Part shown: positions 1-64,000 of the stretch, piece by piece
How the letters are laid out: the number at the start of each line of letters is the position of its first letter
Position numbering within the stretch: position 1 is the stretch's first letter
Assembly (NCBI GenBank): GCA_022072165.1
Contig: JAJVIF010000004.1
Coordinates: 79,667 to 143,666 of the forward strand
Direction of reading: 5' to 3'
DNA length: 64,000 nucleotides
DNA from: a bacterium
Lineage (GTDB): Bacteria; JAJVIF01
The notes under the pieces: model-generated
Database searches by the model: none
What the model was told of the DNA's origin: nothing
Seen by the model: only the letters and a program-made list of their open reading frames with translations
Position numbers and translations under genes: made by a program

Positions 1-917
1 GCGACCTGGGCGCAGGCGACTTCCAGATGGTGGATCGCTTCCTGCATCGCGGGGCTCTTGATGATCAGCAGTTCGCGCTCAGCTTCCTTGCTGAAGTCAT
101 CGATGGCGTGACGCACCCGCTCCAGGAACTCTTCGGGGTCAATGCGGGTCCGGGTGGGGATAGTCATCGCCAGGATCACCCCGGCGACTGTGGCATGAAT
201 GCCCGACTGGAGCATCGCCAGCCAGAGGAAGAATCCGAGCACCATGTACGGGGGAATCCGCTGAACCTGCAACGCGTTGAGGATGCCGAGCCCGGCCGTG
301 AGGAGTCCCACCATGCCGAGGGCACCCCAGTTGAGGTCGGTGGTGTAGAAGATGGCGATGACCGCCACCGCGCCCAGGTCATCGACAATCGCCAGGGCTG
401 TGAGAAAGACTTTGAGTCCCAGGGGGACCCGGGGACCGAGGAGCGCCAGGATGCCGAGGGCGAAGGCGATGTCGGTGGCCATGGGGACCCCCCAGCCACG
501 CTGGTACTCGCCCCCCTGGTTTACCAGCAGGTACAGCCCCGCTGGCAGCAGCATCCCGCCAATGGCGGCGGCAATCGGTAAGGCCGCCTGACGAGGTGAG
601 GCGAGTTCCCCCACCTGGACTTCCCGTTTGATCTCCAGCCCCACAAAGAGGAAGAAGAGGACCATCAGGCCATCGTTGATCCAGTAGTGCAGATCGTGGG
701 CCAAATGGAGCTTCATGAAGTGGATGTCGAGATGGGTGTGCCACAGGTCGTGGTAGGACTGCGCGAAGGGGGAGTTCGCCCAGATCAGCGCCACGATGGT
801 GCAGAGCAGCAAGAGCATGCCGCTCGCTGACTCGGTGGCGAAGAACTCCTGGAACGGATTGGAGGGGCGACTCAGATGAAGGGGAACTTCCCCGGTCGTG
901 GCACTGGATGAGCCCAT
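1..917 (-). CDS. nhaA: Na+/H+ antiporter NhaA; C-terminal end truncated by the window edge
   Basis: Minus-strand translation from ATG at 917 reads MGSSSATTGEVPLHLSRPSNPFQEFFATESASGMLLLL...WINDGLMVLFFLFVGLEIKREV...ALAIVDDLGAVAVIAIFYT, matching conserved NhaA motifs. GGAAGG RBS-like sequence about 12 nt upstream. Not in the ORF track because the ORF runs off the window. Confidence 0.85.
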   Translation of the reverse strand, partial: MGSSSATTGEVPLHLSRPSNPFQEFFATESASGMLLLLCTIVALIWANSPFAQSYHDLWHTHLDIHFMKLHLAHDLHYWINDGLMVLFFLFVGLEIKREVQVGELASPRQAALPIAAAIGGMLLPAGLYLLVNQGGEYQRGWGVPMATDIAFALGILALLGPRVPLGLKVFLTALAIVDDLGAVAVIAIFYTTDLNWGALGMVGLLTAGLGILNALQVQRIPPYMVLGFFLWLAMLQSGIHATVAGVILAMTIPTRTRIDPEEFLERVRHAIDDFSKEAERELLIIKSPAMQEAIHHLEVACAQV

Positions 918-1010
918 GGAGTACAGCAGCCTTCCGTGGCGGGGTTGCGCGCCTCTCTGCGCGGGGCCATTCTACATATCCCTTAATCAGCCTAAAACGT
1001 TGCCTGTCTT

Positions 1011-1559
1011 TCAGCCCTGTAGCGGCCAGCCGAGACGGTCCATCAGCGCGACTTCCCAGGTGGGATCAGTGAGGGGCCAGTGCGATGCGAGGACAGCGAG
1101 GTCACCGGTCTCCAGCGCGGTCCACATCAGCTGTCCCGGACTGCCGGGTTCCCCGGGACATTCCCAGCGACTTCCCGCCACCCGCTGATACCACGCCAGC
1201 AGTGTCGGGCAGCCTCGCGCTGCGGCTTCGGTCCGTACTCGCGCCATCAGTTCTTCCGCCGCGAGCGACTCTGGTGCGTGGGGAAGCAGGGCGCATTGCA
1301 CCTGCCAGCCCTGAAGGTGTCCGGCAACCTGTTGCGCGAGACCGAGTATGTCAGGCGATGCTGATGCCAGCACCCGCGCGGGCAAGTCCGACGACAACAG
1401 GTAACCGTAGCGACGCGCCATCGCCCGAAGAAGCCTGGAGGGCAGCCGCCAGGACCGGGGGTCCTGGCCGGTCGTGGCGAGTTCACGCTCCAGTGCCTGC
1501 AGTTCTTCCGCGACCTCGGCGATGCCGGCACACAGCACCATCAGCGCACGCCATCCCAT
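1011..1559 (-). CDS. hypothetical protein
   Basis: Track ORF 1011..1736; start placed at internal ATG (MGWRALMVL...). No recognisable domain and no clear RBS. Confidence 0.3.
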   Translation of the reverse strand: MGWRALMVLCAGIAEVAEELQALERELATTGQDPRSWRLPSRLLRAMARRYGYLLSSDLPARVLASASPDILGLAQQVAGHLQGWQVQCALLPHAPESLAAEELMARVRTEAAARGCPTLLAWYQRVAGSRWECPGEPGSPGQLMWTALETGDLAVLASHWPLTDPTWEVALMDRLGWPLQG

Positions 1560-1674
1560 CGCGAATCCGGCGCAAAAAAGTTGGGATGTCGGCGCAGATT
1601 TGTGGCGAGTGGCGGCATCACTCCTCCTGCATACGCCCCCGCAGTGAAACAGGGGCCGCCAGGGGAGGGACGCC

Positions 1675-1896
1675 ATGTCGACATCACAGTCCACCAGAGA
1701 ATGCGATCCGGAAGGGGAGGAGTGGTCGGGGTACACCCAGGATGCTGAGGTTCTGCGCCAGTGCCGACTGGTGCTGCGTCAGGACAGCTCCCGGGACTGG
1801 AGCATCGGAGCGCTGGCGCAGCGTCTCCACATCGCACCGGGACGCATCGGGCAGATTCTGACGGCGGCAGGCTTCGATCTCCCTGCTGAGGGCTAA
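1675..1896 (+). CDS. small hypothetical protein with possible helix-turn-helix
   Basis: 73-aa ORF preceded by strong RBS GGGGAGGGA 6 nt upstream of the ATG; segment WSIGALAQRLHIAPGRIGQIL looks like an HTH. Confidence 0.4.
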   Translation: MSTSQSTRECDPEGEEWSGYTQDAEVLRQCRLVLRQDSSRDWSIGALAQRLHIAPGRIGQILTAAGFDLPAEG

Positions 1897-2945
1897 GCCT
1901 GCCCACTGTCGCCAGACGCCTCGTCGCGCTTCTTGGGTTTGCGCCCCCGCTTCCCGATGCCCTTCACGTCCTTGACTTCCACGAAGTTCAGGATGGTGGA
2001 GAGCTTGAAGCGTCGCTGATTCCCCGGAGTCCGGATGCACTCCAGGAGTCCCTGGTTGGTGTAGCGGCGGACCGTGGTCTTACAGACATTCAGGATAGTG
2101 GCGGCTTCTTCCAGAGAGACGACGGGGTCGAGGAGTTCCTCGATCAGCTCTTCGCGCTTTTGTTTGGGGGAAGGGCGTCGGGTTCGGCGCGCTTCCTCTT
2201 CACGACGCGCCATGTGCTCCGTGTCGAAGAGGGTCGTTTGCTCCACTGCGGTGGCCACGACCGTCGGGGCTGGGAGAGGTGCCTCCACCGGCACATAAGC
2301 CGCCTCTTCCACCTCCGGGAGCGCTTCGACATACTCGTCATCGACTCCGGGCACCATCGCGAGGGCGGCCGTCTCCGTGGGGAACTCGACCATAGCGGGT
2401 GCTACAGAGAGCGCTTCAGCGCGTGGGACCTCAGTGGCTTCCGGTGGGGCGGAGGCCTGGCGCAGCAGGGCTGCTTCATCGTGGGGCGCGATCCGGGGCG
2501 CGGTCTGCTGCAGGAGGACTTTCCGCTCCCGCTCGATTTCCGCCTGGACTTCCGGGGTTAGGGGCTGGATGTCGGAGTCGAGTTCCGCCAGGTCATCAAG
2601 TCGCAGTACCCGGGGGGCCGGGTCGGCGGTGTCGCGACGCATAGGGCGTGGCGGCGCAGTCTGCGGCTGCGGTTCCGGCCGGGCAATGACATCGCTCAGG
2701 CGTGGTGCATGGTCCGGGGCGGGATGCGGTACCCGATGGGCGCTATCGGGCGTGGCGGGGCTGGGCTGTTCCAGGGCCTGGGCCGGCAGGGGGAGTCCGG
2801 AGGTGGGGTCCTTCGGCATCGCCGGGGCCTCCCCACGCGCCACCGCCTCCTCCTGCTTCTGCAGCATCCGCCGTGTCTCACGCTGGACATAGCGTCGCCA
2901 TTCACTGATGGAGACTGGTTCCGGCTTCGGATCACGTCCCGCCAT
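1893..2945 (-). CDS. DNA-binding protein with C-terminal excisionase/MerR-type HTH and long Pro-rich N-terminal region
   Basis: C-terminal VSLEEAATILNVCKTTVRRYTNQGLLECIRTPGNQRRFKLSTILNFV resembles excisionase-family HTH; start at ATG 2945 (MAGRDPKPEP) with AAGGGG RBS; stop from track. Confidence 0.6.
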   Translation of the reverse strand: MAGRDPKPEPVSISEWRRYVQRETRRMLQKQEEAVARGEAPAMPKDPTSGLPLPAQALEQPSPATPDSAHRVPHPAPDHAPRLSDVIARPEPQPQTAPPRPMRRDTADPAPRVLRLDDLAELDSDIQPLTPEVQAEIERERKVLLQQTAPRIAPHDEAALLRQASAPPEATEVPRAEALSVAPAMVEFPTETAALAMVPGVDDEYVEALPEVEEAAYVPVEAPLPAPTVVATAVEQTTLFDTEHMARREEEARRTRRPSPKQKREELIEELLDPVVSLEEAATILNVCKTTVRRYTNQGLLECIRTPGNQRRFKLSTILNFVEVKDVKGIGKRGRKPKKRDEASGDSGQA

Positions 2946-3194
2946 CGTTGCACCCCTTCGCGTTAGTCCCTGGCACCCCGCTGGCAAAGTGCGGGGCTGG
3001 GAAAATAGTATAAGGTTGCCCCGAGTCCCGTGCCAGCCAAATGCCCGTTACAAGCACTTGCACTTTCCACAGGCCTTGTCGTAAAATCAAACCGCTCCCA
3101 CAGTATTTCGTGGTTCCCGGCCGGTGGCACTGGCCACCAGCGGGTATCATGTAGCTACCGCGCCGTGCGGCATCGCTGAGTCTTCGAGGGCATC

Positions 3195-3833
3195 ATGCGT
3201 AGCCTGACATCATGGCACTCCCGGACCCTCCTGCTAGGCGTATGCGCCCTGCTGCTGGCGGGTTGTGGGGGCGAGAAGCTCGCGATCACGTCGCCCGACG
3301 TGCCTGGGCAACAGTTGACCAATCCTGATCCGGGGAATGGCGTGGATGGGACTTTTATCCCGTACATCCCGCCGCCCACCGATCAGGGAGGCAAGGACCC
3401 CATCCCGGCCTTCACCGATCCGGGCATGACGAGCCAGTCGGGGCAGAACTCCGACGGCACCGGCCTCGGCAATCCGGTCTACACCCCGAATGATTCCGGC
3501 CTCGACCTCCTGCTGGATGTCCAGTTCCCGGCAGGTGGTGGCTTCACGGTTGATGTCGAAGGCTCCGATGGCAAAACCCGCCTCTTCAACAGCGAGGATG
3601 GCGGCCTCGTCGGACCCGGCTTCACCACCGGCGGTGCGCCTGGGCCCTCCTTCGACCCTGGCACCGGGGTCCTCCAGATCCCCCTCACCATGGGCACCGA
3701 CGCGAGTGTCTACCTGACGGTCACCATTTCCACCGGCCAGGAGCAGACAAACGAGTCGCATACCATCCGGCTGCCGCAGGGCTGGACGCCCCTCGACCCG
3801 AACATGGGTGGGACTGGCGCCCAGATGTTCTAG
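3195..3833 (+). CDS. secreted lipoprotein, function unknown
   Basis: N-terminus MRSLTSWHSRTLLLGVCALLLAGCGG is a signal peptide with lipobox LLAGC; Gly/Thr/Pro/Asp-rich mature part. Confidence 0.6.
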   Translation: MRSLTSWHSRTLLLGVCALLLAGCGGEKLAITSPDVPGQQLTNPDPGNGVDGTFIPYIPPPTDQGGKDPIPAFTDPGMTSQSGQNSDGTGLGNPVYTPNDSGLDLLLDVQFPAGGGFTVDVEGSDGKTRLFNSEDGGLVGPGFTTGGAPGPSFDPGTGVLQIPLTMGTDASVYLTVTISTGQEQTNESHTIRLPQGWTPLDPNMGGTGAQMF

Positions 3834-3972
3834 CGCTCCCGAGCGCCAGGACCTTGTGGCAACGCAAGAGTTGTTTACAACCTCGCCCCCCGGATCGCCG
3901 GGGGGTGTTGCTTTTGCTGGGTGATGGCACGGCACTGCGACAGATGTCTGACACTCCCCGGAGGGCTTGGCG

Positions 3973-4245
3973 ATGTCCTGGGATGATGAATGGCAGCAGT
4001 TGTTGCCGATGCTGGGGAGTCTGCCGGAGCTGATCGCGCTGGTGTGCCTGTTCGTGCTGAACAACGCGCTCTGGATGCGACTTCTCTTTCAGTGGCAGGA
4101 CCAAGGGAGTCGGGCACTCTGGGAAGGGGTCCGGCAACTCACACTACTCACTCAAGAGGTGAGTCAGATCCGGGAATGGCTGGTGTTTCAGACAGAAATG
4201 CTGGAGGCGGGTCAGGAGGCGGTGGAATATGAGGACAAATTGTGA
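3973..4245 (+). CDS. small hypothetical membrane protein
   Basis: ATG at 3973 preceded by GGAGGG RBS; hydrophobic stretch LPELIALVCLFVLNNALWMRLLF. Confidence 0.3.
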   Translation: MSWDDEWQQLLPMLGSLPELIALVCLFVLNNALWMRLLFQWQDQGSRALWEGVRQLTLLTQEVSQIREWLVFQTEMLEAGQEAVEYEDKL

Positions 4246-4330
4246 CCGTTTGTGGAGAGGATCAGGGCTATCGTGCTGTCATCGCCATCGGAAGACTTCG
4301 CACTAAACAAATGCGTAGTACCTTTGGTGC

Positions 4331-7300
4331 ATGACGCCCATGCTTGACCATCCCAGACTCCTCCTCACCCTCGACCCCGACCAGGCCCAGGCCGCCGCCA
4401 TGGTGGACCGGCACCTGCTGGTTGTCGCGGGACCGGGAGCGGGCAAAACCCGGGTGGTCATCGGACGCATCCAGCACCTCCTGACCCACGGTGATGCCGC
4501 CGGGCAGCCGGTGGCCCCCTCGGAAATCTGCTGCATCACCTTTACCAACAAAGCCTGCTCCGAAATCGTGGCGCGCATCCGCGACCACTTCCCCGCTGAA
4601 GCGGAAGAGATTACAGTCCGGACGTTCCATGGCCTCGCCCGGGAGATCGTGCAGCGCTTCCACGAAGTTGCGGACCTCCCCCGGCATTTCCACATCATCG
4701 ACGAGGCCACGCAGGACGACATCCTCCAGTTCGCCTGCCGCAAACATCAGTTACGTCGCGACCCGCTGGTGCTGCGTCGCCTGAAGTCCCATCTGGATCT
4801 TGAAAAGAGCGCCATGCGCTATCCCCTGACGCATCCCCAGGCGAAGGGGGCCGCCCTGGAGGAACTCCCCCGGCTCTATACCTACTACCAGTCGTTCTTG
4901 CGGGATCATGGGATTCTCGATTTCAACGACCTGCTGCTGGCGGCGATCCAGATTCTGATGGGCTCCCGGGAGGCGGTCCGCTGGGTGCAGGGACGCTGTC
5001 GGTTTTTGCTGCTCGATGAGTTCCAGGATGTCAATCAGGCGCAGTACGAGCTGATCCGGTTGCTGGCGGGACCCTCAATGACGGTCCTGGCAGTGGCCGA
5101 TGGCAACCAGATGATCTATGGCTGGCGGGGGTCTAACTCGGCGTACCTGCATCTGTTTCGCCGGGAGTTCGAGGCGGAAGTCATCGAACTGACTCGCAAC
5201 TACCGGGCGGCGGAGGACCTGCAGGTCCTGGCGCGTCAGCTCATCCACCACAACACGCCGGATCGGCCGGTGCCGCCGCTGGCACCGACCCTCACAGACA
5301 AACATGCCACGCACTTCCAGTTGCTCGATGAAGACGAGGAAGTCCTGGCGATTCGCAAGGTGATCCAGGCAGCGCTCAAGAGCGACCCGACCCTGCAGTA
5401 TCGCGACATCGCCATCCTCTACCGGACCCACGACATCGCGGATCGGCTGGAGCGGGATCTCGCGTTGGCCGACATTCCGGTGCAGCGGGTCCGGAAGCAG
5501 ACCGAGGAACTGGCTGGGGGCATCGAGCATCTGGTGGCCTACCTGCGGCTGTCGCAGCATCTGTTTGACTGGGACCTCTATCGCGCGATGGAGTATCCGC
5601 GTCGGCTCCTCTCCCCCTGGGAAAATCTCTGGGTGAATCAGGCGCATCAGGCTGCCGAACTGCCGCTGCTCGATCTGCTCAGCGGCGAATTGCCCTCCAC
5701 CATCAGCCCGCTCTCACAGGGGAAGCTCCGCCGGTTCGCGACTCTGGTGCGGGAGCTCCACGCCCACGAAGCGACTCAGGCGCCCTCTGCCTTTTTTAAA
5801 CAACTGGTCGCTTCATTGGGTGAGTTTCGCTCACCCTTCACCGAGGACGAAGAAAACGCACTGCTGGAGCGCCTGCAGCAGGGAGATGGGCAGGAGCAGG
5901 AGACCATCGCCGGGATGCATCAGTTCCTTCGGGAAAGTCCCACCGGACGCTTCCTGGTGGTCCACAACGGCACGGTTACCGGCTTGCTGGCCGCGCTGAT
6001 CAGTCGGGAAGCGATCCGGGAGTATCTTCATCGGCAGATGGCTGTCGGGACCTGCGAACTGATGCATCAGTCGCAGTGGGAAAAGCTTGCCGCCGATGCC
6101 AGAGGTGCGGAAGTCTGTGTCCTGACCCTCGGACTCTCAGCGGAGCAGGACACGCTGATGCGTCAGCGAGCCGGCGAGGCGAGTCTCAGCGGTCCCTGGC
6201 TGACGCTGGCCCCGCAACCGCCGTTTCCGGGGGAGTCGTTTGAGGTCGCCCTCGATGTCTGGGGCTGGTGGGCGTGGTGCCTGGCGCAGCCGCTCACTCC
6301 CCTGACCGGCGATGGGGTCTACATCGATCTGGAAACCACCGGCAAAGAACCTTACCGCTGTCACCTGCTGGAAGTGGCAGCCCTGCGAGTCGATCTGGCG
6401 ACCGGCGCAGTCCGGGATCGGTATCAGACATTCGTGCAACCACCGGGCACGATTCCCTCGAAGGTCCAGGAAATCACCGGCATTACCGAGGCCATGGTGG
6501 CCGAAGCGCCGCAGGCCGGGCGGGTGCTGCCGCAGGTCCTGGAGTTCATCGGGACCCTGCCGCTCATCGGCCATAACCTCGAGGGCTTCGACCTGCCGAT
6601 CCTGCGTCGGTACGCCCAGCATCTGGCGCAGGTCGAGCTGACGAATCTCCCGGTCGACACGCTGCGCTGGGCGCGGGAGTTGTTGCCGCGACAGAGCCAT
6701 TCCCAGGAAGCCCTCTGCCAGCGTTTCGGACTCGCCCCGCCGGAGGGAGGGCAGCACCATCGCGCGATGGTCGATGTGGAGTTGCTGCATCAGTTGGTGC
6801 CGCATCTGACCCGACTGGATGCCATCAAGCGGGGTCTTCTCTTCAGCCAGACCGCCCTCGTCCTGCTGGCCCTGGCGAGCTACCAGGATGAAACCGCGCC
6901 GGATGCCCTTCGCATCGCGATCCGGGAAGCTGGCAAGCGGATTCTGCAGCGTCATGAAGAAGACGACCGGGATCTGGCGATGCTCATCGGACGTCACTTC
7001 ACGGAATTCCAGGCGGCGCGACTCGTGGCGCTTCTCAAGCTCCTCCAGGAAGAGCCCCTGGGGGATGATGCGGCGTATGACCGCTTTGCGCGGCATGTCG
7101 CGGCGTTGCGGGAGCAGATGCTCCGCTTCGAGGAAGCGCATCCGACCGAAGGGGTCCGGGAGTTCCTGCAGTTTCACTATCTCCTGAGTGATCAGGACTT
7201 TCTCTCCAGCGAAAACACGGTCAAGCTCCTGACTGTTCATGCGGCGAAGGGCCTGGAGTTCGAGGTAGTGATCATTGTGGGCCTGGAGCAGGGGAGCTTC

Positions 7301-7522
7301 CCGCATCACCTTGCGATTCGGCATCTGTCCCGCATCGAGGAAGAACGTCGCCTGCTCTATGTCGCCCTCACCCGGGCGCGACGCAAGGTCTATCTCACCA
7401 GCGTCGAGACGCGACACGGACGGTATCGTCCGCCGAGCATGTTTCTGCGGGAGCTGCCGCGTCAGGTGTTGCGACGCTTCCGGTCAGACAAGCTGAACCG
7501 TCGACGGGGCCGTGCGGCCTGA
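4331..7522 (+). CDS. UvrD/PcrA-family SF1 DNA helicase with an embedded DnaQ-like (DEDDh) 3'-5' exonuclease domain
   Basis: Walker A VVAGPGAGKT, motif II LLLDEFQDVNQ, motif III AVADGNQMIYGWRG, motif IV NYRAA, C-terminal LLTVHAAKGLEFEVVIIVG and YVALTRARRKVYLT. Between motif IV and motif V: YIDLETTGKEP (Exo I), GHNLEGFDLPIL (Exo II), HHRAMVDVELLHQL (Exo III). Confidence 0.9.
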   Translation: MTPMLDHPRLLLTLDPDQAQAAAMVDRHLLVVAGPGAGKTRVVIGRIQHLLTHGDAAGQPVAPSEICCITFTNKACSEIVARIRDHFPAEAEEITVRTFHGLAREIVQRFHEVADLPRHFHIIDEATQDDILQFACRKHQLRRDPLVLRRLKSHLDLEKSAMRYPLTHPQAKGAALEELPRLYTYYQSFLRDHGILDFNDLLLAAIQILMGSREAVRWVQGRCRFLLLDEFQDVNQAQYELIRLLAGPSMTVLAVADGNQMIYGWRGSNSAYLHLFRREFEAEVIELTRNYRAAEDLQVLARQLIHHNTPDRPVPPLAPTLTDKHATHFQLLDEDEEVLAIRKVIQAALKSDPTLQYRDIAILYRTHDIADRLERDLALADIPVQRVRKQTEELAGGIEHLVAYLRLSQHLFDWDLYRAMEYPRRLLSPWENLWVNQAHQAAELPLLDLLSGELPSTISPLSQGKLRRFATLVRELHAHEATQAPSAFFKQLVASLGEFRSPFTEDEENALLERLQQGDGQEQETIAGMHQFLRESPTGRFLVVHNGTVTGLLAALISREAIREYLHRQMAVGTCELMHQSQWEKLAADARGAEVCVLTLGLSAEQDTLMRQRAGEASLSGPWLTLAPQPPFPGESFEVALDVWGWWAWCLAQPLTPLTGDGVYIDLETTGKEPYRCHLLEVAALRVDLATGAVRDRYQTFVQPPGTIPSKVQEITGITEAMVAEAPQAGRVLPQVLEFIGTLPLIGHNLEGFDLPILRRYAQHLAQVELTNLPVDTLRWARELLPRQSHSQEALCQRFGLAPPEGGQHHRAMVDVELLHQLVPHLTRLDAIKRGLLFSQTALVLLALASYQDETAPDALRIAIREAGKRILQRHEEDDRDLAMLIGRHFTEFQAARLVALLKLLQEEPLGDDAAYDRFARHVAALREQMLRFEEAHPTEGVREFLQFHYLLSDQDFLSSENTVKLLTVHAAKGLEFEVVIIVGLEQGSFPHHLAIRHLSRIEEERRLLYVALTRARRKVYLTSVETRHGRYRPPSMFLRELPRQVLRRFRSDKLNRRRGRAA

Positions 7523-7989
7523 GTCCGGTTCAGGGTCGATTAGGTTTGTTGAATCGCAGGCGGACCGCTGGCTGGATGGTATGGATGTCGTTCGCGACGC
7601 ACTCTCACGCAAAGGGGTATCGACCCATGAAGAACTGGTCTCCTGAACGCAAGCGCATCGTGATTCTCATCGGCGCGCTCGCCCTGCTGGTCATGACGAT
7701 GCAGGTAGTGACGGTGGGGCAACGCCTCGCCAGTCTGTAGCTCCAGGGCTGTCAAGTATCTGAATCACGCCCCCCGGGCTTGCTGATGGGGGGCCGGTCA
7801 CCCGGCATGACTGCCCGCGATCAAGGGTCGATGGGTCCATGAACTCCCGGTGGCTGGTCCGGCCCGTTGTCAGCGCCTGGGGGCGCGTGCTGTTTTGTGC
7901 TGCTGATGTGTGATGGTGTCGCAGCAAGCCACGCCGTTACCGCTGAGGGACTGCTCTGATGGACCGCGGCGCTTGCGCCGCTTCTTCAA

Positions 7990-8300
7990 AAATGCGATCC
8001 CCTAAGTGGCCCCCGGTCGCTGCGCCATTCCCCGATCAAGCCCCCGGTCGCTGCGCGACCACCCCCTAAGCGGCCCCCGATCGCTGCGCGACCACCCCCG
8101 CAAGCGGGGGGGGGGAGGGAAGGTGTGCAAAAGCTCAGAGGGGCGACCGGGGGTCGCCCCTCCGAAAGTCGATGAATCATCTGGTGGGTCGACCTCCAGG
8201 TCGATGGGTGCTGGGACTTCAGTCCCCGACACACCAGCGCATGGACCCGTACGGACCAGACATCACGTCCCAGGTCTAAAGACCTGGTGTCCGGCGCAGC
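7990..8300. repeat. GC-rich palindromic intergenic repeat element, copy A (inverted relative to copy B at 28480..28840)
   Basis: Reverse complement of this segment shares blocks with 28480..28840: GGTCTTTAGACC(Y)GGGACGTGAT, GGGACTGAAGTCC, CCCATCGACCT(R)GAG(R)TCGAC, CCACCAGA, CCTCCCTCCCCCCCGCTTGCGGGGG, GAGGGGCGACC...GGTCGCCC. Confidence 0.7.
8011..8108. repeat. three imperfect tandem copies of a ~32-bp unit (AAGCGGCCCCCGGTCGCTGCGCGACCACCCCCT-like) inside repeat copy A
   Basis: Units at about 8011, 8041 and 8069, each containing the palindrome GGTCGC-TGC-GCGACC. Confidence 0.6.
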
Positions 8301-8428
8301 CGCCGGGGGCCTCCTGTCGTGACCGCACCTACGCCACCTGCAGCAACCCATGGCGCTTGTATACTCGGGGGACGACACCAGCAGCCTGTCGGAGCGACAG
8401 CCTGCCTGCCAGGGGAGGGGACACCACC

Positions 8429-8944
8429 ATGAGTCTGCGCGGCAAAGTCATCAAGCTCGGTGACAACATCGACACCGACCTCATCATTCCGGCCCGCTAC
8501 TGCAACATGTTTAAGGAAGAGGAACTCGGACCCCATGCGCTGGCCGGGATCGAAGAGCAATATGTCGCGAAGCATGTGGCGCGGGGCGACATCCTGGTGG
8601 CCGGCAGCAACTTCGGCTGCGGGTCCTCCCGGGAAGCCGCGCCGGTCAGCCTCAAGGGGGCCGGTTTCGCCTGTGTCATCGCTGATTCCTTCGCACGCAT
8701 CTTCTACCGCAACTCCTTCAACATCGGGCTGCCGATTCTGGAGTGCCCGGAGGCCGCGATAGGGATCAGCCAGGGGGATGACGTCGAGATCGATCTCGCC
8801 TCCGGGGTCATCACGAACCACACCACCGGTACGAGCTACCAGGCCGCACCCTTTCCCCCCTTCATCCAGGAGCTGGTGCAGGCGGGGGGCATGGTCAACT
8901 ATGTGCGTCAGCGCCTGGAAGCGCAGGCGGTCCCGGCAGAGTAA
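8429..8944 (+). CDS. leuD: 3-isopropylmalate dehydratase small subunit-like (aconitase swivel domain, LeuD family)
   Basis: MSLRGKVIKLGDNIDTDLIIPARY...GDILVAGSNFGCGSSREAAPVSLKGAGFACVIADSFARIFYRNSFNIGLP is typical of short LeuD; ATG at 8429 preceded by AGGGGAGGGGA. The track ORF extension back to 8006 runs through the repeat and is not used. Confidence 0.8.
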   Translation: MSLRGKVIKLGDNIDTDLIIPARYCNMFKEEELGPHALAGIEEQYVAKHVARGDILVAGSNFGCGSSREAAPVSLKGAGFACVIADSFARIFYRNSFNIGLPILECPEAAIGISQGDDVEIDLASGVITNHTTGTSYQAAPFPPFIQELVQAGGMVNYVRQRLEAQAVPAE

Positions 8945-8992
8945 TCCGTCGACGCAGCCCGGCGGCCATCAGGACAGGTCCCTAACAACGCA

Positions 8993-9024
8993 CATCGCCC
9001 CCGGGGAGTCATCCGGGGGCGATG
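8993..9024 (+). terminator. perfect 12-bp stem hairpin downstream of leuD (terminator-like, no U tract)
   Basis: CATCGCCCCCGG-GGAGTCAT-CCGGGGGCGATG about 50 nt after the leuD stop. Confidence 0.25.
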
Positions 9025-9260
9025 CTGGTTCTCAGGCCGGGCTTATGGGGCTCCCTGTCAGCCTGGTGCGGGTGGCAGCGCAAGGAGGCGTGGATCATCG
9101 CCGGGTGCAGGAAGTCGGGAAGGTCAGGCACAGACTGCATCCCTGCTCCTGGCGTGTCCCACATGAGGAACCTACGGGGGCGGCGCTTAATATGTCAAGA
9201 GAGTTGACACGAATTTTGGCGGCAATGGCCCTTTCAGCGCCTGTGCTTTAATCACTCTGA

Positions 9261-10127
9261 ATGCCAGAGAGTGCCTCATTGCCGCCGGCGCCGCCGCCTC
9301 TTGATCCGCACCGGCCGCAGCCGGTGATTCAGCTACGCCATGTCACCTGCGGCTATGGGACGGTCCCGATCCTGCGGGATCTTTCCTTTGACATCTGCGA
9401 GGGCGAAGTCTTCGTCATCATCGGGGGGTCCGGGAGCGGAAAAACCACGCTATTGCGGACCCTCATCGGCTTTGCCCAGGTGCTGGAGGGGGACCTCTGG
9501 ATTCTGGGGCAGCACGTGACGACCCTGCGGGAGTCGGCCTGGAGTCGCATTCGCGAGCGGATGGGCATGGTGTTCCAGAAGGCCGCCCTCTTTGACAGCC
9601 TGACGGTGTACGAAAATGTCGCCTTCCCTCTGGTCGAGCGCTACCCGAAGATGAAGCCCAAGGAAGTGGCGCAGCGGGTCTTCGACATCCTGGACAGTGT
9701 CAATCTCGGCGGGACCGAATCGCTCTATCCCAATGAGATTTCCGGCGGTCAGGCCAAGCGGGTCGGGCTGGCCCGGGCACTCATTGATAAGCCAAAGATT
9801 CTGCTGTACGACGAGCCAACCTCGGGCCTCGACCCGGTGATGACCGCGAATGTCGATGGTCTGATCCTGCAGGCGAAGGCGCAGTACGAGGTCACGAGTG
9901 TGGTGGTGAGTCACGACATGAACAGCGTCTGGCGCATTGCCGACCGCGTGGTGGTCCTGCATGAGCGTCGGCTGCTCGCACTGGGGACACCGGAAGACAT
10001 ACAGTCGCATCCGGACGACGAATTGCAGCAGTTCATCGGGGGGCGACTCCCGTCGGACAATCCGCTGGGACAGGTGCTGGAGCAGTACGGTCATCAGCGA
10101 CCCTCCATGAGGGAGCGTCGGCTATGA
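9261..10127 (+). CDS. ABC transporter ATP-binding protein, MlaF/Mkl-like
   Basis: Walker A GGSGSGKTT, signature ISGGQAKRVGLARAL, Walker B ILLYDEPTSGLD, H-loop SHDM; overall resembles MlaF. Confidence 0.85.
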   Translation: MPESASLPPAPPPLDPHRPQPVIQLRHVTCGYGTVPILRDLSFDICEGEVFVIIGGSGSGKTTLLRTLIGFAQVLEGDLWILGQHVTTLRESAWSRIRERMGMVFQKAALFDSLTVYENVAFPLVERYPKMKPKEVAQRVFDILDSVNLGGTESLYPNEISGGQAKRVGLARALIDKPKILLYDEPTSGLDPVMTANVDGLILQAKAQYEVTSVVVSHDMNSVWRIADRVVVLHERRLLALGTPEDIQSHPDDELQQFIGGRLPSDNPLGQVLEQYGHQRPSMRERRL

Positions 10128-10212
10128 CGCCAGTGCGGGAAGTCTGCGACAATCGCCTGCACTGGGTGCCAGCCGCGGCCTGCTGGAAGGCCGTCGCCGG
10201 GAAGGAGTCCCC

Positions 10213-11850
10213 ATGAGCTCGCGCGCGGTTCTGTCGCCCAGCGCCAAAGTCGGCATCACCACCGTGGCGGTCACCATCGTCGTGATCATGGTGGGCTTTT
10301 TCTTTGGCTGGTGGACCCGCAAGAGCAAAGATGGTTTTGAGCTCTGGATTCACTTCGACAACATCCGCGGTCTGACCCGGGACGCCGAGGTGCTGATTAA
10401 CGGAGCTCCCGTAGGGCGGGTGATGTACTGGGATCCCGCCGAAGACAAGGGTCTGAATGTGCAGGTCCGGATCAACGACCCGAAGCTCCGGATTCATCAG
10501 AACGCTTCGGTGGTGATCACGGCGGAAAGCGTCCTGGGGAAAAAGGTCATCTCCATCACCCAGCCGACCTCCGGGATTCCGGTCTATGTTGAGGAGCCCG
10601 GTAAACCGCGACGCTGGTCAAATCCGCAGGAGCCGGTCTACCGCTTCGAAGCCGGGACGATGGCAGTCGGTAATCAGATTTTCCGGATGCTGGGGGCGAA
10701 GCCGATACGGCTGGGCGAGGTCATCTCGGTGACGCCCGACTCGCCGGGGCACGACCGGGTGACGCTGCGACTGGAAGGGGAGCCGATTCAGTCTGAGGAG
10801 TCGCTCTTTCCGAGCCGGATTGCGGGCGTGCCGGGGACGGTGGGGATGCTGTATCCGCCCGTGCCATCAGGGGAATATCTAAAAGGGACCAAAGAGCCGG
10901 AGGCTTCGGACATCATTTCGTCGGTGAACGATGTGGTCCGGGAGATCAACGGGCTCATCAGCACACTTTCGCCGCAGATTCAGTCCATCACAGGACACCT
11001 TGATGAGGTGCTGGTGAGTGTCCGGGACATGCTGGACAAGAATCAGGTCGATGCCCTGTTTACCGCGCTTGAGCGCGAACTGACCGATACCGGACGAAAC
11101 ATTGATCTCATCACCAACGACCTGCGGGGGCTGATCTCCTCGACGGAGCCCGGGTTGCTGCGGACCCTGGGACATGCCGAAGCTTCGGCGGCCAATGTGG
11201 AGTCCATCACGGGTGAGATGAGCAGCTTCATCGCGGATCCGGCCAAGCGGGCGCAGATCGAGAGCATGTTGACACAACTGGAGCAAAGCTCCGCGCGGAT
11301 CAACGCCATCCTGGAGGACATCGAGTCGCTGACCGGCGATGAGCAGGTTCAGACCGATCTCAAAGGGACCATTTCCACCGCCCGGTCGGTGCTGCAGCAG
11401 GCAGACACCACGCTGCAAAAAGTGAATCAGGCCACCGCCTCCCTGGGGGGGCATGAGCTTGGGGTGATGCTGCGACAGCGCTACGAAGTGGAGTCCCGGC
11501 AGTCGTACACCGATGCCCGGATCATGCTCGACAAGCCGAAGGAGTATCAGCTCTACCTGGGAGCGTCAGACATCGGCGAAGGGGGGAAGCTCGACCTGGG
11601 GTACGGGTGGTACCTGGGCGAGAACGTCGTGGCGCGCGGCGGGCTGCGACGGGGCAAGCCGGGTGTCGGGGCTGACCTCTACTTTGACCCCTTCCGGCTC
11701 TCCACGGATCTATATGACGCCAACGATCTGCGCCTCGACATCAACGGCACCTGGTTTTTCGATGACCAGCTGGGGCTCTATGTTGGGCTGGATGATGTGC
11801 TGGACGAGGGGACCGACCGGGTGAATGTCGGTGCGACGCTGAAATTCTAG
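10213..11850 (+). CDS. MCE/MlaD-family protein with N-terminal TM anchor and long C-terminal extension
   Basis: TM helix ITTVAVTIVVIMVGFFFGWW followed by MCE-like core FDNIRGLTRDAEVLINGAPVGRVM; ends ...NVGATLKF. Confidence 0.8.
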   Translation: MSSRAVLSPSAKVGITTVAVTIVVIMVGFFFGWWTRKSKDGFELWIHFDNIRGLTRDAEVLINGAPVGRVMYWDPAEDKGLNVQVRINDPKLRIHQNASVVITAESVLGKKVISITQPTSGIPVYVEEPGKPRRWSNPQEPVYRFEAGTMAVGNQIFRMLGAKPIRLGEVISVTPDSPGHDRVTLRLEGEPIQSEESLFPSRIAGVPGTVGMLYPPVPSGEYLKGTKEPEASDIISSVNDVVREINGLISTLSPQIQSITGHLDEVLVSVRDMLDKNQVDALFTALERELTDTGRNIDLITNDLRGLISSTEPGLLRTLGHAEASAANVESITGEMSSFIADPAKRAQIESMLTQLEQSSARINAILEDIESLTGDEQVQTDLKGTISTARSVLQQADTTLQKVNQATASLGGHELGVMLRQRYEVESRQSYTDARIMLDKPKEYQLYLGASDIGEGGKLDLGYGWYLGENVVARGGLRRGKPGVGADLYFDPFRLSTDLYDANDLRLDINGTWFFDDQLGLYVGLDDVLDEGTDRVNVGATLKF

Positions 11851-11939
11851 CGCCGCCCGAGTCGGAAGGAGAGACGGTCCTGGCGACGCCAGATGCCACC
11901 GCTGCCGCCCCGCCTGTCCCCACCAGACGTCCCTGGGGC

Positions 11940-14900
11940 GTGCTGCTCTTGCTGCTCGGGCTCCTGCTGGTTGGGGGCCTGACCTGGCGTCTGTTGATCT
12001 CGCCTCAAGCCGTGATTCGCGCGCTCATCGCCCAGGGAGTGCCGATGCTGGAAGCCCAGACCGGACTCCTCTGGGAATACAACCCGCAGTCGGTGACAGT
12101 CTTCGGCAACACCATCACGCTCCAGCAAGTACGCCTTCTGCTACCGGAAGATCGCACTCCCGTAGCGGAAGTAGACCGGCTGGTGATTCGGCTGCGGTGG
12201 CGGTCGCTGATTCAGCGGGATCCCCTGACTGGCAGCGCAGAGGTCGCCCGGAGTCTGCGGGGTGTCACGCTGGACGGCCTGCAGGTGCATGTGCGACGTA
12301 CTGATGCGGGATTTGATCTGGTCGAGCATTTGCGACAACGTCCGCGCACCGGACCGACCCAGCCACTGACAGCATCGATCAGCATCCGTGGCGCAACGCT
12401 CCATTACACCGACTTTCCGCTGTTGCCTGATGGGTCGCGGGACTGGACCACGCCCCTCTCTTTCGCTGTGGGCTGGCAGGCGGATGGCCGACTACAGCAG
12501 GGAGTGCTGACCAACAGTGTGCTGCGAGTGACACCGGTCAGTGCGCGAGATGACGTGCTGCTGCTCGCGACGGGGGGTGCTGATTTCCAGCAGGGCTACA
12601 GCTTCACGCTGAGTCCTGATGTCTCCGTGGCTGACCTGGGGCGGGAGGGTTGGCTTGGTCCGTTGCTCCAGGTGCTCGGACCATCCGCAGAGTCCTATGG
12701 CGCGATGTTCACTGGCGGGAGTCTGACAGGGCAGGTCCTGGCGGTCGGGGATGTCAGCGGAGGGTTGCCTGAGACTGCCGGAGACCTCCGGGTGCGCAAC
12801 CTCGTGGTGCGTCATGCCCTGCTGGGGGCCGAGGAAGCGCAAGTGGCGCTGGATGTCACGCTCCAGCCTGGTAAGTGGCGCATTACGCATGGCACATTGC
12901 ACTACGGCTCGTGGGAACTGGCCTTTTTAGGGGCGGTGGACCCGACATCCGGGGACTGGCCAGTCGATCTGCGGTTTACCGCCATGGGGTTCGAGTTGCC
13001 TGAGATTCCGGTCCCGCTGCCCTTTGCGGAGAGCATCGGTTACCACGGACCCCTCACCGCCGCCGGCCAGGTGCAGGGGCCGATTGGCGATCCGGAAATC
13101 GTGGCAACCGTCCTGGGACCCCGGGTGCTGCTGGCGGGACAGCCCTTCGAGCTGTTGCCATCGACGGTCCGTTACCGGCGGCAGATTCTGCGCCTGCAGG
13201 CCACCGCCAGGAGCGCAGGGCGGCAACTACTGGTTGCCGGGAGTGCCGACCTGGCAGGCCAGACATCAGGCTTTCAGATAGAGGCCCGGGAGCTGGAGGC
13301 GATGCTCGTGCGCAAAGCATTGCCGGCGTTCAGCACGGTGCCGCTGGAGGGGCCGCTGAATGCCGCCATCACTATCCTGAACTCGCCAGGGGAGCCGACC
13401 TGGACGGATATCCAGCTGGCGAGTCGACAGGGGACCTTTGCTGGTGCCCCCTATGGCGCGATGCTCGGCAAGCTCCGTCTGGCGGGGGAAGCAGTAGATA
13501 TCCAGCGGGTCATGCTCACACTCCCCGATGGAGCCCCGGGTGCGATTCACGCGCAGGGGACCTGGACACCCGGGGGAGATCTGCAGCTGCATGCGGAGTG
13601 GGGTGGTCTTGACCTCGCACGCTATCTGCCGGGAGGGTACCTCCGGGGTGAGGGCTTCGGGAGACTGGACCTGCGCGGCACCGACATCGCGCCGGAGGGC
13701 GACTTCACCCTCCAGGTGCTCGATGGTTCGCTGGGCAGCTTTCCGTTTCAGCGTCTACGGCAGACTGGACGATTGTCGGAAAGTCGACTGGAGCTGACTG
13801 ATGGGACGCTCGTGCTGGAGCGGGGCAATGTGTCGCTGCATGGCGTGATTGATCTGGCGGCGACTGAACAGGTGTCGCTGCAGCTGGATTGCTCGCAGCT
13901 GGGCGGGCTGAGCTTCGGGCCAGTCGATGTGCGATCCGTGTCCGGCGAGTTGACGCTCCGTGGTCCCCTGACGAATCTGAAGCTGGAGCAGCGAGTGCAT
14001 GGGGAAATCGAAGTGGCCGGGCTGGAGTGTACGGCGACTGCGGCGCATCCACTGGAACTGACGCTGTCGCAGATGGGGATCCAGACCGCCATGACCCCCA
14101 TGTCCTGGCTGGGACTGTATGACCAATGGAGCCGTGTGGCCCCAACTATTCGTCAGGACTGGGTGCTGAGCCATCAGGGAGCGATTCATGTCGCCCCCAC
14201 CGGGATGAACACAACATTTGATCCGCACTTGTCCGCCGCGATTCGCAAGGCCGCTCCCACCCTGGGACATCTGATGCTTGAGGCAGATGAGGAGTCCGCC
14301 GACGTGTTGCCTGTCACAGGCGATGTGATCCTGGCGGGAGGCTGGGAGGGTCGCAATGGGGTCGCCCTGGGAGAGACATCGCTCACCAGCGAGCTGCTTC
14401 AAATTGGTCCCACGCGACTGACGCAGGTAACCGGGAGACTGGGGCGCGAGGAACCGGGGCCGCTGCAGGTTGCGCTCCGGGGATCGCGGGAGGAGTCGGC
14501 GTTCAGCGTCGAGGGGACACTGACACCGGCGGCGATCCTGGGGGAGAGTCCGCTGGACCTTCACCTCGCGCTGGATCACTGGCCCCTGTCAACCGTCGTC
14601 GCCCTCACCGCGCCAGGAATCGCCCCGCAGATTGATGGGCTCCTGACGGGCGGCGGACGCCTGCAGGGTCCGCTGGCAGCGCTGGAAACCACACCCGCCA
14701 CGGCAGGGGCTCCGGGGCATCTCCATTTCGCGCTGCATGATGGACGGCTGGGCGAGTTGCGCGACATCACCGGAGATCTCGTGATGGCGTTGCGTGAAGG
14801 GGAGTTTCGTTTACACGAGCTGGCCCTGACCGGAGCAGAGGACTTCCGGGTCCGGGGACAGGGGACCATTTATCTGGCGTCGGACCGTTTCAGTGATTCC

Positions 14901-16874
14901 CGGGCAGTGTTCAACATGAGCGGGTTGCCGCTGGAGCGACTCCGTCCGCTGTTCGGCGAGAACCCACCGGAGATGAGCGGGCTGCTGGAATGCAGCGCGC
15001 AGTACGCCTCCCTCAACGGGATTCCCGGGATCCAGGGGCTTCTCAGCATTCAGGCCCCGCGAATCGGATTACTACAGCTTGATCGTCTCCAGGCCCTGCT
15101 GCTGTACAACCCATTCACGCGACGACTCACCATCGAGCGGGAACGTCCGCTGTTTGTTGAGAAGCAGAGCTACCGGCTCCTGATGCACGGGCGCGTGGAT
15201 TTTCCGGAGGATCAGTCGCCGCAGCTGTCGCTGGAACTGGAGACACCGGCATCACAGGCGATGCTGCCCGTAGCGGCGGTCATCAAGCCGAACGAATACT
15301 ACTCCGCGCAAGGGGGGATGGAGTCGCTCTTCCTGAGAGTTCGCGGCACCCTGCTACAGCCTCGACTCTATGGCGACGCCGAGATCAGCCTGAGCGATAT
15401 CCGGTGGCTCGGCCAGCCGGTGCTGGCGAAAGCGGAGGGGACGCTCCACTTTGATGAACAGGTCCTGCTGCTGGAGGACCGGCAGTTCTGGATCGAGAAC
15501 AGTGATGGTGGAAAGACCGGGCGTCTGGCACTGGAAGGACGCCTGGACCTGGGGGCGTTGCTCGGCGCACAGGCGACCCGGGAACTCGGCGCGGTCCGCC
15601 TGCGCCCCGCATCACCGGGGGCGGTCCTGCCGCTAACCGGTTTCGGTCTCCACGCCGGACTCATGGTGCCCGAGCCCGGAGCCCCAGGGGCGGGACGTCC
15701 CCTGGGACTCCGGCTCTCCGGGGAAGAATTGCTGCTCACTGGCGACATCGCGCTGGGTTCCGGCAGTGTCGACATCGGTGGCCTCACACGCCTAGCGGCG
15801 ACGCCGGCAAATCTGGCGAGCCGGGAAGGGGTCGCGGGCAGCAGCGCCACGCGAGTCCCCGGCCCGATGGTGTCGTTCGATGTTGGGATGTCGATTCCCG
15901 AAGGCTTTCAGGTGACTGGTCCGACGGGGCTCAAGATGACTTTGGCGGCAGGACGGGTGCAGGTCACTGGTAACCTGTTGACTCCCAGCATCGTGGGAAC
16001 CATCTCCGCCCGGAGTGGGAGTCTGGGAGTGCTCGGGAAAGAGTTCCGTCTGGTGGAACCGGCGGTGCTGACCTTCAACAGCCTCTACGGTCTCGATCCG
16101 CTGATCCAGGCCCGGGCAGAAACCCGGGTGGATACGACAGACCCCTCATCGCTTGGCGGACGACGAACGGTCATCATCACGGTCACAGTGAACGCCCAGT
16201 TCCAGGACCTCGGGGAGAGCAACACGCCGGGGTTGTCGTTCAGCAGCAACGATCCGCAGTACGGCACCGCAAGCCAGATTCTGGCACTCCTGGCGGGCTT
16301 CGGTGGAGATCGTCCGCAACTGGCTGGCGTGGATGATCCCCTGGGAGAGCGGCTCCTCAAGGGCTTGGGAAATGCCGCAGTCAGTATTCCGGGACAAGTG
16401 GTGGGTCAGTTCTTTGAGGAAGAGGGCTTTCGTCGGTTTCTCATTGGCACCAATGTCGATGGGGACCTCTTCATCGATGCTGAGTACGAGCTGTACAAGC
16501 AATTCTCCGTGGACTACCGGCAGGAGTTTGGGGTGGACCGCGACTGGGAAGCGGGAGTCCGCTATGAGTTCCGGAATAACTCGTACTTCCGGCTCGGGAC
16601 CAACGAAGACTACGACTTCATCGCCGCGCTGGAATACCGGATTCCGTTGGGGACCCGTCAGGTGAAGGCGAGTCGGCGAGAGATAGCGGAAGAAGAGGCC
16701 GCACTGGCGGCTCGGGAAGCGGACCGGGATGCGGCGGCGCAGGCACCAGTCGATCCAGCGGGCGTCCGGGATGACAATGCCACGATCGAGGAGTTGCCCG
16801 GCGCCCCAGAGGTGATCTCTGAGGCGCGGGAGCAGACCGAACGTCATCTGGAGGAGATACAGGAGCAGGAATGA
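11940..16874 (+). CDS. TamB/AsmA-like giant envelope protein (translocation and assembly module TamB family)
   Basis: 1644 aa from a GTG start, N-terminal signal anchor LLLLLGLLLVGGLTW, long beta-rich body, C-terminal region resembling TamB DUF490 (GTNVDGDLFIDAEYELYKQFSVDYRQEFGVDRDWEAGVRYEFRNNSYFRLG). Confidence 0.8.
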   Translation: MLLLLLGLLLVGGLTWRLLISPQAVIRALIAQGVPMLEAQTGLLWEYNPQSVTVFGNTITLQQVRLLLPEDRTPVAEVDRLVIRLRWRSLIQRDPLTGSAEVARSLRGVTLDGLQVHVRRTDAGFDLVEHLRQRPRTGPTQPLTASISIRGATLHYTDFPLLPDGSRDWTTPLSFAVGWQADGRLQQGVLTNSVLRVTPVSARDDVLLLATGGADFQQGYSFTLSPDVSVADLGREGWLGPLLQVLGPSAESYGAMFTGGSLTGQVLAVGDVSGGLPETAGDLRVRNLVVRHALLGAEEAQVALDVTLQPGKWRITHGTLHYGSWELAFLGAVDPTSGDWPVDLRFTAMGFELPEIPVPLPFAESIGYHGPLTAAGQVQGPIGDPEIVATVLGPRVLLAGQPFELLPSTVRYRRQILRLQATARSAGRQLLVAGSADLAGQTSGFQIEARELEAMLVRKALPAFSTVPLEGPLNAAITILNSPGEPTWTDIQLASRQGTFAGAPYGAMLGKLRLAGEAVDIQRVMLTLPDGAPGAIHAQGTWTPGGDLQLHAEWGGLDLARYLPGGYLRGEGFGRLDLRGTDIAPEGDFTLQVLDGSLGSFPFQRLRQTGRLSESRLELTDGTLVLERGNVSLHGVIDLAATEQVSLQLDCSQLGGLSFGPVDVRSVSGELTLRGPLTNLKLEQRVHGEIEVAGLECTATAAHPLELTLSQMGIQTAMTPMSWLGLYDQWSRVAPTIRQDWVLSHQGAIHVAPTGMNTTFDPHLSAAIRKAAPTLGHLMLEADEESADVLPVTGDVILAGGWEGRNGVALGETSLTSELLQIGPTRLTQVTGRLGREEPGPLQVALRGSREESAFSVEGTLTPAAILGESPLDLHLALDHWPLSTVVALTAPGIAPQIDGLLTGGGRLQGPLAALETTPATAGAPGHLHFALHDGRLGELRDITGDLVMALREGEFRLHELALTGAEDFRVRGQGTIYLASDRFSDSRAVFNMSGLPLERLRPLFGENPPEMSGLLECSAQYASLNGIPGIQGLLSIQAPRIGLLQLDRLQALLLYNPFTRRLTIERERPLFVEKQSYRLLMHGRVDFPEDQSPQLSLELETPASQAMLPVAAVIKPNEYYSAQGGMESLFLRVRGTLLQPRLYGDAEISLSDIRWLGQPVLAKAEGTLHFDEQVLLLEDRQFWIENSDGGKTGRLALEGRLDLGALLGAQATRELGAVRLRPASPGAVLPLTGFGLHAGLMVPEPGAPGAGRPLGLRLSGEELLLTGDIALGSGSVDIGGLTRLAATPANLASREGVAGSSATRVPGPMVSFDVGMSIPEGFQVTGPTGLKMTLAAGRVQVTGNLLTPSIVGTISARSGSLGVLGKEFRLVEPAVLTFNSLYGLDPLIQARAETRVDTTDPSSLGGRRTVIITVTVNAQFQDLGESNTPGLSFSSNDPQYGTASQILALLAGFGGDRPQLAGVDDPLGERLLKGLGNAAVSIPGQVVGQFFEEEGFRRFLIGTNVDGDLFIDAEYELYKQFSVDYRQEFGVDRDWEAGVRYEFRNNSYFRLGTNEDYDFIAALEYRIPLGTRQVKASRREIAEEEAALAAREADRDAAAQAPVDPAGVRDDNATIEELPGAPEVISEAREQTERHLEEIQEQE

Positions 16875-16929
16875 ATCGGGTACGATGCCCGAGGTCCTCA
16901 CTCCCCCGCTGTCCGGAGCGCCAGTCGCC

Positions 16930-17244
16930 ATGATGATCATCTTCTCGGTCACGCCCTTTGGGGTCGGTGAGCATCTTTCGGAGCAGGTCGCCCGGGCGGT
17001 GAAAATCGTGGCGGAGTCCGGGTTGCCCTATCAGGTGACGCCCATGGGGACGATCATCGAAGGGGAGTGGGACGCGGTGATGGCAGTGGTGAATCAGTGC
17101 CGGCTGGCCATCCTGGAGGAATGTCCGCGGGTCGCCATTAAATGCTGGATCGATGATAAACAGGGTGTCACAGACTCCATGGGCCACAAAACTCAGGTCT
17201 TGCAGGAGCGTCTGGGGATGCCCCTGAAAGTCACCCCCGGGTAG
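16930..17244 (+). CDS. MTH1187/YkoF-family protein (thiamine-binding-like fold)
   Basis: MMIIFSVTPFGVGEHLSEQVARAVKIVAESGLPYQVTPMGTIIEGEWDAVMAVVNQC matches the MTH1187 family pattern. Confidence 0.7.
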   Translation: MMIIFSVTPFGVGEHLSEQVARAVKIVAESGLPYQVTPMGTIIEGEWDAVMAVVNQCRLAILEECPRVAIKCWIDDKQGVTDSMGHKTQVLQERLGMPLKVTPG

Positions 17245-17463
17245 GCCGCTATACTGTCAGGCCGCGATGACGGCAGGCGCGATTTCGGGCGGTGGCCCAT
17301 GTCTGGTGCAGACAACGCTGCCATATCGTCAGGACACCGACCGCACTTCCCGGTGTCGAGGCGCGGGACCACAGCGCTCTCCAATGCGAGCGTCGCGCAG
17401 CAGCAGCCTTCTGATTCCACGTACTGCCGGCGGATCAACCGGAGCCGGCGATGAGGAGCATGC

Positions 17464-18216
17464 ATGACCGAGGGAACGCACGAGGATCAGTTACGGGAAG
17501 CCGTACTGATGCTCAAGGGGTGGCTGGAGCATCTGGATCCGACTGTCGAGATTGACGGTCTGGAGACAGATGAGGAAATCGTGCTGGATGTCGATGCGGA
17601 CCAGATGGGTCTGGTGATCGGCCGTAAGGGGAGCGTGCTGGAGTCCCTCCAGTACCTGATGAACGTCATCATGTTCCGGCGCTACGAGAATCCAAAGCCG
17701 ATTCACCTGGATGCCCAGGGCTACCGCGCCAAGAAGGAACAGTTACTCAAGAGCCAGCTCCTCGATGCCCGGGACCAGGTGATGGCCCGCAATCGTGAGC
17801 AGGCCCTGCCACCTATGAGCGCAGCGGACCGCAAGCTGGTCCACTCGCTGGCCCGGGATATCCCCGGCATCGCGACCGTCTCCAAGGGGCTGGGGGCGAA
17901 TCGCCTCCTCTTCGTGGTCCCCGAAGCGATGGAAGAAGAATTCACCAATCTGCCGGATCACAAAGTCCGCTTTCCCCGCTTCGATGATGATCGCGGTCGG
18001 GGAGGACGTCCTGGCGGTCGTCCTGGTGGCGGTGGTGGCGGCTATCGCGGTGGTGGTGGCAGCTATCGGGGCGATGGCTCCGGTGGGGGCTACCGCGGCA
18101 GTGGCGGCGGTGGCTATCGCGGCGGTGGGGGCGGCGGACGTCCCGGTGGGGGCGGCGGGTACCGCGGCGGCGGTGGTGGTGGCTATCGCGGTGGCGGCGA
18201 CCAGGGTCCCCGCTAG
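17464..18216 (+). CDS. khpB: KH + R3H RNA-binding protein KhpB/Jag with Gly/Arg/Tyr-rich C-terminal tail
   Basis: KH GXXG motif LVIGRKGSVLESL, R3H motif RKLVHSLARD; last ~70 aa are GYRGGGGG repeats; GAGGAG RBS upstream. Confidence 0.8.
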   Translation: MTEGTHEDQLREAVLMLKGWLEHLDPTVEIDGLETDEEIVLDVDADQMGLVIGRKGSVLESLQYLMNVIMFRRYENPKPIHLDAQGYRAKKEQLLKSQLLDARDQVMARNREQALPPMSAADRKLVHSLARDIPGIATVSKGLGANRLLFVVPEAMEEEFTNLPDHKVRFPRFDDDRGRGGRPGGRPGGGGGGYRGGGGSYRGDGSGGGYRGSGGGGYRGGGGGGRPGGGGGYRGGGGGGYRGGGDQGPR

Positions 18217-18246
18217 CGATCCACACACAATCGACTCAGTGGCAAC

Positions 18247-18265
18247 GGCAGGAGTTACTCCTGCC
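18247..18265. terminator. 8-bp stem hairpin between convergent khpB and BNR genes
   Basis: GGCAGGAG-TTA-CTCCTGCC; no clear U tract. Confidence 0.25.
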
Positions 18266-19697
18266 GTGGCGCGTTTATCGAGACCTGCTCAGCCGCGGCC
18301 AGGGTCATGGGCCAGGTGAGTCCCCACATGCTCGCCTGCGGTGCAGCAACCTGGATGCTCCCGCTCCCTTCTTCCGGGAGCGACACAATCTGACGCTGAA
18401 ACAGCACGCTCGCCTGCGTTCCATTAAAGGCCAGGTCCAGCGGGTAATCGCGACGTTGCGCGTTGTAATCCCCCATCAGCACCGCTGGCGTTGACCAGGT
18501 CGCGCCGGTATCGCTACTCCGGGTCCACTGCAGCTGATGAGCGTCCGGAACCACGATCTCGTTGGCATCGAGGGCATACACCAACAGCAACTGTTGCTGA
18601 CTGCGTGCGAGTTGCGGCTGAGCAGTCGCGATGCCAGTGATGCTGCTTAACGGTGAGGCGACCTCTCGCCAGGGCCCCGGTCCATCGGCGACCAGGACCG
18701 TCAGGTCGTAGCCGCGCAGTTCCCCCGCTTGCGGTGGTCCCCAATGACCAATGGCGACCGCCCAGCCCCCCTGGGCATCGACCGCCGCGACCGGTCGCTC
18801 GGTGAATTGCCCCGGGATGACCGGCATCAGGATCTCTGGCGAGTCTGGTGGAGTCTGGTGCCAGTCGAAGCGCCAGGCGAGGACCGCACTGTCGACTTCC
18901 CGCTGGCTCGACTCGACCCGTGGTGGCGCTTCGGCCCGGAGGGTGAGGAGAGTCGTACCCGCCGGTCCGATCCGGACATCGGGAGGTTGCCAGGTCTGCC
19001 AGTCGCTGGAGCGTCGCAGGCCCGGTCCCGGCACAAACTCGACACTCGCCGCATCAGCGGTGAAGCACTGGATGCCTGAAGCTCCGAGGTTGTCGGTCCA
19101 GGGGATCACCAGCATCACCAGATCGTGATTTGTCGCGAGGATGGGGAACGTCGGAGTCCCGGGGAGCGCGGAGTCCGGGATGCTCCACGACTGCCAGGCA
19201 TCGCCGGGAGCGCCACGAAAGACGGTCACTTGCGATTGCCCCTCCCGCATCTCCCGAACCGCCACCCAGGTACGCGGAGATTCATCCGCGCTGGCGCCGT
19301 GAGTCCAGATCACCGAAGGCTGCACCTGTCCAACAACCGGTCCGGGCTCCGGGTGGCTGGTGACCGGCTCGCGCCTGGTGGCGGTGGCTGTTCCGAAAGC
19401 GACCGTCGTCTGATCGAGGGCCAGATACGCCGTCAGCAATCGGCCATCGGGGAGGGCGGCGAACTGTCGACGGGGATACCGGGCGGCCAGCAATGCCGGA
19501 GGCAAATCCGGGTCGGTGAGCTTCAGCAGGAGGCCCCCCGGAGGGACCAGCGCGACTTGCATAGTCGTGGGGACCACGGTGGCGGACATTAGCCGGGTAT
19601 GACCACGTTTGCGCTCGCGATCCGTACGCACCACCAGCATGGCGAGCAATGCTACGAGCAGGAGCGGCACACCGAAGGCGAGGAGCGAGCGCTTCAT
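18255..19697 (-). CDS. membrane-anchored BNR/Asp-box repeat protein (beta-propeller-like)
   Basis: N-terminal anchor MKRSLLAFGVPLLLVALLAMLVV; Asp-box SSDTGATWS. Confidence 0.6.
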   Translation of the reverse strand: MKRSLLAFGVPLLLVALLAMLVVRTDRERKRGHTRLMSATVVPTTMQVALVPPGGLLLKLTDPDLPPALLAARYPRRQFAALPDGRLLTAYLALDQTTVAFGTATATRREPVTSHPEPGPVVGQVQPSVIWTHGASADESPRTWVAVREMREGQSQVTVFRGAPGDAWQSWSIPDSALPGTPTFPILATNHDLVMLVIPWTDNLGASGIQCFTADAASVEFVPGPGLRRSSDWQTWQPPDVRIGPAGTTLLTLRAEAPPRVESSQREVDSAVLAWRFDWHQTPPDSPEILMPVIPGQFTERPVAAVDAQGGWAVAIGHWGPPQAGELRGYDLTVLVADGPGPWREVASPLSSITGIATAQPQLARSQQQLLLVYALDANEIVVPDAHQLQWTRSSDTGATWSTPAVLMGDYNAQRRDYPLDLAFNGTQASVLFQRQIVSLPEEGSGSIQVAAPQASMWGLTWPMTLAAAEQVSINAPRQE

Positions 19698-19706
19698 GGA
19701 GGGGCA

Positions 19707-21083
19707 TTATGGAGTCGTGGGCGGTGCGATGTGCGCGAGGATAAGCTCATGCGCGTCGGGACGCCCTTCGGTGGCATCGCGATAGAGCGCCAGCCAGCCG
19801 CCATCCGGGCTGGCGGCCAGTCCCAGGAGGAGCTCCATCCCGGTGTCCCCATCGCCGAGATTCAGGAAGCTGGTGCGAGTCGGACGCTGGGAGCGGGAAG
19901 TGAGGAGGACGAAGCGGAGGTCCGGTGCCGCAGCAACCGGACGGCTCTCGCTCCAGGCGAGCAGGCGGGTCGGGCCTTGCCGTGCCAGCATGACCGAATG
20001 CGCGCGGGATTCCGTCTGATGGTCATTGAAGTCCCCCTCGGAATCCCAGGACCCATCTGGCCGCAGTCGCCAGAGGACCGGCTCCCGCGACCAGGCATTG
20101 ATCTCATGGAGGCCTGCGATCTTGTGTCGCTTCAGCTTGTCCCGCCAGGCCGCCGACTGGAAACGGACCACCGCCTGTGTGGCGGCGATGCTGACTTCGC
20201 CGCTCGGACCGACTGTCAGTTGTGGTTCAGCCTGCCAGAACCGCTCCTGCGGCTGATCGAGCATCCGGCTGGGCTCGAACGCCAGGGTCGCCAGCGGAGC
20301 GCGTGTGACATAGAGAAAGAGTCCTCGGTCGGGAAAACGACGTCCATCGGTGTAGGCGACATAGAGCCAGTCGCCGGTGACCCCGGCGCTGAAGGCCCCT
20401 TTCGACGCACCGGTGGGGTCATCATCGACTGGCAGCAACGCCGCAGGTTGGTCGCCTGCTGGCAGCGCCCGCCAGCAGCGGAGGTGATCGCGGGTCCGCT
20501 CCTGAGTTTCCTGCAGCAGCACCGCAACCTGACCGGGTCCCAGAACCACAGGTAACGGGAGACTCAGGCTCTGTCCCGGAGTGGCTATCAGATCAGGACA
20601 GGCGCGACTCCAGGCCGCACCGGCGTCATCAGACCGCAGCAGGGCCATGGAGGTGGTGCCGGTACTGCCGGGGGGCATCTGGTCTGGGACCGCGACCAGC
20701 GCCAGGAAGAGGACACCGTCCGCTGGATCCCGGGTCAGGGAGCCGTGAATCACCCGCTGTCGGGCGATGAGGGCCGAGGCCTCGATCGCCTGCGCGAACG
20801 TCTGCCCGCCATCGGCAGAGTGGGTGATCCAGATACTGCTTCCTGAGGGTCCCGACAGGGAAAACAAGACCCAGGCATCCTCGCCAGCGACCAGCAACTG
20901 GGAGCCCAGTCCACTGGTCGCGCAGATGGCCTGTGCGCCCGTCGGCTCCTGGTGCAACAGGAATCGCCGGGTGACCGGCGGCGGATCGGTGCGGGATGGG
21001 GTGGGGAGGAAGTCACTAAAAAGAGCCAGCGTCAGGGCGCAGAGCAGGAGTAACGTCGCGATGACAGGTCCGCGCCAGGCCAT
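19707..21083 (-). CDS. membrane-anchored BNR/Asp-box repeat protein, paralog-like neighbour
   Basis: Asp-boxes SADGGQTFA and SDDAGAAWS; start placed at MAWRGPVIATLLLLCALTLALF (track ORF extends to 21140). Confidence 0.6.
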   Translation of the reverse strand: MAWRGPVIATLLLLCALTLALFSDFLPTPSRTDPPPVTRRFLLHQEPTGAQAICATSGLGSQLLVAGEDAWVLFSLSGPSGSSIWITHSADGGQTFAQAIEASALIARQRVIHGSLTRDPADGVLFLALVAVPDQMPPGSTGTTSMALLRSDDAGAAWSRACPDLIATPGQSLSLPLPVVLGPGQVAVLLQETQERTRDHLRCWRALPAGDQPAALLPVDDDPTGASKGAFSAGVTGDWLYVAYTDGRRFPDRGLFLYVTRAPLATLAFEPSRMLDQPQERFWQAEPQLTVGPSGEVSIAATQAVVRFQSAAWRDKLKRHKIAGLHEINAWSREPVLWRLRPDGSWDSEGDFNDHQTESRAHSVMLARQGPTRLLAWSESRPVAAAPDLRFVLLTSRSQRPTRTSFLNLGDGDTGMELLLGLAASPDGGWLALYRDATEGRPDAHELILAHIAPPTTP

Positions 21084-21138
21084 ACAGCATTGTACGGGAG
21101 TGCTGGTGCTGCCGGGGGAGAGGGAGTACGCTTGAGTC

Positions 21139-21435
21139 ATGCCGATCTACGTCTACGAAACCGAAGACGGAAAGTGCGCGGACTGCGGGGGTCGCTTCGA
21201 GATGTTCGAAGGGATCCACGATCCGCCGCTCACCGCCTGTCCGGCCTGCGAGCGGGCGGTCCATCGGGTGATGGCTCCGGCACAGGTGCTGATCCGCAGC
21301 GGCAGCAGCGACCCGATCGCCCGGGCTCAGGAAAAGGGCTTCAAGGCGCTGAAGCGGGATGATGACGGGTCGCTGGTGGACATCAAGACCGGGAAGAAGT
21401 TTCAGGGGCCCCTGCCGGACCTCGATGGGGCCTGA
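21139..21435 (+). CDS. FmdB-family zinc-ribbon protein
   Basis: MPIYVYETEDGKCADCGGRFEMFEGIHDPPLTACPACERAVHRVMAP matches the FmdB zinc-ribbon pattern (two CxxC pairs). Confidence 0.75.
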   Translation: MPIYVYETEDGKCADCGGRFEMFEGIHDPPLTACPACERAVHRVMAPAQVLIRSGSSDPIARAQEKGFKALKRDDDGSLVDIKTGKKFQGPLPDLDGA

Positions 21436-21477
21436 AGCTGTGGTATTTTCTCTGTCCCCCTGATGGGGAAGGGCCGT

Positions 21478-21554
<77 letters not shown>

Positions 21555-21647
21555 TGCTGTTTTTAATGGATGCTGCTGCCCTGGGGCTCAGCTTTGCTAC
21601 ACTCCCTGAGCTTGCAGTAACCCGGAGCCCGCAGGAGGCCCCTCGCT

Positions 21648-22529
21648 TTGGCAACGCTACGCGCCATCAAGAACCGCATCCGGTCGGTCACCAACATCCG
21701 CCAGATCACCAAGGCTATGGAAACGGTGTCGGCCACTAAGCTCCGACGCGCCCAGTCGCGGGCGGAGCAGGGTGCCCCCTACGCCGACAAGATGGGCGAA
21801 ATCCTGGCGAATCTCGTGGCCAGCCTCCCCAAAGGGACCCAGGTCCAGCATCCGCTGATGGAAGTCCGCAGCGAGGTGAAGACGGTCTGCCTCGCCGTCG
21901 TGGCATCAGACAAGGGGCTCTGTGGCTCCTTCAACACCAACGTGGCCCGCGTGGTCAAGCAGGAAGCCGCCCAGTGGGAAGCCCAGGGCGTGAAAGTCCT
22001 GATTCTCCCCATCGGCAAGAAGATGCGGGAAGTCTTCAAGCGCGACCCCCGGGTGATCGAGGGCTACGCCAATCTCGACCAGACCATTCCGTTTAGCGAA
22101 CTGAAAATGATCACGGACCGTCTCACCGGACTCTTCACCTCCGGCGATGTGGATCGTGTGGACTTCATCTTCACCCGCTTCATCAATGCGGCGGTCCAGC
22201 GGGTGGTCTCTGAGCCTTTCCTCCCCCTGAGCCGGGTCTCGGCAGATGATGCTGGCGGGACAAAGGAACGGGACTATGTTTTCGAGCCGGATCCCCAGAC
22301 GCTGTTCGTAAGTCTGCTGCCGGCCTATGCCCGGGTGAAGGTCTTCTTTGTGCTGGCGCAGAACTATGCGTCGGAACATGCGGCCCGTATGGTGAGCATG
22401 AAGAACGCCACCGACAACGCATCGGACCTGATCAAGAATCTGACCCTGCAGCGCAACAAGGCGCGTCAGGCCGCGATCACCAAGGAACTCTCGGAAATTG
22501 TCGGCGGCGCGGAGGCCCTGAAGGGCTAG
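21648..22529 (+). CDS. atpG: F-type ATP synthase gamma subunit
   Basis: (M)ATLRAIKNRIRSVTNIRQITKAMETVSATKLRRAQ... is characteristic of AtpG; TTG start preceded by AGGAGG. Confidence 0.9.
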   Translation: MATLRAIKNRIRSVTNIRQITKAMETVSATKLRRAQSRAEQGAPYADKMGEILANLVASLPKGTQVQHPLMEVRSEVKTVCLAVVASDKGLCGSFNTNVARVVKQEAAQWEAQGVKVLILPIGKKMREVFKRDPRVIEGYANLDQTIPFSELKMITDRLTGLFTSGDVDRVDFIFTRFINAAVQRVVSEPFLPLSRVSADDAGGTKERDYVFEPDPQTLFVSLLPAYARVKVFFVLAQNYASEHAARMVSMKNATDNASDLIKNLTLQRNKARQAAITKELSEIVGGAEALKG

Positions 22530-24193
22530 ACGCTAACCCCGCGTCGACGCTGCATTCTCAGGACCTGCTGCTGTCGCGCGCTTCGGGCGCGCTGCATGAT
22601 GCGCGCGGCAGGAGCCCCGGCAACCCACCCGACTCCCGTGCGTCCGAGATCGCTGAGGATCTCGTCCGCTGCCATCGCGCCGGTGAGTGCGCCCCCTTCC
22701 ATGTAGCCCTGGAAATCGACACTGCAATGCTCGCCGCAGAAGTGGACATTTTCGAAGCGCTCGATCTCCAGCCCCGAAATGGTGCTGTACTGCCCTGGCC
22801 GATAGGCGCTGTAGGAGCCCCGGGTGAGGGGATTCCCCGGCCAGTATTCACGCAGGACCGTCCCGGTGCTCTCATCCGTGAGGCCATTGAAGACTGGCTC
22901 CAGTTGCGCCAGACAGGCCGCCTGGGCCTGCGCGACTGCAATCTGACCAATGGCGACAGCCGGTGCGCCGCCGGTGTAGTTGGTGAGGATGCCCGCCGTG
23001 CCGGGCTGCAGCCGGCTCGTGTCCCAGGTGCACTGATACCCGGCATCCGAATAGGTTTCACCCGTCGCGCCCTGGTCGCGCCAGAGTCGTGACGCAAACC
23101 CCATCATCAGCTTCGTGTTTTGGCCATAAGCCAGGTCGCGAATGGCCGCGACTTTCTCCGGCGGGAAGGCGAGGAAGTTCTCGACCGACCGCAGCACACT
23201 GAAGGGGATGGCCAGGACCACATGCTCGACGGAAACGACGAGAGTCGAGGTACCCGGCCGCTCGAAGAAACAGCGGGTCCGGCCATCGGCCCGGCGGTCC
23301 AGCGCGACCAGACGGGCTCCCAGGGTGATTTGCCCGTCCTGTAACCCCTCGGCAAGTCGCTGCGGGAACTGGTCGTTGCCCTCCGTGGCATGGAAGCGTT
23401 CATCGGATTCTCCGAAGAGGCTGAGCTCTGTGGTGTCCGTGCCGACGAGGTAAATGAGATTCAGGCAGTTGGTGTCATTGGCATCGAGCCCGTACTCGAT
23501 GACATACGCCACTTCCAGCAGCTTGCGGATGGGTCCGGATGCGCCGACTTCATCGAGCCACTCGCTGAGGGACAGGGCGTCGAGACGGGCGAAGCCCGCA
23601 TCGGTCTCCGCCTCGGCGTATGCGTCCTCGATACTGGCTGCCAGTGGTGCGAACGCCAGCAGGAGTTCATCCGGTGTCTGAATGGCGTTGTTGAAGTACG
23701 CCGTGAAGGGGGTGAGATCCTCGGGATCCGTGTCGAAGTCCGTGAGGGCGATGCCGAGTTCCTGCGCCAGATCGAGCATAGTCTCGTGGCCCGAGTCGAT
23801 GAACTCACCCCCCCGTTCGCAGACCAGCCCGGCGAACGTGGAGCGGTCGGACCACATCCGTCCGCCGATCCGCTCGCTCGCTTCGTAGACCTGGGCGATG
23901 ACACCCGCCTGCCGCAGGCGATAGGCGCAGTGGAGACCAGCGATGCCGGCCCCGATCACAATCACGGACTGTTCGATATTGGTGTAGGTAGCCCCAGTCC
24001 CTTCGCTCGTGGCACATCCGGCACCGAAGAACGCGCCAGCGCCCAGCGCGAGGCCGGTCTGCAGGATCTGACGACGCGGGAGGATGGGTCCGTGGTCGTC
24101 GGCGGTGGCCTGGCTTGTGGCTGGAGCCTTTGCTGCCAATTTCAGAAGCTGGGTGAGGCGTCGGAATAGCGCGGTATGTGCCATGGGCGGCAT
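22526..24193 (-). CDS. flavin-containing amine oxidase family protein with twin-arginine (Tat) signal
   Basis: Tat-like PRRQILQTGLALGAGAFFGA; FAD-binding VIVIGAGIAGLHCAYRL...YEASERIGGR; 4-bp convergent overlap with atpG stop. Confidence 0.75.
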   Translation of the reverse strand: MPPMAHTALFRRLTQLLKLAAKAPATSQATADDHGPILPRRQILQTGLALGAGAFFGAGCATSEGTGATYTNIEQSVIVIGAGIAGLHCAYRLRQAGVIAQVYEASERIGGRMWSDRSTFAGLVCERGGEFIDSGHETMLDLAQELGIALTDFDTDPEDLTPFTAYFNNAIQTPDELLLAFAPLAASIEDAYAEAETDAGFARLDALSLSEWLDEVGASGPIRKLLEVAYVIEYGLDANDTNCLNLIYLVGTDTTELSLFGESDERFHATEGNDQFPQRLAEGLQDGQITLGARLVALDRRADGRTRCFFERPGTSTLVVSVEHVVLAIPFSVLRSVENFLAFPPEKVAAIRDLAYGQNTKLMMGFASRLWRDQGATGETYSDAGYQCTWDTSRLQPGTAGILTNYTGGAPAVAIGQIAVAQAQAACLAQLEPVFNGLTDESTGTVLREYWPGNPLTRGSYSAYRPGQYSTISGLEIERFENVHFCGEHCSVDFQGYMEGGALTGAMAADEILSDLGRTGVGWVAGAPAARIMQRARSARQQQVLRMQRRRGVSV

Positions 24194-24230
24194 TCTAGCC
24201 CGTCCGGTCCACCCGGTACACTGGTGCGTC

Positions 24231-25094
24231 ATGAGCCTGACCGACGCCCTGCGCCACGCCATTGCTGAGGACGCTGCATTGCAGGCGCTGGATCAGGCCG
24301 ATGCACCGCGGCTCGAACTTCTCCTGCGCTTTGTGGTCGAGGCGTTTCCGACCGGGTCGCCCGCTGAGGCCGTGCGGTTCGCCCAGCGGGTACTAAATCA
24401 GCAGTCGCTGGTGATGAAGCGGGATGCCCATGGGAATCGCGACCAGTGGCTGAGTCCGGAAGAGCGTCTGCTCCTGGCGCAGCAGGAGGTCGACTGGACT
24501 GCCCTCGGACATCTGGTGCGCGCCGCTTTTCGCCGGTCCCAGGGAGAGCCGGCGGAACTGGCAGCGCAGCGACAGCCCCTGCCCCTCAGCGCCAGTGACC
24601 ACCATCACCCGGCGGAGCTGGATCCGCATCAGCCATGGATGGCACAGGCCGGCTGGATCGAGGCGCTGGTCGGGCGTGCCGAACAGCTGGTGCAGAAGTG
24701 GGAGTCGGGGGATTTGCGCGAGTCGCCCTGGGAGCAGCGACATACCCTGGTGCCTGAGGTGCTGACGCTTCTGGCACGACCAGGCGAAGGTGCATTCCCG
24801 CACCGTGGGCTCGTCTGGGGCTACGCCGGGTTCCTCGCACGGCTGGAACGCCTCGGGCAACTGCGGACCACCGCGAATCACATGCTCGATCCCGCCACTA
24901 TTCTGGAGCATCAGCAGCAGCGTCGGTGGGTCCCGCCGACGCTGGCGCTGGTGCAGTACCTAAGCGCTCTGGCGATTGCTGCGGGCAGTGCTGGCGATGG
25001 GGCTGCTGGCGAGCTGTTAGCTGGCATCGAGGCGGGGTATGCGACCGGCGTTCTGGAGGATGCCGCGACCAGTCCGATGCCTGCAGGACGGTAG
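24231..25094 (+). CDS. hypothetical protein
   Basis: Track ORF 24084..25094; start placed at MSLTDALRHAIAED. No recognisable domain. Confidence 0.4.
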   Translation: MSLTDALRHAIAEDAALQALDQADAPRLELLLRFVVEAFPTGSPAEAVRFAQRVLNQQSLVMKRDAHGNRDQWLSPEERLLLAQQEVDWTALGHLVRAAFRRSQGEPAELAAQRQPLPLSASDHHHPAELDPHQPWMAQAGWIEALVGRAEQLVQKWESGDLRESPWEQRHTLVPEVLTLLARPGEGAFPHRGLVWGYAGFLARLERLGQLRTTANHMLDPATILEHQQQRRWVPPTLALVQYLSALAIAAGSAGDGAAGELLAGIEAGYATGVLEDAATSPMPAGR

Positions 25095-25116
25095 CGACGG
25101 GCGTACACTTTCGCGC

Positions 25117-25608
25117 ATGACAACTCGCACTTCCGGCCTCCGCGCCCTCATCGCACTCTGTCTCACCTCGCTGCTGCTGGTGGCCGCCTGTGATGGCTCT
25201 ACACCTAAGGAAGAGCCGAAGGCCGAGCCCCCAGCGGGTGGTGCGGCCCAGACCGATCCGTCGCAGGTCCAGCAGCCGGGCGACCCCAATCCAACCAACA
25301 CACCCGCCGGTCAGGTGCCAGCGCAGCAGCCGGTCGATACGCCGCTGGCCACGGTCGAGGTCCCGGAGGGGACCCCGATGGAGAGTGATCAGGAGCAAGC
25401 GCTGGCGCTGCTGAACTACATGGAGCGGAACAGCGATGCCCCGCGCTGGGTCATCACCTGGCAGGGCGGGGCGGCGTCGCTGGACCTGGACAGCGTCACG
25501 GGGATCCTGCAGCGACGGCTGCCGGACGGATCAACCGCACGATTTGAGGGGATCGACAAGGGGACGGTCGAAGAGGTCGCGAATGGCAAGCGCGGCTGGG
25601 GCGGTTAA
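25117..25608 (+). CDS. lipoprotein, function unknown
   Basis: MTTRTSGLRALIALCLTSLLLVAACDGS (lipobox LVAAC), Pro/Glu/Ala-rich linker. Confidence 0.5.
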   Translation: MTTRTSGLRALIALCLTSLLLVAACDGSTPKEEPKAEPPAGGAAQTDPSQVQQPGDPNPTNTPAGQVPAQQPVDTPLATVEVPEGTPMESDQEQALALLNYMERNSDAPRWVITWQGGAASLDLDSVTGILQRRLPDGSTARFEGIDKGTVEEVANGKRGWGG

Positions 25609-26753
25609 GAAGGCGCCGGTTCAAGGACCTGGATGATGCCGTTGGCAAAGTAGACCCGCTCCCGGGTGTGGGTGGGTGATTCCGTAAGGATTCCAAGCTC
25701 CACCAGGCGGAGAGTGTGCTCTTTGACCGCGTTGTAACTCTTGCCGGTGATCTTTGCCATCGACGGGATGCTGATCCAGGGCGATTCGAAGAGCTGATCG
25801 ACAATCTCGTACGCCAGCCCGGCCCGGGTCTGGGTTTGCAGCAGGACCTGGTAACCCTTACGCAGTGCCAGTAGCTCCTGCGCCAGGAAGCGCGCCCGGC
25901 TCGCCTGCTCCGCAAAGCCGGTGAGCAAAAACTCAAGCCACGCCTGCCAGTCTCCGCTCATCGACACTCCCGTGAGCAGGTCGTAATAGGTCTGACGATT
26001 CCGCTTGATGTAATCGCTCAGGTCAAGCGCCGGGAAGCTGAGGACCTGGTCCTGTACCAGGTGCAGCAGCATCAGGAGTCGGCCTGTCCGGCCATTTCCA
26101 TCCAGGAACGGGTGGATCGCCTCGAACTGGTAATGGGCGATGGCGATTCGTGTCAGCAGCGGAAACTCGCTCGGTGCATGCAGGAATTGCTCCCAGTTGC
26201 TGAGCAATGCAGGGAGTTCATCAGCAGGAGGAGGAACATACCGGGCTTCCGCTGGAGTGCGTCCCCCGATCCAGACCGGAAGGCGTCGGAGTTCACCCGG
26301 CGAGGCGGAGTTGCCCCGGACATCCGCCAGCAGCATCCGGTGCATTTCCCGGACGATCCTCAGACAAAGCGGAAGCTCCTGCAGCAACTCCATCCCCCGA
26401 TGCAGCGCAGTGACATAATTGAGTACCTCCTCGGCATCGGGGTTAGCAGCACCAACTCCGCCGGTCGCTTCGAATTCCAGGAGTCCACGGTAATCAGTTG
26501 TCGTTCCTTCTATCCGACTCGACTGCACCGCTTCTCTTCTGGCGAACGCATGGGTGAGCAACATCGGGTTGGACAGGTTTTGCAGCAACCCATTGAGTTC
26601 CCGCAATTCGCCCTGCGCTGTTGCTTCCAGCCGGGTCAGACTCCAGGAGGCCGACAGGGTGGGGGGGAGCATTGCCGGGACAAACGCCCGGTAGTTTTCC
26701 AGCTGTCGCCAGCTGCCTGCTGCTGATCCAGGAGAAACGGGAGTATCTGCCAC
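25605..26753 (-). CDS. Fic/Doc-family protein (putative AMPylase) with N-terminal inhibitory-helix motif
   Basis: Canonical Fic motif HPFLDGNGRTGR; upstream SSRIEG fits the (S/T)xxxE(G/N) inhibitory motif; start uncertain (GTG 26753 with AATGGGG RBS, TTG 26789 or ATG 26672). Confidence 0.8.
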   Translation of the reverse strand: MADTPVSPGSAAGSWRQLENYRAFVPAMLPPTLSASWSLTRLEATAQGELRELNGLLQNLSNPMLLTHAFARREAVQSSRIEGTTTDYRGLLEFEATGGVGAANPDAEEVLNYVTALHRGMELLQELPLCLRIVREMHRMLLADVRGNSASPGELRRLPVWIGGRTPAEARYVPPPADELPALLSNWEQFLHAPSEFPLLTRIAIAHYQFEAIHPFLDGNGRTGRLLMLLHLVQDQVLSFPALDLSDYIKRNRQTYYDLLTGVSMSGDWQAWLEFLLTGFAEQASRARFLAQELLALRKGYQVLLQTQTRAGLAYEIVDQLFESPWISIPSMAKITGKSYNAVKEHTLRLVELGILTESPTHTRERVYFANGIIQVLEPAPS

Positions 26754-26780
26754 CGCCCCATTATTGCAGAAATCAACTGA

Positions 26781-28379
<1,599 letters not shown>

Positions 28380-28405
28380 CAGGCGCGCCGGATCAAGCTT
28401 TGAAG

Positions 28406-28439
28406 CGACGGGACTCCAGCGGGTCCCGTCGTTTTTTTG
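28406..28439 (+). terminator. rho-independent terminator after atpD
   Basis: GACGGGAC-TCCAGCGG-GTCCCGTC followed by GTTTTTTTG. Confidence 0.75.
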
Positions 28440-28479
28440 TGTGACGCGATGAAGTGCCCCACACACGGACCCTCTTCCG

Positions 28480-28840
28480 GAGCCCGGGTCTTTAGACCCG
28501 GGACGTGATTCTTGGCCCGCACAGCCCTATGTGTCGAAGCGTTAGGGACTGAAGTCCACCGACCCATCGACCTAGAGATCGACACCCCGGTCGACCATGA
28601 GGTCAACCCACCAGACCAATCGATTTCCTCCCTCCCCCCCCGCTTGCGGGGGGGGGGCGGCGCAGCCGCCGGGGACTTTCTCGGTGGGAGCGCAGCAACC
28701 GGGGGCTTCTGCGCCGCTCGCGCCGCAGTCCATACCGGAGAAAATTCGCATTGCACTCGACTCGGAGGGGCGACCCCCGGTCGCCCGGTGCCCCGACGCC
28801 CGCGTCGGTGGGGGCCGCGACGCCCCGTCGCGGATATGAA
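28480..28840. repeat. GC-rich palindromic intergenic repeat element, copy B
   Basis: Shares sequence blocks with reverse complement of 7990..8300; contains C8-GCTTGC-G10 (28634..28657) and GAGGGGCGACC-CCC-GGTCGCCC hairpin. Confidence 0.7.
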
Positions 28841-29094
28841 GATGTTGGTTGAAGAGCGGAGCGGCGCAGCACGCCACGCCGCTACGTTCTGTTCGTGAAT
28901 TGCCCGGTCGGCACGACTGATCAGCAACTCCCCCCACATAGGCCCCCGTCAACGCACTGATCTGCACCGGCGGTAGTGGCGCGGCGTGCTGCGCCGCTCT
29001 GGCTTCATGTGTTGATTGCTGGCCAAAACAAGACGGCCCCCGGATGGGAGCCGTGCGTCCGTTGCATACAGCGTTGCAGATGTCAGCGACCCTG

Positions 29095-29679
29095 CTACAG
29101 CAGCGTCTGATGCTCCTCATTGCCGACCACGTCGGCCTTGGCAGCGTGGTGGAGCATGTCGGTGTTGTCGACGAAGTCTGATGGTGGACCCGCGACCGGC
29201 ATGGGAGCATTCCGCTCCACCGACGCGAGTTCCTGATGCCGGATCCGCTGGGCATAGCCCTCGTAGGTCGCGATCATCGGCAGATCATGCGCGTCTTTCG
29301 CCGTCTGCAGGAGCCCGTAGAGGGCTTCCTTCGCTTCTTTGAGCTTGCCCCGGTCGATGAGGCGTTCGATATAGGGATCCCGCAGGTCCGCCGAAGCTTT
29401 GGACGCGAGATCTGTCTCAGGTCGTGTCGCCTCCCGCGTGAAGCCCATGTGCAGGGCCGAAGCCCCGACGGTCTCCGCCGTGTCGATGACCGGCCCGCTG
29501 TATTGCGGCTCCCGGTCGGCGGTCACAGCGCAGGCGATCCAGGCGATGGGGCCGGCGACCAGTGCGAACAGCCCCCAGAGGCTGCCGTTGCGTCCCTCCC
29601 CTTCGGCCCGGGAATATGTCAGGGCGGCACCGATCAGCCAGATCAGGCCTACCAGCCCGTACGCGATATATGAATTCAT
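29095..29679 (-). CDS. hypothetical membrane protein
   Basis: Start ATG 29679 with GGGAGG RBS; two hydrophobic helices (YGLVGLIWLIGAALTY, LWGLFALVAGPIAWIACAV). Confidence 0.5.
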   Translation of the reverse strand: MNSYIAYGLVGLIWLIGAALTYSRAEGEGRNGSLWGLFALVAGPIAWIACAVTADREPQYSGPVIDTAETVGASALHMGFTREATRPETDLASKASADLRDPYIERLIDRGKLKEAKEALYGLLQTAKDAHDLPMIATYEGYAQRIRHQELASVERNAPMPVAGPPSDFVDNTDMLHHAAKADVVGNEEHQTLL

Positions 29680-30064
29680 GGCACCTCCCTCGAGTCGTAC
29701 GTCGAGCGCACGTAATACGAGCGCATAGGCAGCAGTCCCGCGGCTGACAGGTAGCATCAGACGCGGCGCGGCAACGCGCTTTTGGTGACCCTGGTCGTAA
29801 CTTCGGAGTCTGACAGTCCCCTGCGAGTTCACGCCGCCTAGCGTGACCCGGCTGGGGTATGGGTCAGTATACCATCCTGACATTCGCCATAGGTGCGACC
29901 TGGCCTGATTTCATCAGGGTCCCGGTACAATGAAGGTATCGCCCGGCACTCCAGCGGGAGCTGGCGTGAAGGGACGGGTCGCTCAGGCCCCCTCGCTCAT
30001 CTTCTGGACATCGCGGAGCTGCCACGATCCCCCACGGATGGTGCACGCTCCCAGGGACCCTAAC

Positions 30065-32815
30065 ATGCGCTTCGCTGCTCTCCTCGGACTCAGTCCGCTT
30101 CTGCTGCTTGCGGGATGTACCTCGACCGCCGACTCACTTGCGGTGCCTGCTGACGTTCCGCTACCTGGTAACGTCGCCAGTACGGTGGCCGCTGGAGTGT
30201 CGGGACTCTGGGGGCTCTATGACCTCACCATCGATGCGGAGTCGCTGAGCGCGGCCACGATCCTGCTGTCGCCCCGGTCGCTCCAGGCGAATGACGATCT
30301 GTACCTCCTTTCGATCGATGCGTTCCTGCAGCCCGGGTCGTTTCAGATCCGGCAGGTGACGGTCAATGGAGGGGACCTGGTCCTGACCTGGCGTCTGACC
30401 CATCCCTTCCCAGCCCCCCAGGACCCGGCTGGGACACCGAATGGCTCCACGAACCGGGCGGACCTGGGGATCGCCGGGATGCTGGCGTTCCTGCTGGATG
30501 CCCCCGCGACCGGTAACACGTACTTCACCGACGTCATCGCCAACACCGCGCTGGTCGCGAACCCCGATGCCTATGTCCGACCTGCCGCGGTGATCGTGGA
30601 CCCGGGCATGACCGCGAATACTTTTCCGTATCAGGCCTTTGTGGATGAAAGCGGCAACGGCAGCCGGGTCGGCATCTCCAATGGCGGCGATGTCACCGGC
30701 AACTTCGGCAGTGATGGCTGGACCCGGGCGGAGCTCGGTGCGGGCAACGATGGCTGGACCGGCTACGGTGTTCTGCATCAGGGGCAGGCGAGCGAGCGGG
30801 AAGTCCGGGTCCCCCTCGCGGCACTGCAGGCAGCGGGTCCGGTGTCACTCAAAGTCGCGCTGATCGCGAAGTACAACGACCCCCGGGGCGGACTGACTCC
30901 CGCTGAGAAGAAGGCGAATCGCCTCCCCCCCGCGAGTCCAGACGCGAGTCGCTTCGCCTACCGGATGCCGCATGGTGCCCTGGATGTTGCGGCCATCGAA
31001 GCGCTGCCCGAGTCGGGCGGGTTCATCCCCAATACCATCAGCGCGAGCACCCTGCGCTTCCGGGTGGTGGACTGGGATGCCCGGGCGACCGATACGACCT
31101 TCCCGGACCTGAGCGACGATCCGGCCTTTACGACGGTCGCCCCGGGCGAAAGCGGGATCCCGAGTCTGGCTATCTCGATCCCCGGCGTGCTGGGGAGTGC
31201 CGCGGTCGAGGACCTGTGGGATGCCAGCACGCTCACCGACGATGACTCAGCGTATGGTGGCGACAGCACGGCGGACAGTGGCCGTCCGGGTGATGCCCTG
31301 TATTTCGAGAAGGCAGTCACCAAAGCGGCGGGATCGGGGCAGGTAAGCGGCAACTTCACCGGACTGGTGCGGGTGTCCGATCCGGAGCCCACTAATCTCA
31401 TTACGGCGCTCGACCCCGCGTCCCTGCTGCCCCTCACCAGCGGCCAACCGGCGAATGTCACCTATCAGGCGTTCCAGGTCATGATGGCCCCCTCCGCAAC
31501 TCCAGGCTGGGCCGTGCAGCATGGGGGGACCGGGAATGACCTGCTCTATGCGGTCCATGCGACTCCCACGGGGGACTGCTATGTCGGCGGGGCATTCCTG
31601 GGAGCTGTTGACTTTGGGTTCGGCTCAGTCTCTCCCTCCGGGAGCAGCGACGCCTGGCTGCTCAAGCTGGATGCCGAGGGTGCGCCGGTGTGGGTCCGGA
31701 CTTTCGGCGGGACCGCCGGCGACCAGGTGAATCGCATCGCCACTGATCCGGTCACCGGTGATGTCGTGGTGACCGGGCTCTTCAACAACAGTTGCGACTT
31801 CGGTAACGGGACGCCCCTGGCGGCGGTCGGCAGTACCGACATCTACATCGCAAAGTACACCCCCACCAACGCCTTCGTCTGGGCCCGGGCTTATGGGACC
31901 GCCGGGGCAGATTCCGGACGGGGCATCGCGGTGGATGCCGCCGGTGAGGTGGTGGTCAGCGGCTCAGCGGTCGGGACCCTCGACCTCGGCGGAGGACCCG
32001 TGGCGGGGGCCGGACTCGCGGATGGCTGGCTCCTGAAGCTAACCAGCGGCGGGACCCATGTCTGGGACCGCCGCATCATGGGCTCGAGCATCGATTTCGC
32101 CCAGCGCGTGGCGGTCAACAGCAGCAACGAGGTCTATCTCGCCGGCGAAGCGCGTTCGATTGATCTCGGCGCGGGGGTTATCTGTTCTGCCGGTGGCGCG
32201 GATGGCTATGTGCTCAAGTACACCAGCACCGGGACCCTCCTCTGGACGCACTGGTGGGGGAGCAGCACCAATGATCTGGTGGATGACCTGGCGGTCGACA
32301 GTACGGGGGCGGCCTATGTTTGTGGCCCCTTTGGTGGGTCGCTCTCCCTGGGAGGTCCGGTGATCACCAACGCCGGCGGCTTTGATGGCTATCTCGTCAA
32401 AGTCAGCAACAGCGGTGTCTACCAGTGGGATTACACCATCCGGACCAGTGCAGTCACCCAGGATCGCATTCAGGGACTCGCCGTGAGTCCCACGGATCAG
32501 GTCACGATCTGCGGCGTCTTTGGCAACGATGTCGACTTTGGCGGCGGTCCACGGACTCACTCCACCAGTGGCGAGGATGCCTTCGTCGCCCGCCTTGCCT
32601 CCGATGGCACCTGGTTGTGGGATGCCATTTACACCGGGACAGGCAATCAGTCGCTCATCGATGTCGCCTCGGATAACGCGGGGGATGTCCGGAGTGGGGG
32701 GACGTTCCAGAACAGTGTCGATGCCGATCCAGGGGTGGGGGTCCAGACCTTCACGGCGGTCGGCGGGATCGATGCCTGGACCACGAAGCTCAAGGCGGCA
32801 ACCGGCCGCTTCTAG
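30065..32815 (+). CDS. large lipoprotein with beta-propeller-like repeats (SBBP-type)
   Basis: MRFAALLGLSPLLLLAGC lipobox; C-terminal half has repeated motifs DAWLLKLDAEG, DGWLLKLTSGG, DGYVLKYTSTG, DGYLVKVSNSG, DAFVARLASDG. Confidence 0.7.
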   Translation: MRFAALLGLSPLLLLAGCTSTADSLAVPADVPLPGNVASTVAAGVSGLWGLYDLTIDAESLSAATILLSPRSLQANDDLYLLSIDAFLQPGSFQIRQVTVNGGDLVLTWRLTHPFPAPQDPAGTPNGSTNRADLGIAGMLAFLLDAPATGNTYFTDVIANTALVANPDAYVRPAAVIVDPGMTANTFPYQAFVDESGNGSRVGISNGGDVTGNFGSDGWTRAELGAGNDGWTGYGVLHQGQASEREVRVPLAALQAAGPVSLKVALIAKYNDPRGGLTPAEKKANRLPPASPDASRFAYRMPHGALDVAAIEALPESGGFIPNTISASTLRFRVVDWDARATDTTFPDLSDDPAFTTVAPGESGIPSLAISIPGVLGSAAVEDLWDASTLTDDDSAYGGDSTADSGRPGDALYFEKAVTKAAGSGQVSGNFTGLVRVSDPEPTNLITALDPASLLPLTSGQPANVTYQAFQVMMAPSATPGWAVQHGGTGNDLLYAVHATPTGDCYVGGAFLGAVDFGFGSVSPSGSSDAWLLKLDAEGAPVWVRTFGGTAGDQVNRIATDPVTGDVVVTGLFNNSCDFGNGTPLAAVGSTDIYIAKYTPTNAFVWARAYGTAGADSGRGIAVDAAGEVVVSGSAVGTLDLGGGPVAGAGLADGWLLKLTSGGTHVWDRRIMGSSIDFAQRVAVNSSNEVYLAGEARSIDLGAGVICSAGGADGYVLKYTSTGTLLWTHWWGSSTNDLVDDLAVDSTGAAYVCGPFGGSLSLGGPVITNAGGFDGYLVKVSNSGVYQWDYTIRTSAVTQDRIQGLAVSPTDQVTICGVFGNDVDFGGGPRTHSTSGEDAFVARLASDGTWLWDAIYTGTGNQSLIDVASDNAGDVRSGGTFQNSVDADPGVGVQTFTAVGGIDAWTTKLKAATGRF

Positions 32816-33369
32816 CGGGTCGCTGTTTTCTTCGGATCGGCAGGTTCAGCGGGCGCAGGATCGCTGGCCAGCGTCGGCATGGCCCCGACTTCCCGCCGCC
32901 CCAGGGCGTACTCCAGTCGCCGGAAGCCCCGGGTGTGCGCCCATTCGCGACGGGAGAGCGGCTCGATCAGGATGGCGGTCATCCCCCCCCACTTGGCGGC
33001 CAGCAGGTCGGTGAAGAGCTGATCGCCACATAGGGCGACCTGTGTCGCGGGGAGCCCGAGTGTCCGGAGATTCCCCCGCAGGCCGATGTTCAGCGGCTTG
33101 TAGGCCCTGGGGGTCTCGGGGAGCTCCAGCAGCGTGGCCATGCGACGGATCCGGTTTTGCTGGGCATTGGAATAGAGGGCGATCCGGAAGCCGCAATCTT
33201 TCGCGTCCTGCAGCCACTGCCGGGCGGCGGGGGTGAGGTCGTATTGATCGTGATGCGCGAGGGTGTTGTCGAGGTCGAGGAGGAGCCCCCGGAGTCCCTG
33301 CTGCCAGAGGTGGTCCAGGGGCACCGCTTCAAGCGCGTCGCAGTGATAGTGGGGCTGAAAGAGGGTCAT
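32812..33369 (-). CDS. HAD-IIIA family phosphatase (YqeG-like)
   Basis: LRGLLLDLDNTL motif I, C-terminal GDQLFTDLLAAKWGG. Confidence 0.65.
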   Translation of the reverse strand: MTLFQPHYHCDALEAVPLDHLWQQGLRGLLLDLDNTLAHHDQYDLTPAARQWLQDAKDCGFRIALYSNAQQNRIRRMATLLELPETPRAYKPLNIGLRGNLRTLGLPATQVALCGDQLFTDLLAAKWGGMTAILIEPLSRREWAHTRGFRRLEYALGRREVGAMPTLASDPAPAEPADPKKTATR

Positions 33370-33482
33370 CGGTATGGTAAGGGGATGATAGCCGACCCGG
33401 AGATCGCTTCTTTGAAAACAGGCAGAAAGGGACCCCGCCGTTGCTGGTGGGGTCATAGTTGGAAGCACCTTGTGATGGCGGC

Positions 33483-34781
33483 TTAGTAGTTCCAGAAGTC
33501 GGAGTACTCGATGGCTCCAAGAGGGGTGATGAGGTGATTGTGATGCGGCAAGCCTACTCCTGGCATGGCGACGACACCCTCAAAGTCGACTGGCTGTGAC
33601 GAGCCATCATGGATCAGCGTGCCATCGTAGGTCAGATCGTCATAGAATCCGTCGTCGTCTGTGTCTTTCAGCTCCACGATCATCTCAAAGACTGGAGCGT
33701 TCGACTCCCAGGTGTCTGGCTCGGGCTCTACGAACGGATGTCCGTCGGCATAACAACAACCGACGGGTGCGATGGTCCCGGTGTTGGTCCGAATTTTCGC
33801 GTGATAGATCAGCGATGACTTGTGCTCTTCGATCGTGGCTGTCCCAAAGGTGTTGAGATAGAAGGCGTCGGACCACAGGAAGAGATCCGGGGCGGTGGTC
33901 GACGGAATCGCGGCATTGCCAAGCATGGTGGACAATCTGCCGTATTCTCTGAGCCCAAAGGCGACAGTGGTTCCGGCCAAACCGTCTGCGACTCCCTGGC
34001 GATACACCTGCTCTGCCTGAGAGTGAGGGCCCCCTTCCGCATTGAATTCCTGGATCCAGCTTTTTAGAACCTGGCCGATCTGAATCCAGTTTCCGGTATG
34101 GGGCCGGGCGATCAGGAGATCGATGTAGGTCTCTTCAAGTTTCTGCTGCAGGGCCAGATCGTAGTCAGCATACGGAAACACGGACTTATCCAGCCGACCA
34201 GACTCCACGGCGATTCGCAGAAAGTCGCCATAAACCGTGATCAGTGGCAGGATTTGGACACCATAACGCTGTCGCTTCGTGGCTTCTCCAGCGAAGGACC
34301 AGTTGTCGAACTGGGGACCCGCCACCACTGGCTTCTTCCACTTGGCGGTGTGGTCCGCTGCATCGGTGGCGACGAGCTCCAGCATAAGGTTGCCCTCGCC
34401 TAACCGCTTGTCCGCCGTGAAATCGAGGCGAAAGGCGCCAGTCTGATGGTCGAAGTAAGAATTCGGTGCGGCCTGTAACAGGTGATCCAGGTTCAACTCT
34501 ACGGACTGCTGTGTCGAGATGTTCAGCACATGCAGCTTCAGGGCATTCGGGTCGCCAGGCGAGAGCCCCGCCTGAGACTGCACTGATCCCTCGAAGAGGG
34601 TGAAGCCGTGAGGGAGAAACTCCCAGGCGCCTGGAGTGGATGTCATGATGAGTTCGATAGGACCCGTTCCTGCCAGGCGGTCGGGCGTGGGGCTGGTCTG
34701 ATTGGGTTTCCCAGCCTGACAGCCGAAGAGACTCAGGCCAGCCAGGCACAGGAGGAACCAGAGGGATGTCGTGGCCTTCAT
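33483..34781 (-). CDS. lipoprotein, function unknown
   Basis: MKATTSLWFLLCLAGLSLFGC lipobox; start overlaps upstream gene stop in a TAATG arrangement at 34781. Confidence 0.6.
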   Translation of the reverse strand: MKATTSLWFLLCLAGLSLFGCQAGKPNQTSPTPDRLAGTGPIELIMTSTPGAWEFLPHGFTLFEGSVQSQAGLSPGDPNALKLHVLNISTQQSVELNLDHLLQAAPNSYFDHQTGAFRLDFTADKRLGEGNLMLELVATDAADHTAKWKKPVVAGPQFDNWSFAGEATKRQRYGVQILPLITVYGDFLRIAVESGRLDKSVFPYADYDLALQQKLEETYIDLLIARPHTGNWIQIGQVLKSWIQEFNAEGGPHSQAEQVYRQGVADGLAGTTVAFGLREYGRLSTMLGNAAIPSTTAPDLFLWSDAFYLNTFGTATIEEHKSSLIYHAKIRTNTGTIAPVGCCYADGHPFVEPEPDTWESNAPVFEMIVELKDTDDDGFYDDLTYDGTLIHDGSSQPVDFEGVVAMPGVGLPHHNHLITPLGAIEYSDFWNY

Positions 34782-35047
34782 TAACAGATACCTCCTCTCA
34801 GCGCGACCTGTCGAGCCGCTTCCCTACAGAGGTCGTTGACTGCTGTTGCTACGCCGGAGGGGACCTGACCACCACTATTGGTGCGAATCCAGTTCATGGG
34901 ATTTTGCAGGACGGTACCGATGCTGCCAACAACCCCGTTCGCTGCTCCCCCTGGCTGTGAACTGCATCCGGCCCACAGCAATGCGAGGACGAGTACGCTC
35001 ACTACAGGCCAGCTGTCACGGGGCCGCAGCTTGGTATGCTGTTCCAT
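34781..35047 (-). CDS. small lipoprotein
   Basis: MEQHTKLRPRDSWPVVSVLVLALLWAGCSS (lipobox LWAGC), AGAGGGA RBS upstream. Confidence 0.45.
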   Translation of the reverse strand: MEQHTKLRPRDSWPVVSVLVLALLWAGCSSQPGGAANGVVGSIGTVLQNPMNWIRTNSGGQVPSGVATAVNDLCREAARQVALRGGIC

Positions 35048-35086
35048 GTTGTTCCCTCTGTAAAGGGTTAGAGTGAATGCAATCTT

Positions 35087-35106
35087 ACACACACACACAC
35101 ACACAC
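35087..35106. repeat. dinucleotide microsatellite (AC)10
   Basis: ACACACACACACACACACAC sits 40-60 nt upstream of the 35047 start codon, in the divergent intergenic region shared with korA. Confidence 0.9.
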
Positions 35107-35304
35107 GACTGCCTGCGATGAAAATCTCAAAATTTTCTCTGGAGTTCCGCACTGCCCGACTGCCGGACAGTTTTGGGTACTGAAACGCAGAATTCCGCTG
35201 AAACTAGGGTAGAGTGTGTGCTTGTGTCCCGGCACTGGTTCGCCGGGCCAAACTGGGGTGTCCTGACCCTTGGACCACCCCCGAAAGTCAGGTTCCGGAG
35301 CATC

Positions 35305-37143
35305 GTGGCCACTACCATCGAGTCCGCGTCAGCGCAGAGTGCCGGCATCAAGCTAAATGACCTGGTGATTCGCCTCGCCGGGGAAGGGGGCGAAGGCGTC
35401 GTGTCCACCGGCCGGATGCTGGGCGACGCATTTGTCCGTTGCAACCTGAAGATTTTCACGTTCCAGACCTTCCCGGCAGAAATCAAGGGTGGGACGGTGA
35501 TGTACCAGCTGCGGACCAACGCGCAGCCGATCCGTACCCAGGGCGATGTCGCGGACTGCTTCGCGGTTTTCACCCAGGAGGGGTACGACAAGTACGCCGC
35601 GCAGATGCCCTCCGACAGCTATGTCCTGTTCAATGCCGATGAGGTGAAGGGGGTCTCGGACCGCTTCACTGCGACTTATGGGGTCCCGATGACCGCCCTT
35701 GCCCGCGAGGTGGGGGATGTCATCACGAAGACGACCGTGGGTGCCGGTGCCATCGCCGCCATGCTCCACATGGATCTGTCGATCTTCGAGGACCTCCTCC
35801 GCAAGCGTTTCGCCAGCAAAGCGAAAAAGCAGATTGCCGAGGCCCAGGCGAAAGGGACCTGGCAGGAGGGGCAGGAAGCGCCCATCGTCGCGGTCAACCT
35901 TGCCGCGCTCCGGGTCGGCTATGAATTTTTCCGGAAGCTCGAGGCGGAGAGCAACGCCACGACGCCGTTCCGGATTGAGCCAATCGCCGGCGAGCAGAAG
36001 ATGATCGCCACCGGGAATCGCATGATTGCGCTCGGTGCCCTCGCCGCGGGTTGCCGCACCTACGCCGGCTACCCCATCACGCCCGCCACGGACATTATGG
36101 AAGAGCTGGCGAAGTTCATGCCGCAGTTCGGCGGCTCCGTGATGCAGGTGGAGGACGAAATTGCCGCGCTGGGGGTGGTGGTCGGGGCCTCCTACGCTGG
36201 TCAGCGGGCGTTCACCGCGACCTCCGGACCAGGTGTCAGCCTCATGATCGAGATGCTGGGGCTCGCCTCCATGCTGGAGCTCCCCATCGTGATCGTCGAT
36301 GCCATGCGGGCGGGACCCTCTACTGGGATGCCCACCAAGACCGAGCAGGGCGACCTCTACATGGCAGCCTTCGCGGGGCATGGGGATTCCCCGCGCATCG
36401 TGCTCGCGCCCCGCACGGTCACGGACTGCTTCTGGGTGATGGTGGAAGCCTTCAATCTCGCCGAGAAGTACCAGGTGCCGGTGCTGGTGCTGACTGACCA
36501 GTCGCTGGCGGCCCGCAACGAGTCCGTGGATCGTCCCGACCTCTCCCTCATCGAACTGGAGCCCCGGCTGGTGCCCACCACCGAGCAGCTGGAGCACTTC
36601 GCCCGGTACGAGATCACCGAATCCGGCGTCTCGCCCTTCGCGGTCCCCGGCACCCCCGGTGGGATGAACTTCTCTACCGGTGTGGAGCACGATGAGGGGG
36701 GCAACATCAAGCACGACCCGTGGGTGCACCGGGAAATGACCCAGAAGCGGTTCCGCAAGCTGCAGACCGCTATTGCCGCCGGCGATCTGAACAGCATCGA
36801 GCCCTATGGCGACCCGGCAGCGAAGCTGGGGATCCTCGCCTGGGGATCCAACTACGGGATCATTCAGGAAGCGGTCGACCTGGTGGCGGCGAAGGGCGTG
36901 GTGGTGGAGTTCCTCTGCCCGCGCACGCTCTTCCCGGTGGTCCGCCCGGAACTGGAGCCATTCCTCCAGAAGTACGATCAGGTCCTGGTCCCGGAGAACA
37001 ACTTCCAGGGGCAGTATCTGACCATCCTGCGGAACGAGTTCCCCGAGCTGGCCAGCAAGCTCAAGCCAGTGCATAAGTACGAAGGGCTGCCTTTTACCCC
37101 GTCGGAGATTGCCGACGCCATCATGGAAGCGGTGCAAGCATGA
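35305..37143 (+). CDS. korA: 2-oxoacid:ferredoxin oxidoreductase alpha subunit
   Basis: GTG start with GGAG RBS; KLNDLVIRLAGEGGEGVVSTG and GYPITPATDIMEEL are typical of KorA/PorA family. Confidence 0.85.
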   Translation: MATTIESASAQSAGIKLNDLVIRLAGEGGEGVVSTGRMLGDAFVRCNLKIFTFQTFPAEIKGGTVMYQLRTNAQPIRTQGDVADCFAVFTQEGYDKYAAQMPSDSYVLFNADEVKGVSDRFTATYGVPMTALAREVGDVITKTTVGAGAIAAMLHMDLSIFEDLLRKRFASKAKKQIAEAQAKGTWQEGQEAPIVAVNLAALRVGYEFFRKLEAESNATTPFRIEPIAGEQKMIATGNRMIALGALAAGCRTYAGYPITPATDIMEELAKFMPQFGGSVMQVEDEIAALGVVVGASYAGQRAFTATSGPGVSLMIEMLGLASMLELPIVIVDAMRAGPSTGMPTKTEQGDLYMAAFAGHGDSPRIVLAPRTVTDCFWVMVEAFNLAEKYQVPVLVLTDQSLAARNESVDRPDLSLIELEPRLVPTTEQLEHFARYEITESGVSPFAVPGTPGGMNFSTGVEHDEGGNIKHDPWVHREMTQKRFRKLQTAIAAGDLNSIEPYGDPAAKLGILAWGSNYGIIQEAVDLVAAKGVVVEFLCPRTLFPVVRPELEPFLQKYDQVLVPENNFQGQYLTILRNEFPELASKLKPVHKYEGLPFTPSEIADAIMEAVQA

Positions 37144-38015
37144 CAGACGTGATGACGCCAGAAGTCGTGGCCAAGAAGCCGAACGACTACAAGACCAGCA
37201 TGAAGCCGATCTGGTGCCCCGGCTGTGGGGACTTCGGTGTCCTTTCCAGCCTCTATAAGGCCATGGCGGACCTCAACATCGAGCCGCATCAGGTGGCCAC
37301 CGTCTCCGGCATCGGCTGCTCCGGTCGATTCCCCGGCTTCGTCTCCAGCTACGGCCTGCATACGGTGCATGGTCGCGCTCTCACGGTCGCGACCGGCGTG
37401 AAGGTCGGCAATCCCGACCTCCATGTCATTGCACTGGGGGGCGATGGCGATGCCTTCTCGATTGGAGGGAATCACCTGGCCCACGCCGCGCGCCGTAATC
37501 CGGACATCACTTACGTCATCATGGACAACGAAGTCTATGGGCTCACCAAGGGGCAGTATTCCCCCACCACCCATGGTGGCTGGCTCTCCAAGACGGATCC
37601 CTATGGCGAAACCGAAGGAGCGTTGAATCCGGGCGAGCTCCTTATCAGCTATGACACCGCCTGGTATGGACGGGGCTACTCCGGCAAGCCGAAGCAGCTC
37701 ACCGACCTCATGAAGGAAGCGATCCAGTTCCCCGGCTTCGCGGTGGTTCATGTCATCAGCCCCTGCACGACTTTCCGGGGCCTGAACTATCAGCATGAGT
37801 TCGCCACCAAGCTCCGGGATCTGCCCGAAGGGTACGACCCCACCAACAAGCTGGAGGCGTATCGCATGGTGCAGGATCGTGACGAGTGGTACATGGGGTG
37901 CATTTACAAGAACCCCAACAAGCCGACCCAGCAACAGCGCCTGGATCATGTGAAATCGAAGGCCACACAGGTGGAGCAGAGCCTCACCGCGATCTTCGAC
38001 TCGATGACCCATTAG
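37140..38015 (+). CDS. korB: 2-oxoacid:ferredoxin oxidoreductase beta subunit (TPP-binding)
   Basis: IWCPGCGDFGVL and GGDGDAFSIGGNHL TPP motifs; 4-bp overlap with korA. Confidence 0.9.
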   Translation: MTDVMTPEVVAKKPNDYKTSMKPIWCPGCGDFGVLSSLYKAMADLNIEPHQVATVSGIGCSGRFPGFVSSYGLHTVHGRALTVATGVKVGNPDLHVIALGGDGDAFSIGGNHLAHAARRNPDITYVIMDNEVYGLTKGQYSPTTHGGWLSKTDPYGETEGALNPGELLISYDTAWYGRGYSGKPKQLTDLMKEAIQFPGFAVVHVISPCTTFRGLNYQHEFATKLRDLPEGYDPTNKLEAYRMVQDRDEWYMGCIYKNPNKPTQQQRLDHVKSKATQVEQSLTAIFDSMTH

Positions 38016-38129
38016 CGTCTGGCATCGGCCGTTACGCAACAGCGCTCCCGGACCTCCGGGAGCGCTTTGTTTCAGGCGGCGCGATGCGGTGTGACTACAG
38101 GACGCCTGTGTCGATGGTGTAGCGGGCGG

Positions 38130-39755
38130 TTAGTAGGTGCACTCCAGCTCGCCATACCAGGGCGACCGGAGCGCCGAGGGAAGCGTCACTTTCGCCCCGA
38201 GCATGACATGGGGGTAGTACATCCGCTTTGGGAAATTCTCGGGGTTGCGTGCCTGATGGACTGTCACCACGAGAGTGTCTTCAAAGACCGCGACCCGCCA
38301 GCGGATTAGTTCGATGATCCGCTCCTGGAGCTCCTCCGGGAAGGGGACCCAGCCATGCCAGGTGAGGCTCCCGTTGCTGGAGTCGAAGAGTCCGAGTCGC
38401 AGGATGGGTTTGCCCTGATTGACGCTGGCCGGGGGAAAGATGACGACATGCAGCACCAGGAGTTCCGTATCGCTCCAGCCGACCAGGCGATACGGCGGGG
38501 TGGCGGTGATGGGCAGCTCGTTCTGGACCGCATCGATGAGTGACCGGTCCGTGATTGTGCTCGTGGACCCGGTGTCGACCCGTTCGATCTGGATACTGTG
38601 GACCTGGGCACCTTCCACGATCTTCCACATCGCCAGCTCGGTGCCCCCTTTGCGCTCTTCCAGCCAGCCCTGGGCATACGACAGCAGCTCATTCGGTATG
38701 GGCCGCGCGGTATGGGCATAGCGATGTGCCGGATAGCCGGTGGACTCGAGGCTCACGACGATGGGAGGCTGACGCAGGGGCTCGGTCCAGTGCCGATGAA
38801 AGTGCGTGGGGCCCTGGGCTTGCGTGGTCCGCTCCCTGGCGGCTTTCAGATCGATGCGGGCGGTGGGGTCGGTCAGCGCGACACCTCCTGGTACCTGCAA
38901 CGTCCCCAGCGCGCTCTCTCCGCGCATGGTCGGGCGGATGCGGAGTACGCCGGCGCGATCGCTGTGTGCCAGCCAGGTGGAAATCACCGGAGGCAGAGGA
39001 TTGCGCTGATACATGGCGTAGTCGGAGAGTTCGACGGTCACCGGGAGTGGCACCCGGGAGGTTCCGGTGCCGGTCTGGGGGTCGACCCAGGCGAACTCGG
39101 CCGGGGCGAGTCCTTCCTTCCGCTGCTGGATGGCAGCTTCGGTCTTCGGCTCCACCAGGAGTCCCAGACGGGATCCGGTGGTGGGCAATAACTCGACCCC
39201 ATGCATCACTTCTCTGGTGAGGAGGGCGGGGTCCAGCAGTACCCGGTGTTCTTCGACGAGGGTGTCAGGATTCAGGGCCAGGAGGGCTGGCGTGGTGCCC
39301 TGATCCGTCCCGATAAACCAGAGCCGTCCCTTTTGCCCGGTGCCGTGATAAGCCCAGAACTTGTCAGGGATGTGCTCAGCGTTCTTGGTGCCGTCAGTCC
39401 AGCGCTCAATGCGGACCTGATGCTTCTCCTGACCGAGGAAGTAGGGCCCATCGGGGGTCAGGATCCAGGGGGAAATCGTGAGTTGCTCGTGGCCGATTTC
39501 CCGCGATGTGGGAATCGACCAGGTGGCGTCGAGTTGCGGGCCGCCGACCGCCCAGGTAGCGGGGAGTGGTTTGGGCTGCGGGACGGGGATGCGCCACCAC
39601 CACCAGAGGGCGAGAATCGGCCCGACTGTCAGCGCCAGCGCGGCGAAGGCGCATCCTCCGCAGCAGGAGCGGGGACGTGTCGTCGCCGGGGGGCCGGGGA
39701 CGGTGCCCTGGGCAGAAAAGGGAGCGGCTGGTGGCGGGATCGAGGTACGGCTCAT
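38130..39755 (-). CDS. hypothetical membrane-anchored protein
   Basis: 541-aa ORF, N-terminal hydrophobic segment CAFAALALTVGPILALWWWW; no domain recognised. Confidence 0.5.
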   Translation of the reverse strand: MSRTSIPPPAAPFSAQGTVPGPPATTRPRSCCGGCAFAALALTVGPILALWWWWRIPVPQPKPLPATWAVGGPQLDATWSIPTSREIGHEQLTISPWILTPDGPYFLGQEKHQVRIERWTDGTKNAEHIPDKFWAYHGTGQKGRLWFIGTDQGTTPALLALNPDTLVEEHRVLLDPALLTREVMHGVELLPTTGSRLGLLVEPKTEAAIQQRKEGLAPAEFAWVDPQTGTGTSRVPLPVTVELSDYAMYQRNPLPPVISTWLAHSDRAGVLRIRPTMRGESALGTLQVPGGVALTDPTARIDLKAARERTTQAQGPTHFHRHWTEPLRQPPIVVSLESTGYPAHRYAHTARPIPNELLSYAQGWLEERKGGTELAMWKIVEGAQVHSIQIERVDTGSTSTITDRSLIDAVQNELPITATPPYRLVGWSDTELLVLHVVIFPPASVNQGKPILRLGLFDSSNGSLTWHGWVPFPEELQERIIELIRWRVAVFEDTLVVTVHQARNPENFPKRMYYPHVMLGAKVTLPSALRSPWYGELECTY

Positions 39756-39801
39756 GCGGCTCCTGCTGGTTGGTCAGAGTCCGGAGTGAGGAGAAGGCGG
39801 C

Positions 39802-40125
39802 CTACGGTGCCGCGGCAGCAGGAGGGCCACCGCCCATCATGTTTTCGCGCTGATAGACCGAGTGCCGGGGGGGACCCGCCAGGATCTCCATGCCCCAGCG
39901 CTGCGCGGCCCGGAAGGCATCGGACTGGATGAACGCCATGAATTGTTCCCGGGTCTCCCAGTTGCTGTAGATCATGTAGGAACCCTGCTGATTGACATCG
40001 ACATAGAGCCGGGTTTCCTGGTGTCCCTCCATCCCCTGCATGGCGGTGATAACGTCTTTGGTGTAGTTCTCGAAATCCGTCTCGTGGCCGGGTTTCACGT
40101 CGTAGTTAAGTCCGAAGGTGAGCAT
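39802..40125 (-). CDS. ABM-domain (antibiotic biosynthesis monooxygenase-like) protein
   Basis: About 107 aa from MLTFGLNYDVKPGHETDFENYTKDVITAMQGMEGHQETRLY, resembling ABM fold proteins. Confidence 0.55.
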   Translation of the reverse strand: MLTFGLNYDVKPGHETDFENYTKDVITAMQGMEGHQETRLYVDVNQQGSYMIYSNWETREQFMAFIQSDAFRAAQRWGMEILAGPPRHSVYQRENMMGGGPPAAAAP

Positions 40126-40212
40126 GGATAAGCCTCGTGCGTAGGGTCTCTCTCTCGTAGGGGCCGGACAAAACCGGCGGCTGAGGATAGTGCATCCTCC
40201 ACGCCGCAAATG

Positions 40213-40995
40213 TCACCGTTTCGCAGCGACCGGGGTCGCCTGCTTGCGGGGTGCGAGCAGGAGACGCTCGCCGGGATAGTCGATGTGACAGGTGTAGCGG
40301 CTCAGGATGCCGAGCCCCAGACGCCCCATCAGGACCGCACCAGTCTGTGGGACATGCACCGCTGGCCAGGAGGGGAGCGCCTGTTGTCGGCAGCGCAGGC
40401 CGGTGGTCTCAAAGCGGACCGGCCCACCAGACTCCTCCGGACTGGCGAAGCGCTCGATGTCAAAGCTCTCCGCTTCGATGAGGAGTCCTCCGGCGTACGC
40501 CGTCTCCAGTCGGACCTCCAGCGCTTCACCTGCCAACTGGAGCGGAATCAGAGCCTGTCGGTCTTCCAGGCGCAAGGGGAGCTCGTGCGTGACCTCAAAG
40601 GGGGGAGGGCCATCGAGAATCAGGGTCTGCTGATCCCAGTCGATCGTGAGGGCGATCTCGGCGAAGAGGGGATAGCCCAGGAGGCCCTGGATTGGCTGGC
40701 CGGTGGTAGCGCGATAGGGGAGGTCGACTGCCAGCACCTGGTCGGGCTGCTGCCGGAAGCGTCCCAGTTGCAGCAGTTCGCCCTCGAGGGTGTCCGCCTC
40801 GACTCCTTCCCCCTCGATGTCCACGCAAAGGGACTCCACCGCTTCCCCCTGCTCGATGGGGTGCATCCCCCGATGCAGGACATGCCAGCCAGCGGCGGAA
40901 TCGAGGAGCCAGGGGCCACGACGTCCGCCATAGACCACCTGCACTTCGATGAGATTGCCCGGTCCCCGGGCAAAGCCGACTGACAGCGGCGCCAT
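40213..40995 (-). CDS. hypothetical protein, possibly pepsin/retropepsin-like fold with degenerate active site
   Basis: LLDSAAGWHVL resembles the D(S/T)G(A) aspartic protease motif with Gly replaced. Confidence 0.4.
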   Translation of the reverse strand: MAPLSVGFARGPGNLIEVQVVYGGRRGPWLLDSAAGWHVLHRGMHPIEQGEAVESLCVDIEGEGVEADTLEGELLQLGRFRQQPDQVLAVDLPYRATTGQPIQGLLGYPLFAEIALTIDWDQQTLILDGPPPFEVTHELPLRLEDRQALIPLQLAGEALEVRLETAYAGGLLIEAESFDIERFASPEESGGPVRFETTGLRCRQQALPSWPAVHVPQTGAVLMGRLGLGILSRYTCHIDYPGERLLLAPRKQATPVAAKR

Positions 40996-41031
40996 AGCGC
41001 TGATGATACGGATGTCTGGCGGTGATGGTCG

Positions 41032-42489
41032 TTAGCGGCTCTGCTGATAACGGGCGAGGATGAGCTGGCGCTGGGCGGCCCGGTCGATGATGGGGGCGGG
41101 GTAAGAGAGTCCGGCGGGGTGCCGCAGCGGATCGTGGATCACCGCGTCGGGCAAATGGGCCAGTTCCGGCAGCCAGCGTCGCAGGTACACCCCATGCGGA
41201 TCAAACTTCTGCGCCTGCGTGACGGGATTAAAGATCCGGAAGTATGGCGCTGCATCGGTACCGATGCCCGCAGTCCATTGCCAGCCCAGGGTGTTGTTGG
41301 CGAGACTCCCATCGATGAGATGCGCGAGGAACCAGTCCGCTCCGAGTCGCCAGTGGAGGCCCAGGTCCTTGGTGAGGAAACTCGCGGTGAGCATCCGGGC
41401 GCGATTGTGCATGGTGCCAGTGGCCCCAAGCTCCCGCATGGCGGCATCGATGACCGGATAGCCCGTCTGCCCCTCGCTCCAGGCCGTGAAGGCGATGGGG
41501 TCATCGCGCCAGGTGAGGGTGCGGTAGCGCTCCTGAAACGCATCCCGGACAGTCTCGGGAAAGTGCCAGAGGATCGCGTGGGCGAAGTCGCGCCAGGCTA
41601 CTTCCTTGATGAACTTCTCCAGACTCGCTGCGGGACTCCCGGGTTGCCACATCCGTGCTGCTGACTGCGCGATGACCTCCCGCGAGGAGAGGCAGCCGCT
41701 CTGGAGGGCCGCGCCGAGACGTGATGTCACATCGCGGCCGAGGAAGTCGCGACCGTCAGCGTAGTCCGCCACCGGACCCTCCAGGAACGCGGTCAGCTGC
41801 CGCCGCGCCGCGCCTTCGCCGCCGGTGAGATTGGTCGCGGCATCACCGGGGTTCCGTCCGAGGGAGTGCAGGGTCGGGAGCGGATCGGCGGGAACCGAGG
41901 CGATCCAGTCGGCGGATCCGGCAGGCAATCGTGGAGGCGGCAGGATGGCGGGGGGATCCGCCTGCCAGCGACCCCAGAGGTTCCGCCAGAAGGGGGTGTA
42001 GACCCGGTAGGGTTCCCCGGACTGTTGCGCGAGTGACGCCAGTGGCAGAGTCGTGGTGGACTCGATGGCGTGGACGGCGACACCGTGGCGCGTACACCAG
42101 TCGCGGATGGCGCTGTCCTGACGCACAAAGCCCGGTTCCACCTGGGGCGTCAGATAGAGCGCATCGGCCTGGACTTCCCTCAAGAATGTGCAGACCGCGT
42201 CCTGGTACTGCGCCAGCGGGTCTGACATCAGCATGTCATCGGTGGGGATCAGGCGAAAGCAGAGGCCCCCATCGAGACGTTCCAGATTGCGCTGCAGCGC
42301 CGCGATGGACTCCAGGAGAAAGCCCGCCCTCAGTGGCGCGGTCAGCGGGTGTCGCATCCGGTGCTCGTGCATCAGAAAGACCGGCAACACCAGGTCACAG
42401 TCGCGGGAGGCAGCGGTGAGGGCGGGGTGGTCAGCGGTCCGCAAGTCGAGGCGGTACCAGACGACACCGCGTCGGTAACGGGAGATCAT
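41032..42489 (-). CDS. deoxyribodipyrimidine photolyase/cryptochrome family protein
   Basis: TGYPVIDAAMRELGATGTMHNRARMLTASFLTKDLGLHWRLGADWFLAHLIDGSLANNTLGWQWTAG, FAD-binding region of photolyases; start at MISRYRRGVVWYRLDLR. Confidence 0.85.
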   Translation of the reverse strand: MISRYRRGVVWYRLDLRTADHPALTAASRDCDLVLPVFLMHEHRMRHPLTAPLRAGFLLESIAALQRNLERLDGGLCFRLIPTDDMLMSDPLAQYQDAVCTFLREVQADALYLTPQVEPGFVRQDSAIRDWCTRHGVAVHAIESTTTLPLASLAQQSGEPYRVYTPFWRNLWGRWQADPPAILPPPRLPAGSADWIASVPADPLPTLHSLGRNPGDAATNLTGGEGAARRQLTAFLEGPVADYADGRDFLGRDVTSRLGAALQSGCLSSREVIAQSAARMWQPGSPAASLEKFIKEVAWRDFAHAILWHFPETVRDAFQERYRTLTWRDDPIAFTAWSEGQTGYPVIDAAMRELGATGTMHNRARMLTASFLTKDLGLHWRLGADWFLAHLIDGSLANNTLGWQWTAGIGTDAAPYFRIFNPVTQAQKFDPHGVYLRRWLPELAHLPDAVIHDPLRHPAGLSYPAPIIDRAAQRQLILARYQQSR

Positions 42490-42563
42490 CGCCTGAGGAT
42501 AGCCGCCCGGCGGGTCAGGTGGGGCAGGCTGATGTGTGAAGGCAGCGCAGCCGCGAGGCGGCC

Positions 42564-42923
42564 TCAATAGCCGACGATCCGGACCCCGCAGAACACACAG
42601 TAGCGACGTCGCGAGGGCTGCTCTTCCCCGCACGAGGGGCAACGGGGGAGGGGCGTCCCTGCAGTGGGCGAACTCCCGTCCACCTTCTGGCCACAGCCGA
42701 CACAGAAGCAGGCCCCCTTCAGGAGCGGAGTCTGGCAGGCAGGGCAGTCGAGGCCGGAGCACTGACGAAAGACCGTTTCGCAGGCGGCACACAGTTCATC
42801 GGATTCCCGGACGCCTTCGCCACAGACTGGGCAGGGGAGCAGGGTCCCGGTGCTGCAGGCAGGACACCAGGCGGCCCCCTCGGGGATCAGCGCGCCGCAT
42901 TCCTGGCAGGTCGGGGAACTCAC
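42564..42923 (-). CDS. multi-zinc-ribbon domain protein
   Basis: Repeated CxxC pairs (CQECG, CPAC, CPVCG, CAAC, CPAC, CVGCG, CPSCG, CVFCG). Confidence 0.5.
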   Translation of the reverse strand: MSSPTCQECGALIPEGAAWCPACSTGTLLPCPVCGEGVRESDELCAACETVFRQCSGLDCPACQTPLLKGACFCVGCGQKVDGSSPTAGTPLPRCPSCGEEQPSRRRYCVFCGVRIVGY

Positions 42924-42976
42924 CAGCGGGAGGATACAGGGTTGAGACGCAAGCCCAGGCAGGTGCTGGACTCGAC

Positions 42977-43990
42977 TTACAGGTCGAGGAGTCCTGCAGG
43001 GAGCTTGCGCCAGACACCAGGCTGGTCGGTCTTGTACTGCCAGACCAGCGAGTTTTGCGAATCCAGCAGGGACTCATGGACGATCATTGCAAACCGCTGG
43101 TTCCGAAACTTCTTTCCGGCCGAAGGTTCCCCTCTGGTCAATTGTGCCTGCCGCTTGGGCGCTTCGCCCTTCTCCGATGATGGAGGGGTGGCGTACTCGA
43201 TGATGTAGTTTTCTGAGGTGGCGAACATGACCCACCGGGTATTGTTCACCTCATAGTGAAAGCGCCATTGGCCGGCCTGCGAATGCCAGACTTCCACCGG
43301 TCCGACTTCCTGCTCAATGATCTCCAGTGTCTGGGGGGGAATCCGGAGCCCGAGTTGTTTTTCCAGCCACTGCCCGCCAGGGACTTCGGACGCGGGGGCG
43401 AAAAGCAGTCCCCGGGCGATCCCGTGCAGCAGCTGGAGACCCAGTGGGTCGTGGATACTGAAGCGCAAAATGTGTGGCAGCTCCAGTTCATCCTTGGGGC
43501 GGGGACCCACATTGTGAAACCAGGTACCCTTCGTTTTGCCTTCAAACGGGGCCTCGACATACCAGAGTCCATTGGTGGACTTGTAGCAGCGCCAGCCGTG
43601 GGGTGGCATGACGTCCAGGCGGATGGGCATCAACTCCCCCTGGGCATCGAAGGGTACCAGCGGTAGCGGACTTTCCAGCTCGGGCTGACCGCCCCCGAGC
43701 CAGGCATGAATCACGTCATCCTGGTTACGGGTCGCCGTGCCGATGGCTATCGCAAACGCCTGCAACGAGTTGAAGAGACGTTGCTCCTCAGACTGATTGA
43801 GCCGCTGGGCTATGAACGCCTCCTGCTCTCGTGCTGCTTGCTGGCTTGCGGAGGCGCAACCGCAGCCCAAGATGACACTCAGCATCAGCAGGAGCACCCA
43901 ACCGGAGCCCACGTGGACTGGCAAGTTGCCTGAGCCATACGGCTGCTTCTGCCTATTCACAGCAGCTGCACAGGAAGAGTCTGTGAGCAT
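42977..43990 (-). CDS. lipoprotein, function unknown (downstream partner of Cys-rich protein 1)
   Basis: Hydrophobic segment plus lipobox WVLLLMLSVILGCGC; start uncertain (ATG 43990 or GTG 43913). Confidence 0.5.
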   Translation of the reverse strand: MLTDSSCAAAVNRQKQPYGSGNLPVHVGSGWVLLLMLSVILGCGCASASQQAAREQEAFIAQRLNQSEEQRLFNSLQAFAIAIGTATRNQDDVIHAWLGGGQPELESPLPLVPFDAQGELMPIRLDVMPPHGWRCYKSTNGLWYVEAPFEGKTKGTWFHNVGPRPKDELELPHILRFSIHDPLGLQLLHGIARGLLFAPASEVPGGQWLEKQLGLRIPPQTLEIIEQEVGPVEVWHSQAGQWRFHYEVNNTRWVMFATSENYIIEYATPPSSEKGEAPKRQAQLTRGEPSAGKKFRNQRFAMIVHESLLDSQNSLVWQYKTDQPGVWRKLPAGLLDL

Positions 43991-44495
43991 CTTTATCCTC
44001 CTCGGTGGGTTCAGGCCAGCAATGCAGGTGTTCCTGGCGGGGGCAGCAGGCGTCACAAATCTGATCGTCACCAGTCCAGATGGGCGGACTGGCCTCCTCT
44101 CTCCACGTAAAGCGTGCATCAACCCCTAGTTCCCCACACGGGATGGGTGGGAAGTTCCCAGGGTGCCCAGGATGCTCGTTCTCTATCTCCTCGTAAAGGC
44201 GCTTAAAGTCTTCACAGGTTTCCTGATTCACGCAGGCATACATAGCAGAGTAACCACCGTATTCCGCAGCGCCCCCAGAGATAGCGATGGGTTCTGAGCA
44301 GCTCGGAATCGGAAAGGTGTCACAACAGCAGATGAACTCCGAGAGTTCAAAGTCGAGCGTGGTGTAAAGCGAGATCGCGATCGGGACGCAGCACCCATCT
44401 GGCACGTTTTGCGCCTGGGAAGTCTTCGCGGGGGCTAGCTGTGTCGCGGCCAGCAGTAGCAGCAGCACTGAAAAGTGAAGGGACTTGTGTTTCAT
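43953..44495 (-). CDS. secreted cysteine-rich small protein 1
   Basis: Signal peptide MKHKSLHFSVLLLLLAATQLAPAKTSQA, AAGGA RBS, about 18 Cys including CC and CCC clusters; start overlaps upstream lipoprotein stop (ATGA). Confidence 0.5.
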   Translation of the reverse strand: MKHKSLHFSVLLLLLAATQLAPAKTSQAQNVPDGCCVPIAISLYTTLDFELSEFICCCDTFPIPSCSEPIAISGGAAEYGGYSAMYACVNQETCEDFKRLYEEIENEHPGHPGNFPPIPCGELGVDARFTWREEASPPIWTGDDQICDACCPRQEHLHCWPEPTEEDKDAHRLFLCSCCE

Positions 44496-45508
44496 CGGTT
44501 TTCATTCCTTTCTGGTGCAGACTCCAGACGTGGGACCTCGACATAATCCCACTGATGGGCGGAGAGATCTTCCCAGAGGACCATCTCCTGCAATTGCTGG
44601 GCGATGTGGGCCGACAGGCCTGACTTTCCATAAGGAATGGCAGGACGGTAGTTCAGCAACTTCTTTTTGGGATGAATCTGGAGGTCGTGCCACAAGTCAG
44701 GTATACCTGGACCTGTGAGATGGAGTGCCACTGCGGTGTTATCTGGACGTTTGTACGCCATGATCGAGGGATAGAGAGCCAGCAGGGCTTCCCAGGGCTC
44801 CTGCTGCATTTTGAGATGGAGCGCGTCGAATGCCTGCGACGGCGATTCAGGCATTTGTTTGTAGTACCAATGGTAATGAGTGATGATGCTTGCCAGACTT
44901 CCGGCCCTTCGTGCGCAGAGGTCCTCAGCATCTGGTTCGTGCTCGAAGCCCGGCTTATACTCGCCGGCCAGCGGACGCATAGGCTCATAGCCCTCCCAGC
45001 CGCCGTGAAGGGCCACCCCGAAGTGATCCTCAACCGGGTAGACCGCGATGCTCAACAGGGGCACATCCCCATGTGTCTGAACTACCGGCCAGGGCTCTCC
45101 ACTTTCAAGACAGGGCCAGTAAAGAACCTCAGACGCCAATTCGTTCCAGTTGTTTGGTGCAGTCAACCGGGCCGCTGATGGCACCGCAATTGGGCCAAAG
45201 TAGTAGTTCACCAGGGCCGAATTGACTTCCGCAAAAGTCAGACGTGCCTGGACTTTGGTGATCCCGAGTGGACCATAAGATCTGGCGACCTTCCAGAAGT
45301 CGAAGTAATCGACAGGTTTTTCCTGACGTTTGGTCGCAGTAGAATTCGCAGGCACTTGAGCCAAATCAGTTAGTTTTCCACTATCGCTGACCTGTACCGA
45401 TTTTTCGGCTGAGTTGACCCCGCTGCACCCCATCAGGTACTGGCAGGCCAAGGCAGTCATGAGAGCGACCGTGAGCACGTTCTGACGGGTATTTGTGCGC
45501 TGAGTCAT
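44492..45508 (-). CDS. lipoprotein, function unknown (downstream partner of Cys-rich protein 2)
   Basis: MTQRTNTRQNVLTVALMTALACQYLMGCSG (lipobox); begins 5 nt after the stop of the upstream Cys-rich gene. Confidence 0.55.
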   Translation of the reverse strand: MTQRTNTRQNVLTVALMTALACQYLMGCSGVNSAEKSVQVSDSGKLTDLAQVPANSTATKRQEKPVDYFDFWKVARSYGPLGITKVQARLTFAEVNSALVNYYFGPIAVPSAARLTAPNNWNELASEVLYWPCLESGEPWPVVQTHGDVPLLSIAVYPVEDHFGVALHGGWEGYEPMRPLAGEYKPGFEHEPDAEDLCARRAGSLASIITHYHWYYKQMPESPSQAFDALHLKMQQEPWEALLALYPSIMAYKRPDNTAVALHLTGPGIPDLWHDLQIHPKKKLLNYRPAIPYGKSGLSAHIAQQLQEMVLWEDLSAHQWDYVEVPRLESAPERNENR

Positions 45509-45513
45509 AGGTT

Positions 45514-46029
45514 TCAGCTCGCTTTCTTGTAAGGGCAAGGTGGCAAGTCTGTTTCACACCGCATTCGCGCTTCATGCGGGCAGAAGGGCTCATTGGGACT
45601 TTGTGGAATCGGACAGTCCACAAAAATCTGACCTGGGCATGGAGGTTGGCCTTTTTCTGCCGGCTCTATTAATGCAACAACGTTCCCATAACAGAGTTCC
45701 AGACACCAGCCTTGTCCATCCCTGATGCAGTCAGTGAAGCCTGGTGCAGCTTCAGCGCAATCACCGCAGCGGCACGCTGATCCAAAGGACTCGTTACATT
45801 TCTTGGAGCTTTGGGAAGAGATACCAATCCAGTAGGTCAGCCCGTTGGCGGCACAGTCGCAGGAGTATACTTCTTGGTCATTGCACGGTTCATCGTCTTC
45901 AGTACAAGTCAGGCAGCAATGGCCATAGGCATGAGCCTGACTGACATAACCTGCTTCCGGAGTCGTCCACAAGCTGCCGCACAGGAGCGCCAGGACGATC
46001 ACCATGAGACGTCTGATCTGCATCGTCAT
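45514..46029 (-). CDS. secreted cysteine-rich small protein 2
   Basis: Signal peptide MTMQIRRLMVIVLALLCGSLWTTPEAGYVSQAHA followed by YGHCC...; about 20 Cys. Confidence 0.5.
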   Translation of the reverse strand: MTMQIRRLMVIVLALLCGSLWTTPEAGYVSQAHAYGHCCLTCTEDDEPCNDQEVYSCDCAANGLTYWIGISSQSSKKCNESFGSACRCGDCAEAAPGFTDCIRDGQGWCLELCYGNVVALIEPAEKGQPPCPGQIFVDCPIPQSPNEPFCPHEARMRCETDLPPCPYKKAS

Positions 46030-46071
46030 CCCCCAAGAATGCTGGGGACTGCATACTAATGCACAAGGTTA

Positions 46072-46091
46072 CTCTCTCTCTCTCTCTCTCT
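46072..46091. repeat. dinucleotide microsatellite (CT)10
   Basis: CTCTCTCTCTCTCTCTCTCT sits 43-62 nt upstream of the 46029 start codon, between the M16 peptidase stop and the Cys-rich gene 2 start. Confidence 0.9.
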
Positions 46092-46136
46092 GTCAAGGCG
46101 ATGCCGGAAAATTATTGGCGATGAGCCGACACGCGG

Positions 46137-48866
46137 TTACTCCAGCGAGACGGCGGGGGTGAAGAGGTCGCCGGTCACGGCCAGCCAGGCATTGGCGGGC
46201 TGGAAGTACGTCGTCGCGACCCGGTTCGCCTCCTCCACCGTGACCCCGGCCATCCGCTGGAGGAGCTGCCAGTCGAAGTCCCAGGGGAGATCCCGGGCGA
46301 CATTGAGCGCCATCGCCTGTGATTGCGCCTGCATCCCAGCCAGCGACATCAGGGTTTGCCCCCTGCTGTAGGTGACAGCGGTTGCGAGCTCTTCGGCTGT
46401 GATGCCCTCGGTGGCGATGAGCCGAAACTCCCGCTGCAGGCCGGTGATGGCCTGCTCCCACATTTCAGGCCGTGTCCCAATCCGGGCCGACAGGATGCCG
46501 CCATCACGATACGCCTCCACCCGGGAATAGGTGCCATAGGCCAGCCCTTCCTTGCCCCGCAGCCGGTCAAACAGCCGGGAGAGCCAGCTGCCTCCCAGCA
46601 CCATGTTGACCGCCTGGATCGCCGGGAGGTCCGGGTCATGCAGGGCGACGCCGGGGAGTCCCAGCACACTCATCGTTTGGGCCTTGGCGGTCTGCTGGAC
46701 AATCCGCTGCAGGCCCGTGGCGCTCCGGGGGATAGCGGGAGAGAGCACGGTGCCGGTCTGACGTTTCCGCACCGGTAACCCTCCAAAAATGGTTTCCAGC
46801 TCAGGCTGCACAGTGGCGGGATCGATGTCACCTGTCAGGGTCAGGACTAACGTAGAGGGATCAAAGATGTGCACCGCGTGATCCAGCAGATGCTCCCGGG
46901 TCAGAGCACTGACCGCCGCAGGGCGTCCCAACGGCGGACGGCCGTACGCCACGTCCTGGCCCCACATCGCCAGCGTCAGCTGATCATGTGTGGTGTTGTA
47001 CGACTCATCGGCCCGGGCGGTGATCTCCGCGAGAAGGATGTCGCGGGCGACTGCCACTTCCTCTTCGGGGAAGGTGGCCTGACTGATGAGATCGGCGATC
47101 AACGGCAATGCTGTGGCGAGGTCATCGGCGGCATAGAGTCCGCTCAGCGAGGTGGTGTCGTAGCTGACACTCACTTCGAAGCGTCCGCCGAGGTGGTCGA
47201 TGAGTCCCAGGATGTCATCGGCAGAACGGGTGGTCGTCCCCTTGGTCAGGGTCCGCTCCAGCAGCGCGCCGAGTCCGTTGGTCTCCCAGGACTCCAGATC
47301 GAGTCCCTGCGGCGCGGCGAGAGTGAGCCCCACCGTCCCGGTCCCAAGGACCGGCTTCACCAGCACCCGCATCCCGTTCCGGAGCGTCAGCGTGGTGGGT
47401 GCCGCCCCCGCTCCGGCGGCCTGACTGGCGGGATAGATCGGCTGTGTGGATGTCCCCAGCCGGCCGATGTCGCCAGGTCGCTCCAGGGGAGCGGCTGAGG
47501 GGTCCAGCAATGACCAGTTCGGGGTCAGGGGAGCCGCACCAGTCTCGGCGGTGGCGAGGCCGAGGGTGATGTGCGCGGCGGGGAGGAAATGCTGCGCCGC
47601 CCACTGGACATCCGCAGCGTTGACCCCCGCCAGGCGAGCGGCATAGTCTTCGAAGAAGAGGGGAGACCCGGTGGCGTTGATGTAATAGCCGAGGGTGTAG
47701 GCCTGACTCTGGACATCCTCCCCCAGGAACAAATGCTGGAGCATCAGCTGTCGGCGCGCGCGGTCAAGCTCGCTCGCGGTGGGGCCCTGCTCCTTGAGCT
47801 GCCGAATGACCCTGAAGATTTCCTCGGTAGCAGCGAGGGTCTGCGCGGGGTCCGCCATCTCCGCGCTGAGCCAAAAGGCGGACTGCGTGATCAGTTCTTG
47901 TGTGCTGGTAGAGATGTCGGAGACGAGCCCGAGCTCGTCGCGCAGACGTCGCACCAGCCGACTTGCATCCCCCTGTCCGAGAATCGCGGCCAGCACCTGC
48001 AGAGCATAGGTTTCATCGGCACGGGCGGCGGTTGTGGGCCAGACAGCAGCGATGTGATTGGTGGCGTAGTCCCGGACTCCCACCAGCGACTGCGGCGCAG
48101 TCTGGGAGTAGGGAGTCGTGCCGGGGTCCGGGGCGATTTCAGTCGGCTGCCAGGCACTGAACTCTTCGGTGAGGATCTGCAGCGCATCCTCCGCGTTAAA
48201 GTCACCGACGGCAATGGTGAATGCGTTGTTGGGACCATAAAAGCGACGGTAGTACTCCCGCATCTGCTCATTGGTCTGGGCATCGAGGGTCGGGGCATCG
48301 CCGATGACCGGATGCCGATAGCCAGCGTGGGCCATGGCTGCCGGGAGCACCAGATCGCCCAGGAACCAGCCGGGGTTGTCGAGTCCCTGCCGGAGCTCTT
48401 CCTTCACGACTTCGCGCTCCCGTCCGAACTCGCTGTCCAGGAGCACGGGCTGGCTCACGAGGAGGGCGGTCATATGCGCGATTTCCCGGAGCTTGTCGGC
48501 GGGTCCGACATGGAAGTAGTTGGTGTTGTCCTGATCCGTGGAGGCGTTGTTGTCGATGGCGTTCTGAAACAGGATGCGGTTGAAGTCATCCAGGGGCATC
48601 CCGACTGATCCATCAAAGAGCATGTGCTCGAGGAAATGGGAGATGCCGGCATCGGCTGGTTGCTCGTTGCGGGCCCCGACCCGAAACCAGGTATTCACGA
48701 CCGCCACTGGCGCCGCGTGGTTCTCGACAATGAGCAATTGCATCCCATTGGGAAGGGTCGCCATGAGCATCCCCCCGGGAGTGCGGACCGGTTCGGCAGC
48801 GGGGGCAGGGGTGGCAACGGTGAGGGACATCAGGACTCCGGTGAGCAGCAGCACGAGGGCGCGCAT
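46137..48866 (-). CDS. secreted tandem M16-family zinc peptidase (pitrilysin/insulinase-like)
   Basis: Signal peptide MRALVLLLTGVLMSLTVATPAPAAEP; inverzincin motif HFLEHMLFDGS (HxxEH); about 900 aa consistent with two M16 units; GGAGG RBS. Confidence 0.85.
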   Translation of the reverse strand: MRALVLLLTGVLMSLTVATPAPAAEPVRTPGGMLMATLPNGMQLLIVENHAAPVAVVNTWFRVGARNEQPADAGISHFLEHMLFDGSVGMPLDDFNRILFQNAIDNNASTDQDNTNYFHVGPADKLREIAHMTALLVSQPVLLDSEFGREREVVKEELRQGLDNPGWFLGDLVLPAAMAHAGYRHPVIGDAPTLDAQTNEQMREYYRRFYGPNNAFTIAVGDFNAEDALQILTEEFSAWQPTEIAPDPGTTPYSQTAPQSLVGVRDYATNHIAAVWPTTAARADETYALQVLAAILGQGDASRLVRRLRDELGLVSDISTSTQELITQSAFWLSAEMADPAQTLAATEEIFRVIRQLKEQGPTASELDRARRQLMLQHLFLGEDVQSQAYTLGYYINATGSPLFFEDYAARLAGVNAADVQWAAQHFLPAAHITLGLATAETGAAPLTPNWSLLDPSAAPLERPGDIGRLGTSTQPIYPASQAAGAGAAPTTLTLRNGMRVLVKPVLGTGTVGLTLAAPQGLDLESWETNGLGALLERTLTKGTTTRSADDILGLIDHLGGRFEVSVSYDTTSLSGLYAADDLATALPLIADLISQATFPEEEVAVARDILLAEITARADESYNTTHDQLTLAMWGQDVAYGRPPLGRPAAVSALTREHLLDHAVHIFDPSTLVLTLTGDIDPATVQPELETIFGGLPVRKRQTGTVLSPAIPRSATGLQRIVQQTAKAQTMSVLGLPGVALHDPDLPAIQAVNMVLGGSWLSRLFDRLRGKEGLAYGTYSRVEAYRDGGILSARIGTRPEMWEQAITGLQREFRLIATEGITAEELATAVTYSRGQTLMSLAGMQAQSQAMALNVARDLPWDFDWQLLQRMAGVTVEEANRVATTYFQPANAWLAVTGDLFTPAVSLE

Positions 48867-49012
48867 GGGGCCTCCAGGCATACCTCCCGGGCTGGTGGGT
48901 CCGGGGAGGGTGAGAAAGGCGAAGTGCCGGGGGGAAGGATACGCGAGCCGCCCGGGGGGCCGGGCGGCGAAGGCAGGCTTACATCAAAGTCGGTCGGTCG
49001 TGCCGACGAGCC

Positions 49013-50074
49013 TCAGAGCCCTGGGAGGATGGCATCGGCGGCGGGGGTCAGAGTGAAGGCCGCCAGGGGCTGCCAGGCGAGACCCTCCACGGCATCGGCC
49101 CGGAGTCCCTGGGTGACGAACTCTCCCGGTCCCGACACCGTGACCTGCACGATGCCAGCTTCCTCGAGGCCGCTGGGGTAACGGAGCAGGAAGCGCAGAT
49201 GTGTCCCGGCAGGTTCACTAAAGAGGGCGAACCCGCTGGCGGTGCCATCGGTGAACGCCGCGCTGTCGATGGGGTCCAGATTGACCGGACCCAGCGCGGT
49301 TCCCCAGCCGATCTCTTCCATGCTTGCTGGCATCTGTCCGGTGTTAGCCAGGGTCGCGCTGGCGGCGTGGAGCCACTGGCTCAGCGCTTCTGCGACCCGG
49401 GCATCCTGCAGGGGACGGGCGGTCTGGCGGTACCCCTCCAGGATCTGCTGCCGGACTGCAGGCCGGCTGCTCTCGCGCTCGGCGGCCAGCATCGTGTCGA
49501 GGCTGTCAGGTGTCAGACTCTCCAGCGCTGCGATCTTCGGATTGACGAGCGGCGCAGGCGGCGCGGACTGACCCATACGGACGGGCTCCAGATGGAGGAG
49601 TCCATCGGTTTCGCCATAGACCGGGAGGTGTCCGGCAGGGGGCTGATTTGCCACGAGGGTCAAAGTCCACTGCGCGGCCTGCGAGCGCCAGGCTTCCGGG
49701 GTCACGGTGCCGGTGAGCGGGTCGGTGGTCGCGGCAGCGAGGATGCCCGTTGCGGGGTCGGCCAAAGTCCAGGCGAAGACAAAGGGGGCCAGGCCCTCCG
49801 GAGTCGCGGGCCAGCTCCCCTGGACCTGCGAGGCCCGGATGGCTCCCTGCGAGATGCCATGAAAGGTCAGGGGCAACAGAGAGAACCAGGTCGCAGAGTC
49901 CCGTTGCTGCAGACGAGTCGTGCGGGTCGCGAGCCAGGCCTCGACTCCCTCCACCTGCTGACTCCGGGGCTGATCGTTGACCGCAGTTGCGGTCTCCTTG
50001 GGGGGCGCGGTGATACACGCCGCGATGAACAATAGCGGCAACGGCACCAGCCAGCACAACGTACGGGTAGTCAT
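49013..50074 (-). CDS. lipoprotein, function unknown (downstream partner of Cys-rich protein 3)
   Basis: MTTRTLCWLVPLPLLFIAAC lipobox; strong AAGGAG RBS. Confidence 0.55.
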   Translation of the reverse strand: MTTRTLCWLVPLPLLFIAACITAPPKETATAVNDQPRSQQVEGVEAWLATRTTRLQQRDSATWFSLLPLTFHGISQGAIRASQVQGSWPATPEGLAPFVFAWTLADPATGILAAATTDPLTGTVTPEAWRSQAAQWTLTLVANQPPAGHLPVYGETDGLLHLEPVRMGQSAPPAPLVNPKIAALESLTPDSLDTMLAAERESSRPAVRQQILEGYRQTARPLQDARVAEALSQWLHAASATLANTGQMPASMEEIGWGTALGPVNLDPIDSAAFTDGTASGFALFSEPAGTHLRFLLRYPSGLEEAGIVQVTVSGPGEFVTQGLRADAVEGLAWQPLAAFTLTPAADAILPGL

Positions 50075-50165
50075 GGGATTCTCCTTGTGAGTTCTCACTT
50101 TTGTGGGACTTTTCCTCAGTGCGATCGGCTAAGAAAGACTGCTAGCATGGGCTGGTGGGCGCAGG

Positions 50166-50543
50166 CTAACAGCACTCTGCGGACTCCTCCTCACCACAGA
50201 CGAAAGGCTCTCCAATCGGGTACGACGGATAGCCGGGTGGGAAGCAAGTGCAGCTTCCTGCGCAGGTATAAGAAGTGTAGGTCTTGTACTCTCGCCAGTG
50301 TTGACCTGTGCATGGGATGCAGTTTAGGCAAGCACAATTTGCGGGAGGGCAGCTCAGGAATGCAGCTTTCTGAATATTGTAAAAGTGTGTACAAGGTGAG
50401 AAGCCCGACCCGTTCCAGCACCAGCAAACCTCAAAGCCGGTGCCCCCAAGAGAGATCTCCATCTCGCAGCAGTCTGCAAAAGTAACTGATGGGAGCAAAA
50501 GCACGCTCCAGCCTAGTACAGCAGAAAGGAAAAACCTTAACAC
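50166..50543 (-). CDS. secreted cysteine-rich small protein 3
   Basis: GTG start at 50543 with GGAGGA RBS (track ORF extends to a TTG at 50585); signal peptide ending VTFA then DCC...; ends ...EEESAECC. Confidence 0.5.
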   Translation of the reverse strand: MLRFFLSAVLGWSVLLLPSVTFADCCEMEISLGGTGFEVCWCWNGSGFSPCTHFYNIQKAAFLSCPPANCACLNCIPCTGQHWREYKTYTSYTCAGSCTCFPPGYPSYPIGEPFVCGEEESAECC

Positions 50544-50782
50544 GGGTTTCCTCCAGGCTGGGATTTGGGTGATCGGACGCGACAAAATCTACCCTGCTTC
50601 CTCATTGCAGTCAATGAGCTTTTCTAAAAAATGCGTCCATACTGAACGAGTTGCTGCAGCAATGCCGCCAGCGCTGCATCGCTGGTAGTATCAATCGGCA
50701 AACGGCGGTGGGTCTGAAGAGCAGTTTCCCGCATCGGGCAGTATCAGCTAAAGAGGGGAGCGAAGGCCGGTACAATCAGCAG

Positions 50783-52339
50783 ATGCCCTTCGAAGTGACC
50801 TTCGATGACCAGCCCTATCCCCTGCCACCGGAGTTGGTGCCACCCCCCTTAGGGTTGCTGCCCGCCGATGAGGGGCCAGATAAACTCGCCCTGTTTGAAG
50901 CGCTTGGGCGGCTACAGCGCGACCTCTCCCGGCTCTCCGGACGCCTCCAGCTCAACATCAAGAGTCAGCAGGAAGGGCAGATGAAGGTCGAGGAAGCGAT
51001 GGGGGCTCTGGAGTCCCGCTTCCGCGAAGCGAGCCTGGTGAAGCCCCCGCCACCCCCGGTCGTGACTGGTGGTGGGGCGAGCCTCGAACAGTTGACCCCC
51101 CATCTGGCGAAGCTGAGCGAGCAGCTGGTCGGCATCCAGCGGAAGGTCAATCCCCTCAGCGAGCAGCTCGAAGCGGTGAAGGGGAGTTACAGGGAGAAGG
51201 TCGAGGAGAGTCAAATCGAGCGGATTCTCCCGGTCCTCGACTCCTTCGAGCGCCTCTTCGAGCAGGCGGGTCAGAGTGAAGACCCGAAGATGCAGAAGTG
51301 GCTCGAAGGAGTCCGGATGATCTACAACCAGCTGCGCAGCTTCCTGCGAGGTCAGGGGGTCGAGGAGATTCCGGCTCTGGGTGAGGTGTTTGATCCGAAG
51401 CTCTTCGCAGCGGTCGGGACCGACCCTACGGATGCGTATCCGCCGAACGTGGTCAGCCGGGTCGGTCGGACTGGGTATCGCCGTCAGACCGAATCGGGTA
51501 CGAAAATCCTGCGAGTCCCGGAAGTCTTTGTGGCCAAGCCTCCGACGGAAGCGATGCGCCTCGATGAGTCGCAGCTGACCCGGGCGGAAATCCTGGAGCA
51601 GCAGCGTCGGGAGGATGCGGGGGAAGTTTCTGCGTCATCATCGTCGACGTCTGCGCCTCCGCCAGCGACTGCTGCACCACCTGCACCACTCATCGCTGCC
51701 CCACCGGCCCCATCACCAGCGCCTGTCGTGATGACGGAGCCTGCACCGGAGCCACCACCAGCGTTAGTTGCAGAATCTGTAGCAGAGCCAGCCGCCGCCG
51801 AGGATCTGTTACCCGATCCTGCGACTCTCACCATTGGTCCGGGGGAGGACAAGTTTGCCGACATCCGGGCGAAGGCGGAAGCCGCGCTCAAAGGGCTGTT
51901 CGAGCCCGCCGCGCATCTGGAGTCCGCCCATCCGACCCCGGTGGCGGAGCCGCCAGCACCATCCGTGTCGCCATCGCAGCAGACCAGCTTCGCTGGCTGG
52001 GGTGGTCTTGGGACCGAAGCGACTGTGCCGGACACGCCACCGCAGATGCCAGCAGTCGAGGGAGGAGTCCCGATGGATGCACCGCCGCTGGAAGGGGGAG
52101 GCGAGGAGTACTACGCCTCCGGGGATGGGTTGTATGAACTCCGGATGGCGCGGGGTCTGAGCCTCGCGGACTTCTGGGGACATGCGTTCGGCAAGCAGTT
52201 GGGTGACCAGCAACTGATGGACCTGGGGGAAGCGGTCGAGCGGGAAGAGGAGTGTATCGATGAGAAGGAGCTGCGTCGGCTGGCTCAGGGTCTGGGACTG
52301 ACCGTCGAGGACCTGCTGCCACTGCTCCGTCGGGAGTAA
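50783..52339 (+). CDS. grpE: GrpE-domain nucleotide exchange factor with long Pro/Ala-rich C-terminal extension
   Basis: ILPVLDSFERLFEQAG, EGVRMIYNQLRSFLRGQGVEEIPALGEVFDPKLFAAVG and VGRTGYRRQTESGTKILRVPEVFVAKP match GrpE; followed by about 250 aa of P/A/E-rich sequence. Start uncertain. Confidence 0.7.
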   Translation: MPFEVTFDDQPYPLPPELVPPPLGLLPADEGPDKLALFEALGRLQRDLSRLSGRLQLNIKSQQEGQMKVEEAMGALESRFREASLVKPPPPPVVTGGGASLEQLTPHLAKLSEQLVGIQRKVNPLSEQLEAVKGSYREKVEESQIERILPVLDSFERLFEQAGQSEDPKMQKWLEGVRMIYNQLRSFLRGQGVEEIPALGEVFDPKLFAAVGTDPTDAYPPNVVSRVGRTGYRRQTESGTKILRVPEVFVAKPPTEAMRLDESQLTRAEILEQQRREDAGEVSASSSSTSAPPPATAAPPAPLIAAPPAPSPAPVVMTEPAPEPPPALVAESVAEPAAAEDLLPDPATLTIGPGEDKFADIRAKAEAALKGLFEPAAHLESAHPTPVAEPPAPSVSPSQQTSFAGWGGLGTEATVPDTPPQMPAVEGGVPMDAPPLEGGGEEYYASGDGLYELRMARGLSLADFWGHAFGKQLGDQQLMDLGEAVEREEECIDEKELRRLAQGLGLTVEDLLPLLRRE

Positions 52340-52364
52340 ACTGGTTCACGAGGAGGACGTCGAC

Positions 52365-53063
52365 GTGGAAACGCTGATCGGACAGGGCGCATACACGTTG
52401 CGTGAAGCCGGGCGCATCCTCGGACGTCCGAAGCGTTGGGTCGAGGGCTGGCTGAAGTCGTTAGACCGCACCAAATCCGGTGTACTGCAGGACCGTTGGG
52501 TGTTTGAAGATGTTCGTCTGCTCACTTTTGCAGATTTAATCGAGCTATACCTGATTTCGGAATTCCAGGAGGTCGGGATCAAACGTGCTGTCATCAGAAA
52601 GGCAGCACAGACTCTGACCGAGCGCTACAACTCGCCGCACCCCTTCTCCCTGCGTGCCTGTTTCGCCGATGTGCAGGCGATCTTTTTTAAGTATCAGGGC
52701 GTTCAGGGTGAGTTGAATGAGGATGCTTCCGGCCGGAAGGGACAGCTGGTGATCCCGGCACTTCTGGATGTCATCAGGCATGTCGAAACTCGGCTGGAGT
52801 TTGATGCGGATGGGAAAGCAATTCGGTTCTGGCCGATGGCTACCGGCACTAAGCGTGGTTTGGTGGTGCTGGATCCGATGCGCCAGATGGGGCGACCAAT
52901 CGTGGCGGCCTGCGGCGTTTCCACCCGGGTGCTGGACCTGGCTGTTAAAGCCGAGGGTGTGGAGTATCTGAACGACATCGCGAAGTCCTATCGGGTGTCC
53001 CCTGCTGATGTCCGTGCGGCCGTTGAGTATGAGGAATCATTGCTGCACCGCTCCGCTGCATGA
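52365..53063 (+). CDS. DUF433-domain protein (antitoxin-like) with extended N-terminal region
   Basis: GTG start with AGGAGGA RBS; C-terminal GRPIVAACGVSTRVLDLAVKAEGVEYLNDIAKSYRVSPADVRAAVEY resembles DUF433. Confidence 0.55.
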   Translation: METLIGQGAYTLREAGRILGRPKRWVEGWLKSLDRTKSGVLQDRWVFEDVRLLTFADLIELYLISEFQEVGIKRAVIRKAAQTLTERYNSPHPFSLRACFADVQAIFFKYQGVQGELNEDASGRKGQLVIPALLDVIRHVETRLEFDADGKAIRFWPMATGTKRGLVVLDPMRQMGRPIVAACGVSTRVLDLAVKAEGVEYLNDIAKSYRVSPADVRAAVEYEESLLHRSAA

Positions 53064-53485
53064 AAATCCTGCTGGACGAGCATCATCCTGTGGAGGTTCA
53101 GAATGCCCTGAACACCCTGGGTGATGTGGCGGAAATGATGATTAGGCTGCTGCAACAGGGAATGTCCGATGAAGCACTGTTGGCCTACTCAAAGCAGGAA
53201 AAGTTTGAAGTCTTCCTGACCGCAGACCGAGGTATGCGAGGGAAGCAGACGCACAGGGCCAGCCTGGCCGGCTTCCTAGATATGGGTTGCGTGATCTTCC
53301 TGCCAGCGAAGTACACAAAGCTGGGTCGGTCGCAAAAGGCTGCCTGGCTGCTGGAGTATTGGCCTGACATCCGCAGTGTGGTGGACAAATGTCCTGCCGG
53401 TCACTTCATCAAAGTGACTGCGACAGGACTGCCGCAGATTCGGCCGTACAATCCCCCGACTCATTCAAGCGGGGGACCGGTGTAA
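53060..53485 (+). CDS. DUF5615-family (PIN-like) protein, putative toxin partner of DUF433
   Basis: MKILLDEHHP... N-terminus typical of DUF5615; ATGA overlap with upstream gene. Confidence 0.6.
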   Translation: MKILLDEHHPVEVQNALNTLGDVAEMMIRLLQQGMSDEALLAYSKQEKFEVFLTADRGMRGKQTHRASLAGFLDMGCVIFLPAKYTKLGRSQKAAWLLEYWPDIRSVVDKCPAGHFIKVTATGLPQIRPYNPPTHSSGGPV

Positions 53486-54381
53486 CGACGCTGGACCTCC
53501 AGCACCTGATATGGCAGCGCAGCGAAGAGGTGTTGACAGGGCAAACTCCGTAAATCGACACCACCCACATAAGTCGACACCCAGGCATCTTTCAGCTGAC
53601 GCAAGCCCTCGGTGAAGAGCGCTCGCCCGTAGCCCTGTCCCTGCGCCGCGGGCTCGACATGCAGTGCCAGTAACGCGCCAGTCCGGGGATCGGCGGGCCA
53701 GCTTTGCGGCAACACCGCTCCGATGGGCCGCCCGTTGTGGTAGCCGATCCGCCAGCGCTGAGGTTCCAGTTGCGCCCCGGCAACCTGCCGCATCGCGAGC
53801 AGGGTGGCGGTGGCAGTCCCTTCAGGCATCGCTCCAATGGTTTCCAGCATCTGTCCGAACTGGAGATTGCCGACATCATGCAGGCTCCGCCAGGCGAGGG
53901 GGAGCTGCTTTGTGGGAGGAGTCCAGCCTGCCAGATCAGCTTTGAGCATGGACTGCTCATCGAGGTCCTGAAAGCCCATCGCCACGAAAAGCTGATCCAG
54001 CCGATCCGGGTCGCCCTGCACAGGGTCCAGTAGCAGGACCCCTTCGATCTGCTTAATCTGCCGCGACCAGCACTCCGCCAAAAAGCGGGCCAGCAGACTC
54101 CGCCCGATTTCATCGATGTGAGCGGGGTCGGGGATGAGGGGGGCGAGGACCTCCGCGCGCCGTCCGGGGCGAAAGCGTGCCCGGAGGACTCCCAGCCATT
54201 GCCCCCGGGATCCTTCAGCGACCAGGAACTCGGCGGGGTCGAAATCCGGGGCATGGAGGGCCGGCACCAGCCGATTCAGGGCGGCTTCGGCGGTCCCACC
54301 CGTCAGGGACTGGGTCAGGGCGACCCACTGGGGGCCTTCCACGGGCGTCAATGAGCGGACCGAGAAGTGCAAAGGAGCCAT
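53461..54381 (-). CDS. GNAT-family N-acetyltransferase (two-lobed)
   Basis: ALLALHVEPAAQGQGYGRALF resembles GNAT motif A. Confidence 0.55.
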   Translation of the reverse strand: MAPLHFSVRSLTPVEGPQWVALTQSLTGGTAEAALNRLVPALHAPDFDPAEFLVAEGSRGQWLGVLRARFRPGRRAEVLAPLIPDPAHIDEIGRSLLARFLAECWSRQIKQIEGVLLLDPVQGDPDRLDQLFVAMGFQDLDEQSMLKADLAGWTPPTKQLPLAWRSLHDVGNLQFGQMLETIGAMPEGTATATLLAMRQVAGAQLEPQRWRIGYHNGRPIGAVLPQSWPADPRTGALLALHVEPAAQGQGYGRALFTEGLRQLKDAWVSTYVGGVDLRSLPCQHLFAALPYQVLEVQRRYTGPPLE

Positions 54382-54569
54382 GCTGAAGGGGCATTATGGA
54401 CGAGTCTGGCGGGTACAATAGTAAGTCGCGACCTCTGGCCACCGGTTCCGGTCCCTGGGCCTTCCACTGAGGGATGACAGGTGGAGAGAGAGATGCCAGT
54501 CGCCGCTGTCACCAGCCCGGCCGTCGTTGGCCCGGTGTTGCCCAGGAAGTAGTGAGGCTCGCCACTCTC

Positions 54570-55688
54570 ATGGCTGTCTGTCAACCAGGGACTGCTCCCA
54601 CGACGCTCGAACGGAGCATCGGGACGTTGTTTGGGCTGGCCATCGGGGATGCCCTGGGGGCGCCGGTGGAAGGCTGGCCCCGGGAGACGATCCGAACGGC
54701 GCTCGGTTTTGTGCGGGATTATCAGTACACGATTTTGGGGCGGGGGACCGTCAGCGATGACACCCAGATGACCTTGGCCCTCGCCGAAAGCATCACGCAG
54801 GAGAGGCAGTTCGAACCGGAGCATTTCGCTTTCTGTCTTGGCGAATGGATGCGGAAGCACGACCAGGGGATCGAGGCCGCCCGTGGGGCGAGCAAAACAG
54901 TCACCCTCACCACCCGGGCGCTCTACCGGGGGATCCCCTGGACCGAGACCGGTCAGCCCTCAGCCTCGAATGTCCCGGCCGTCCGGGTCGCGCCGCTGGC
55001 GCTCTACCACCTGCACAGCGATGAGGCTGCGCTGCTGCGGGATGTGGAAGATTCCGCGCTCCCGACGAATGTCGATCCCCTGGCTATCAGCGGCGCGAAG
55101 CTCATCGCCCTGGCGATCCGGGCGCTGCTCCGGACCGATCCTGGCGAGTTCTCACCATCATCGTTCCTCGATTACCTTGAGATCCATGCCCGCCATTTCT
55201 CGCCCCGTCTGGCAGAAGCCCTACGACCCATCCGGGAGTTTCTCTGTCAGACCCCGCTGGAAGATCAGGTCTTCGGGTCGCCGGTGGCAGGCTATGCCCA
55301 TCCGGAGTACTGCCTCGACCTGCAGGCGGAAATCATGGACCGGTTCGAGGTGCTGCAGCGGATCGGCACCGGCAAGTTCGTGCTGGAGTCGATCCCGGCG
55401 GCAATTTACTGCTTCCTGCAGAGCCCCCACAATTTCGAGATGAGCATTACGACCGCTGTCAATGCGGGGGGCGACACCGACTCCATCGCAGCAATGACTG
55501 GTGCCCTGTCCGGGGCGTTTAACGGCACCACCGGGATCCCGCAGCGCTATCTGGAAGAACTGGAGCATCGGGATCGACTGATGGACCTGGCGACCCAGCT
55601 CTATGCGATGGCGGATGACTCGGACCATACGGAGCCGACCACCTGGTCGTTGTCGGTGCAGATCACCCAATTGCGCCAGTCGGAGTGA
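54570..55688 (+). CDS. ADP-ribosylglycohydrolase family protein (DraG/ARH-like)
   Basis: GTLFGLAIGDALGAPVEGW and TAVNAGGDTDSIAAMTGALSGAFNG are the two signature ARH motifs; start approximate. Confidence 0.8.
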   Translation: MAVCQPGTAPTTLERSIGTLFGLAIGDALGAPVEGWPRETIRTALGFVRDYQYTILGRGTVSDDTQMTLALAESITQERQFEPEHFAFCLGEWMRKHDQGIEAARGASKTVTLTTRALYRGIPWTETGQPSASNVPAVRVAPLALYHLHSDEAALLRDVEDSALPTNVDPLAISGAKLIALAIRALLRTDPGEFSPSSFLDYLEIHARHFSPRLAEALRPIREFLCQTPLEDQVFGSPVAGYAHPEYCLDLQAEIMDRFEVLQRIGTGKFVLESIPAAIYCFLQSPHNFEMSITTAVNAGGDTDSIAAMTGALSGAFNGTTGIPQRYLEELEHRDRLMDLATQLYAMADDSDHTEPTTWSLSVQITQLRQSE

Positions 55689-56338
55689 GCGATTCGTTTC
55701 AGTCGTTGCTGGCGGACTATCGTGCTCTGGCCCTGACGGACCCTTTTCAGCCACCCCGTGATCTTGAGGTCTACGCCCGCTGGCAGCAGTCACCAACGGA
55801 GGCGGTGGTCATGGCCGGGAATCTGGCGGCCTCGCTCTGCATCCTGGGGCGGGACCTGGGGAAAGACGAGGTCCGCTATCAGCAGCCGCTCATCGGCGCA
55901 GCGGGCCAGAAAGTGCGTCGCACCCTGCAGCAAGTGCTGGCCCCCTCGACCCTCGAGGACAAGCCCTGGTTTACGGCGGGTCTGGCGCATTACTGCATCA
56001 CCAACACGGTGCCGTACAAGCCGCTCGGCAACGCCCCATTTAGTGAGACCACCAGGGAAAAGTGTCGTCCGCTGGTGGAGCGATTCTTAGCGGACCTCTG
56101 GCAGGGAGATGTGCTGATGCCGCTGGGGCTTGGTGCGCTGGAATGGTGCCGTCCCTATGGCGCTGCGACCGTCGATCGCTTCGTCGCCCTCCCGCTCCCC
56201 GCCTGGCATGAGGCGGAGGGGCAGATCAAAATCGGCGGCAAAGTCATCCGCCTGCTCCCCCTGCCGCATCCTTCACCGCTGAGCCAGTACTCGCGTCATT
56301 TTCCCGAGTGGCTGGCTGCCCGCATCGCGCAGCTGTAA
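55685..56338 (+). CDS. uracil-DNA glycosylase superfamily protein with non-canonical motif A
   Basis: C-terminal LPLPHPSPLSQ (HPS motif) and N-terminal ILGRDLGKDEV...LIGAAGQKV in the position of the GE(A/G)PG...F(V/I)G.AG motif; GTGA overlap with ARH stop. Confidence 0.6.
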   Translation: MSDSFQSLLADYRALALTDPFQPPRDLEVYARWQQSPTEAVVMAGNLAASLCILGRDLGKDEVRYQQPLIGAAGQKVRRTLQQVLAPSTLEDKPWFTAGLAHYCITNTVPYKPLGNAPFSETTREKCRPLVERFLADLWQGDVLMPLGLGALEWCRPYGAATVDRFVALPLPAWHEAEGQIKIGGKVIRLLPLPHPSPLSQYSRHFPEWLAARIAQL

Positions 56339-56472
56339 CGGCACGCCGGTCGCGCCAGCAGCGCGATTGTTTCCCCCGCGATACCGGGAAATCGGGGCTG
56401 ACCGGTGTCGATTGTGCGGGCGACATCCTATCCTGAGAGGAGTCGACCACCTCTCGCTTGCCGGAGCTTTCC

Positions 56473-57504
56473 ATGCACTACCGTCTGTTGGCTAACACGG
56501 GACTCTACGTTTCCGAACTCTGTCTTGGGACGATGACATTCGGGGGACGGGGCAACTGGAAAGTGGTCGGTGCGCTGGATCAGGCGGCATCCGAAGCGTT
56601 GGTCAGGCAGGCCCTGGAAGGCGGCATCAACTTCTTCGACACTGCCAATATCTATTCAGAAGGCGAGTCGGAGACGATCTTTGGGCAGGCCCTGCAGAAC
56701 CTGGGGACCGACCGTGAGACGCTGGTGATCGCGACCAAGTGCCGGGGTCGGATGGGGGCGGGTCCGAATCAGGTGGGTCTGAGCCGCAAGCATATTTTTG
56801 AGGCGGTCGATGCCAGTCTGCGCCGGCTGCAGATGGACTACATCGACCTCTACCAGATTCATGGGGTCGATCCCCTGACTCCCATCGAAGAGACCATGGA
56901 TGCGCTGGATGCCCTGGTCACCAGCGGGAAAGTGCGCTACATCGGATACTGCAACCTGCCCGCCTGGTACGCGATGAAAGCGCTGGCCTACGCCGGCAGC
57001 CGACAGCAGGCGCGATTTATCAGCGCGCAGATGTACTACTCCATCGCGGGTAGGGACATCGAGCGGGAAGTCGTGCCGCAGGTGCAGGATCAGCACCTGG
57101 CGCTCCTGCCCTGGAGTCCCCTGGCGGGGGGGCTCCTCTCCGGCAAGTTTGATCTCGACTCTCCCGGCCCGGAAGGGGCGCGACGTGCCAGCTTTGATTT
57201 CCCGCCGGTGGATCTGGATCGGGCGCGCGGGGTCCTGCAGGTGATGCGGGAAGTCGCGACTGAACAGGAGCGGAGTGTCGCGGAAGTCGCGCTGGCCTGG
57301 CTTCTGACCCGCCCGTATGTCACCAGCGTGATTATTGGGGCCCGGACCCCGGAGCAGCTGACGGCGAATCTGCAGTCGACGGATGTCGAGCTCACGGCGG
57401 ACCAGGTCACGCGCCTTGATGAAGCCAGTGCACTGCCCCCGGAGTACCCCGGCTGGATGGTGGGGCGTCAGGCCGGCGACCGGATCCCCAAGGACGCGCG
57501 TTAG
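56473..57504 (+). CDS. aldo/keto reductase
   Basis: MHYRLLANTGLYVSELCLGTMTFGG..., INFFDTANIYSEGESE, YIDLYQIHGVD typical AKR motifs; GGAG RBS. Confidence 0.85.
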   Translation: MHYRLLANTGLYVSELCLGTMTFGGRGNWKVVGALDQAASEALVRQALEGGINFFDTANIYSEGESETIFGQALQNLGTDRETLVIATKCRGRMGAGPNQVGLSRKHIFEAVDASLRRLQMDYIDLYQIHGVDPLTPIEETMDALDALVTSGKVRYIGYCNLPAWYAMKALAYAGSRQQARFISAQMYYSIAGRDIEREVVPQVQDQHLALLPWSPLAGGLLSGKFDLDSPGPEGARRASFDFPPVDLDRARGVLQVMREVATEQERSVAEVALAWLLTRPYVTSVIIGARTPEQLTANLQSTDVELTADQVTRLDEASALPPEYPGWMVGRQAGDRIPKDAR

Positions 57505-59042
57505 ACTGCCACGCCGGCCCGGTCCAGGGAGCGGTACTGGATGGCTTCCGCGATATCAGCGGTGGAACAGGCTTCCCGTCCATCCAGGTCCGCAATGGTC
57601 CTGGCGATCTTCAGTACCCGGGTGTAGGCACGCGCCGACAGCCCCAGCGAGTCCACGGCCCGTTTCAGGAGCGACTGTGCCTCCGGGGGGAGGGGCCGGT
57701 CCTGCTCAATCAGACGGGCTGGGGCGATCGCGTTGCTGGAGTACGGCGTCCCCTGGTACCGCCGCAACTGGCGCTCCCGGGAGGCCAGCACCCGCTCCCG
57801 GACCTGCGCGCTCGATTCCCCCTCATGCTTCAGTCGCAGATGCTCGTAGGGGACACGCGGCACGATGACATGGAGGTCGATGCGGTCCATGAGTGGACCT
57901 GAAATGCGCTTGAGGTAAGAAGCGACCTGCTGCGGCGAGCAGGAACAGGTCCGCAGGCCATCGCCGTAGAACCCGCAGGGACAGGGATTCATCGCTGCGA
58001 CCAGGGAAAACTGTGCCGGGAAAGTGACGGTCGTGGAGGCCCGGGAGATCGTGACCTTGCCATCCTCCATCGGCTGACGCAGCACTTCCAGGACATCCCG
58101 TCGGAACTCCGGCAGCTCATCGAGAAAAAGCACTCCCAGATGCGAGAGGGAGACCTCGCCGGGGGTCGGGAAGGAGCCGCCACCGATGAGCCCCGCTCCG
58201 GAAATTGTGTGGTGTGGCGACCGGAAGGGGCGATGCTGAATCACGCCGGTTGATTCCGGGAGGAGTCCCATGATGCTGTAGATCTTGGTGATCTCCAGGG
58301 CTTCCTCGAATCCCAGGGGGGGGAGGATGCCCGGAAGGCGCTTCGCGAGCATACTTTTGCCTGATCCCGGAGGGCCGACCAGCAGGATGTTGTGACCGCC
58401 GGCGGCGGCGATCTCCAGCGCCCGTTTCGCCTGCTCCTGGCCTTTGACTTCGGACAGATCGAGATCCGCCAGCTCCTGTAACTGCTGCTCGAAATTGCCG
58501 GGAGCCGGGGGCTGGACCGGCAACGCCGCCTGTTCATCGGCGAGCGCTTCCACGACTTCCGCCAGGGTCCCCACCGGGTGAATCGGCAGCTCCTGCACCA
58601 GAGCGGCCTCCGCGCCGTTTCCCCGGGGACAGATGAAGCCCTTTGCCTGATCCCGCTTGCACTGGATCGCGGCGGGCAACACGCCGGTGACTCGCCGGAC
58701 CTGCCCATCCAGGGCCAGCTCGCCCATCACCGAGAGCCCCTCCAGACGTTCCGGGCGGATCTGATGGCTCGCCGCGAGAATGCCCAGCGCAATCGGGAGG
58801 TCGTAGGCCGGGCCGACCTTGCGAACATCCGCCGGGGCGAGATTGACCGTGATCGGCTTCATGGGAAATCCAAAGCCGCTGTTCTTGATGGCCGCACGCA
58901 CCCGCTCCCGGGACTCCTTCACGGCGGCATCTGGCAGCCCGACAATGTCAAAACGGGGTAACCCCTGGGCGACATCGATTTCGACGGACACCGGATGGGC
59001 ATCGACACCGACAATGCCGGCGGAACGGATAGCTGACAGCAT
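57501..59042 (-). CDS. YifB/ComM-family Mg-chelatase-like AAA+ ATPase
   Basis: MLSAIRSAGIVGVDAHPVSVEIDV..., Walker A LLVGPPGSGKSM, GVLFLDELPEF, C4 cluster NPCPCGFYGDGLRTCSC. Confidence 0.9.
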   Translation of the reverse strand: MLSAIRSAGIVGVDAHPVSVEIDVAQGLPRFDIVGLPDAAVKESRERVRAAIKNSGFGFPMKPITVNLAPADVRKVGPAYDLPIALGILAASHQIRPERLEGLSVMGELALDGQVRRVTGVLPAAIQCKRDQAKGFICPRGNGAEAALVQELPIHPVGTLAEVVEALADEQAALPVQPPAPGNFEQQLQELADLDLSEVKGQEQAKRALEIAAAGGHNILLVGPPGSGKSMLAKRLPGILPPLGFEEALEITKIYSIMGLLPESTGVIQHRPFRSPHHTISGAGLIGGGSFPTPGEVSLSHLGVLFLDELPEFRRDVLEVLRQPMEDGKVTISRASTTVTFPAQFSLVAAMNPCPCGFYGDGLRTCSCSPQQVASYLKRISGPLMDRIDLHVIVPRVPYEHLRLKHEGESSAQVRERVLASRERQLRRYQGTPYSSNAIAPARLIEQDRPLPPEAQSLLKRAVDSLGLSARAYTRVLKIARTIADLDGREACSTADIAEAIQYRSLDRAGVAV

Positions 59043-59158
59043 GGCGGGACTCCTCGGCAGGACAGATACGTTGCCCCTGGTGGGGCGTTGTCGGGGGGAG
59101 TGATGCCGCCCCTGCGACGGATTCCGCGCAGTTTGTGCAGAAAATCCAAAATTTCTTT

Positions 59159-60055
59159 TTAGGGCGTCCGGGATCGGCTGGCGCGACGGGTATCCCAGGC
59201 AATGACCCCGAGGCCACCCAAGGTCAGGACCATCCCGAGCCCCTGCACAGGCGTGAAGCGTTCCCCAAGCAAGAGGGTCGCCAGCATCAGCGCTGATAAG
59301 GGGATCAGCAACGTCACCAACAGGGTATTAGTGGGGCCGGCACTCTGGAGGAGTGAGAAGTAAAGGAGATACGCGATCCCAGTACACATGACACCAAGCG
59401 CCAGGACCGCCCAGAGCAGGGTCGCCGAGGGCATCGGCAAGTTCCAGGGGGGCGAGACGATGAGGATCACCGGGAGGAGGGTCGCGGCGGTGCAGATGAG
59501 CGAACCGGTGGCTGTGACAGTCGATGGCAGGTGCACGAAGCGACGTCCCCACAACCCCGCGACCGCATAGAGCCCCGCACCGATGACCACTGCCAGCGCG
59601 CCGATGACGGCATCGAGATTCCCCTCCATCGCTTCCGGCCCGGCAATAGCGCCGACTCCTCCAATGCCCAGGAGGAGTCCAAGGACCCGCAGTGGGGTGA
59701 GAGGCTCCTGCCGGGTATACCAGTGCCCGAGGGCCGCACTGAACAGGGGAGTCGTGCTGTTGAGCAATGAGGCCAAACCAGCGCCGACAAACGCCTGCCC
59801 CCAGAAAATGAGGGAGAAGGGGAGGATGATGTTGATCAGGCCCATGATGACCCAGTCGCGCCAGACTATTCCAATAGCGGGGAGCCGATGCCCCTGCAAG
59901 CGCATGATGACCCAGAGCATCGCGGCCGCGATGCAGGTTCTGGCGAAGATGAACCACTGCAGGGGCCATTCCCGGAGGGTCAGTTCGCCAAAGTAAAACG
60001 ACGAGCCCCAGATGAGGCCGAGCAGGAGCAACTGTCCCCATTCGAGCGGGGTCAT
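59159..60055 (-). CDS. DMT-family (EamA-like) transporter
   Basis: About 10 hydrophobic helices; start placed at MTPLEWGQLLLLGLIWGSSF. Confidence 0.7.
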   Translation of the reverse strand: MTPLEWGQLLLLGLIWGSSFYFGELTLREWPLQWFIFARTCIAAAMLWVIMRLQGHRLPAIGIVWRDWVIMGLINIILPFSLIFWGQAFVGAGLASLLNSTTPLFSAALGHWYTRQEPLTPLRVLGLLLGIGGVGAIAGPEAMEGNLDAVIGALAVVIGAGLYAVAGLWGRRFVHLPSTVTATGSLICTAATLLPVILIVSPPWNLPMPSATLLWAVLALGVMCTGIAYLLYFSLLQSAGPTNTLLVTLLIPLSALMLATLLLGERFTPVQGLGMVLTLGGLGVIAWDTRRASRSRTP

Positions 60056-60086
60056 TGGTCGCGGCGAGTTGATAACAGGTGGAGTG

Positions 60087-61328
60087 TCAGACACCGGGGT
60101 CCCGCAGGAGACCCACGAGGTCCAGGATCGGGCGTGTCCAGGCGCTGACAGGCAGATCGCGATAGACCTGATGCTTCACAAGAATCACGACCAGGTCCTG
60201 CTGCAGCACTTCTTCCAGCGATGCTCCCACGAGGGAGGTCGGCACCACCGCGAGCGGATCGTGCACCAGGACTGTTCCCGGACGTTCATCGGTGCAACGT
60301 TGCGCGATATGCAGCGCGGGGGACTCCCGCAGGTCGGCGACATCTGGCTTATAGGTCAGCCCCAGGAAGCCGAGTGTGGTCGAGGGGCTCACGCGGTCGG
60401 CCATCGCCAGAATCTGCGTGGTGACCCACTCGGTTTTGTACTCATTGACACGGCGCGCTGTCCGGATGAGATTGGCATCGGTCGGAGCGGCGTCCACCAG
60501 AAACCAGGGATCGACTCCGATGCAATGCCCGCCAACTCCGATGCCTGGCTCCAGAATGCGGACCCGGGGGTGGTGGTTGGCGAGGGCAATGACCTGAAAT
60601 GGGTCCACTCCCAGATGGGCCGCGATGAGGCTCACTTCGTTGGCGAAGGCGATATTGACATCGCGATAGGCGTTCTCGACCAGCTTCACGGTCTCCGCGG
60701 TGGTGGCATCGGAAATCAGCAGCTGACCCGACACGAAGCGCCCATAGAACCCTGCCGCGGCAGCGCTCGCTTCAGGAGTCGTGCCGCCCAGAATCCGGTC
60801 ATTGGCGCGCAATTCTTCCAGCAGTCGCCCTGGCAGAACCCGTTCCGGGCAATAGGCCAGATGGAAGTCGACCCCGGGGGTGAGTCCGCTCCCCTGGGCG
60901 AGGATCGGTGCCAGGATCTGGGTCGTGGTGCGGGGCGGCGAGGTCGATTCGAGGATCACCAGACATCCTGAAGTCAGGTGGGGCGCAATGGCCGCACCGG
61001 CCGCTTCCACCATCCGCAAATCAGGGGCTTTGTTTTCAAGAAACGGTGTCGGGACCGCGATCAGAAACGTCCGTGCGGGTACCGGTGTCGTTTGCGCCGT
61101 GAGCTGTCCCGAGGCGACCGCTGTTCCAACGAGGGCTGACAGCGCGGGTTCCGGGAAATGGGGAATCCCGGCGTTCACCGATTCCACGATGGCGGCATCG
61201 ATGTCGACTCCCACGACTCGCAACCCAGTGCTGGCCGCCAGCGCTGCGGTTGGCAGGCCGATATAGCCGAGGCCTACGACACACAGGTCGATAGTCGTGC
61301 TGGCGGTGGTGTCAGACGTTGGAGTCAC
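60087..61328 (-). CDS. nucleotide-sugar dehydrogenase (UDP-glucose/UDP-ManNAc dehydrogenase family)
   Basis: N-terminal Rossmann VVGLGYIGLPTA, catalytic region GGHCIGVDPWFL. Confidence 0.85.
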   Translation of the reverse strand: MTPTSDTTASTTIDLCVVGLGYIGLPTAALAASTGLRVVGVDIDAAIVESVNAGIPHFPEPALSALVGTAVASGQLTAQTTPVPARTFLIAVPTPFLENKAPDLRMVEAAGAAIAPHLTSGCLVILESTSPPRTTTQILAPILAQGSGLTPGVDFHLAYCPERVLPGRLLEELRANDRILGGTTPEASAAAAGFYGRFVSGQLLISDATTAETVKLVENAYRDVNIAFANEVSLIAAHLGVDPFQVIALANHHPRVRILEPGIGVGGHCIGVDPWFLVDAAPTDANLIRTARRVNEYKTEWVTTQILAMADRVSPSTTLGFLGLTYKPDVADLRESPALHIAQRCTDERPGTVLVHDPLAVVPTSLVGASLEEVLQQDLVVILVKHQVYRDLPVSAWTRPILDLVGLLRDPGV

Positions 61329-61365
61329 AGCGCCGGGGATTATCCCATCCTGCTAGACTGGAGCT

Positions 61366-62163
61366 ATGACTACGGACACCTCGCCGCTCACCGACCTCCT
61401 GACCCGCATCGAATCCACCCTCCGCGCCGGCGATTTCTCAGGCGCAAAAGCCCTGCTCGACAACGCGCAGGATCTCGCCGCCAGCGCCGATCCGCTGACC
61501 CAGGCCCGCGTGCAGAAGCTCCTGGGGGACTTTTGGCGCTACCAGAGCAATCCCTATGAAGCAGCGAGCCTGTACGAGCAGGTCCTGGGTGCCGCGACTG
61601 CGGCGGGGGATCAGCGACTTCTGGCTGACACGCAGCTGGCCTATGGGCGGCTCAAGATGCCCCAGGGTCAGCAGGACCTCGCCTGGGGGCTGTATGAAGC
61701 CGCAGGCGCGATCTATGCTGCTCTCGGCGAGCCGGGCCTGCAGGGGCAGACGCTGGCGGGACAGGGGGATGTGGCGTTTCATCGGGGCGATGCGGCCACC
61801 GCCCGGGCGCTGTTTGATCAGGCGCTGACGCTCTGTCGGCAGGGAGAAGATGCCCTGGGTGAGGCGCACACGCTGAAATCGCTGGGGCGTCTGATTCAAC
61901 AGCAGGAGGGGGCCGAGGCGGCTCTCGTCACACTCAAGGCGAGTGTGGAGGCGTATCAGAGATCGGGCTTCAAGTACGGGGAGGCGTTTACCTGGCAGTA
62001 TTACGCCCAGGTCCTGGGGCAGGAGCGGCGGCTGCCGGAAGCCTCAGAAGCGCTGGGGCAGGCGGCGGATCTTTTCCACGCGATCGGCTTGCCGGGTCAG
62101 GAAGGCCGGATGCGCGATTTCAAGGCGCAGGTCGATGCAGCCATCGCGGACGGTCTGAGATAA
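61366..62163 (+). CDS. TPR-repeat protein
   Basis: Repeated helical hairpin pattern (LGDFWRYQSNPYEAASLYEQVL..., LAYGRLKMPQGQQDLAWGLYEAA...). Confidence 0.55.
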   Translation: MTTDTSPLTDLLTRIESTLRAGDFSGAKALLDNAQDLAASADPLTQARVQKLLGDFWRYQSNPYEAASLYEQVLGAATAAGDQRLLADTQLAYGRLKMPQGQQDLAWGLYEAAGAIYAALGEPGLQGQTLAGQGDVAFHRGDAATARALFDQALTLCRQGEDALGEAHTLKSLGRLIQQQEGAEAALVTLKASVEAYQRSGFKYGEAFTWQYYAQVLGQERRLPEASEALGQAADLFHAIGLPGQEGRMRDFKAQVDAAIADGLR

Positions 62164-62179
62164 GCGAAAAGGGGCTGAC

Positions 62180-63163
62180 CTATAGCCCGGCCTGGAGGAG
62201 ATCCAGCAGCCGGATCAGCCCCAGCACCCGGTCGTCGTCATCGACCACCGGCGCTTGCTGATGCTGACGCTCCCGCATTCGTTCGAGTACGACACTCGCC
62301 AGTTCATTCGGATACGCCCGCTTCGGATTCGGGGTCATCACGTCACTGACCGGCAGGGCGAAGGTCGCTTCGATGGTCCGGTCGCGACTCCGGTCCAGGG
62401 TGCGACGGACATCGCCATCAGTCAGGAACCCCGCGAGACGGCCATCCGGATGCTGGATCATGATCGCCCCGAGATGGGTCCGGGTGAGCGCATCGATGGC
62501 CTGCCCAAAGGTGCTCGCGACCGGGAGCATCGCGGCGGTCGCGCCATCGTGCATCACATCTTCCACCCGGAGTAGCAGGCGTTTCCCCAGCGTGCCTCCC
62601 GGATGAAACTGCGCGAAATCAGCCGCTGAGAGCCCCCGCTCTTCGAACAGCACGATCGCCAGGGCATCGCCGAAGGCCATCAGCGCCGTGGTCGATGTGG
62701 AGGGGACCAGATTGTGGGGGTCCGCTTCGGCGGGGACACCGATGTTGCAGACCAGGTCGCAGGCCCGGGCGAGCGTGGAGTCCGGACGTCCCGTGAGGGC
62801 GACCAGCCGCACCTGACGTCGGCGCAGGCTCGGCAATAACTGCAGCAGTTCTTCGGTGGTCCCGGAATTGGAGATCAGCAGGACCAGGTCGCCATCCTGG
62901 ACCAGCCCAAGGTCGCCGTGGAACCCTTCAGCGGGCGACAGAAAGTATGCGGGAGTGGCGAGGGACTGGAGCGTCGCGGTGATTTTGCGTCCTACCAGTC
63001 CGCTTTTCCCCATCCCCATCAGGATGATCCGGCCGCGACACTGCAGACAGTCATCCACCAGGGTGGCGAAGGTCTCATCGAGTTGGGCCGCGACCTGCTG
63101 GAGGCCCTCAGCCTCGGCGGTCAGGATGGCCCGTGCCCGGGTGAGACGGTCAATGGCGTTCAT
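62180..63163 (-). CDS. kpsF: KpsF/GutQ-family arabinose-5-phosphate isomerase (SIS + CBS domains)
   Basis: SIS domain GRIILMGMGKSGLVGRKI...LLISNSGTTEE, followed by CBS pair. Confidence 0.85.
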   Translation of the reverse strand: MNAIDRLTRARAILTAEAEGLQQVAAQLDETFATLVDDCLQCRGRIILMGMGKSGLVGRKITATLQSLATPAYFLSPAEGFHGDLGLVQDGDLVLLISNSGTTEELLQLLPSLRRRQVRLVALTGRPDSTLARACDLVCNIGVPAEADPHNLVPSTSTTALMAFGDALAIVLFEERGLSAADFAQFHPGGTLGKRLLLRVEDVMHDGATAAMLPVASTFGQAIDALTRTHLGAIMIQHPDGRLAGFLTDGDVRRTLDRSRDRTIEATFALPVSDVMTPNPKRAYPNELASVVLERMRERQHQQAPVVDDDDRVLGLIRLLDLLQAGL

Positions 63164-63198
63164 GAGCGCATTGAAGCACAGAGGTGTCGGCGAGTTTG

Positions 63199-63744
63199 TC
63201 AGTCATCGGGCAGCTCCGGCAGCGCGATGTCCCGCCAGCGCAGGGAGGGATACCCGAGGTCCTGGGCGAAGTAGGCCAGCAGCGGTGCGCGGCACTCTTT
63301 CCGCATAACGCCGCCGATCACTTCGGGGAGTCGCTGGACCGTGTCGGGGTCATTCGGCCGGGGGGCGAGGATCGCGGGATTGGTCAGGATGTCGAGGGCG
63401 GTGCCGCAGGCCCCAAGAATGAGGTCGTACTCACCAAAAACCACCCGTCCGATGCGGTAGTGAAGGATCGCGCCGCTGCACATGGCGCAGGGCTCCAGTG
63501 TGGAGTAGAGGGTAATGTCCTGGAGATTGAGATTGGTGGCCTCCGGGAGTCCCAGGGCGCGTAAACAGGCCATTTCCGCATGGCAGGTGAGATCGTTGAG
63601 GGCGTGGCGAAGGTTATGTCCCCTGGCGATGATTACGCCATCCCGGACCGCCACTGACCCGATCGGGACTTCCCCTTCGGCCAGTCCCTGATGGGCTTCC
63701 GCGACGGCCTGCTGCATCAGGGCGAGATCGTTGGGTGTCAGCAT
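63199..63744 (-). CDS. tadA: tRNA-specific adenosine deaminase
   Basis: HAEMACL and PCAMCSGAI zinc-binding deaminase motifs; start placed at MLTPNDLALMQQA. Confidence 0.8.
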   Translation of the reverse strand: MLTPNDLALMQQAVAEAHQGLAEGEVPIGSVAVRDGVIIARGHNLRHALNDLTCHAEMACLRALGLPEATNLNLQDITLYSTLEPCAMCSGAILHYRIGRVVFGEYDLILGACGTALDILTNPAILAPRPNDPDTVQRLPEVIGGVMRKECRAPLLAYFAQDLGYPSLRWRDIALPELPDD

Positions 63745-64000
63745 GAGAGGGATTGTACCGGGGCGGACCTGGGGTCCTTTGAGAGTCATAAACTCTGACT
63801 CAATCTGGATGGTATGTCAGCGAAATGGTGGCCGATAGTGGCTCCAGGCCGCATGCACACCGGACAGGGTGACATCTGTGTAAGAGGAGCCCGGTGAGGG
63901 ATGGTTCCGGGAGCACGAGCGTGGTAGGTTAGAAGTCCTGCGCTTGTTGCTTCGCCACACTCTGTCCGTAGTACTGTCACGAAAGCAGGCACACGATGGC

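Follow-up and report, generated by a model that had tools for sequence, protein, structure and literature searches.

Homopolymeric promoter spacers occur at porA and opc in Neisseria and at fim in Bordetella, and the Vlp and Vsa proteins of Mycoplasma are phase- and antigen-variable lipoproteins. In polymorphic toxin-immunity and bacteriocin-immunity pairs, the gene for a small secreted protein is translationally coupled to a downstream gene for an envelope protein. In Haemophilus influenzae, the (TA)9-11 tract between hifA and hifB alters the -10/-35 spacing and generates fimbrial phase variation, and such loci are termed contingency loci (PMC2651432, citing van Ham 1993). The window described here, a 64-kb stretch of DNA from an uncultured, unclassified environmental or metagenomic host of about 64 % GC, contains small low-GC islands that can be compared with these systems. 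Island 2 shares with hifA-hifB a repeat that fills the -35/-10 gap of a promoter, here a putative one, for surface-structure genes, and a repeat number that varies by lineage and moves the spacer around 17 nt. The repeat unit at the same place also differs between lineages, as it does in hifA, where it is TA or poly-A (PMC2651432). Apart from its host, island 2 differs in its repeats, which are (GA)n and (AC)n where the known loci have (TA)n or homopolymers, in its genes, which represent four uncharacterised families, and in that its putative switch is known from sequence only.

The resemblance to Vlp and Vsa lies in lipoprotein genes with repeat-containing promoters and in highly divergent alleles that appear to be exchanged or varied at a high rate. 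Unlike the Mycoplasma genes, to which they show no sequence relationship, the island genes have no intragenic tandem repeats, their host is diderm (TamB and MlaD are encoded in the window), and their lipoproteins have Cys-rich secreted proteins as partners. The islands also resemble toxin-immunity pairs in that the genes of a small secreted protein and of the envelope protein encoded downstream of it are translationally coupled, and the 171/338-aa pair of island 2 diverges jointly as one allelic block. However, neither a toxin nor an immunity domain can be recognised in the island proteins, the lipoproteins that would confer 'immunity' are twice as large as their secreted partners, and no secretion-system or lysis gene lies nearby.

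Composition of the low-GC islands

With the window itself as the compositional reference, GC is 0.636 overall, 0.644 outside four islands and 0.565 within them. The sequence-only reading had picked out three low-GC loci by eye, and all three are real: 33.5-35.1 kb (island 1; GC 0.577, z = -4.6), 43.9-46.1 kb (island 2; GC 0.552, z = -7.5) and 50.1-50.6 kb (island 3; GC 0.535, z = -4.6). Outside the islands, none of about 4,700-5,500 windows of equal length has so low a GC. Two of the 60-nt hand counts behind that reading were right (0.50 and 0.667), but 44501-44560 has a GC of 0.533 rather than the claimed 0.57, and the 12-kb reference gene, labelled 'housekeeping', encodes a TamB-like protein. 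The span 33483-50543 is not a single island; its GC is 0.624, and it comprises three distinct dips within sequence of normal composition. Two further dips had been overlooked, one at 52365-53485 (island 4; GC 0.569) and a weaker one at 25605-26789 on the minus strand (GC 0.599, z = -2.0). The latter is a Fic/DOC gene (Pfam Fic and Fic_N) whose product matches the PADLOC model of the SoFic anti-phage defence system (E = 1.6e-105).

Gene by gene, nine island ORFs were compared with the 45 other ORFs. The island ORFs have GC z-scores of -1.9 to -5.1 and GC3 values of 0.54-0.72, against 0.766 ± 0.036 for the others (Mann-Whitney p = 3e-6 for GC and for GC3 alike). Oligonucleotide signatures are strongly atypical in islands 2 and 3, where Karlin delta* is 108 and 218, respectively, values reached by no null segment. 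Islands 1 and 4 are only marginal, with a tetranucleotide r in the lowest 2 % and a delta* that is not significant. The low-GC dips are thus small gene modules compositionally apart from a backbone of about 64 % GC.

Two components contribute about equal shares to the GC deficit: an amino-acid usage shifted towards AT and a reduced preference for codons that end in G or C. From amino-acid composition alone, the expected GC is 0.025-0.056 lower in eight of the nine ORFs (the exception being a truncated 88-aa ORF, at +0.025), and synonymous codon choice contributes -0.020 to -0.073. The first component, with the AT-rich codons of Cys, Asn, Tyr, Ile and Lys, is what would be expected if low GC were a mere by-product of the amino-acid needs of secreted, Cys-rich and lipoproteins, without evolutionary or regulatory meaning. 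This account is quite improbable, because an equal or larger share of the deficit is synonymous, with observed minus expected GC3 of -0.05 to -0.20 (up to 4.8 SD). Moreover, export alone does not predict low GC: the proposed tie between low GC and secreted-protein or lipoprotein loci holds for islands 1-3, but a 961-aa lipoprotein, a 361-aa lipoprotein and a secreted M16 peptidase have a normal GC of 0.65-0.68, and the cytoplasmic toxin-antitoxin-like pair of island 4 and the Fic gene show a similar deficit.

ORFan genes are reportedly AT-rich (Daubin & Ochman 2004). Core genomes have a higher coding GC than accessory genomes (Bohlin et al. 2017, PMC5303225), and the orphan surface proteins, toxin-antitoxin-like pair and defence gene of the window likewise have lower coding GC and weaker codon bias than their conserved neighbours. 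The islands go beyond this pattern in that the deficit is traceable in orthologs and stable through speciation-level divergence and, in island 1, at saturated divergence, even under strong purifying selection.

Surface-protein islands 1 and 3 and the island 4 pair

A signal peptide or a lipobox is present in every ORF of islands 1-3, in agreement with the suggestion that these are surface-protein loci, and exported Cys-rich ORFs are confined to these islands within the window. The three loci are operons limited to one uncultured diderm bacterial clade and share one layout, a small exported Cys-rich protein followed by a same-strand lipoprotein. Searches of Pfam, NCBIfam, PADLOC and the PDB returned no match for the proteins of the surface loci.

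Island 1 contains a 432-aa lipoprotein gene (33483..34781, minus strand; lipobox LSLFGC; GC 0.578, GC3 0.70). The protein has no Pfam, NCBIfam or PADLOC match and only three homolog clusters in 5.8 billion proteins. In its structure model, residues about 41-155 are predicted to form an Ig-like beta-sandwich, and the remainder is modelled at low confidence; the quality of the island protein models was too low to point to a function. The start of this gene overlaps (TAATG) a small lipoprotein ORF of 88 aa (34781..35047, minus strand; GC3 0.60), a shortened version of a 142-aa Cys-rich lipoprotein that is complete in the relatives L013, L015 and L016. The conserved core of the 142-aa form, CWACV.DWCNG.P.PCN..C..LCP, was removed by an in-frame 162-bp deletion in the population of the window. 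Island 1 is syntenic in L013-L016, and the 432-aa gene has a dS of 0.27, equal to flank level, with a dN/dS of 0.19. The GC dip is kept in all relatives (0.55-0.59 vs 0.62-0.68). Because GC is still 0.57-0.59 in relatives with saturated dS, island 1 is not a recent, unameliorated transfer; it is vertically inherited under purifying selection.

Island 3 consists of a gene for a 125-aa secreted Cys-rich protein (50166..50543, minus strand; GC 0.527), in which GGAGGA precedes the GTG start at 50543 by 5 nt. The predicted signal peptide ends in VTFA|DCC and leaves a mature protein of 102 aa with 16 cysteines. The gene is absent from all protein collections searched and was never called by gene finders, but comparison with the sister lineage L030 shows it to be a real gene, unannotated until now. 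Only 6 of the 102 residues are changed in the L030 homolog, all cysteines are kept, and 24 of 31 substitutions fall at third codon positions (p = 1e-6; dN/dS 0.08). With a dS of 0.53, somewhat above its flanks, and a GC deficit shared with relatives, island 3 is likewise vertically inherited under purifying selection. The region upstream of the gene is essentially unalignable with L030. It contains a promoter-like TTGACT-17-TAGATT (50586..50614, minus strand) found by a consensus scan whose consensus may not be the host's, and the island has no repeat.

Island 4 (52365..53485, plus strand) comprises genes for a 232-aa DUF433-like protein and a 141-aa PIN_10/DUF5615 protein that overlap by 4 nt and resemble a toxin-antitoxin pair. 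The PIN_10 match reaches 28.7 bits (cut-off 26.2), and the DUF433 match, at 19.3 bits, lies under its cut-off of 23.6. In L030 the pair is equally low in GC, with a flank-level dS of 0.22-0.34 and a dN/dS of 0.06-0.18; this island too is inherited vertically, in synteny and under purifying selection.

The low-GC stretches might instead be decaying or non-coding DNA, their ORFs being pseudogenes or spurious calls. A self-trained codon model does reject three Cys-rich ORFs and the 88-aa ORF, the island 3 ORF went uncalled, and the island 1 small ORF has suffered its deletion. Nevertheless, the deletion keeps the reading frame, the island genes have dN/dS values of 0.08-0.25, cysteines are invariant across 36-48 % identity, the island 3 substitutions show their third-position bias, and signal peptides and Shine-Dalgarno sites are intact. 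Decay is thus extremely improbable, and for every gene with a sequenced relative it is refuted.

The island 2 cassette

Island 2 is a four-gene cassette of about 3.2 kb (42939..46136, minus strand; GC 0.566, z = -8.1) placed between the stop codon of the M16 gene (46137-46139) and the start region of a Zn-ribbon gene. L030 lacks the cassette: its M16 stop is followed by 8 nt (tgggaccc) and then by GGTATCCTCCCGC..GTG. The M16 gene also adjoins the Zn-ribbon gene in the outgroup L018, which is without the cassette, and the cassette is present in L022. In the distant L031 it lies at another locus with its gene order kept, at 27-48 % identity and 5-10 GC points below the L031 flanks. The lineage relationships are single-gene comparisons on short metagenomic contigs, so gain was preferred over precise loss by parsimony. 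Island 2 would thus be a cassette inserted in an 8-nt intergenic spacer in only some sister lineages. It resembles integrase-acquired genomic islands in its atypical composition, patchy distribution and sharp insertion junction. Unlike them, it has no integrase, tRNA target, direct flanking repeats or mobility genes, measures only 3.2 kb and is confined to one clade; islands 1, 3 and 4 show no patchiness at the sampled depth.

Gene 1 encodes a 171-aa secreted Cys-rich protein (45514..46029, minus strand; GC 0.537, GC3 0.54) that belongs to no known family in Pfam, NCBIfam or PADLOC and in which 17 cysteines stay unchanged down to 42 % identity. Gene 2 encodes a 338-aa lipoprotein (44492..45508, minus strand; lipobox YLMGC; GC 0.554, GC3 0.61) identical to NCBI GEEBNDBF_02605; one other homolog cluster (67 %) was found in 5.8 billion proteins. 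Its N-terminal two-thirds are variable and its C-terminus is nearly identical, and it shares 32 % identity with the L031 ortholog. Gene 3, which overlaps gene 2 through ATGA, encodes a 180-aa secreted Cys-rich protein (43953..44495, minus strand) with 15 invariant cysteines and the motifs GNFPP.PC and DQIC..CC; three clusters of its family, with members only at 93, 48 and 38 % identity, were found among 1.8 billion representatives. Gene 4 (42977..43990, minus strand; VILGC) encodes a predicted lipoprotein or membrane-anchored protein, called as 337 aa in SRA assemblies, with 27-30 % identity to its L031 ortholog.

Compared with L022, the cassette is heterogeneous. The flank is 96.5 % identical (dS about 0.23-0.25), the 180-aa gene has a flank-level dS of 0.26 (dN/dS 0.13), and the 337-aa gene, at 91 % identity, has an unusually low dS of 0.06. 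In contrast, a segment of about 1.3 kb (44592..45911, minus strand), covering the mature 171-aa protein and most of the 338-aa lipoprotein, has a nucleotide identity of 0.40-0.92, with most 60-nt blocks at 0.48-0.87. Its borders are sharp, with identity mostly 0.93-1.00 directly outside. The 171- and 338-aa genes are 75 % and 67 % identical to those of L022, with dS values of 0.78 and 1.04, and dS in the segment is 3-4.5-fold above the flank. Because dS is raised as well, the comparison points to recombinational exchange of a deeply divergent allele and not to simple acceleration, so that island 2 appears to be a recombination mosaic. Breaks in the assemblies of several samples lie at 44466, 44613, 45608 and 46156. 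The proposal that the loci are fast-evolving thus stands for the 1.3-kb segment and the island 1 small ORF, and fails for the 432-, 180- and 125-aa genes, which evolve at ordinary rates.

The suggestion that the loci are accessory and possibly horizontally acquired fits island 2, and not islands 1, 3 and 4. That all low-GC islands are recent, unameliorated acquisitions from lower-GC donors is unlikely. Atypical composition, together with the oligonucleotide signatures of islands 2 and 3, the apparently true insertion of island 2 and the presence of typical accessory gene types (the toxin-antitoxin-like pair, SoFic and orphan surface proteins) would agree with it. However, islands 1, 3 and 4 keep their synteny in all relatives examined and are under purifying selection (dN/dS 0.06-0.19), their GC and GC3 deficits are unchanged in relatives, and that of island 1 persists at synonymous sites where amelioration should be complete. 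The L031 cassette is as GC-poor relative to its host, and no donor outside the clade was found in 5.8 billion proteins. For islands 1, 3 and 4, recent transfer is refuted at the sampled depth by synteny, dS and the kept GC deficit. Because sister and distant orthologs keep the low GC, it appears to be intrinsic to these genes and stable, an equilibrium property and not a signature of recent transfer that is still fading.

Microsatellite promoters and proposed switching

The 64-kb window contains only two dinucleotide repeats of at least 6 units, one in the promoter region of island 1 and one in that of island 2; both are 35-62 nt upstream of an island operon's first gene. In island 1, a (TG)9 microsatellite (35088-35105, minus strand) adjoins a -10-like TAAGAT (35082-35087), with the ATG at 35047 following about 35 nt downstream. 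Four lineages carry the repeat at this position, as 9, 12, 11 and 11 units in an otherwise conserved regulatory region between diverged flanks, and no recognisable -35 element lies at a workable distance. The putative island 2 promoter (46066..46096, minus strand) combines TTGACA (46091-46096; one of 18 occurrences on both strands of the window), a 19-nt spacer of GA repeats only (46072-46090; the (CT)10 tract at 46072-46091 of the plus strand) and a -10-like TAACCT (46066-46071). The latter matches three of six consensus positions (T1, A2 and T6), the consensus possibly not being the host's, and a promoter scan of the window did not call this promoter. The corresponding spacer is 19 nt in L029 and 21 nt in L022, each with TATCCT, and the L031 cassette has TTGACA-(AC)7C (15 nt)-TAGAAT. 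With two different repeat units in use, the four spacers (19, 19, 21 and 15 nt) all differ from 17 nt by whole repeat units.

Repeat-length differences were found between lineages only: within the window population, four further contigs carry (TG)9 and one further contig carries (AG)10. This uniformity, the weak -10 elements and the island 1 promoter region without a usable -35 leave some room for the microsatellites being neutral or incidental, with ordinarily regulated operons and repeat numbers that differ by drift. Such neutrality is a minority possibility, given that the window's only two long dinucleotide repeats both precede island operons, that the (TG)n position is retained in lineages with saturated synonymous sites, and that a perfect TTGACA adjoins (GA)n and (AC)n in lineages sharing only 27-48 % protein identity.

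The preferred explanation, to which we assign a probability of roughly 0.6, is that the islands are stable low-GC surface modules of differing histories with repeat-switched promoters that serve envelope diversification. In island 2, slipped-strand gain or loss of units would lengthen or shorten the spacer by 2 nt at a time about its 17-nt optimum and so turn or tune transcription on and off, heritably and reversibly, as in a phase-variable contingency locus. The length-variable (TG)n abutting the -10-like element of island 1 probably acts similarly. Sporadic expression, frequent recombination and non-core status of the island genes may weaken selection, or biased gene conversion, towards GC, and AT-biased mutation would then set a lower equilibrium, an instance of how core and accessory genes differ in general. 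In the least secure step of this explanation, the products may be variable proteins of the cell envelope, diversified in both expression and alleles against phage, predators or competitors.

Composition of the low-GC loci

The GC content is 63.6 % across the window, and a 1-kb sliding GC profile exhibits dips below 0.60 at 33.0–35.9, 43.0–46.6, 49.6–51.4 and 52.0–54.0 kb and a weaker fifth dip at 25.6–26.9 kb. The sequence-only reading had placed three secreted-protein and lipoprotein loci (33.5–35.1, 43.9–46.1 and 50.1–50.6 kb; islands 1, 2 and 3) within one lower-GC span, but this region contains three separate dips, and two more dips were overlooked. Its view that the three loci lie below the background is borne out by GC values of 0.577, 0.552 and 0.535 versus 0.644 outside the islands (z = −4.6 to −7.5), and 0 of ∼5,000 equal-length non-island windows are this low. 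As a set, the islands have GC z scores of −4.5 to −8.1 with the 64-kb window as the only reference. Two of the three 60-nt hand counts were exact, whereas 44501–44560 has a GC of 0.533 and not 0.57, and the 12-kb gene used as a housekeeping comparison is TamB-like.

The gene set was obtained with a self-trained model and then refined with the gene calls of public assemblies. Nine island open reading frames (ORFs) have per-gene GC z scores of −1.9 to −5.1 and GC3 values of 0.54–0.72, compared with 0.766 ± 0.036 in the 45 other genes (Mann–Whitney p = 3e-6). The lowest island-gene GC3 corresponds to a z score of −6.2 relative to the 64-kb window. The deviation initially seen by eye is thus significant in both sliding-window GC and GC3. 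The oligonucleotide signature is also deviant for islands 2 and 3, which lie far beyond the null, but is only marginal for islands 1 and 4.

Amino-acid composition alone was considered as an explanation for the deficit. AT-shifted amino-acid usage contributes −0.025 to −0.056 in eight of the nine island ORFs, but the synonymous-codon part is of similar size (−0.020 to −0.073), which contradicts this explanation. The synonymous deficit is greatest in hypervariable or unannotated ORFs and least in the 432-aa and 337-aa genes of islands 1 and 2, respectively. Secretion alone is no predictor of low GC, because three other exported proteins in the window are encoded at a GC of 0.65–0.68. That non-core genes have a lower GC is documented as a general rule (PMC5303225), and the initial observation is correct as stated and ordinary by itself. 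What is new here is a locus-specific deficit that stays stable through deep divergence and extends to genes under strong purifying selection.

A separate 92-aa ORF of low GC (3967–4245, plus strand; GC 0.575, z = −3.0) has a good coding score without a Pfam match and is located just upstream of a gene for a 1063-aa UvrD-helicase/RNase T-exonuclease fusion (4331–7522).

Gene content and conservation of islands 1, 3 and 4

Every gene in islands 1–3 lies on the minus strand and encodes an exported product, as judged from signal peptides and lipoboxes read from the sequence. In island 1, an 88-aa lipoprotein ORF overlaps the start of a 432-aa lipoprotein gene. Island 2 is a tightly packed cassette that encodes a 171-aa Cys-rich secreted protein, a 338-aa lipoprotein, a 180-aa Cys-rich secreted protein and a 337-aa lipoprotein. 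Island 3 comprises one Cys-rich ORF upstream of, and co-oriented with, a 361-aa lipoprotein gene of normal GC. The flanking genes have conserved functions (HAD phosphatase, 2-oxoacid:ferredoxin oxidoreductase (POR), photolyase, M16 peptidase and GrpE). The products of islands 1–3 are supported as putative surface or envelope proteins.

The island 1–3 proteins have no match in Pfam, NCBIfam, PADLOC or PDB sequences, and for a polymorphic toxin or bacteriocin–immunity reading, no recognizable toxin domain or immunity family was found in these collections. BLAST and profile–profile comparisons among the island proteins were all negative, leaving both an internal duplication of the cassette and a single family of Cys-rich proteins unsupported. 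AlphaFold2 models were poor (mean pLDDT of 46 for the 432-aa and 33 for the 338-aa lipoprotein), and the only Foldseek matches, to a single N-terminal domain, were Ig-like and non-significant; no fold-based function is therefore claimed. The 361-aa lipoprotein (49013–50098, minus strand) is weakly similar to a 541-aa membrane protein (38130–39755, minus strand; 25 % over 166 aa, E = 3e-4). Neither belongs to a Pfam family or departs from normal GC, and the two may be distant paralogs.

The source is an NCBI MAG (MCG3153283-98), and relatives of five kinds were found by exact and homology look-ups. The window population (at least 99.3 % identical) is present in many SRA assemblies. Loci recovered from metagenomic contigs represent sister lineages at a dS of ∼0.25–0.3 (L013/L014, L022 and L030), farther lineages (L015, L016 and L031) and an outgroup (L018), the last being the one useful locus from a JGI metagenome scan. 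GTDB species representatives scanned with the M16 anchor yielded only matches of 22–29 % identity and no usable relative. Island 1 is present in all of L013–L016, and islands 3 and 4 are present in L030; island 2 is patchy. The suggestion that the loci are accessory and possibly horizontally acquired is thus supported in part, holding for island 2 but not for islands 1, 3 and 4, which occur in the relatives examined.

At island 1, the order of the POR genes, the small ORF, the 432-aa gene and the HAD phosphatase gene is the same in every relative (L013–L016), and the GC dip is kept (0.55–0.59 versus 0.62–0.68). Relative to L013, the 432-aa gene has a dS of 0.27 and a dN/dS of 0.19, and its neighbors have values of 0.26 and 0.23 (HAD phosphatase) and 0.28 and 0.13 (961-aa lipoprotein). 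The GC of the 432-aa gene is still 0.57–0.59 at saturated dS, in L015 and L016. Recent unameliorated transfer therefore cannot account for island 1, and the explanation that all of the islands were recently transferred is contradicted. In three other lineages (L013, L015 and L016), the small ORF encodes a 142-aa lipoprotein whose core is rich in Cys, and in the window population (34781–35047, minus strand), an in-frame 162-bp (54-codon) deletion removes this core. The deletion borders share the microhomology ATGA in a comparison with L013 (1116–1544) and L015 (361–789).

The island 3 ORF (50166–50543, minus strand) sits within a 708-nt gap annotated as intergenic. A collection of 15 billion proteins does not contain it, and neither the source MAG nor any of the assemblies has a call for it. 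Its start consists of GGAGGA, 5 nt and a GTG codon at 50543, and the product has a canonical signal peptide. Between the window and L030, the mature 102-aa protein differs by six residues and keeps 16 of 16 cysteines. Third codon positions take 24 of the 31 nucleotide changes (p = 1e-6), and dN/dS is 0.08; divergence is far higher in the signal peptide and promoter region than in the mature part of the coding sequence. The conservation in L030, the third-position bias and the dN/dS value indicate that the ORF is a real, constrained and unannotated gene. The alternative that the low-GC stretches are non-coding is contradicted. The atypical composition of island 3 probably defeats gene finders, creating an annotation gap in which a conserved gene is missed.

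Island 4 (52365–53485) contains two co-oriented plus-strand genes with a 4-nt overlap, a DUF433-like gene (52365–53063) and a PIN_10/DUF5615 gene (53060–53485). The PIN-like partner scores above the curated thresholds (28.7 bits for PIN_10, cut-off 26.2; 25.4 bits for DUF5615, cut-off 23.8). The DUF433 match is below its curated cut-off (19.3 versus 23.6 bits) and covers only residues 167–222 of 232, and this partner has no NCBIfam or PADLOC match; the pair is therefore termed only toxin–antitoxin-like. In L030, the pair is present with ordinary dS, a dN/dS of 0.06–0.18 and likewise low GC. The fifth dip corresponds to a Fic/DOC gene (25605–26789, minus strand; GC 0.599, GC3 0.69) that matches the SoFic anti-phage defence model (E = 1.6e-105).

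Probable insertion and mosaic structure of island 2

In L030, which is approximately as far from the window as L022 (M16 dS of ∼0.28 and nucleotide identity of 92 %), an 8-nt spacer links the M16 stop codon to the conserved start region of the Zn-ribbon gene. At the same site, the window has ∼3.2 kb (42939–46136). The outgroup L018 has the gene order M16, Zn-ribbon and photolyase and lacks the cassette, and L022 contains all four cassette genes. By parsimony, absence from L030 and L018 together with presence in L022 favours a gain of island 2 by insertion rather than a loss in L030 and L018. The island 2 borders have no flanking repeats, the site has no integrase, no island ORF contains a mobility domain and the only tRNA in the window is at 21478. 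A donor search returned homologs in two to three clusters, all of them metagenomic relatives sharing the flanking genes or the cassette. Unlike classical genomic islands, the loci here thus exhibit neither mobility features nor a donor.

In the farther lineage L031, with 27–48 % identity, all four genes recur with their order unchanged and with the overlap of genes two and three preserved. The L031 cassette has different flanks and a GC that is 5–10 points under those flanks. The kept gene order, the different flanks and the repeated GC deficit indicate that the cassette is an old coherent unit able to change location and that its low GC is intrinsic.

Relative to L022, dS is 0.23 in M16, 0.26 in the 180-aa gene, 0.06 in the 337-aa gene, 0.78 in the 171-aa gene and 1.04 in the 338-aa gene. 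Identity to L022 is 0.40–0.92 at ∼44,592–45,911 (0.48–0.87 in most 60-nt blocks) and mostly 0.93–1.00 outside, with sharp borders. Synonymous and non-synonymous divergence are both raised in this segment (dN/dS ∼0.25). Because dS rises along with dN, the segment is best read as an allele of deep divergence that recombination has introduced or maintained, and not just as the result of a fast clock. A further relative, L029, has window-type coding alleles and an L022-type promoter. All cysteines are kept between the island 2 alleles and in L031, and the inter-cysteine loops are variable. Moreover, clusters of mostly third-position SNPs (46287–46976, 51310–51460 and 59873–60028) separate contigs of different samples that are otherwise at least 99.9 % identical, and the densest cluster is the M16 3′ end adjoining island 2. 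The clusters look like short imported recombination tracts, and their occurrence outside the divergent island 2 segment indicates that recombination is frequent in the window population.

The Zn-ribbon gene between island 2 and the photolyase gene (42564–42923, minus strand) encodes a 119-aa double-zinc-ribbon protein. If read as its longest ORF (586 aa), the photolyase gene overlaps it, but the assemblies call a photolyase of 485 aa. Counting of locus tags suggests that two calls are missing from the source MAG, one among the Zn-ribbon and 337-aa genes and one among the 171-aa, M16 and 361-aa genes.

Candidate microsatellite promoters and the proposed origin of low GC

The window contains only two dinucleotide repeats of at least six units, (TG)9 at 35088–35105 and (CT)10 at 46072–46091, which sit 35–62 nt upstream of the first gene of islands 1 and 2, respectively. 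On the minus (coding) strand of island 2, the putative promoter consists of a TTGACA −35 element (46096–46091), a 19-nt spacer made only of GA repeats and a weak −10-like hexamer, TAACCT (46071–46066), with T1, A2 and T6 present. GGGGGA and an ATG start codon at 46029 follow. The spacer is 19 nt of (GA)n in the window, 19 nt of (GA)n in L029 and 21 nt of (GA)n in L022, the latter two with TATCCT as the −10-like hexamer, and 15 nt of (AC)7C with TAGAAT in L031. Each length is a whole number of repeat units off the 17-nt optimum, and the repeat unit changes between lineages while the candidate promoter design is kept. With only 18 occurrences on both strands of the window, TTGACA is so rare that chance is a very improbable reason for finding it beside the repeat of each of the two distant cassettes. 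The alternative that the microsatellites are neutral is contradicted.

The island 2 repeat has 10, 10 and 11 (AG) units, with (AC)7 in the orthologous L031 cassette, and its length differs between lineages only. In island 1, (TG)n has 9, 12, 11 and 11 units in four lineages within an otherwise conserved regulatory region and directly adjoins a −10-like TA[A/C]GAT. No −35 element is found at a usable distance from this hexamer; the nearest −35-like motif, GGCA, is 22–28 nt away, and a simple sigma-70 promoter was rejected for island 1. Within the window population, consensus contigs have one length only, (TG)9 in the window and four contigs and (AG)10 in the window and one contig. Contig break points were discarded as a sign of repeat-length heterogeneity, since nearby SNPs between co-occurring strains explain them equally well.

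The (TA)9–11 repeat of Haemophilus influenzae hifA/hifB is a promoter-spacer contingency locus (PMC2651432). Island 2 resembles it in having a simple-sequence repeat between putative −35 and −10 elements and, at the sequence level, is a candidate for such a locus.

Other potentially mutable tracts occur in the window. Two similar G/C hairpin elements, CCCCC-GCAAGC-G10 (8095–8115) and C8-GCTTGC-G10 (28634–28657), the first at the end of a 31–33-nt tandem repeat (7997–8107), may be REP-like or terminator elements, and their long G tracts may be mutable. C8 in the HAD-phosphatase gene (32983–32990) and G8 in a ComM/Mg-chelatase-like gene (58316–58323) are unusual homopolymers inside coding regions and could be frameshift-prone.

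We favour, with a probability of roughly 60 %, the reading that the islands are clade-restricted and sporadically expressed envelope genes. These genes would sit at a lower compositional equilibrium because selection, or biased gene conversion, towards GC is weak on them. One cassette, island 2, would be truly accessory and recombinogenic, and promoter microsatellites would switch at least one operon and probably two. It is unlikely that the cassette and the island 1 and island 3 pairs form an undescribed class of envelope module, in which a disulfide-rich secreted protein and its cognate lipoprotein coevolve, are expressed through the repeat and exchange alleles. Each pair would then be a toxin with its immunity protein or a ligand with an anchor or shield against phage, expressed stochastically via the microsatellite spacer and diversified by inter-lineage allele exchange. 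If true, a lineage that is uncultured and not pathogenic would possess a contingency system comprising four new protein families.

The additions to the initial observation are a mosaic inserted cassette of four new exported-protein families, a conserved candidate promoter with a repeat spacer, persistent low GC in vertically inherited genes and one conserved unannotated gene. Low GC is insufficient to call horizontal transfer, because the same signal occurs in vertical genes under purifying selection, a true insertion, a toxin–antitoxin-like pair and a defence gene, and relatives are needed to tell these cases apart. The four uncharacterized protein families carry a clear co-variation signal and suit structural and interaction studies. 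The contingency-locus strategy is best known from host-adapted pathogens. The design of TTGACA, repeat spacer and −10-like hexamer, kept at 27–48 % protein identity, suggests that contingency regulation reaches uncultured lineages.

Follow-up and report, generated by a model that had tools for sequence, protein, structure and literature searches.

We analyzed a 64,000-nucleotide stretch of bacterial DNA with a base composition of 63.6% G+C, hereafter called the window, in which a perfect and uninterrupted (AC)10 tract of 20 nt lies between two divergently transcribed operons. On the minus strand, from which the adjoining lipoprotein operon is read, the tract is (GT)10. The first-pass annotation had placed the tract 40–60 nt upstream of an operon of a small lipoprotein and a lipoprotein coupled by TAATG, and the coordinates confirm this arrangement, with the tract at 40–59 nt: the ATG of the 88-aa ORF is 39 nt from the tract, and the TAATG overlap at 34779–34783 joins the stop of the 88-aa gene to the start of the 432-aa gene. 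The same annotation had located the tract in the divergent region shared with korA. This also holds, as the korA GTG start is at 35305 and the product matched TIGR03710 with 600.8 bits; the shared intergenic region is 257 nt long, and the tract is 198 nt from the korA start. The features of the locus and of a second repeat in the window are summarized in Table 1.

Table 1. Features at the (AC)10 tract and at the sister tract (window coordinates)
Feature	Position	Strand	Description
Predicted lipoprotein, 432 aa	33483..34781	-	SLFGC; coupled by TAATG
Small predicted lipoprotein, 88 aa	34781..35047	-	N-terminal signal with LLWAGC
Shine-Dalgarno AGAGGGA	35053..35059	-	5 nt before the ATG at 35047; GGAGG conserved in 4/4 lineages
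-10-like hexamer TAAGAT	35082..35087	-	Consensus reading; T-A-x-G-A-T-T invariant in the four-lineage alignment
Dinucleotide tract	35087..35106	-	(AC)10 on the plus strand, (GT)10 on the operon strand; conserved in relatives
5' flank CATCGCAGGCAGTC	35107..35120	-	Contains the conserved T.GCA
A/T-rich UP-element-like block	35121..35145	-	72% A+T; about -46 to -70 from the putative start
-10-like TAGAGT, putatively of korA	35210..35215	+	Conserved in the four-lineage alignment; ~105 nt from the tract
Invariant 32-nt block TGCTTGTGTCCCGGCACTGGTTCGCCGGGCCA	35219..35250	+	Hairpin CCCGGC/GCCGGG, just 3' of TAGAGT
korA	35305-37143	+	612 aa; GTG start at 35305 according to the gene callers of public assemblies
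korB	37140-38015	+	With korA, 2-oxoacid:acceptor oxidoreductase (35305..38015)
Sister promoter-like element: TTGACA 46091-46096, (AG)10 46072-46091, TAACCT 46066-46071	46066..46096	-	-35 with 6/6 matches and TAnnnT -10, by consensus

Rarity of the tract

The only other dinucleotide run of more than five copies in the 64 kb was (CT)10 at 46072–46091, and the next-longest runs after these two n = 10 tracts had five copies. When the window was simulated 200 times with a first-order Markov model, the longest dinucleotide run had 4–7 copies, and the expected count of (AC)10 on both strands was ~3e-8; these values exclude (AC)10 as a chance event. The same tract was found in independent Logan assemblies of seven sequencing runs (SRR10609164, SRR14117728, SRR28263012, SRR27760790, SRR35657375, SRR23375770, and SRR23908894), and it is therefore no assembly artefact. 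When the bases flanking the tract were included, the alternating purine-pyrimidine run was 22–26 bp long across the lineages. No stable RNA structure involved the tract in any lineage (fold z-scores of 0.04 to 1.6 against shuffled controls), and an Rfam search of the tract region gave no match.

The lipoprotein operon and its products

Neither the two lipoproteins nor the proteins of the operon at the second repeat matched Pfam or NCBIfam. The lipobox-like N-termini (LLWAGC and SLFGC) were read by eye from the translations, without a signal-peptide predictor. In its orthologues the small protein has 142 aa and contains a six-Cys insert, and the 88-aa form of the window lacks 54 residues in frame. 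The window lineage, alone among the lineages, has lost the six-Cys core through a 54-aa in-frame deletion, and the echo of the Cys-rich cassettes that the first-pass annotation had seen in this operon is borne out by the orthologues. Short direct repeats flank the junction of the deletion, CCCATGA|ACTGG, at window 34889–34900 on the minus strand (compared with 1116–1544 of contig L020 and 361–789 of contig L017).

An AlphaFold model of the 432-aa protein from a 16-sequence alignment (pLDDT 87.7, pTM 0.82) predicted an N-terminal Ig-like beta-sandwich, a helical bundle, and a C-terminal beta domain. PDB fold searches with this model gave matches to the Ig-like part and otherwise none that was informative. 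The family is small, with ~29 clusters in a set of 1.8 billion representatives when clustered at 50% identity, and only three close clusters (90, 75, and 59% identity) were found among 5.8 billion proteins. The window's own 432-aa and 914-aa proteins had no exact match on record.

The genes 3' of the two tracts (33483–35047 and 44492–46023) had a third-position G+C of 0.54–0.70 versus the 0.75–0.83 typical of the window, and their homologues among the 5.8 billion proteins formed three and two clusters, respectively. A distant paralogous module occupies 294–2093 of contig L026 (SRR30202055); its two products are a Cys-containing lipoprotein of 182 aa and a 415-aa protein with 26% identity to the 432-aa protein. 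In this module TACGAT lies 7 nt before the called ATG and the upstream repeat is absent, which suggests that the repeat was acquired in the korA-linked branch.

The korA side of the divergent region

KorA gave a full-length match to TIGR03710 above the curated cut-off of 482.75 bits and contains POR, POR_N, and PFOR_II domains; an identical protein is named KorA by NCBI. The 32-nt block downstream of the putative korA -10 was 100% identical in 4/4 lineages, though the four-fold degenerate sites of korA were only 49% identical, and this block may be a leader or operator element of korAB. An Rfam search of 35219–35250 gave no match. Scans of genome contigs with KorA alone and then with a three-sequence KorA alignment yielded no confirmed relative, and nothing was found when metagenome contigs were scanned with the alignment of the lipoproteins or with an invariant 24-mer from the korA leader. 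The window is part of a 270,950-bp contig of an NCBI MAG with locus tags GEEBNDBF_025xx. Homologues of TamB and MlaD are present, which indicates that the host is presumably a diderm.

Comparison with diverged relatives

A perfect GT tract occupied the same position in all three diverged relatives, in which the arrangement of korA and the lipoprotein operon was retained. The tract had 10 copies in the window (lipoprotein identity 100%), 12 in L020 / L021 (90%), 11 in L017 (75%), and 11 in L018 (59%); that is, the copy number differed by whole units across the lineages with the flanks in register. In the comparison of the window with L018, the identity at four-fold degenerate sites was 49% for korA, 48% for korB, and 30% for the lipoprotein gene, and these values are at or near saturation for 80% GC3. 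Four-fold sites were saturated in the two most distant relatives, L017 and L018, and the intergenic flanks of the tract were 55–61% identical. The tract is always pure despite the saturated four-fold sites, which argues that selection probably maintains the repeat itself. Selection on spacer length alone would have let substitutions accumulate and the purity would have been lost. The length differences were whole units only, which points to slippage as the operating mutation.

The possibility that the tract is a neutral microsatellite from a chance expansion, and that its resemblance to a promoter switch is a coincidence, is very unlikely in the light of these values. A perfect run of 20–24 nt is unexpected when four-fold sites are 30–49% and flanks 55–61% identical; at a per-site identity of ~60%, the chance is ~0.6^20, or about 4e-5 per lineage pair. 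Neutrality would also fail to account for a second tract of equal length, at the same relative position of a second secreted-protein operon and flush with a 6/6 TTGACA (see below), although the lack of within-lineage variation and the weak consensus matches behind the promoter assignments are in keeping with it.

Copy number within lineages

Contigs of the same lineage were gathered by exact-protein look-ups. The tract had exactly 10 copies in 8/8 same-lineage assemblies, whose contigs were locally 99.7–100% identical to the window, and 12 copies in 2/2 contigs of the L020 type; these are consensus contigs, which cannot reveal minority length alleles. The same-lineage set comprised at least three haplotypes with SNP differences of 0.1–0.3%, and one haplotype carried a G/T SNP at 35067, 20 nt from the tract. 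Copy-number variation among close relatives at the (AC)10 site was therefore not seen at the level of the consensus contigs. With n = 10 throughout, either the slippage rate is low or this length has a strong advantage in those habitats.

Two contigs of this set had unusual ends or joints. Contig L001 (SRR14117728) is a mosaic relative to window 31781–35246, with no mismatches at ~33800–35246 and ~9% divergence at 31781–33800. Its breakpoint lies inside the 432-aa lipoprotein gene and reflects recombination between ~91% identical lineages or a chimeric contig. Contig L005/L015 (SRR35657375) begins at window 35076, 11 nt before the tract, and its first 31-mer consists of the flank plus the whole (AC)10. 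Length heterogeneity might produce such a start through a de Bruijn bubble, but we rejected this idea, as neither a 9/10 nor a 10/11 mixture would give the observed offset.

The sister tract at 46072

On the minus strand, 46066–46096 reads TTGAC(AG)10TAACCT, so that the spacer between the two hexamers consists entirely of repeat. TAACCT is followed by 42 nt containing GGGGGA and then by the ATG of a 169-aa Cys-rich secreted protein, and the order of the operon is the 169-aa Cys-rich protein, a 338-aa lipoprotein, and a 180-aa Cys-rich protein. The spacer is 2n - 1 nt long and would reach the canonical 17 nt at n = 9. Across sources the -10 hexamer was TA(A/T)CCT. The copy number at this site was 10 in the window, 9 in L023 (99.9% identical to the window over 1.65 kb), 10 in L024 (98.9%), and 11 in L022 (85%), and a one-unit difference (9 versus 10) therefore exists between nearly identical backgrounds. 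The sister tract is 11 kb from (AC)10, lies 3' of a co-directional gene, and has no divergent partner.

The first-pass annotation had drawn a parallel between the two sites. This stands for geometry and architecture; paralogy of the two repeat-bearing cassettes was ruled out by BLASTP, and what the sites have in common is architecture and not descent. The length polymorphism that the annotation had suggested looking for was found at the sister site (9, 10, 10, and 11 copies) and, at the (AC)10 site, among the four lineages (10, 12, 11, and 11) but not among the 8/8 samples of the window's own lineage.

Several further features were observed at the sister site and elsewhere in the window. Contig L023 (SRR23375769) spans 1–1774 and its last 30 nt equal its first 30 nt, which gives a cyclic path of 1744 bp. 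It joins window 44433 to 46185 through a 7–8-nt microhomology (CTGGCCG), covers the putative promoter, the genes of the 169-aa and 338-aa proteins, and the first part of the 180-aa gene, and carries (AG)9; it looks like a tandem duplication or a circular form of this cassette. The gene of the 180-aa Cys-rich secreted protein (MKHKSLHFSVLLLLLAATQLA...; window 43955–44495, minus strand), the third of the operon, was masked in the ORF list by a longer spurious ORF (42977–44122). The intergenic regions 7997–8260 and 28440–28860 have in common a mosaic of palindromic, GC-rich units (GCCCCCGGTCGCTGCGC..., CCCCCGCAAGCGGGGGGGGGG, GGGCGACCGGGGGTCGCCCC, and GGACTTCAGTCCC) that look like REP-like elements. 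The G10 runs in these two regions are arms of hairpins and no free homopolymer switches.

Promoter-like elements around the tract

We inferred the promoter elements from consensus and a phylogenetic footprint; the slippage rate and the effect on expression are likewise inferred. The first T of the -10-like TAAGAT is the last base of the tract, and AAGATT directly follows (GT)10. The heptamer T-A-x-G-A-T-T just 3' of the tract was invariant in 4/4 lineages, with TACGAT in L017 and L018 versus TAAGAT in the window, and the leader otherwise varied up to the Shine-Dalgarno sequence. The distance from TAAGAT to the lipoprotein ATG is 34 nt with the Shine-Dalgarno sequence within it, and the spacing of the hexamer to both is normal for a -10.

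On the 5' side, a -35-like hexamer (ATCGCA, TTGGCA, or ATGGCA) around the conserved T.GCA ends 7 nt before the tract, and the junction with the tract is TCG in the window and TTG in the other three lineages. The TTT blocks and T-runs upstream of the tract were conserved in the four-lineage alignment, and only 0.05% of the 25-nt windows in the 64 kb were as A+T-rich as the UP-element-like block at 35121–35145.

A consensus promoter scan called no promoter at the (AC)10 site. The best -35/-10 pairs flanking the tract in the window lineage had a consensus score of 5/12, and by this scoring a good -35 flanking the tract was not found there, being weak or absent. Moreover, sigma-70 consensus matches were not enriched in this genome region (5 found versus 3.0 +/- 1.7 expected). 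At 19 nt plus flank, the tract exceeds the 17 nt of a simple spacer between hexamers on either side; if TAMGAT is the -10, the tract would span -13 to about -32, so that no -35 would lie outside the tract at 17 nt. The best -35 candidate by consensus reading is the TTG at the 5' junction of the tract, for which the consensus-score model gives a spacer of 2n - 5 nt. The reading is then TTGTGT-17-TACGAT in L017 and L018, which has the best spacer, TTGTGT-19-TAAGAT in L020, and TCGTGT-15-TAAGAT in the window. If the junction TTG serves as the -35, the window allele is predicted to be the weakest and possibly OFF or decaying, and the 54-aa deletion found only in the window's small lipoprotein is consistent with such an allele.

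An alternative promoter was seen in L017 and L018 (TTTTCC or TTTTCA, 17 nt, TATTGT), the start of which would fall inside the tract; its -10, TATTGT, is missing from the window and L020 lineages. Sigma-54, ECF, and extended -10 elements were considered by eye for the flanks and rejected, because the GG/GC spacing was wrong, GGAAC was unconserved, and the TG was one base out of register, respectively. A clean TTGACT-17-TAGATT without a repeat was present at 50586–50614 on the minus strand, upstream of a third Cys-rich secreted-protein gene (50166–50585), which indicates that sigma-70-type consensus promoters do exist in this organism.

Proposed mechanism and alternatives

We tentatively favour, at somewhat less than an even chance, the reading that (GT)n is a slipped-strand promoter repeat, that is, a contingency or rheostat locus of the lipoprotein operon. 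The repeat would form part of the core promoter of the 88-aa/432-aa operon, at about -13 to -32 and directly 5' of TAAGAT/TACGAT. Slipped-strand mispairing would add or remove GT units, and each 2-bp step would shift both the distance and the helical phase of the -10 relative to the upstream elements, namely the junction TTG, the -35-like T.GCA hexamer, and the A/T-rich UP-like block. The transcription of two putative surface proteins would thereby be switched or graded in a heritable and reversible manner.

(GT)n and (AG)n share only their equal length and their slipperiness. This makes mutability a better candidate for their role than Z-DNA or a specific sequence, and no one protein would recognize the two repeats. 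Both operons encode orphan, fast-evolving proteins with a predicted signal peptide or lipobox and have a lower GC3. Contingency loci usually carry orphan, fast-evolving proteins of this kind, with a signal peptide or lipobox.

The main weakness of the switch reading is the n = 10 of all eight same-lineage consensus contigs, as a mutable, unselected tract should differ among them. The L026 module without a repeat, the absence of a good -35 in the window, and the unenriched sigma-70 matches also count against it. Furthermore, two hexamers that stay the same cannot be served optimally by n = 10, 11, and 12 alike.

The tract could instead be a fixed structural element that senses or absorbs the negative supercoiling arising between the divergent korA and lipoprotein promoters and thereby couples them, by Z-DNA formation or by the high flexibility of CA/TG steps; we consider this unlikely, though with an appreciable chance. 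(CA/GT)n tracts form Z-DNA under transcription-induced supercoiling, and the present tract resembles them in being an alternating purine-pyrimidine run between divergent transcription units. A constant copy number within lineages (8/8 and 2/2), a narrow range of 20–24 bp across deep divergence, and the conserved purity would all be expected if the sequence itself mattered. Against this stand the whole-unit length drift between lineages and the shortness of the tract for a B-Z transition, (GT)10–12 being near the lower limit at physiological superhelicity. In addition, the analogous element of the same genome, with equal length and geometry, is (AG)n and is not located between divergent genes. 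(GT)n can form Z-DNA, whereas (AG)n is a homopurine-homopyrimidine sequence that is capable of forming H-DNA and cannot form Z-DNA.

An obligatory role without a stochastic switch is also conceivable, in which a pure repeat of 20–24 bp, maintained by selection, serves as a structural promoter module of orphan Cys-rich/lipoprotein operons. Its length would be constant within a lineage and would be retuned by slippage on evolutionary time-scales, with the junction bases (TTG versus TCG) co-evolving. We regard this alternative as unlikely and leave it a small chance.

That the tract, or T.GCA...TAMGATT, is the site of a sequence-specific regulator, or that the tract is transcribed as a (GU)n element of the 5' UTR, is improbable. 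Length changes of 2–4 bp would not be tolerable for a binding site, nor would such a site be expected to give way to (AG)n in the sister element; for the UTR version, the RNA structure did not exceed that of shuffled controls in any lineage. The bases conserved at both ends of the tract agree with a regulator site, and the alternative promoter of L017 and L018 would start transcripts inside the tract, but the window and L020 lineages lack the corresponding -10.

Finally, a role of the tract in the regulation of korAB, instead of or besides the lipoprotein operon and as in the bidirectional hifA/hifB system, is highly improbable: the tract does sit in the shared divergent region and is kept wherever korA adjoins the operon, but TAGAGT (35210–35215) and the leader block are ~105–145 nt away and far outside a core-promoter spacer, a stochastic switch is implausible for an enzyme of central metabolism, and the sister tract has no divergent partner.

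Comparison with known systems

Under the slipped-strand reading, two different dinucleotide repeats of equal length occupy putative core-promoter positions of two operons of orphan, predicted secreted proteins. If they do function as switches or dials, contingency loci are also present in uncultivated lineages, and the orphan lipoproteins would be candidate surface structures under fluctuating selection, for example by phage, predators, or hosts. If the promoter-module reading is true instead, bacterial promoters outside host-adapted pathogens would here employ microsatellites in a way that has not been described before.

The closest known system is the hifA/hifB fimbrial promoter of Haemophilus influenzae, which contains (TA)9–11 (van Ham et al. 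1993, summarized in PMC3899988 and PMC2651432). Like (GT)n, it combines a dinucleotide repeat of ~10 units and a divergent intergenic region with a core promoter and surface cargo (both putative in the present case). The gain or loss of units in hifA/hifB alters the spacing between -35 and -10, as we propose for (GT)n. However, the promoters of hifA and hifB diverge and overlap, with the tract as the spacer of each, and both genes switch, whereas the putative korA promoter is ~100 nt away from the present tract. The repeat unit is TA in hifA/hifB and GT here, where a -35 of the window lineage is not identifiable, and the host of hifA/hifB is a low-GC, host-adapted pathogen, whereas the present host is an uncultured MAG of 64% G+C.

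Homopolymer spacer switches have been described for Neisseria meningitidis porA (poly-G), Bordetella pertussis fim (poly-C), and Mycoplasma hyorhinis vlp (poly-A) (PMC3899988). These repeats separate the -35 from the -10 of genes for outer-membrane proteins or lipoproteins, and repeat length sets graded or on/off transcription. The order TTGACA, tract, TAnnnT at the (AG)n sister site is exactly this layout. The homopolymers change in 1-bp steps, whereas the present tracts change in 2-bp steps, so that only every other spacer length can be reached.

The T-tract of Helicobacter pylori sabA acts as a rheostat, in which the promoter-proximal length tunes expression through the phasing of promoter elements (PMC4081817). 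Tuning of this type fits the lineage lengths of 10, 11, and 12, not all of which would be 'ON' for one pair of hexamers. The sabA tract, which has been tested experimentally, adjoins the -35 and works by way of UP-like or alpha-subunit contacts.

Long repeats with units of 1–4 nt that act as expression switches are reported mainly from small, low-GC genomes of host-adapted pathogens (PMC4692102, on Mrazek et al. 2007; PMC2651432). The (GT)n tract is most likely another promoter-repeat contingency or rheostat locus of the class known from these pathogens, a provisional assignment that we place just short of an even chance.

Follow-up and report, generated by a model that had tools for sequence, protein, structure and literature searches.

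A conserved operon of Cys-rich secreted proteins and lipoproteins with a dinucleotide repeat in its putative promoter

Introduction

The chlamydial OmcA/OmcB operon encodes a lipoprotein together with a small Cys-rich protein, and a disulfide-linked envelope structure is built from them. Linked partners with a variable block across the gene junction and an island-like distribution are found among polymorphic toxin-immunity pairs, such as colicins and their immunity proteins, CdiA-CT/CdiI, and T6SS effectors with periplasmic immunity lipoproteins. Eight or nine disulfides are unusual in a secreted bacterial protein, and phase variation driven by repeats and allelic polymorphism at the surface are, to our knowledge, reported almost exclusively from host-adapted pathogens. 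In contingency loci of this kind, namely H. influenzae hifA/hifB (TA repeat), N. meningitidis porA (poly-G tract) and M. hyorhinis vlp (poly-A), the repeat lies between the −35 and −10 boxes, its number of units depends on the strain, and the downstream genes encode envelope proteins or lipoproteins (PMC3899988). Control of a promoter by a repeat is characteristic of surface structures rather than of bacteriocins (PMC3899988). The Myxococcus TraA/TraB system is a two-gene envelope complex with a Cys-rich, highly polymorphic specificity part and many coexisting alleles (PMC6372800, PMC3820747). Periplasmic proteases of the PqqL/FusC type have a signal peptide and two M16 + M16_C units, the first of which bears an HxxEH motif (PMC6793856); in the periplasm they process small proteins that have been imported (PMC6793856, PMC6071955). 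The systems closest to the locus described here also include type IV pilins and T2SS pseudopilins.

This locus lies in a 64,000-nucleotide stretch of DNA (hereafter, the window) whose host is a diderm, since TamB and MlaD are encoded within it. It has the anatomy of a contingency locus (a perfect −35 box, a slippery dinucleotide spacer and a −10 box) in free-living uncultured bacteria.

Results

All seven ORFs at the locus, encoding three Cys-rich proteins, three lipoproteins and an M16 peptidase, were verified on the minus strand, and the signal peptides, lipoboxes, tandem M16 units and microsatellite were located by sequence and Pfam analysis where the original prediction had placed them. 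Four genes, Cys2 (45514..46029), Lip2 (44492..45508), Cys1 (43953..44495) and Lip1 (42977..43990), in this order, form a single operon (46029..42977, minus strand) that is a real, conserved module. Cys2 and Lip2 are separated by a 5-nt gap, the sole junction of this kind, the Lip2 stop and the Cys1 start overlap as ATGA, and Cys1 overlaps Lip1, the final gene, by 38 nt. The expectation that each pair was coupled by an ATGA overlap or a 5-nt gap was therefore right about Cys2-Lip2 but not about the others: the ATGA belongs to Lip2/Cys1, and the third pair, Cys3 and Lip3, is 91 nt apart and thus not translationally coupled.

The likelier start of Cys2 is the ATG at 46023 (169 aa), 5 nt after GGGGGA. 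Each Cys-rich protein carries a signal peptide of the Sec type, lacking a conserved twin arginine, which in Cys2 ends in SQAHA before YGHCC; the corresponding stretch of Cys1 reads SQAQNVPDGCC. The CC pair lies 1–6 residues into the mature N-terminus, as had been noted from the sequence. Cys content is about 10%, with CC, CxC and CCC motifs; Cys1, Cys2 and Cys3 contain 16, 19 and 16 Cys in total, and 16, 18 and 16 in their mature parts, all even numbers. The lipoproteins possess lipoboxes (ILGC in Lip1, LMGC in Lip2 and IAAC in Lip3), each after a hydrophobic stretch, whose match to [LVI][ASTVILM][GAS]C was read from the pattern. A type IV pilin or pseudopilin signal was rejected for Lip2, which has its lipobox at the N-terminus and no prepilin motif (G followed by F/M-T-L-x-E).

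Public annotation or gene calling has passed over two of the three small genes: Cys2 is unannotated in the NCBI record, and Cys3 was not called by gene finders in six Logan contigs. Comparison with the divergent sister strain L010 gave dN/dS values of 0.135 for Cys1 and 0.22 for Cys2 (0.13–0.23 over the module genes), and every mature Cys of both proteins was kept, indicating that Cys1 and Cys2 are truly coding. The GC3 of the module (0.54–0.72) is atypical when compared to that of the M16 gene, Lip3 and a photolyase gene (0.77–0.80), so that the module looks like an insertion beside a core gene. With its low GC3, its absence from the relative L019 and its differing contexts elsewhere, the operon looks accessory.

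Searches of Pfam, NCBIfam, PADLOC, PHROGs and PDB sequences returned no family match for the Cys-rich proteins or the lipoproteins; as originally proposed, no characterised family fits them. Word-indexed searches with Cys1 and with Lip3 retrieved strain variants only. By an exhaustive HMMER search of 1.84 billion representative proteins we recovered seven remote homologues of Lip2, which founds a small family of 310–360 aa with invariant W, P, F, G, Q, A and D residues. The lipobox is present in six of the seven homologues, and in the seventh too once its start is corrected. Mutual homology was undetected by BLASTP and profile-profile comparison (hhalign probabilities ≤6%), both among Cys1, Cys2 and Cys3 and among Lip1, Lip2 and Lip3; the sole trait common to the three Cys-rich proteins is the pattern signal peptide-CC-x13-22-CxC/CCC.

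Cys-rich genes flank Lip2-family genes in the window and in six of the seven remote homologue lineages. There, either a signal-peptide-CC Cys-rich gene lies 5–68 nt upstream of the Lip2-type gene, where upstream DNA was available, or a Cys1-type gene lies directly downstream. Cys2 homologues precede the Lip2-family gene in L024, L025, L026, L030 and L031, and Cys1 homologues with identical Cys spacing directly follow it in L024 (48% identity, likewise with an ATGA overlap), L026 and L027. In L024 and L027 the downstream genes are of Cys1 and Lip1 type, joined by ATGA overlaps, and in L026 at least the Cys1-type gene is present, so that two to three of the seven lineages carry the downstream pair. 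The Lip1 homologues that follow Cys1-type genes (30% identity in L024, 20% in L027) end in a common C-terminal W..(K/P)...GL.(D/G)L. Synteny is thus conserved at 27–34% identity, with Cys spacing kept and under purifying selection, and it supports the view, drawn from gene order, that a Cys-rich secreted protein and a lipoprotein constitute a conserved functional unit. In one lineage, L023, the Lip2-family gene has no Cys-rich neighbour; such a lone gene is compatible with an orphan immunity gene and neutral for a toxin-immunity reading. In L030 a T2SSF gene neighbours the module, a single case.

Mature Cys2 and most of Lip2 vary together between strains as a single block. In this hypervariable segment (44700..45950, minus strand; mature Cys2 and roughly residues 40–220 of Lip2), nucleotide identity to L010 falls to 59–75%, as opposed to 93–97% in the flanks, and synonymous sites are saturated (pS 0.7–0.97). 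In several samples, Logan contigs break off at 46120, 45608, 45132 and 44613. No signal of positive selection was found, pN/pS being below 1 throughout, and a single recombination import could be the source of the deep alleles.

The most informative feature of the locus turns out to be the place of its repeat. The original prediction had noted the (CT)10 microsatellite (46072-46091) correctly but missed that it sits inside a promoter spacer. A putative sigma-70-like promoter of the module (46066..46096, minus strand), 40 nt past the M16 stop, consists of TTGACA (46096-46091), a 19-nt spacer formed by (GA)9G (46090-46072) and TAACCT (46071-46066). At the same locus L010 has (GA)10 and a 21-nt spacer, that is, 10 units against 9 in the window; repeat-number polymorphism is represented by these two alleles. 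A perfect TTGACA, a repeat and a −10-like hexamer also precede the module in L024 ((AC)7C, 15-nt spacer, TAGAAT) and in L030 ((AG)7AA, 16-nt spacer, TAGAGT), and the sister strain L013 has TTGACA-(GA)7G-TAAACT upstream of Lip3, where the window has Cys3. The expected number of dinucleotide repeats with at least seven units is 0.013 per 64 kb. The recurrence across lineages with differing units (GA, AC and AG) argues for selection maintaining the repeat itself; it is not fully independent, because the module lineages share further orphan families and so seem related. The −10 hexamers are weak, the promoter being assigned by pattern alone, and only one of the observed spacers (15, 15, 16, 19 and 21 nt) is near the 17-nt optimum. 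Another microsatellite in the window likewise lies upstream of a lipoprotein operon.

The third cassette fared differently. Cys3 (50166..50543, minus strand) is a probable gene with a GTG start 6 nt after GGAGGA, a signal peptide ending in VTFA before DCC, and 16 Cys arranged as CC-x13-CxC...CC. The GTG at 50543 is favoured because a TTG codon at 50585 falls upstream of the likely transcript start, as judged from a promoter-like site without a repeat (50586..50614, minus strand; TTGACT, 17 nt, TAGATT). Among the contigs with Cys3, its sequence shows 100% identity, leaving no variation from which to gauge selection, and its GC3 is 0.57. By contrast, Lip3 (49013..50074, minus strand) is compositionally native (GC3 0.79) and showed no similarity to the Lip1 or Lip2 families in profile-profile comparison; its AF2 model failed (pLDDT 31). 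Membership of Lip3 in the module is doubtful, and chance has probably placed Cys3, an accessory gene, beside this native lipoprotein gene. Of the three equivalent cassettes first envisaged, two are thus real as one four-gene operon, while the third is doubtful and the sets share no detectable homology; likewise, the pairing is kept in six of seven Lip2 homologue lineages, but Cys3 is absent from L013, which retains Lip3 and M16.

The gene between Lip3 and the module (46137..48866, minus strand) encodes a 909-aa secreted tandem M16 peptidase of the PqqL/FusC type, with PF00675 (E 1e-33) and PF05193 (E 9e-62) each matched over two stretches by Pfam; the HxxEH motif of the first unit (HFLEH) and the signal peptide were read from the sequence. 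It evolves under a dN/dS of 0.06–0.07. The cassettes had been pictured as arranged around this peptidase and possibly processed by it. Gene order does not support this, as the module has no adjacent M16 in L024, L030 and L031, and in the closer relative L019 the M16 gene is followed after 5 nt by a zinc-ribbon gene and then by a photolyase gene, with no module. M16, which drew attention to the locus, is a neighbour and bystander, not a conserved part of the module.

Discussion

Our preferred reading, to which we give a probability of roughly 0.4, is that the operon (46096-42977, minus strand) encodes a phase-variable, polymorphic and strain-variable envelope complex. Transcription would start at the sigma-70-like promoter, where the dinucleotide repeat sets the spacing between the −35 and −10 boxes. 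Judging from this anatomy, slipped-strand mispairing would shift the spacing (2n+1; 17 nt when n = 8) in steps of 2 nt and thereby switch or tune expression. The four genes, observed to be tightly packed, would be co-translated. Both Cys-rich proteins would be exported by Sec, cleaved by signal peptidase I so as to leave a few residues ahead of the invariant CC, and presumably folded in the periplasm of the diderm host into knots of eight to nine disulfides. Both lipoproteins would be lipidated and membrane-anchored, with Lip2 acting as a two-domain alpha/beta scaffold that is probably non-enzymatic, given the nature of its invariant residues. Each Cys-rich protein may then bind the lipoprotein encoded next to it, and the resulting complex would be tethered in the envelope or on the cell surface, where an external recogniser (phages, predators or other cells) could act on it. 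Recognition from outside would explain both stochastic expression and the coexistence, in one species, of deeply diverged alleles. Against this reading stand the Lip2-family gene of L023 without a Cys-rich neighbour, the spacers that mostly depart from 17 nt and the weak −10 hexamers, the pN/pS values below 1, and the apparent kinship of the module lineages.

The main rival, which we consider unlikely, holds that a disulfide-rich, bacteriocin-like secreted toxin hits the envelopes of competitors while the downstream lipoprotein gives the producer immunity. The effector-first, protector-second order with tight coupling, the joint variation of adjacent parts of Cys2 and Lip2 as deeply diverged alleles, the island-like composition and polymorphic presence of the module, and its rare, lineage-specific distribution would all suit such a pair. 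However, immunity proteins are typically small, whereas these lipoproteins have two domains and are two to three times the size of the putative toxins, the module contains no release or secretion system beyond Sec, Pfam, NCBIfam and PADLOC detected no toxin domain, and promoters controlled by repeats point to surface structures (PMC3899988). Periplasmic metal binding or storage, of a metallothionein-like or Csp-like kind, with the metal handed to or held by the lipoprotein, is improbable. It could account for the CC, CxC and CCC motifs, for a Cys content of about 10% and for the L030 pair that adjoins a ZnuABC/DUF3299 cluster, but this adjacency was seen once and is convergent, the Sec rather than Tat signal peptides imply export into an oxidising periplasm, and the mostly even mature Cys counts with conserved spacing resemble disulfide frameworks. 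Moreover, no Pfam metallothionein or Csp match appeared at E up to 1, and neither allelic hypervariability nor repeat-controlled expression is expected of metal homeostasis genes.

That the Cys-rich proteins are substrates or inhibitors of the adjacent M16 in one system is very improbable and, as judged by synteny, largely refuted. The Cys-rich genes on either side of the Lip3-M16 unit in this strain and the known action of PqqL/FusC-type proteases on small imported periplasmic proteins (PMC6793856, PMC6071955) speak for it, but besides the mutual independence of module and M16 described above, the sister strain keeps Lip3-M16 without Cys3, the Cys genes are marked by their composition as having arrived later, and the module has its own putative promoter. 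A RiPP precursor with a processing peptidase was likewise rejected, since none of the loci encodes a modifying enzyme and the M16 neighbour is not conserved. Barely credible, finally, is the absence of any system, with unrelated lineage-specific orphan ORFs adjacent by chance: the three cassettes do lack pairwise similarity and the word-indexed searches yielded strain variants, but synteny in the window and six remote lineages, with conserved Cys spacing and purifying selection, refutes chance for Cys2-Lip2-Cys1-Lip1; for Cys3-Lip3 alone it may yet apply.

More tentatively, the locus could represent an undescribed class of contingency locus in uncultured environmental diderms, in which a disulfide-knotted secreted ligand, with the invariant CC at its N-terminus, would be held by a tandem pilin-like lipoprotein. 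It might serve as a polymorphic device for recognition at the surface, either to tell self from non-self or as a phage-receptor decoy, switched stochastically by the repeat and with its specificity in the co-varying Cys2/Lip2 segment, and its protein families and Cys-rich fold would be new. Should the Cys-rich protein and the lipoprotein be a specificity pair, they would offer a compact new model of envelope recognition or toxin immunity in a poorly known clade.

Polymorphic toxin-immunity pairs differ in that here there is no toxin domain or dedicated secretion system, the partner is large with two domains, and the promoter is putatively phase-variable. Unlike type IV pilins and T2SS pseudopilins, Lip2 has a lipobox instead of a class III signal peptide. 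The 909-aa neighbour resembles PqqL/FusC in architecture, but no TonB-dependent receptor was seen beside it, and it is not conserved next to the module. TraA consists of a single large polypeptide, where the module pairs a small protein with a lipoprotein, and the module lacks PA14, a MYXO-CTERM tag, an OmpA-like partner and sequence similarity to TraA/TraB; we know of no repeat control of traAB. The small Cys-rich protein of Chlamydia doubles as the lipoprotein, alongside a large partner that is also rich in Cys, and the module proteins had no Pfam match to the OmcA/OmcB families. The contingency loci of pathogens share the placement of the repeat, whereas in these uncultured environmental diderms the units are GA, AC and AG, the proteins are unrelated, and switching is suggested by the anatomy of the promoter.

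Coding status of the seven genes

The original prediction had described three cassettes, each a small Cys-rich protein followed by a lipoprotein, arranged around a tandem M16 peptidase. All seven of its ORFs are present on the minus strand of the window: Cys3 (50543..50166; 125 aa, 16 Cys), Lip3 (50074..49013; 353 aa, lipoprotein), the peptidase M16 (48866..46137; 909 aa), Cys2 (46029..45514; 171 aa, 19 Cys including one in the signal peptide), Lip2 (45508..44492; 338 aa, lipoprotein), Cys1 (44495..43953; 180 aa, 16 Cys) and Lip1 (43990..42977; 337 aa, lipoprotein). The Cys-rich proteins bear Sec-type signal peptides, with a CC pair 1–6 residues into the mature N-termini and 16, 18 and 16 cysteines in the mature parts, and Lip1, Lip2 and Lip3 all have lipoboxes. 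Pfam and the sequence bore out the peptidase, with two M16 + M16_C units and an HFLEH motif, and the (CT)10 microsatellite was located at 46072–46091. Of the tight coupling proposed, the 5-nt gap holds for Cys2–Lip2, but the ATGA overlap joins Lip2 to Cys1 rather than a Cys-rich gene to its downstream lipoprotein gene; Cys1 and Lip1 overlap by 38 nt, and Cys3 and Lip3 are separated by 91 nt. No further Cys-rich signal-peptide ORF was found in the 64-kb window. TamB and MlaD are encoded elsewhere in the window, indicating a host with an outer membrane.

Contig L010, from a divergent conspecific strain, has the order M16–Cys2–Lip2–Cys1–Lip1. Between the window and L010, dN/dS in the predicted frames was 0.22 for Cys2, 0.23 for Lip2, 0.135 for Cys1 and 0.07 for M16, and all mature cysteines of Cys1 and Cys2 were kept, indicating that Cys1, Cys2 and Lip2 are real genes under purifying selection. 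The NCBI MAG record annotates Lip1, Cys1, Lip2, M16 and Lip3 (locus tags GEEBNDBF_02603-07) and leaves Cys2 unannotated, the tags jumping from 02605 (Lip2) to 02606 (M16); at the Cys3 position, none of six Logan contigs (assembled public samples) has a gene call. In both cases gene callers overlooked a small gene of atypical composition.

As predicted, the proteins matched no characterised family. Scans of Pfam, NCBIfam, PADLOC and PHROGs with the three Cys-rich proteins and three lipoproteins gave no match at E up to 1, PDB sequence searches with the same proteins gave only noise at E up to 10, and neither an IMG/VR scan with Cys3 nor tblastn of Cys3 and Lip2 against plasmids gave a match. 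The proposal of one three-cassette family did not survive, since BLASTP and profile–profile comparison of family alignments detected no mutual similarity among Cys1, Cys2 and Cys3 or among Lip1, Lip2 and Lip3. The Cys-rich proteins do have a pattern in common, namely a signal peptide, CC, 13–22 residues, and CxC or CCC.

The Cys-rich/lipoprotein pairing recurs in remote lineages

An exhaustive phmmer search of 1.84 billion cluster representatives recovered seven remote homologues of Lip2 (27–34% identity, 245–359 aa, E 3e-25 to 3e-4), nearly all with a lipobox. In contig L024, a Cys2-like gene (168 aa) is followed after 11 nt by a Lip2-like gene, then through an ATGA overlap by a Cys1-like gene (173 aa, 48% identical) and after 22 nt by a Lip1-like lipoprotein gene. 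L027, L028 and L029 carry a Lip2-like gene, 19 nt, and a Cys1-like gene joined by an ATGA overlap to a Lip1-like gene, while L026 carries a Cys-rich gene (..ESCC), 7 nt, and a Lip2-like gene joined by an ATGA overlap to a Cys1-like gene, after which the contig ends. A Cys-rich gene also precedes the Lip2-like gene in L025 (..AACC, 11 nt) and, in a two-gene version only, in L030 (..ADCC, 46 nt) and L031/L032 (..ADCC, 68 nt); the Lip2-like gene of L023 is solitary. Cysteine spacing is conserved within the Cys2 type and within the Cys1 type, where it begins CC-x18-20-CCC-x4-7-C-x20-21-C-x5-C. These neighbourhoods and the kept spacing indicate that the Cys-rich/lipoprotein pairing is a conserved functional unit. 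The pairing originally proposed thus recurs beside remote Lip2 homologues, but cassettes 1 and 2 are not separate units: Cys2–Lip2–Cys1–Lip1 (46029..42977, minus strand; hereafter the module) is one four-gene operon, found in at least two other lineages.

Word-indexed searches with Cys1 and Lip3 returned strain variants only, at 92% identity or more, and are weak negatives. The Cys1 search scored only 10 candidates and missed the 48% identical L024 homologue, with which Cys1 has a 13-residue exact stretch in common, GHPGNFPPIPCGE; a lack of hits by this method is therefore weak evidence of orphan status.

The module carriers and the window have further orphan families in common, on which basis the carriers are probably members of a single, poorly sampled clade. 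A large-protein family without Pfam match and with ..PW or ..QW ends lies beside or near module loci (window 29930–32815, plus strand; L024 4996–7746; L023 2680–4608, minus strand; also L019 2823–4430, minus strand); its members in L024 and L023 are lipoproteins. Its recurrence suggests that all carriers lie in one poorly described clade.

An AF2 model of Lip2 from an eight-sequence alignment (pLDDT 68, pTM 0.68, cores well predicted) places two domains, each a helix plus an antiparallel sheet, behind a disordered linker that follows the lipobox. Foldseek comparison of this model with PDB and BFVD gave nothing significant. The modelled resemblance to pilin is a weak lead, and assignment of Lip2 as a pilin was rejected in the absence of a prepilin signal. 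Neither Cys nor His is among the invariant residues of the family, which are W, P, F, G, Q, A and D; this points to a putative scaffold rather than an enzyme.

The module is an accessory insertion beside M16

The arrangement around M16 does not hold elsewhere, as the modules of L024, L030 and L031 have no adjoining M16 gene. One useful relative came from a JGI metagenome scan: contig L019, which has M16 (C-terminus ~68% identical to that of the window), 5 nt, a zinc-ribbon gene and a photolyase gene, which is the window order minus a 3.1-kb block. The zinc-ribbon gene (window 42564–42923, minus strand) encodes 119 aa with several zinc ribbons (DZR, Zn_Ribbon_1) and 18 Cys, without a signal peptide. 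It is the ancestral M16 neighbour, displaced in the window by the inserted block. A GTDB scan with M16 found only relatives at 29% identity or less, and the distant M16 loci (L004–L009, L020–L022) lack Cys-rich or lipoprotein neighbours. GC3 is 0.77–0.80 in M16, Lip3, the zinc-ribbon gene and the photolyase gene, and 0.54 in Cys2, 0.57 in Cys3, 0.61 in Lip2, 0.64 in Cys1 and 0.72 in Lip1; the dip across the module is also present in L024 and L030. No terminal direct or inverted repeats of transposon type were found around the block. We conclude that the module was inserted as an accessory block next to the core gene M16, and that the peptidase is a bystander.

Cys2 and Lip2 form a hypervariable segment

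Nucleotide identity between the window and L010 was 93–97% in M16, Cys1 and Lip1 and 59–75% across mature Cys2 and roughly residues 40–220 of Lip2; the Cys2 signal peptide was near-identical. Synonymous sites in this hypervariable block were saturated (pS 0.7–0.97), with pN/pS of 0.2–0.6. The two Cys2–Lip2 alleles long predate the strains in which they occur, and divergent alleles with co-varying partners fit balancing selection or exchange by recombination. Inside the block or just beyond it, at 46120, 45608, 45132 and 44613, Logan contigs of at least five independent samples break off, consistent with alleles coexisting within one sample.

A dinucleotide repeat occupies the predicted promoter spacer

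The predicted promoter upstream of Cys2 reads TTGACA-(GA)9G-TAACCT in the window (19-nt spacer) and TTGACA-(GA)10G-TATCCT in L010 (21 nt), so that the repeat is polymorphic in length. Its counterparts are TTGACA-(AC)7C-TAGAAT (15 nt) before the Cys2-like gene of L024 and TTGACA-(AG)7AA-TAGAGT (16 nt) before the Cys-rich gene of L030, and a Shine-Dalgarno sequence and start codon lie 30–40 nt downstream of each module promoter. Under a first-order Markov model, 0.013 dinucleotide repeats of at least seven units are expected per 64 kb; the window has two, and the other module loci, 45 kb, have two, both inside the module promoter spacer. The position is kept while the repeat unit differs between lineages, which points to selection for a repeat rather than to sequence inheritance. 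As (GA)nG gives a spacer of 2n+1 nt, n = 8 yields the optimal 17, and the observed alleles of 7, 9 and 10 units are one or two slips away; slippage in repeat length would switch module expression. An alternative -10, TAGTAT, further downstream was rejected because its -35 would lie within the repeat.

In L031 (1240–1275) and L032, identical in sequence, the module promoter is TTGACT...TATATT without a dinucleotide repeat; downstream of it, the 5′ untranslated region instead contains a 9-nt tandem repeat, CTATCCCCG, in 3.5 copies. The second window microsatellite, a perfect (AC)10 at 35087–35106 with no clear flanking -35/-10 pair, is followed after 40 nt by two overlapping minus-strand lipoprotein genes without Pfam match. 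They encode 88 aa (34781–35047; LLWAGC) and 432 aa (33483–34781; LSLFGC), the stop of the former overlapping the start of the latter. Repeat-associated lipoprotein operons may be a habit of this genome.

Cys3 and Lip3 are probably not a cognate pair

In the sister strain contig L013, window positions 50078–50718 are replaced by 155 nt, and Cys3 and its promoter are gone. Immediately 5′ of Lip3–M16 (L013 1249–1275) stands TTGACA-(GA)7G-TAAACT, with a 15-nt spacer, a predicted promoter of the same kind as that of the module driving a different operon. The absence of Cys3 from L013 and the differing compositions, native for Lip3 and not for Cys3, argue against the proposed third cassette. Lip3 matched neither the Lip1 nor the Lip2 family, and AF2 modelling of Lip3 reached a pLDDT of just 31. 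The case for Cys3 as a gene rests on a promoter-like site (TTGACT-17-TAGATT), GGAGGA 6 nt upstream of its GTG start, its signal peptide and the common Cys pattern. It is 100% identical across all contigs that carry it, and may belong to the CC proteins as a diverged member. A TTG at 50585 was rejected as its start because it directly abuts the -10 hexamer.

Divergent from Cys3, a plus-strand gene (50783–52339) encodes a 518-aa GrpE-domain protein with a long Pro/Ala-rich C-terminal extension, unusual for GrpE. Further along the plus strand (52365–53485), a gene for a 232-aa protein without Pfam match overlaps one for a 141-aa PIN_10/DUF5615 protein; this pair, with GC3 of ~0.65, below that of native genes, is probably a toxin-antitoxin. 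A 1063-aa UvrD-type helicase (4331–7522, plus strand) carries, at residues 663–819, an inserted RNase_T exonuclease domain.

Interpretation and comparison with known systems

The comparisons show a conserved pairing, purifying selection, a repeat kept in position but polymorphic in length, a hypervariable segment and an accessory distribution. We propose, with a probability of about 40%, that the module is a repeat-switched accessory operon whose exported, disulfide-knotted proteins are held by cognate envelope lipoproteins under frequency-dependent pressure. The cysteines would form disulfides, each protein would form a complex with its lipoprotein at the envelope, and the complex would be under selection by, for example, phage, predators or cell-cell recognition.

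The main rival, in which the Cys-rich protein is a toxin and the lipoprotein its immunity partner, would account for the co-variation of Cys2 and Lip2; it fits neither lipoproteins of this size nor this type of promoter, a release route is lacking, and we consider it unlikely. For the four-gene block, adjacency by mere chance is excluded. A metal-binding role for these proteins and a functional link to the neighbouring M16 peptidase are both very improbable.

The promoter anatomy of the module has precedents: it matches that of the phase-variable promoters of hifA/hifB, with a TA repeat, and porA, with a poly-G tract (PMC3899988), and we infer switching here. That the module represents a genuinely new class among recognition systems is doubtful. 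Its regulatory logic is of a kind already known, as is the strategy of using a contingency locus to encode variable envelope proteins; what is new are the protein families, the two-component Cys-rich/lipoprotein design and the occurrence of such a locus in uncultured environmental bacteria.

Follow-up and report, generated by a model that had tools for sequence, protein, structure and literature searches.

A dinucleotide repeat as a candidate promoter spacer ahead of a divergent Cys-rich/lipoprotein operon in a high-GC, metagenome-derived bacterium

Results

A perfect AG tract lies between promoter-like hexamers

The perfect dinucleotide repeat at 46072-46091 of the window (the whole 64-kb stretch of DNA analysed here, 63.6% G+C), which reads (CT)10 on the + strand and (AG)10 on the minus strand from which the genes are read, may form the spacer of a sigma-70-type promoter and act as a slippage-driven switch or dial of the operon behind it, genes A to D. 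We give this reading about an even chance of being right. An M16 peptidase gene (stop codon at 46137) and gene A (first ATG at 46029) are 107 nt apart, and the tract falls into this gap; all nearby genes are on the minus strand. The tract is located 43-62 nt upstream of that ATG, exactly the distance given in an earlier note on this DNA, and 49-68 nt upstream of a second ATG (46023), which has the better Shine-Dalgarno sequence (GGGGG, 46030-46034) and is the start chosen by gene callers on related contigs. The same note had placed the repeat in intergenic DNA before the first gene of a Cys-rich/lipoprotein operon, and this is borne out by the co-directional exported-protein operon listed below. 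The tract lies outside the frame, with an in-frame stop before gene A, an arrangement that differs from intragenic switching by frameshift. The features of the locus, in the direction of the genes, are as follows.

46108..46116, minus strand: A+T-rich block AATAATTTT, separated by 11 nt from the -35-like hexamer that follows it, at an UP-element-like position and with a putative function of that kind
46091..46096, minus strand: -35-like TTGACA, perfect sigma-70 consensus, its last A being the first base of the tract; invariant in three intergenic alleles
46072..46091, minus strand: proposed promoter spacer (AG)10, a perfect repeat with 9-11 units in relatives
46066..46071, minus strand: -10-like TAACCT, abutting the 3' end of the tract; TATCCT in two other alleles
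46030..46065, minus strand: predicted 5' leader with the conserved TTGTGCATTAGTA, a CCCC...GGGG hairpin and the Shine-Dalgarno sequence GGGGG (46030-46034)
45514..46029, minus strand: gene A, Cys-rich protein with signal peptide, 171 aa, or 169 if read from the second ATG; heads the operon behind the AG tract
44492..45508, minus strand: gene B, 338-aa lipoprotein, lipobox LMGC
43953..44495, minus strand: gene C, 180-aa Cys-rich protein with signal peptide; 4-nt overlap with gene B
42977..43993, minus strand: gene D, lipoprotein of ~338 aa, lipobox ILGC, the last of the operon

The AG tract and a GT tract described below are the only dinucleotide runs of more than 5 units in the window, and no run of at least 6 units was found in ~106 kb of unrelated bacterial loci, which confirms the earlier remark that a perfect 20-nt repeat is unusual in a high-GC genome. 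By our estimate from base composition, a perfect 20-nt dinucleotide run is expected by chance ~1e-7 times per 64 kb, and the AG tract is far above chance expectation. [quoted passage not shown] The tract is also carried by independent Logan contigs of four further SRA runs, which rules out an assembly artefact or a chance occurrence.

On the gene strand, the region reads ...GGCTCATCGCC AATAATTTT CCGGCATCGCC TTGAC(AG)10 TAACCT TGTGCATTAGTATGCAGTCCCCAGCATTCTTGGGGG ATG. The spacer between the two hexamers consists of the repeat only and measures 19 nt at 10 units. TAACCT matches TATAAT at three of six positions (T1, A2 and T6) and would be a weak -10, and the bases directly before the -35-like hexamer are cc (ccTTGAC(AG)10TAACCT). 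Transcription is predicted to start near 46060. Across the window, TTGAC[AT] is found at 28 sites, 5 intergenic and 23 coding. A TAnnnT hexamer follows 15-21 nt downstream at three of the five intergenic sites (50614, N17 TAGATT; 9198, N18 TAGGTT; and the AG locus) and at none of the 23 coding sites, with a Fisher P of ~0.003, or ~0.017 without the AG locus (our calculation). Because this pairing is enriched in intergenic DNA, sigma-70-like promoters appear to be used in this genome, and coincidence is an unlikely explanation for the two hexamers beside the tract. The earlier suggestion that repeat changes could shift promoter spacing thus gains support, at the level of sequence, from the -35-like and -10-like hexamers on either side. 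A built-in promoter scan, which permits spacers of 16-18 nt only, returned no promoter at the AG locus.

Other promoter assignments were tried and rejected. The GG/GC spacing of a sigma-54 promoter and the TGn motif of an extended -10 are absent from the AG locus (judged by eye against consensus sequences). An alternative -10, TAGTAT (46058-46053), loses an invariant T in two alleles, and its -35 position would fall inside the repeat.

The promoter could also lie further upstream, in an AATAAT block or as read-through from the M16 gene, and the repeat would then act in the mRNA, as (AG)n or (GU)n, by serving as a protein or Hfq-type binding site or by affecting stability or translation. AATAAT matches TATAAT at five of six positions and is found 20 nt upstream of the AG tract in the window allele, but it is not conserved (ATTAAA and ATTAAT in the other alleles) and is without a -35 partner. 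No terminator was found after the M16 gene, so read-through could place the tract within an mRNA, and a hairpin that would sequester the Shine-Dalgarno sequence can be drawn in all alleles. Although this leader hairpin is predicted in the three alleles, its stability does not exceed that of shuffled sequence (z -0.4 to 0), and a structured leader was ruled out on these grounds. Nor do known RNA families match: Rfam returned one tRNA only for the whole window at the gathering threshold, and nothing for the AG and GT intergenic regions at E values up to 1. Action of a single RNA-binding factor would also be hard to square with two chemically different repeats, AG and GU, and we consider a role in the transcribed leader quite improbable.

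Repeat number differs among natural samples

Relatives of the AG locus were collected through exact-protein look-ups from four other SRA runs, and together with the window they provide five tract measurements, each taken from assembled consensus sequence:

Window: 10 AG units, -10-like TAACCT
L001 (SRR5266476): 10 AG units, TATCCT
L004 (SRR27760788): 10 AG units, TATCCT
L002 (SRR34423826): 11 AG units, TATCCT
L003 (SRR23375769): 9 AG units, TAACCT

A comparison of repeat number across strains had been proposed as a check on the earlier note, and its outcome is that the AG tract is not invariant (9, 10, 10, 10 and 11 units). The flanks of the 9-unit tract are identical to those of the 10-unit tract of the window at every base, which means that in nature the tract changes its length in whole units; the source of the 9-unit value is a circular Logan contig, from a sample in which the unit of promoter and genes A and B seems duplicated. 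With 9, 10 or 11 units the spacer would measure 17, 19 or 21 nt, respectively. The repeat is uninterrupted both in the window, (AG)10, and in the relatives, (AG)9-11, and a dinucleotide tract of ~8 or more units is long enough to slip.

Under the spacer model, the promoter TTGACA-(AG)n-TA(A/T)CCT would drive operon A to D, and slipped-strand mispairing in replication would add or remove AG units. The -35/-10 spacing would then shift in steps of 2 bp (17 bp at 9 units, 19 bp at 10 and 21 bp at 11), and promoter strength would follow the spacing, with a peak most likely at 9 units and low values at 10-11. A population would in this way hold heritable, reversible variants that differ in the expression of hyper-divergent exported proteins. 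Activity of the hexamers as a promoter, control of expression through their spacing, an optimum at 17 bp (9 units) and frequent switching are all inferences in this scheme.

Three intergenic alleles were distinguished, with differences at 7-10 of the 87 positions outside the repeat. No change is seen in TTGAC, the tract, TA.CCT or the 13 nt that follow (TTGTGCATTAGTA); within the -10-like hexamer, position 3 (46069, A/T) is the sole variable one, and the A+T-rich block AATAATTTT remains A+T-rich in every allele despite two SNPs. Such a pattern of conservation would be expected of a working promoter with this layout.

The intergenic alleles of L001 and L004 carry 10 SNPs relative to the window in the 107-nt intergenic region, and the flanking coding sequence differs at one position in L001 (~1640 nt covered) and at none in L004, a pattern that looks like replacement of a promoter allele. 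Replacement of intergenic regulatory regions by recombination, termed regulatory switching, has reportedly been described for E. coli; the swapped-looking allele of L001 and L004 resembles it, and it leaves the repeat itself unexplained.

A sister GT tract is kept in four lineages

A second repeat, described in the earlier note as lying at the same relative position before another secreted-protein operon, is indeed found 40-59 nt upstream of the ATG (35047) of an 88-aa lipoprotein gene, the first of a lipoprotein operon:

35087..35106, minus strand: sister tract (GT)10, which is (AC)10 on the + strand, ahead of the second lipoprotein operon
35082..35087, minus strand: -10-like TAAGAT, its T being the last base of the tract; TACGAT in distant relatives
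33483..35047, minus strand: second operon, encoding an 88-aa lipoprotein (34781-35047) and a 432-aa lipoprotein (33483-34781)

The GT tract was found in ten related contigs. Its run is 20 nt long in all seven sequences of the window lineage (two alleles; six SRA runs plus the window), 25 nt in L016 and L017 (lipoprotein 90% identical), and 23 nt in both L018 (75%) and L019 (59%). Length differences are whole units at the AG locus. At the GT locus, where the run measures 20, 23 or 25 nt between lineages, conserved anchors are separated by 21, 25, 23 and 23 nt and so shift by two at a time. Identity of the flanks is only 54-68% (window versus L018 and L019, and L018 versus L019 upstream). An unbroken GT run of at least 20 nt in four lineages would have a chance of ~4e-5 (our calculation), and flanks this diverged around an unbroken run point to selection or slippage-driven homogenisation; a perfect run in four lineages is very unlikely without selection or continuous homogenisation of this kind. 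Scans of metagenomes with the AG-locus flanks and the GT-locus pattern returned no matches, though L016 is a JGI contig, and the collection scanned seems not to include these organisms.

In four of four lineages TA[A/C]GAT begins at the last T of the run, and in all of them a Shine-Dalgarno sequence and start codon follow at a fixed distance downstream, which places the GT tract outside the intragenic frameshift class as well. The run is preceded by T (TTGTGT) in L016, L018 and L019, giving TTGTGT-N17-TACGAT in L018 and L019 and a spacing of N19 in L016. The preceding base in the window lineage is C, which leaves TCGTGT and a 15-nt spacer and makes the -35 assignment at this locus weak; TGTGT-AAGATT may alternatively be read as an extended -10. 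On the whole, the GT tract promoter appears, from its motifs, to be built like the AG one.

These observations bear on the simplest alternative, that the tracts are functionless microsatellites, products of slippage in permissive intergenic DNA that hitch-hike with their surroundings, and that the hexamers are coincidental. Conservation of the AG locus is not significant if taken alone, as 20 nt would remain unchanged in ~19% of cases at the ~8% divergence of its flanks (our calculation). Yet this stretch of 64 kb has two tracts, which share their distance from a start codon and a TA...T at their end; the GT run is unbroken in four lineages although its flanks have diverged by ~40% (the ~4e-5 chance given above); and no other long dinucleotide run turns up in the window or the control loci. 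We regard a functionless tract as distinctly unlikely.

A role in phasing deserves somewhat more weight, although we still judge it unlikely. Here a working -35, or an activator or UP site, would lie upstream of the tract, or the promoter would be of the extended -10 type, and tract length would set the helical phasing or the distance to the -10, tuning expression stepwise in the manner of the Helicobacter pylori sabA T-tract, a mechanism that is documented (PMC4081817). The GT locus is where this explanation fits best: the tract edge lacks a good -35 in the window lineage, TGTG-T-A[A/C]GATT suits an extended -10 (TRTGn), and the conserved upstream blocks include T-rich runs, GGCA(T/G)C and a TGTCCG-N5-TCGGGCA palindrome ~60 nt upstream. 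An ATTTTC...CATCGC motif just upstream of the tract is common to both loci, and both tracts share with sabA an A+T-rich, UP-like block upstream. At the AG locus, however, a perfect TTGACA abuts the tract and TAnnnT directly follows it. The sabA tract is located upstream of its -35 and next to it, whereas the AG tract is downstream of its -35-like hexamer; the GT locus is ambiguous in this respect.

Finally, the tracts may be conserved for their structure rather than their mutability, with (AG)n forming H-DNA and (GT)n forming Z-DNA under negative supercoiling to give supercoiling-sensitive promoters. The sequence requirement for non-B DNA is present in both, (AG)10 being a homopurine mirror repeat and (GT)10 an alternating purine-pyrimidine run; the two tracts thereby represent the two classic non-B-forming dinucleotide types, at the same length (20 bp) and in the same position. 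Such motifs are otherwise suppressed in prokaryotes (PMC4060949). The length and purity of the GT run are also kept across lineages at ~40% flank divergence and are invariant in seven samples. Tracts of 20-25 bp of (GT)n or (AG)n are, however, too short, or only just long enough, to flip at physiological superhelicity, and the unit-step differences and promoter hexamers are more simply explained by the spacer model. We therefore hold a structural role to be highly improbable.

Returning to the spacer model, several observations speak against it, among them the weak -10-like hexamer, the lack of a terminator after the M16 gene and the negative promoter scan noted above. The commonest state of the AG tract, 10 units, corresponds to a 19-bp spacer, which is suboptimal for E. 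coli-type sigma-70, and a GT tract of exactly 10 units in seven samples of the window lineage argues against fast switching. The narrow length bands at both loci fit stabilising selection at least as well as they fit a free switch. Of the slipped-strand phase variation put forward in the earlier note, the variable copy number among natural samples (9, 10 and 11) is upheld, and the narrow range of lengths and the invariant GT tract count against fast, free switching.

The operons encode orphan, divergent exported proteins

Genes A to D are packed closely or overlap on the minus strand. From signal peptides (A and C) and lipoboxes (B and D), read from the sequences themselves, all four products are predicted to be exported. 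Pfam gave no match for the A, B, C, D, 88-aa or 432-aa proteins. Gene A has just two other 90%-identity clusters among 5.8 billion proteins, and gene B has 8 representatives among 1.84 billion. The AlphaFold model of the gene B product is unusable (pLDDT 33), and that of the 432-aa protein (pLDDT 46 overall) is confident only for a beta-strand domain at residues ~40-155, which may be read as Ig-like from the model. No sequence similarity linking the AG and GT operons was found, and no paralogy was detectable between A and C, B and D, B and the 432-aa protein, or the 142-aa protein of the GT-locus relatives and A. That 142-aa protein, a Cys-rich lipoprotein, is the relatives' form of the small GT-operon protein, in which the window lineage carries a 54-aa in-frame deletion; both tract operons thus open with a gene for a small, exported Cys-rich protein and continue with a lipoprotein gene. 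Locus tags GEEBNDBF_02595-02606 of the NCBI MAG cover the window match, and since the tags of gene B and the M16 gene are consecutive, gene A is probably unannotated there.

The 3.3-kb A-D block has a G+C content of 54-60%, below the window average, and is absent from L015 (M16 63% identical), where a small Zn-ribbon ORF and then the photolyase gene come after the M16 gene. On the basis of its composition and this absence, the block looks like a lineage-specific insertion. The 914-aa, two-domain M16 peptidase is 29% identical to that of the best GTDB relative among species representatives. We take the host to be an unclassified, deep-branching, environmental high-GC bacterium, whose promoter rules may differ from those of the E. 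coli type.

Divergence within the block is uneven. Against L002, the window has a DNA identity of 92-96% over the M16 3' end and genes C and D, as compared to 77.5% for gene A and 70% for gene B (75% and 67% at the amino acid level); the signal-peptide part of gene A is 97% identical. Synonymous divergence (dS, Nei-Gojobori, versus L002) is 0.80 for A and 1.06 for B, as compared to 0.23 for M16 and 0.26 for C. The ratio dN/dS versus L002 is 0.22 for gene A and 0.22-0.24 over the two genes A and B, which shows that both are real genes. Given the high dS relative to their neighbours, the A-B cassette holds alleles much older than its surroundings. Divergence of this kind is usual for surface-antigen or receptor loci under allele replacement or balancing selection, and is typical beside contingency repeats.

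Comparison with known promoter repeats

From its sequence layout, the AG locus is a probable member of the promoter-spacer repeat family that includes hifA/hifB and porA. Between the -35 and -10 of H. influenzae hifA/hifB lies a (TA)9-11 repeat (PMC2651432; PMC3899988), and a poly-G tract occupies the -35/-10 spacer of Neisseria meningitidis porA, where graded or on/off transcription follows tract length (PMC3899988). The likeness to hifA/hifB, which controls surface structures, is close: a dinucleotide of ~10 units between -35 and -10, spacing steps of 2 bp, and a range of 9-11 units equal to that of the AG locus. The differences are that hifA/hifB has a TA unit, belongs to an A+T-rich, host-restricted pathogen, has overlapping divergent promoters and has been shown experimentally to switch, whereas the present loci have AG and GT units, a 64% G+C, uncultured environmental host and, for AG, a unidirectional promoter, are known from sequence alone, and show deep conservation of the sister GT tract. 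The outer membrane protein promoters of N. meningitidis (porA), Bordetella pertussis and Mycoplasma hyorhinis likewise have a repeat inside the -35/-10 spacer (PMC3899988). These repeats are homopolymers that change in 1-bp steps, in contrast to the 2-bp steps here, by which every second spacer length can be reached.

The same architecture is seen twice in 64 kb, with AG and with GT, in a 64% G+C bacterium represented by metagenomes only, before orphan, divergent exported proteins. To our knowledge, repeat-driven promoter switching is known almost solely from host-adapted pathogens whose genomes are A+T-rich or small. If confirmed, the present case would extend contingency-locus biology to uncultured free-living lineages, would suggest that strong fluctuating selection, exerted for example by phage, predators or surface interactions, is likely to act on these orphan Cys-rich/lipoprotein pairs, and would provide TTG...(NN)n...TAnnnT as a simple signature with which to find such loci in metagenomes. 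A bolder generalisation, in which we place little confidence, is that promoters of Cys-rich/lipoprotein operons in this lineage are built with all-dinucleotide spacers of two types, AG and GT, kept at ~20-25 bp over the long term, as a lineage 'phasome' or, more unusually, as H-DNA/Z-DNA supercoiling sensors in place of mutational switches.

Signs of duplication around the candidate AG promoter

The circular Logan contig L003 has a first 30 nt that is identical to its last 30 nt; at its junction, window positions 44437|46185, the opening 59 nt of gene C are linked to the final 46 nt of the M16 gene. L001 spans exactly the same 1.75-kb unit of promoter, gene A and gene B. Two M16 contigs from other runs, L013 and L014, end exactly 30 nt past a T/C SNP at 46150, as is expected at a k=31 merge node. 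Taken together, these contig structures indicate that the promoter with genes A and B may be duplicated head-to-tail, or be present as a circle, in several samples.

Putative duplication or circularization of the gene A and B cassette

The circular Logan contig L003 contains a 1.75-kb unit, spanning the promoter region and genes A and B of the Cys-rich/lipoprotein operon, that is joined head-to-tail at GACACAGCT/GGCCGTCACC with GCT as microhomology.

44437-46185, minus strand: 1.75-kb unit running from the terminal 46 nt of the M16 peptidase gene through the AG-tract promoter region and genes A and B into gene C (its first 59 nt)

A second Logan contig, L001, covers exactly this unit (44437-46185). 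At a T/C SNP at 46150, two M16 contigs from other runs (L013 and L014) both terminate exactly 30 nt past the polymorphism, the pattern of a k=31 merge node. Taken together, the circular junction, the extent of L001 and the ends of L013 and L014 suggest that the promoter, gene A and gene B cassette is present as a tandem duplication or a circle in 2-4 SRA samples. In the window assembly, the duplication may have been collapsed, or it may be absent from the window.

Divergence of genes A and B and of their promoter

Comparison of window 44492-46029 with positions 971-2502 of the sister-lineage contig L002 gave dS values of 0.80 for gene A and 1.06 for gene B, with dN/dS ∼0.23; dS for the flanking genes was 0.06-0.26. 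The A-B cassette is hyper-divergent and of old-allele type. NCBI's annotation of the source MAG appears to lack gene A, since the locus tags of gene B and the M16 gene are consecutive.

Within the 107-nt intergenic region, L001 and a further contig of this locus, L004, each show 10 differences to the window (in 46035-46132), while coding differences in the portions covered number none in L004 and one in L001 (∼1640 nt). The three promoter alleles at the AG locus are mutually mosaic. This mosaicism, and the near confinement of differences to the intergenic region, suggest that the regulatory region upstream of gene A was replaced by recombination.

The GT operon and its conserved upstream sites

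The second lipoprotein operon, preceded by a (GT)10 tract, encodes a small lipoprotein that is Cys-rich and 142 aa long in three relatives. The window lineage carries an in-frame deletion of 54 aa, with the loss of six cysteines.

34781-35047: small lipoprotein gene of the GT operon (L016, 1116-1544; L018, 361-789; L019, 3024-3440)
35155-35175 and 35225-35260, minus strand: conserved sites upstream of the GT tract (alignment A1)

Alignment A1 shows two conserved sites. One resembles a palindrome, TGTCCG-N5-TCGGGCA, and is a possible operator; the other is a hairpin, CCCGGC...GCCGGG, that is strongly conserved and probably belongs to the leader of the divergently oriented 2-oxoacid:ferredoxin oxidoreductase gene. 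The two sites are kept in lineages with ∼40% flank divergence.

Other repeats and shared motifs

A REP-like dispersed element, CCCCGGTCGCTGCG(CGACC), has 13 matches with ≤2 mismatches, as compared to 2.5 expected by chance.

8011-8115, 28634-28704 and 40222-40235: REP-like element
40147-40156, minus strand: (GA)5 run, ∼22 nt upstream of the ATG at 40124
54484-54493, plus strand: (GA)5 run at the 5' end of the ORF starting at 54474

Three close copies of the element (8011-8088) precede a G10 run at 8106-8115, and a C8...G10 pair (28634-28657) has two copies next to it. CCCTAC occurs as a direct repeat on either side of the minus-strand (GA)5 run. Two similar A+T-rich motifs, GAAAATTTTGAGATTTTC (35121-35138) and AGAAATTTTGGATTTTC (about 59135-59158), both on the minus strand, each precede a different minus-strand gene and may represent a shared promoter or regulator site.
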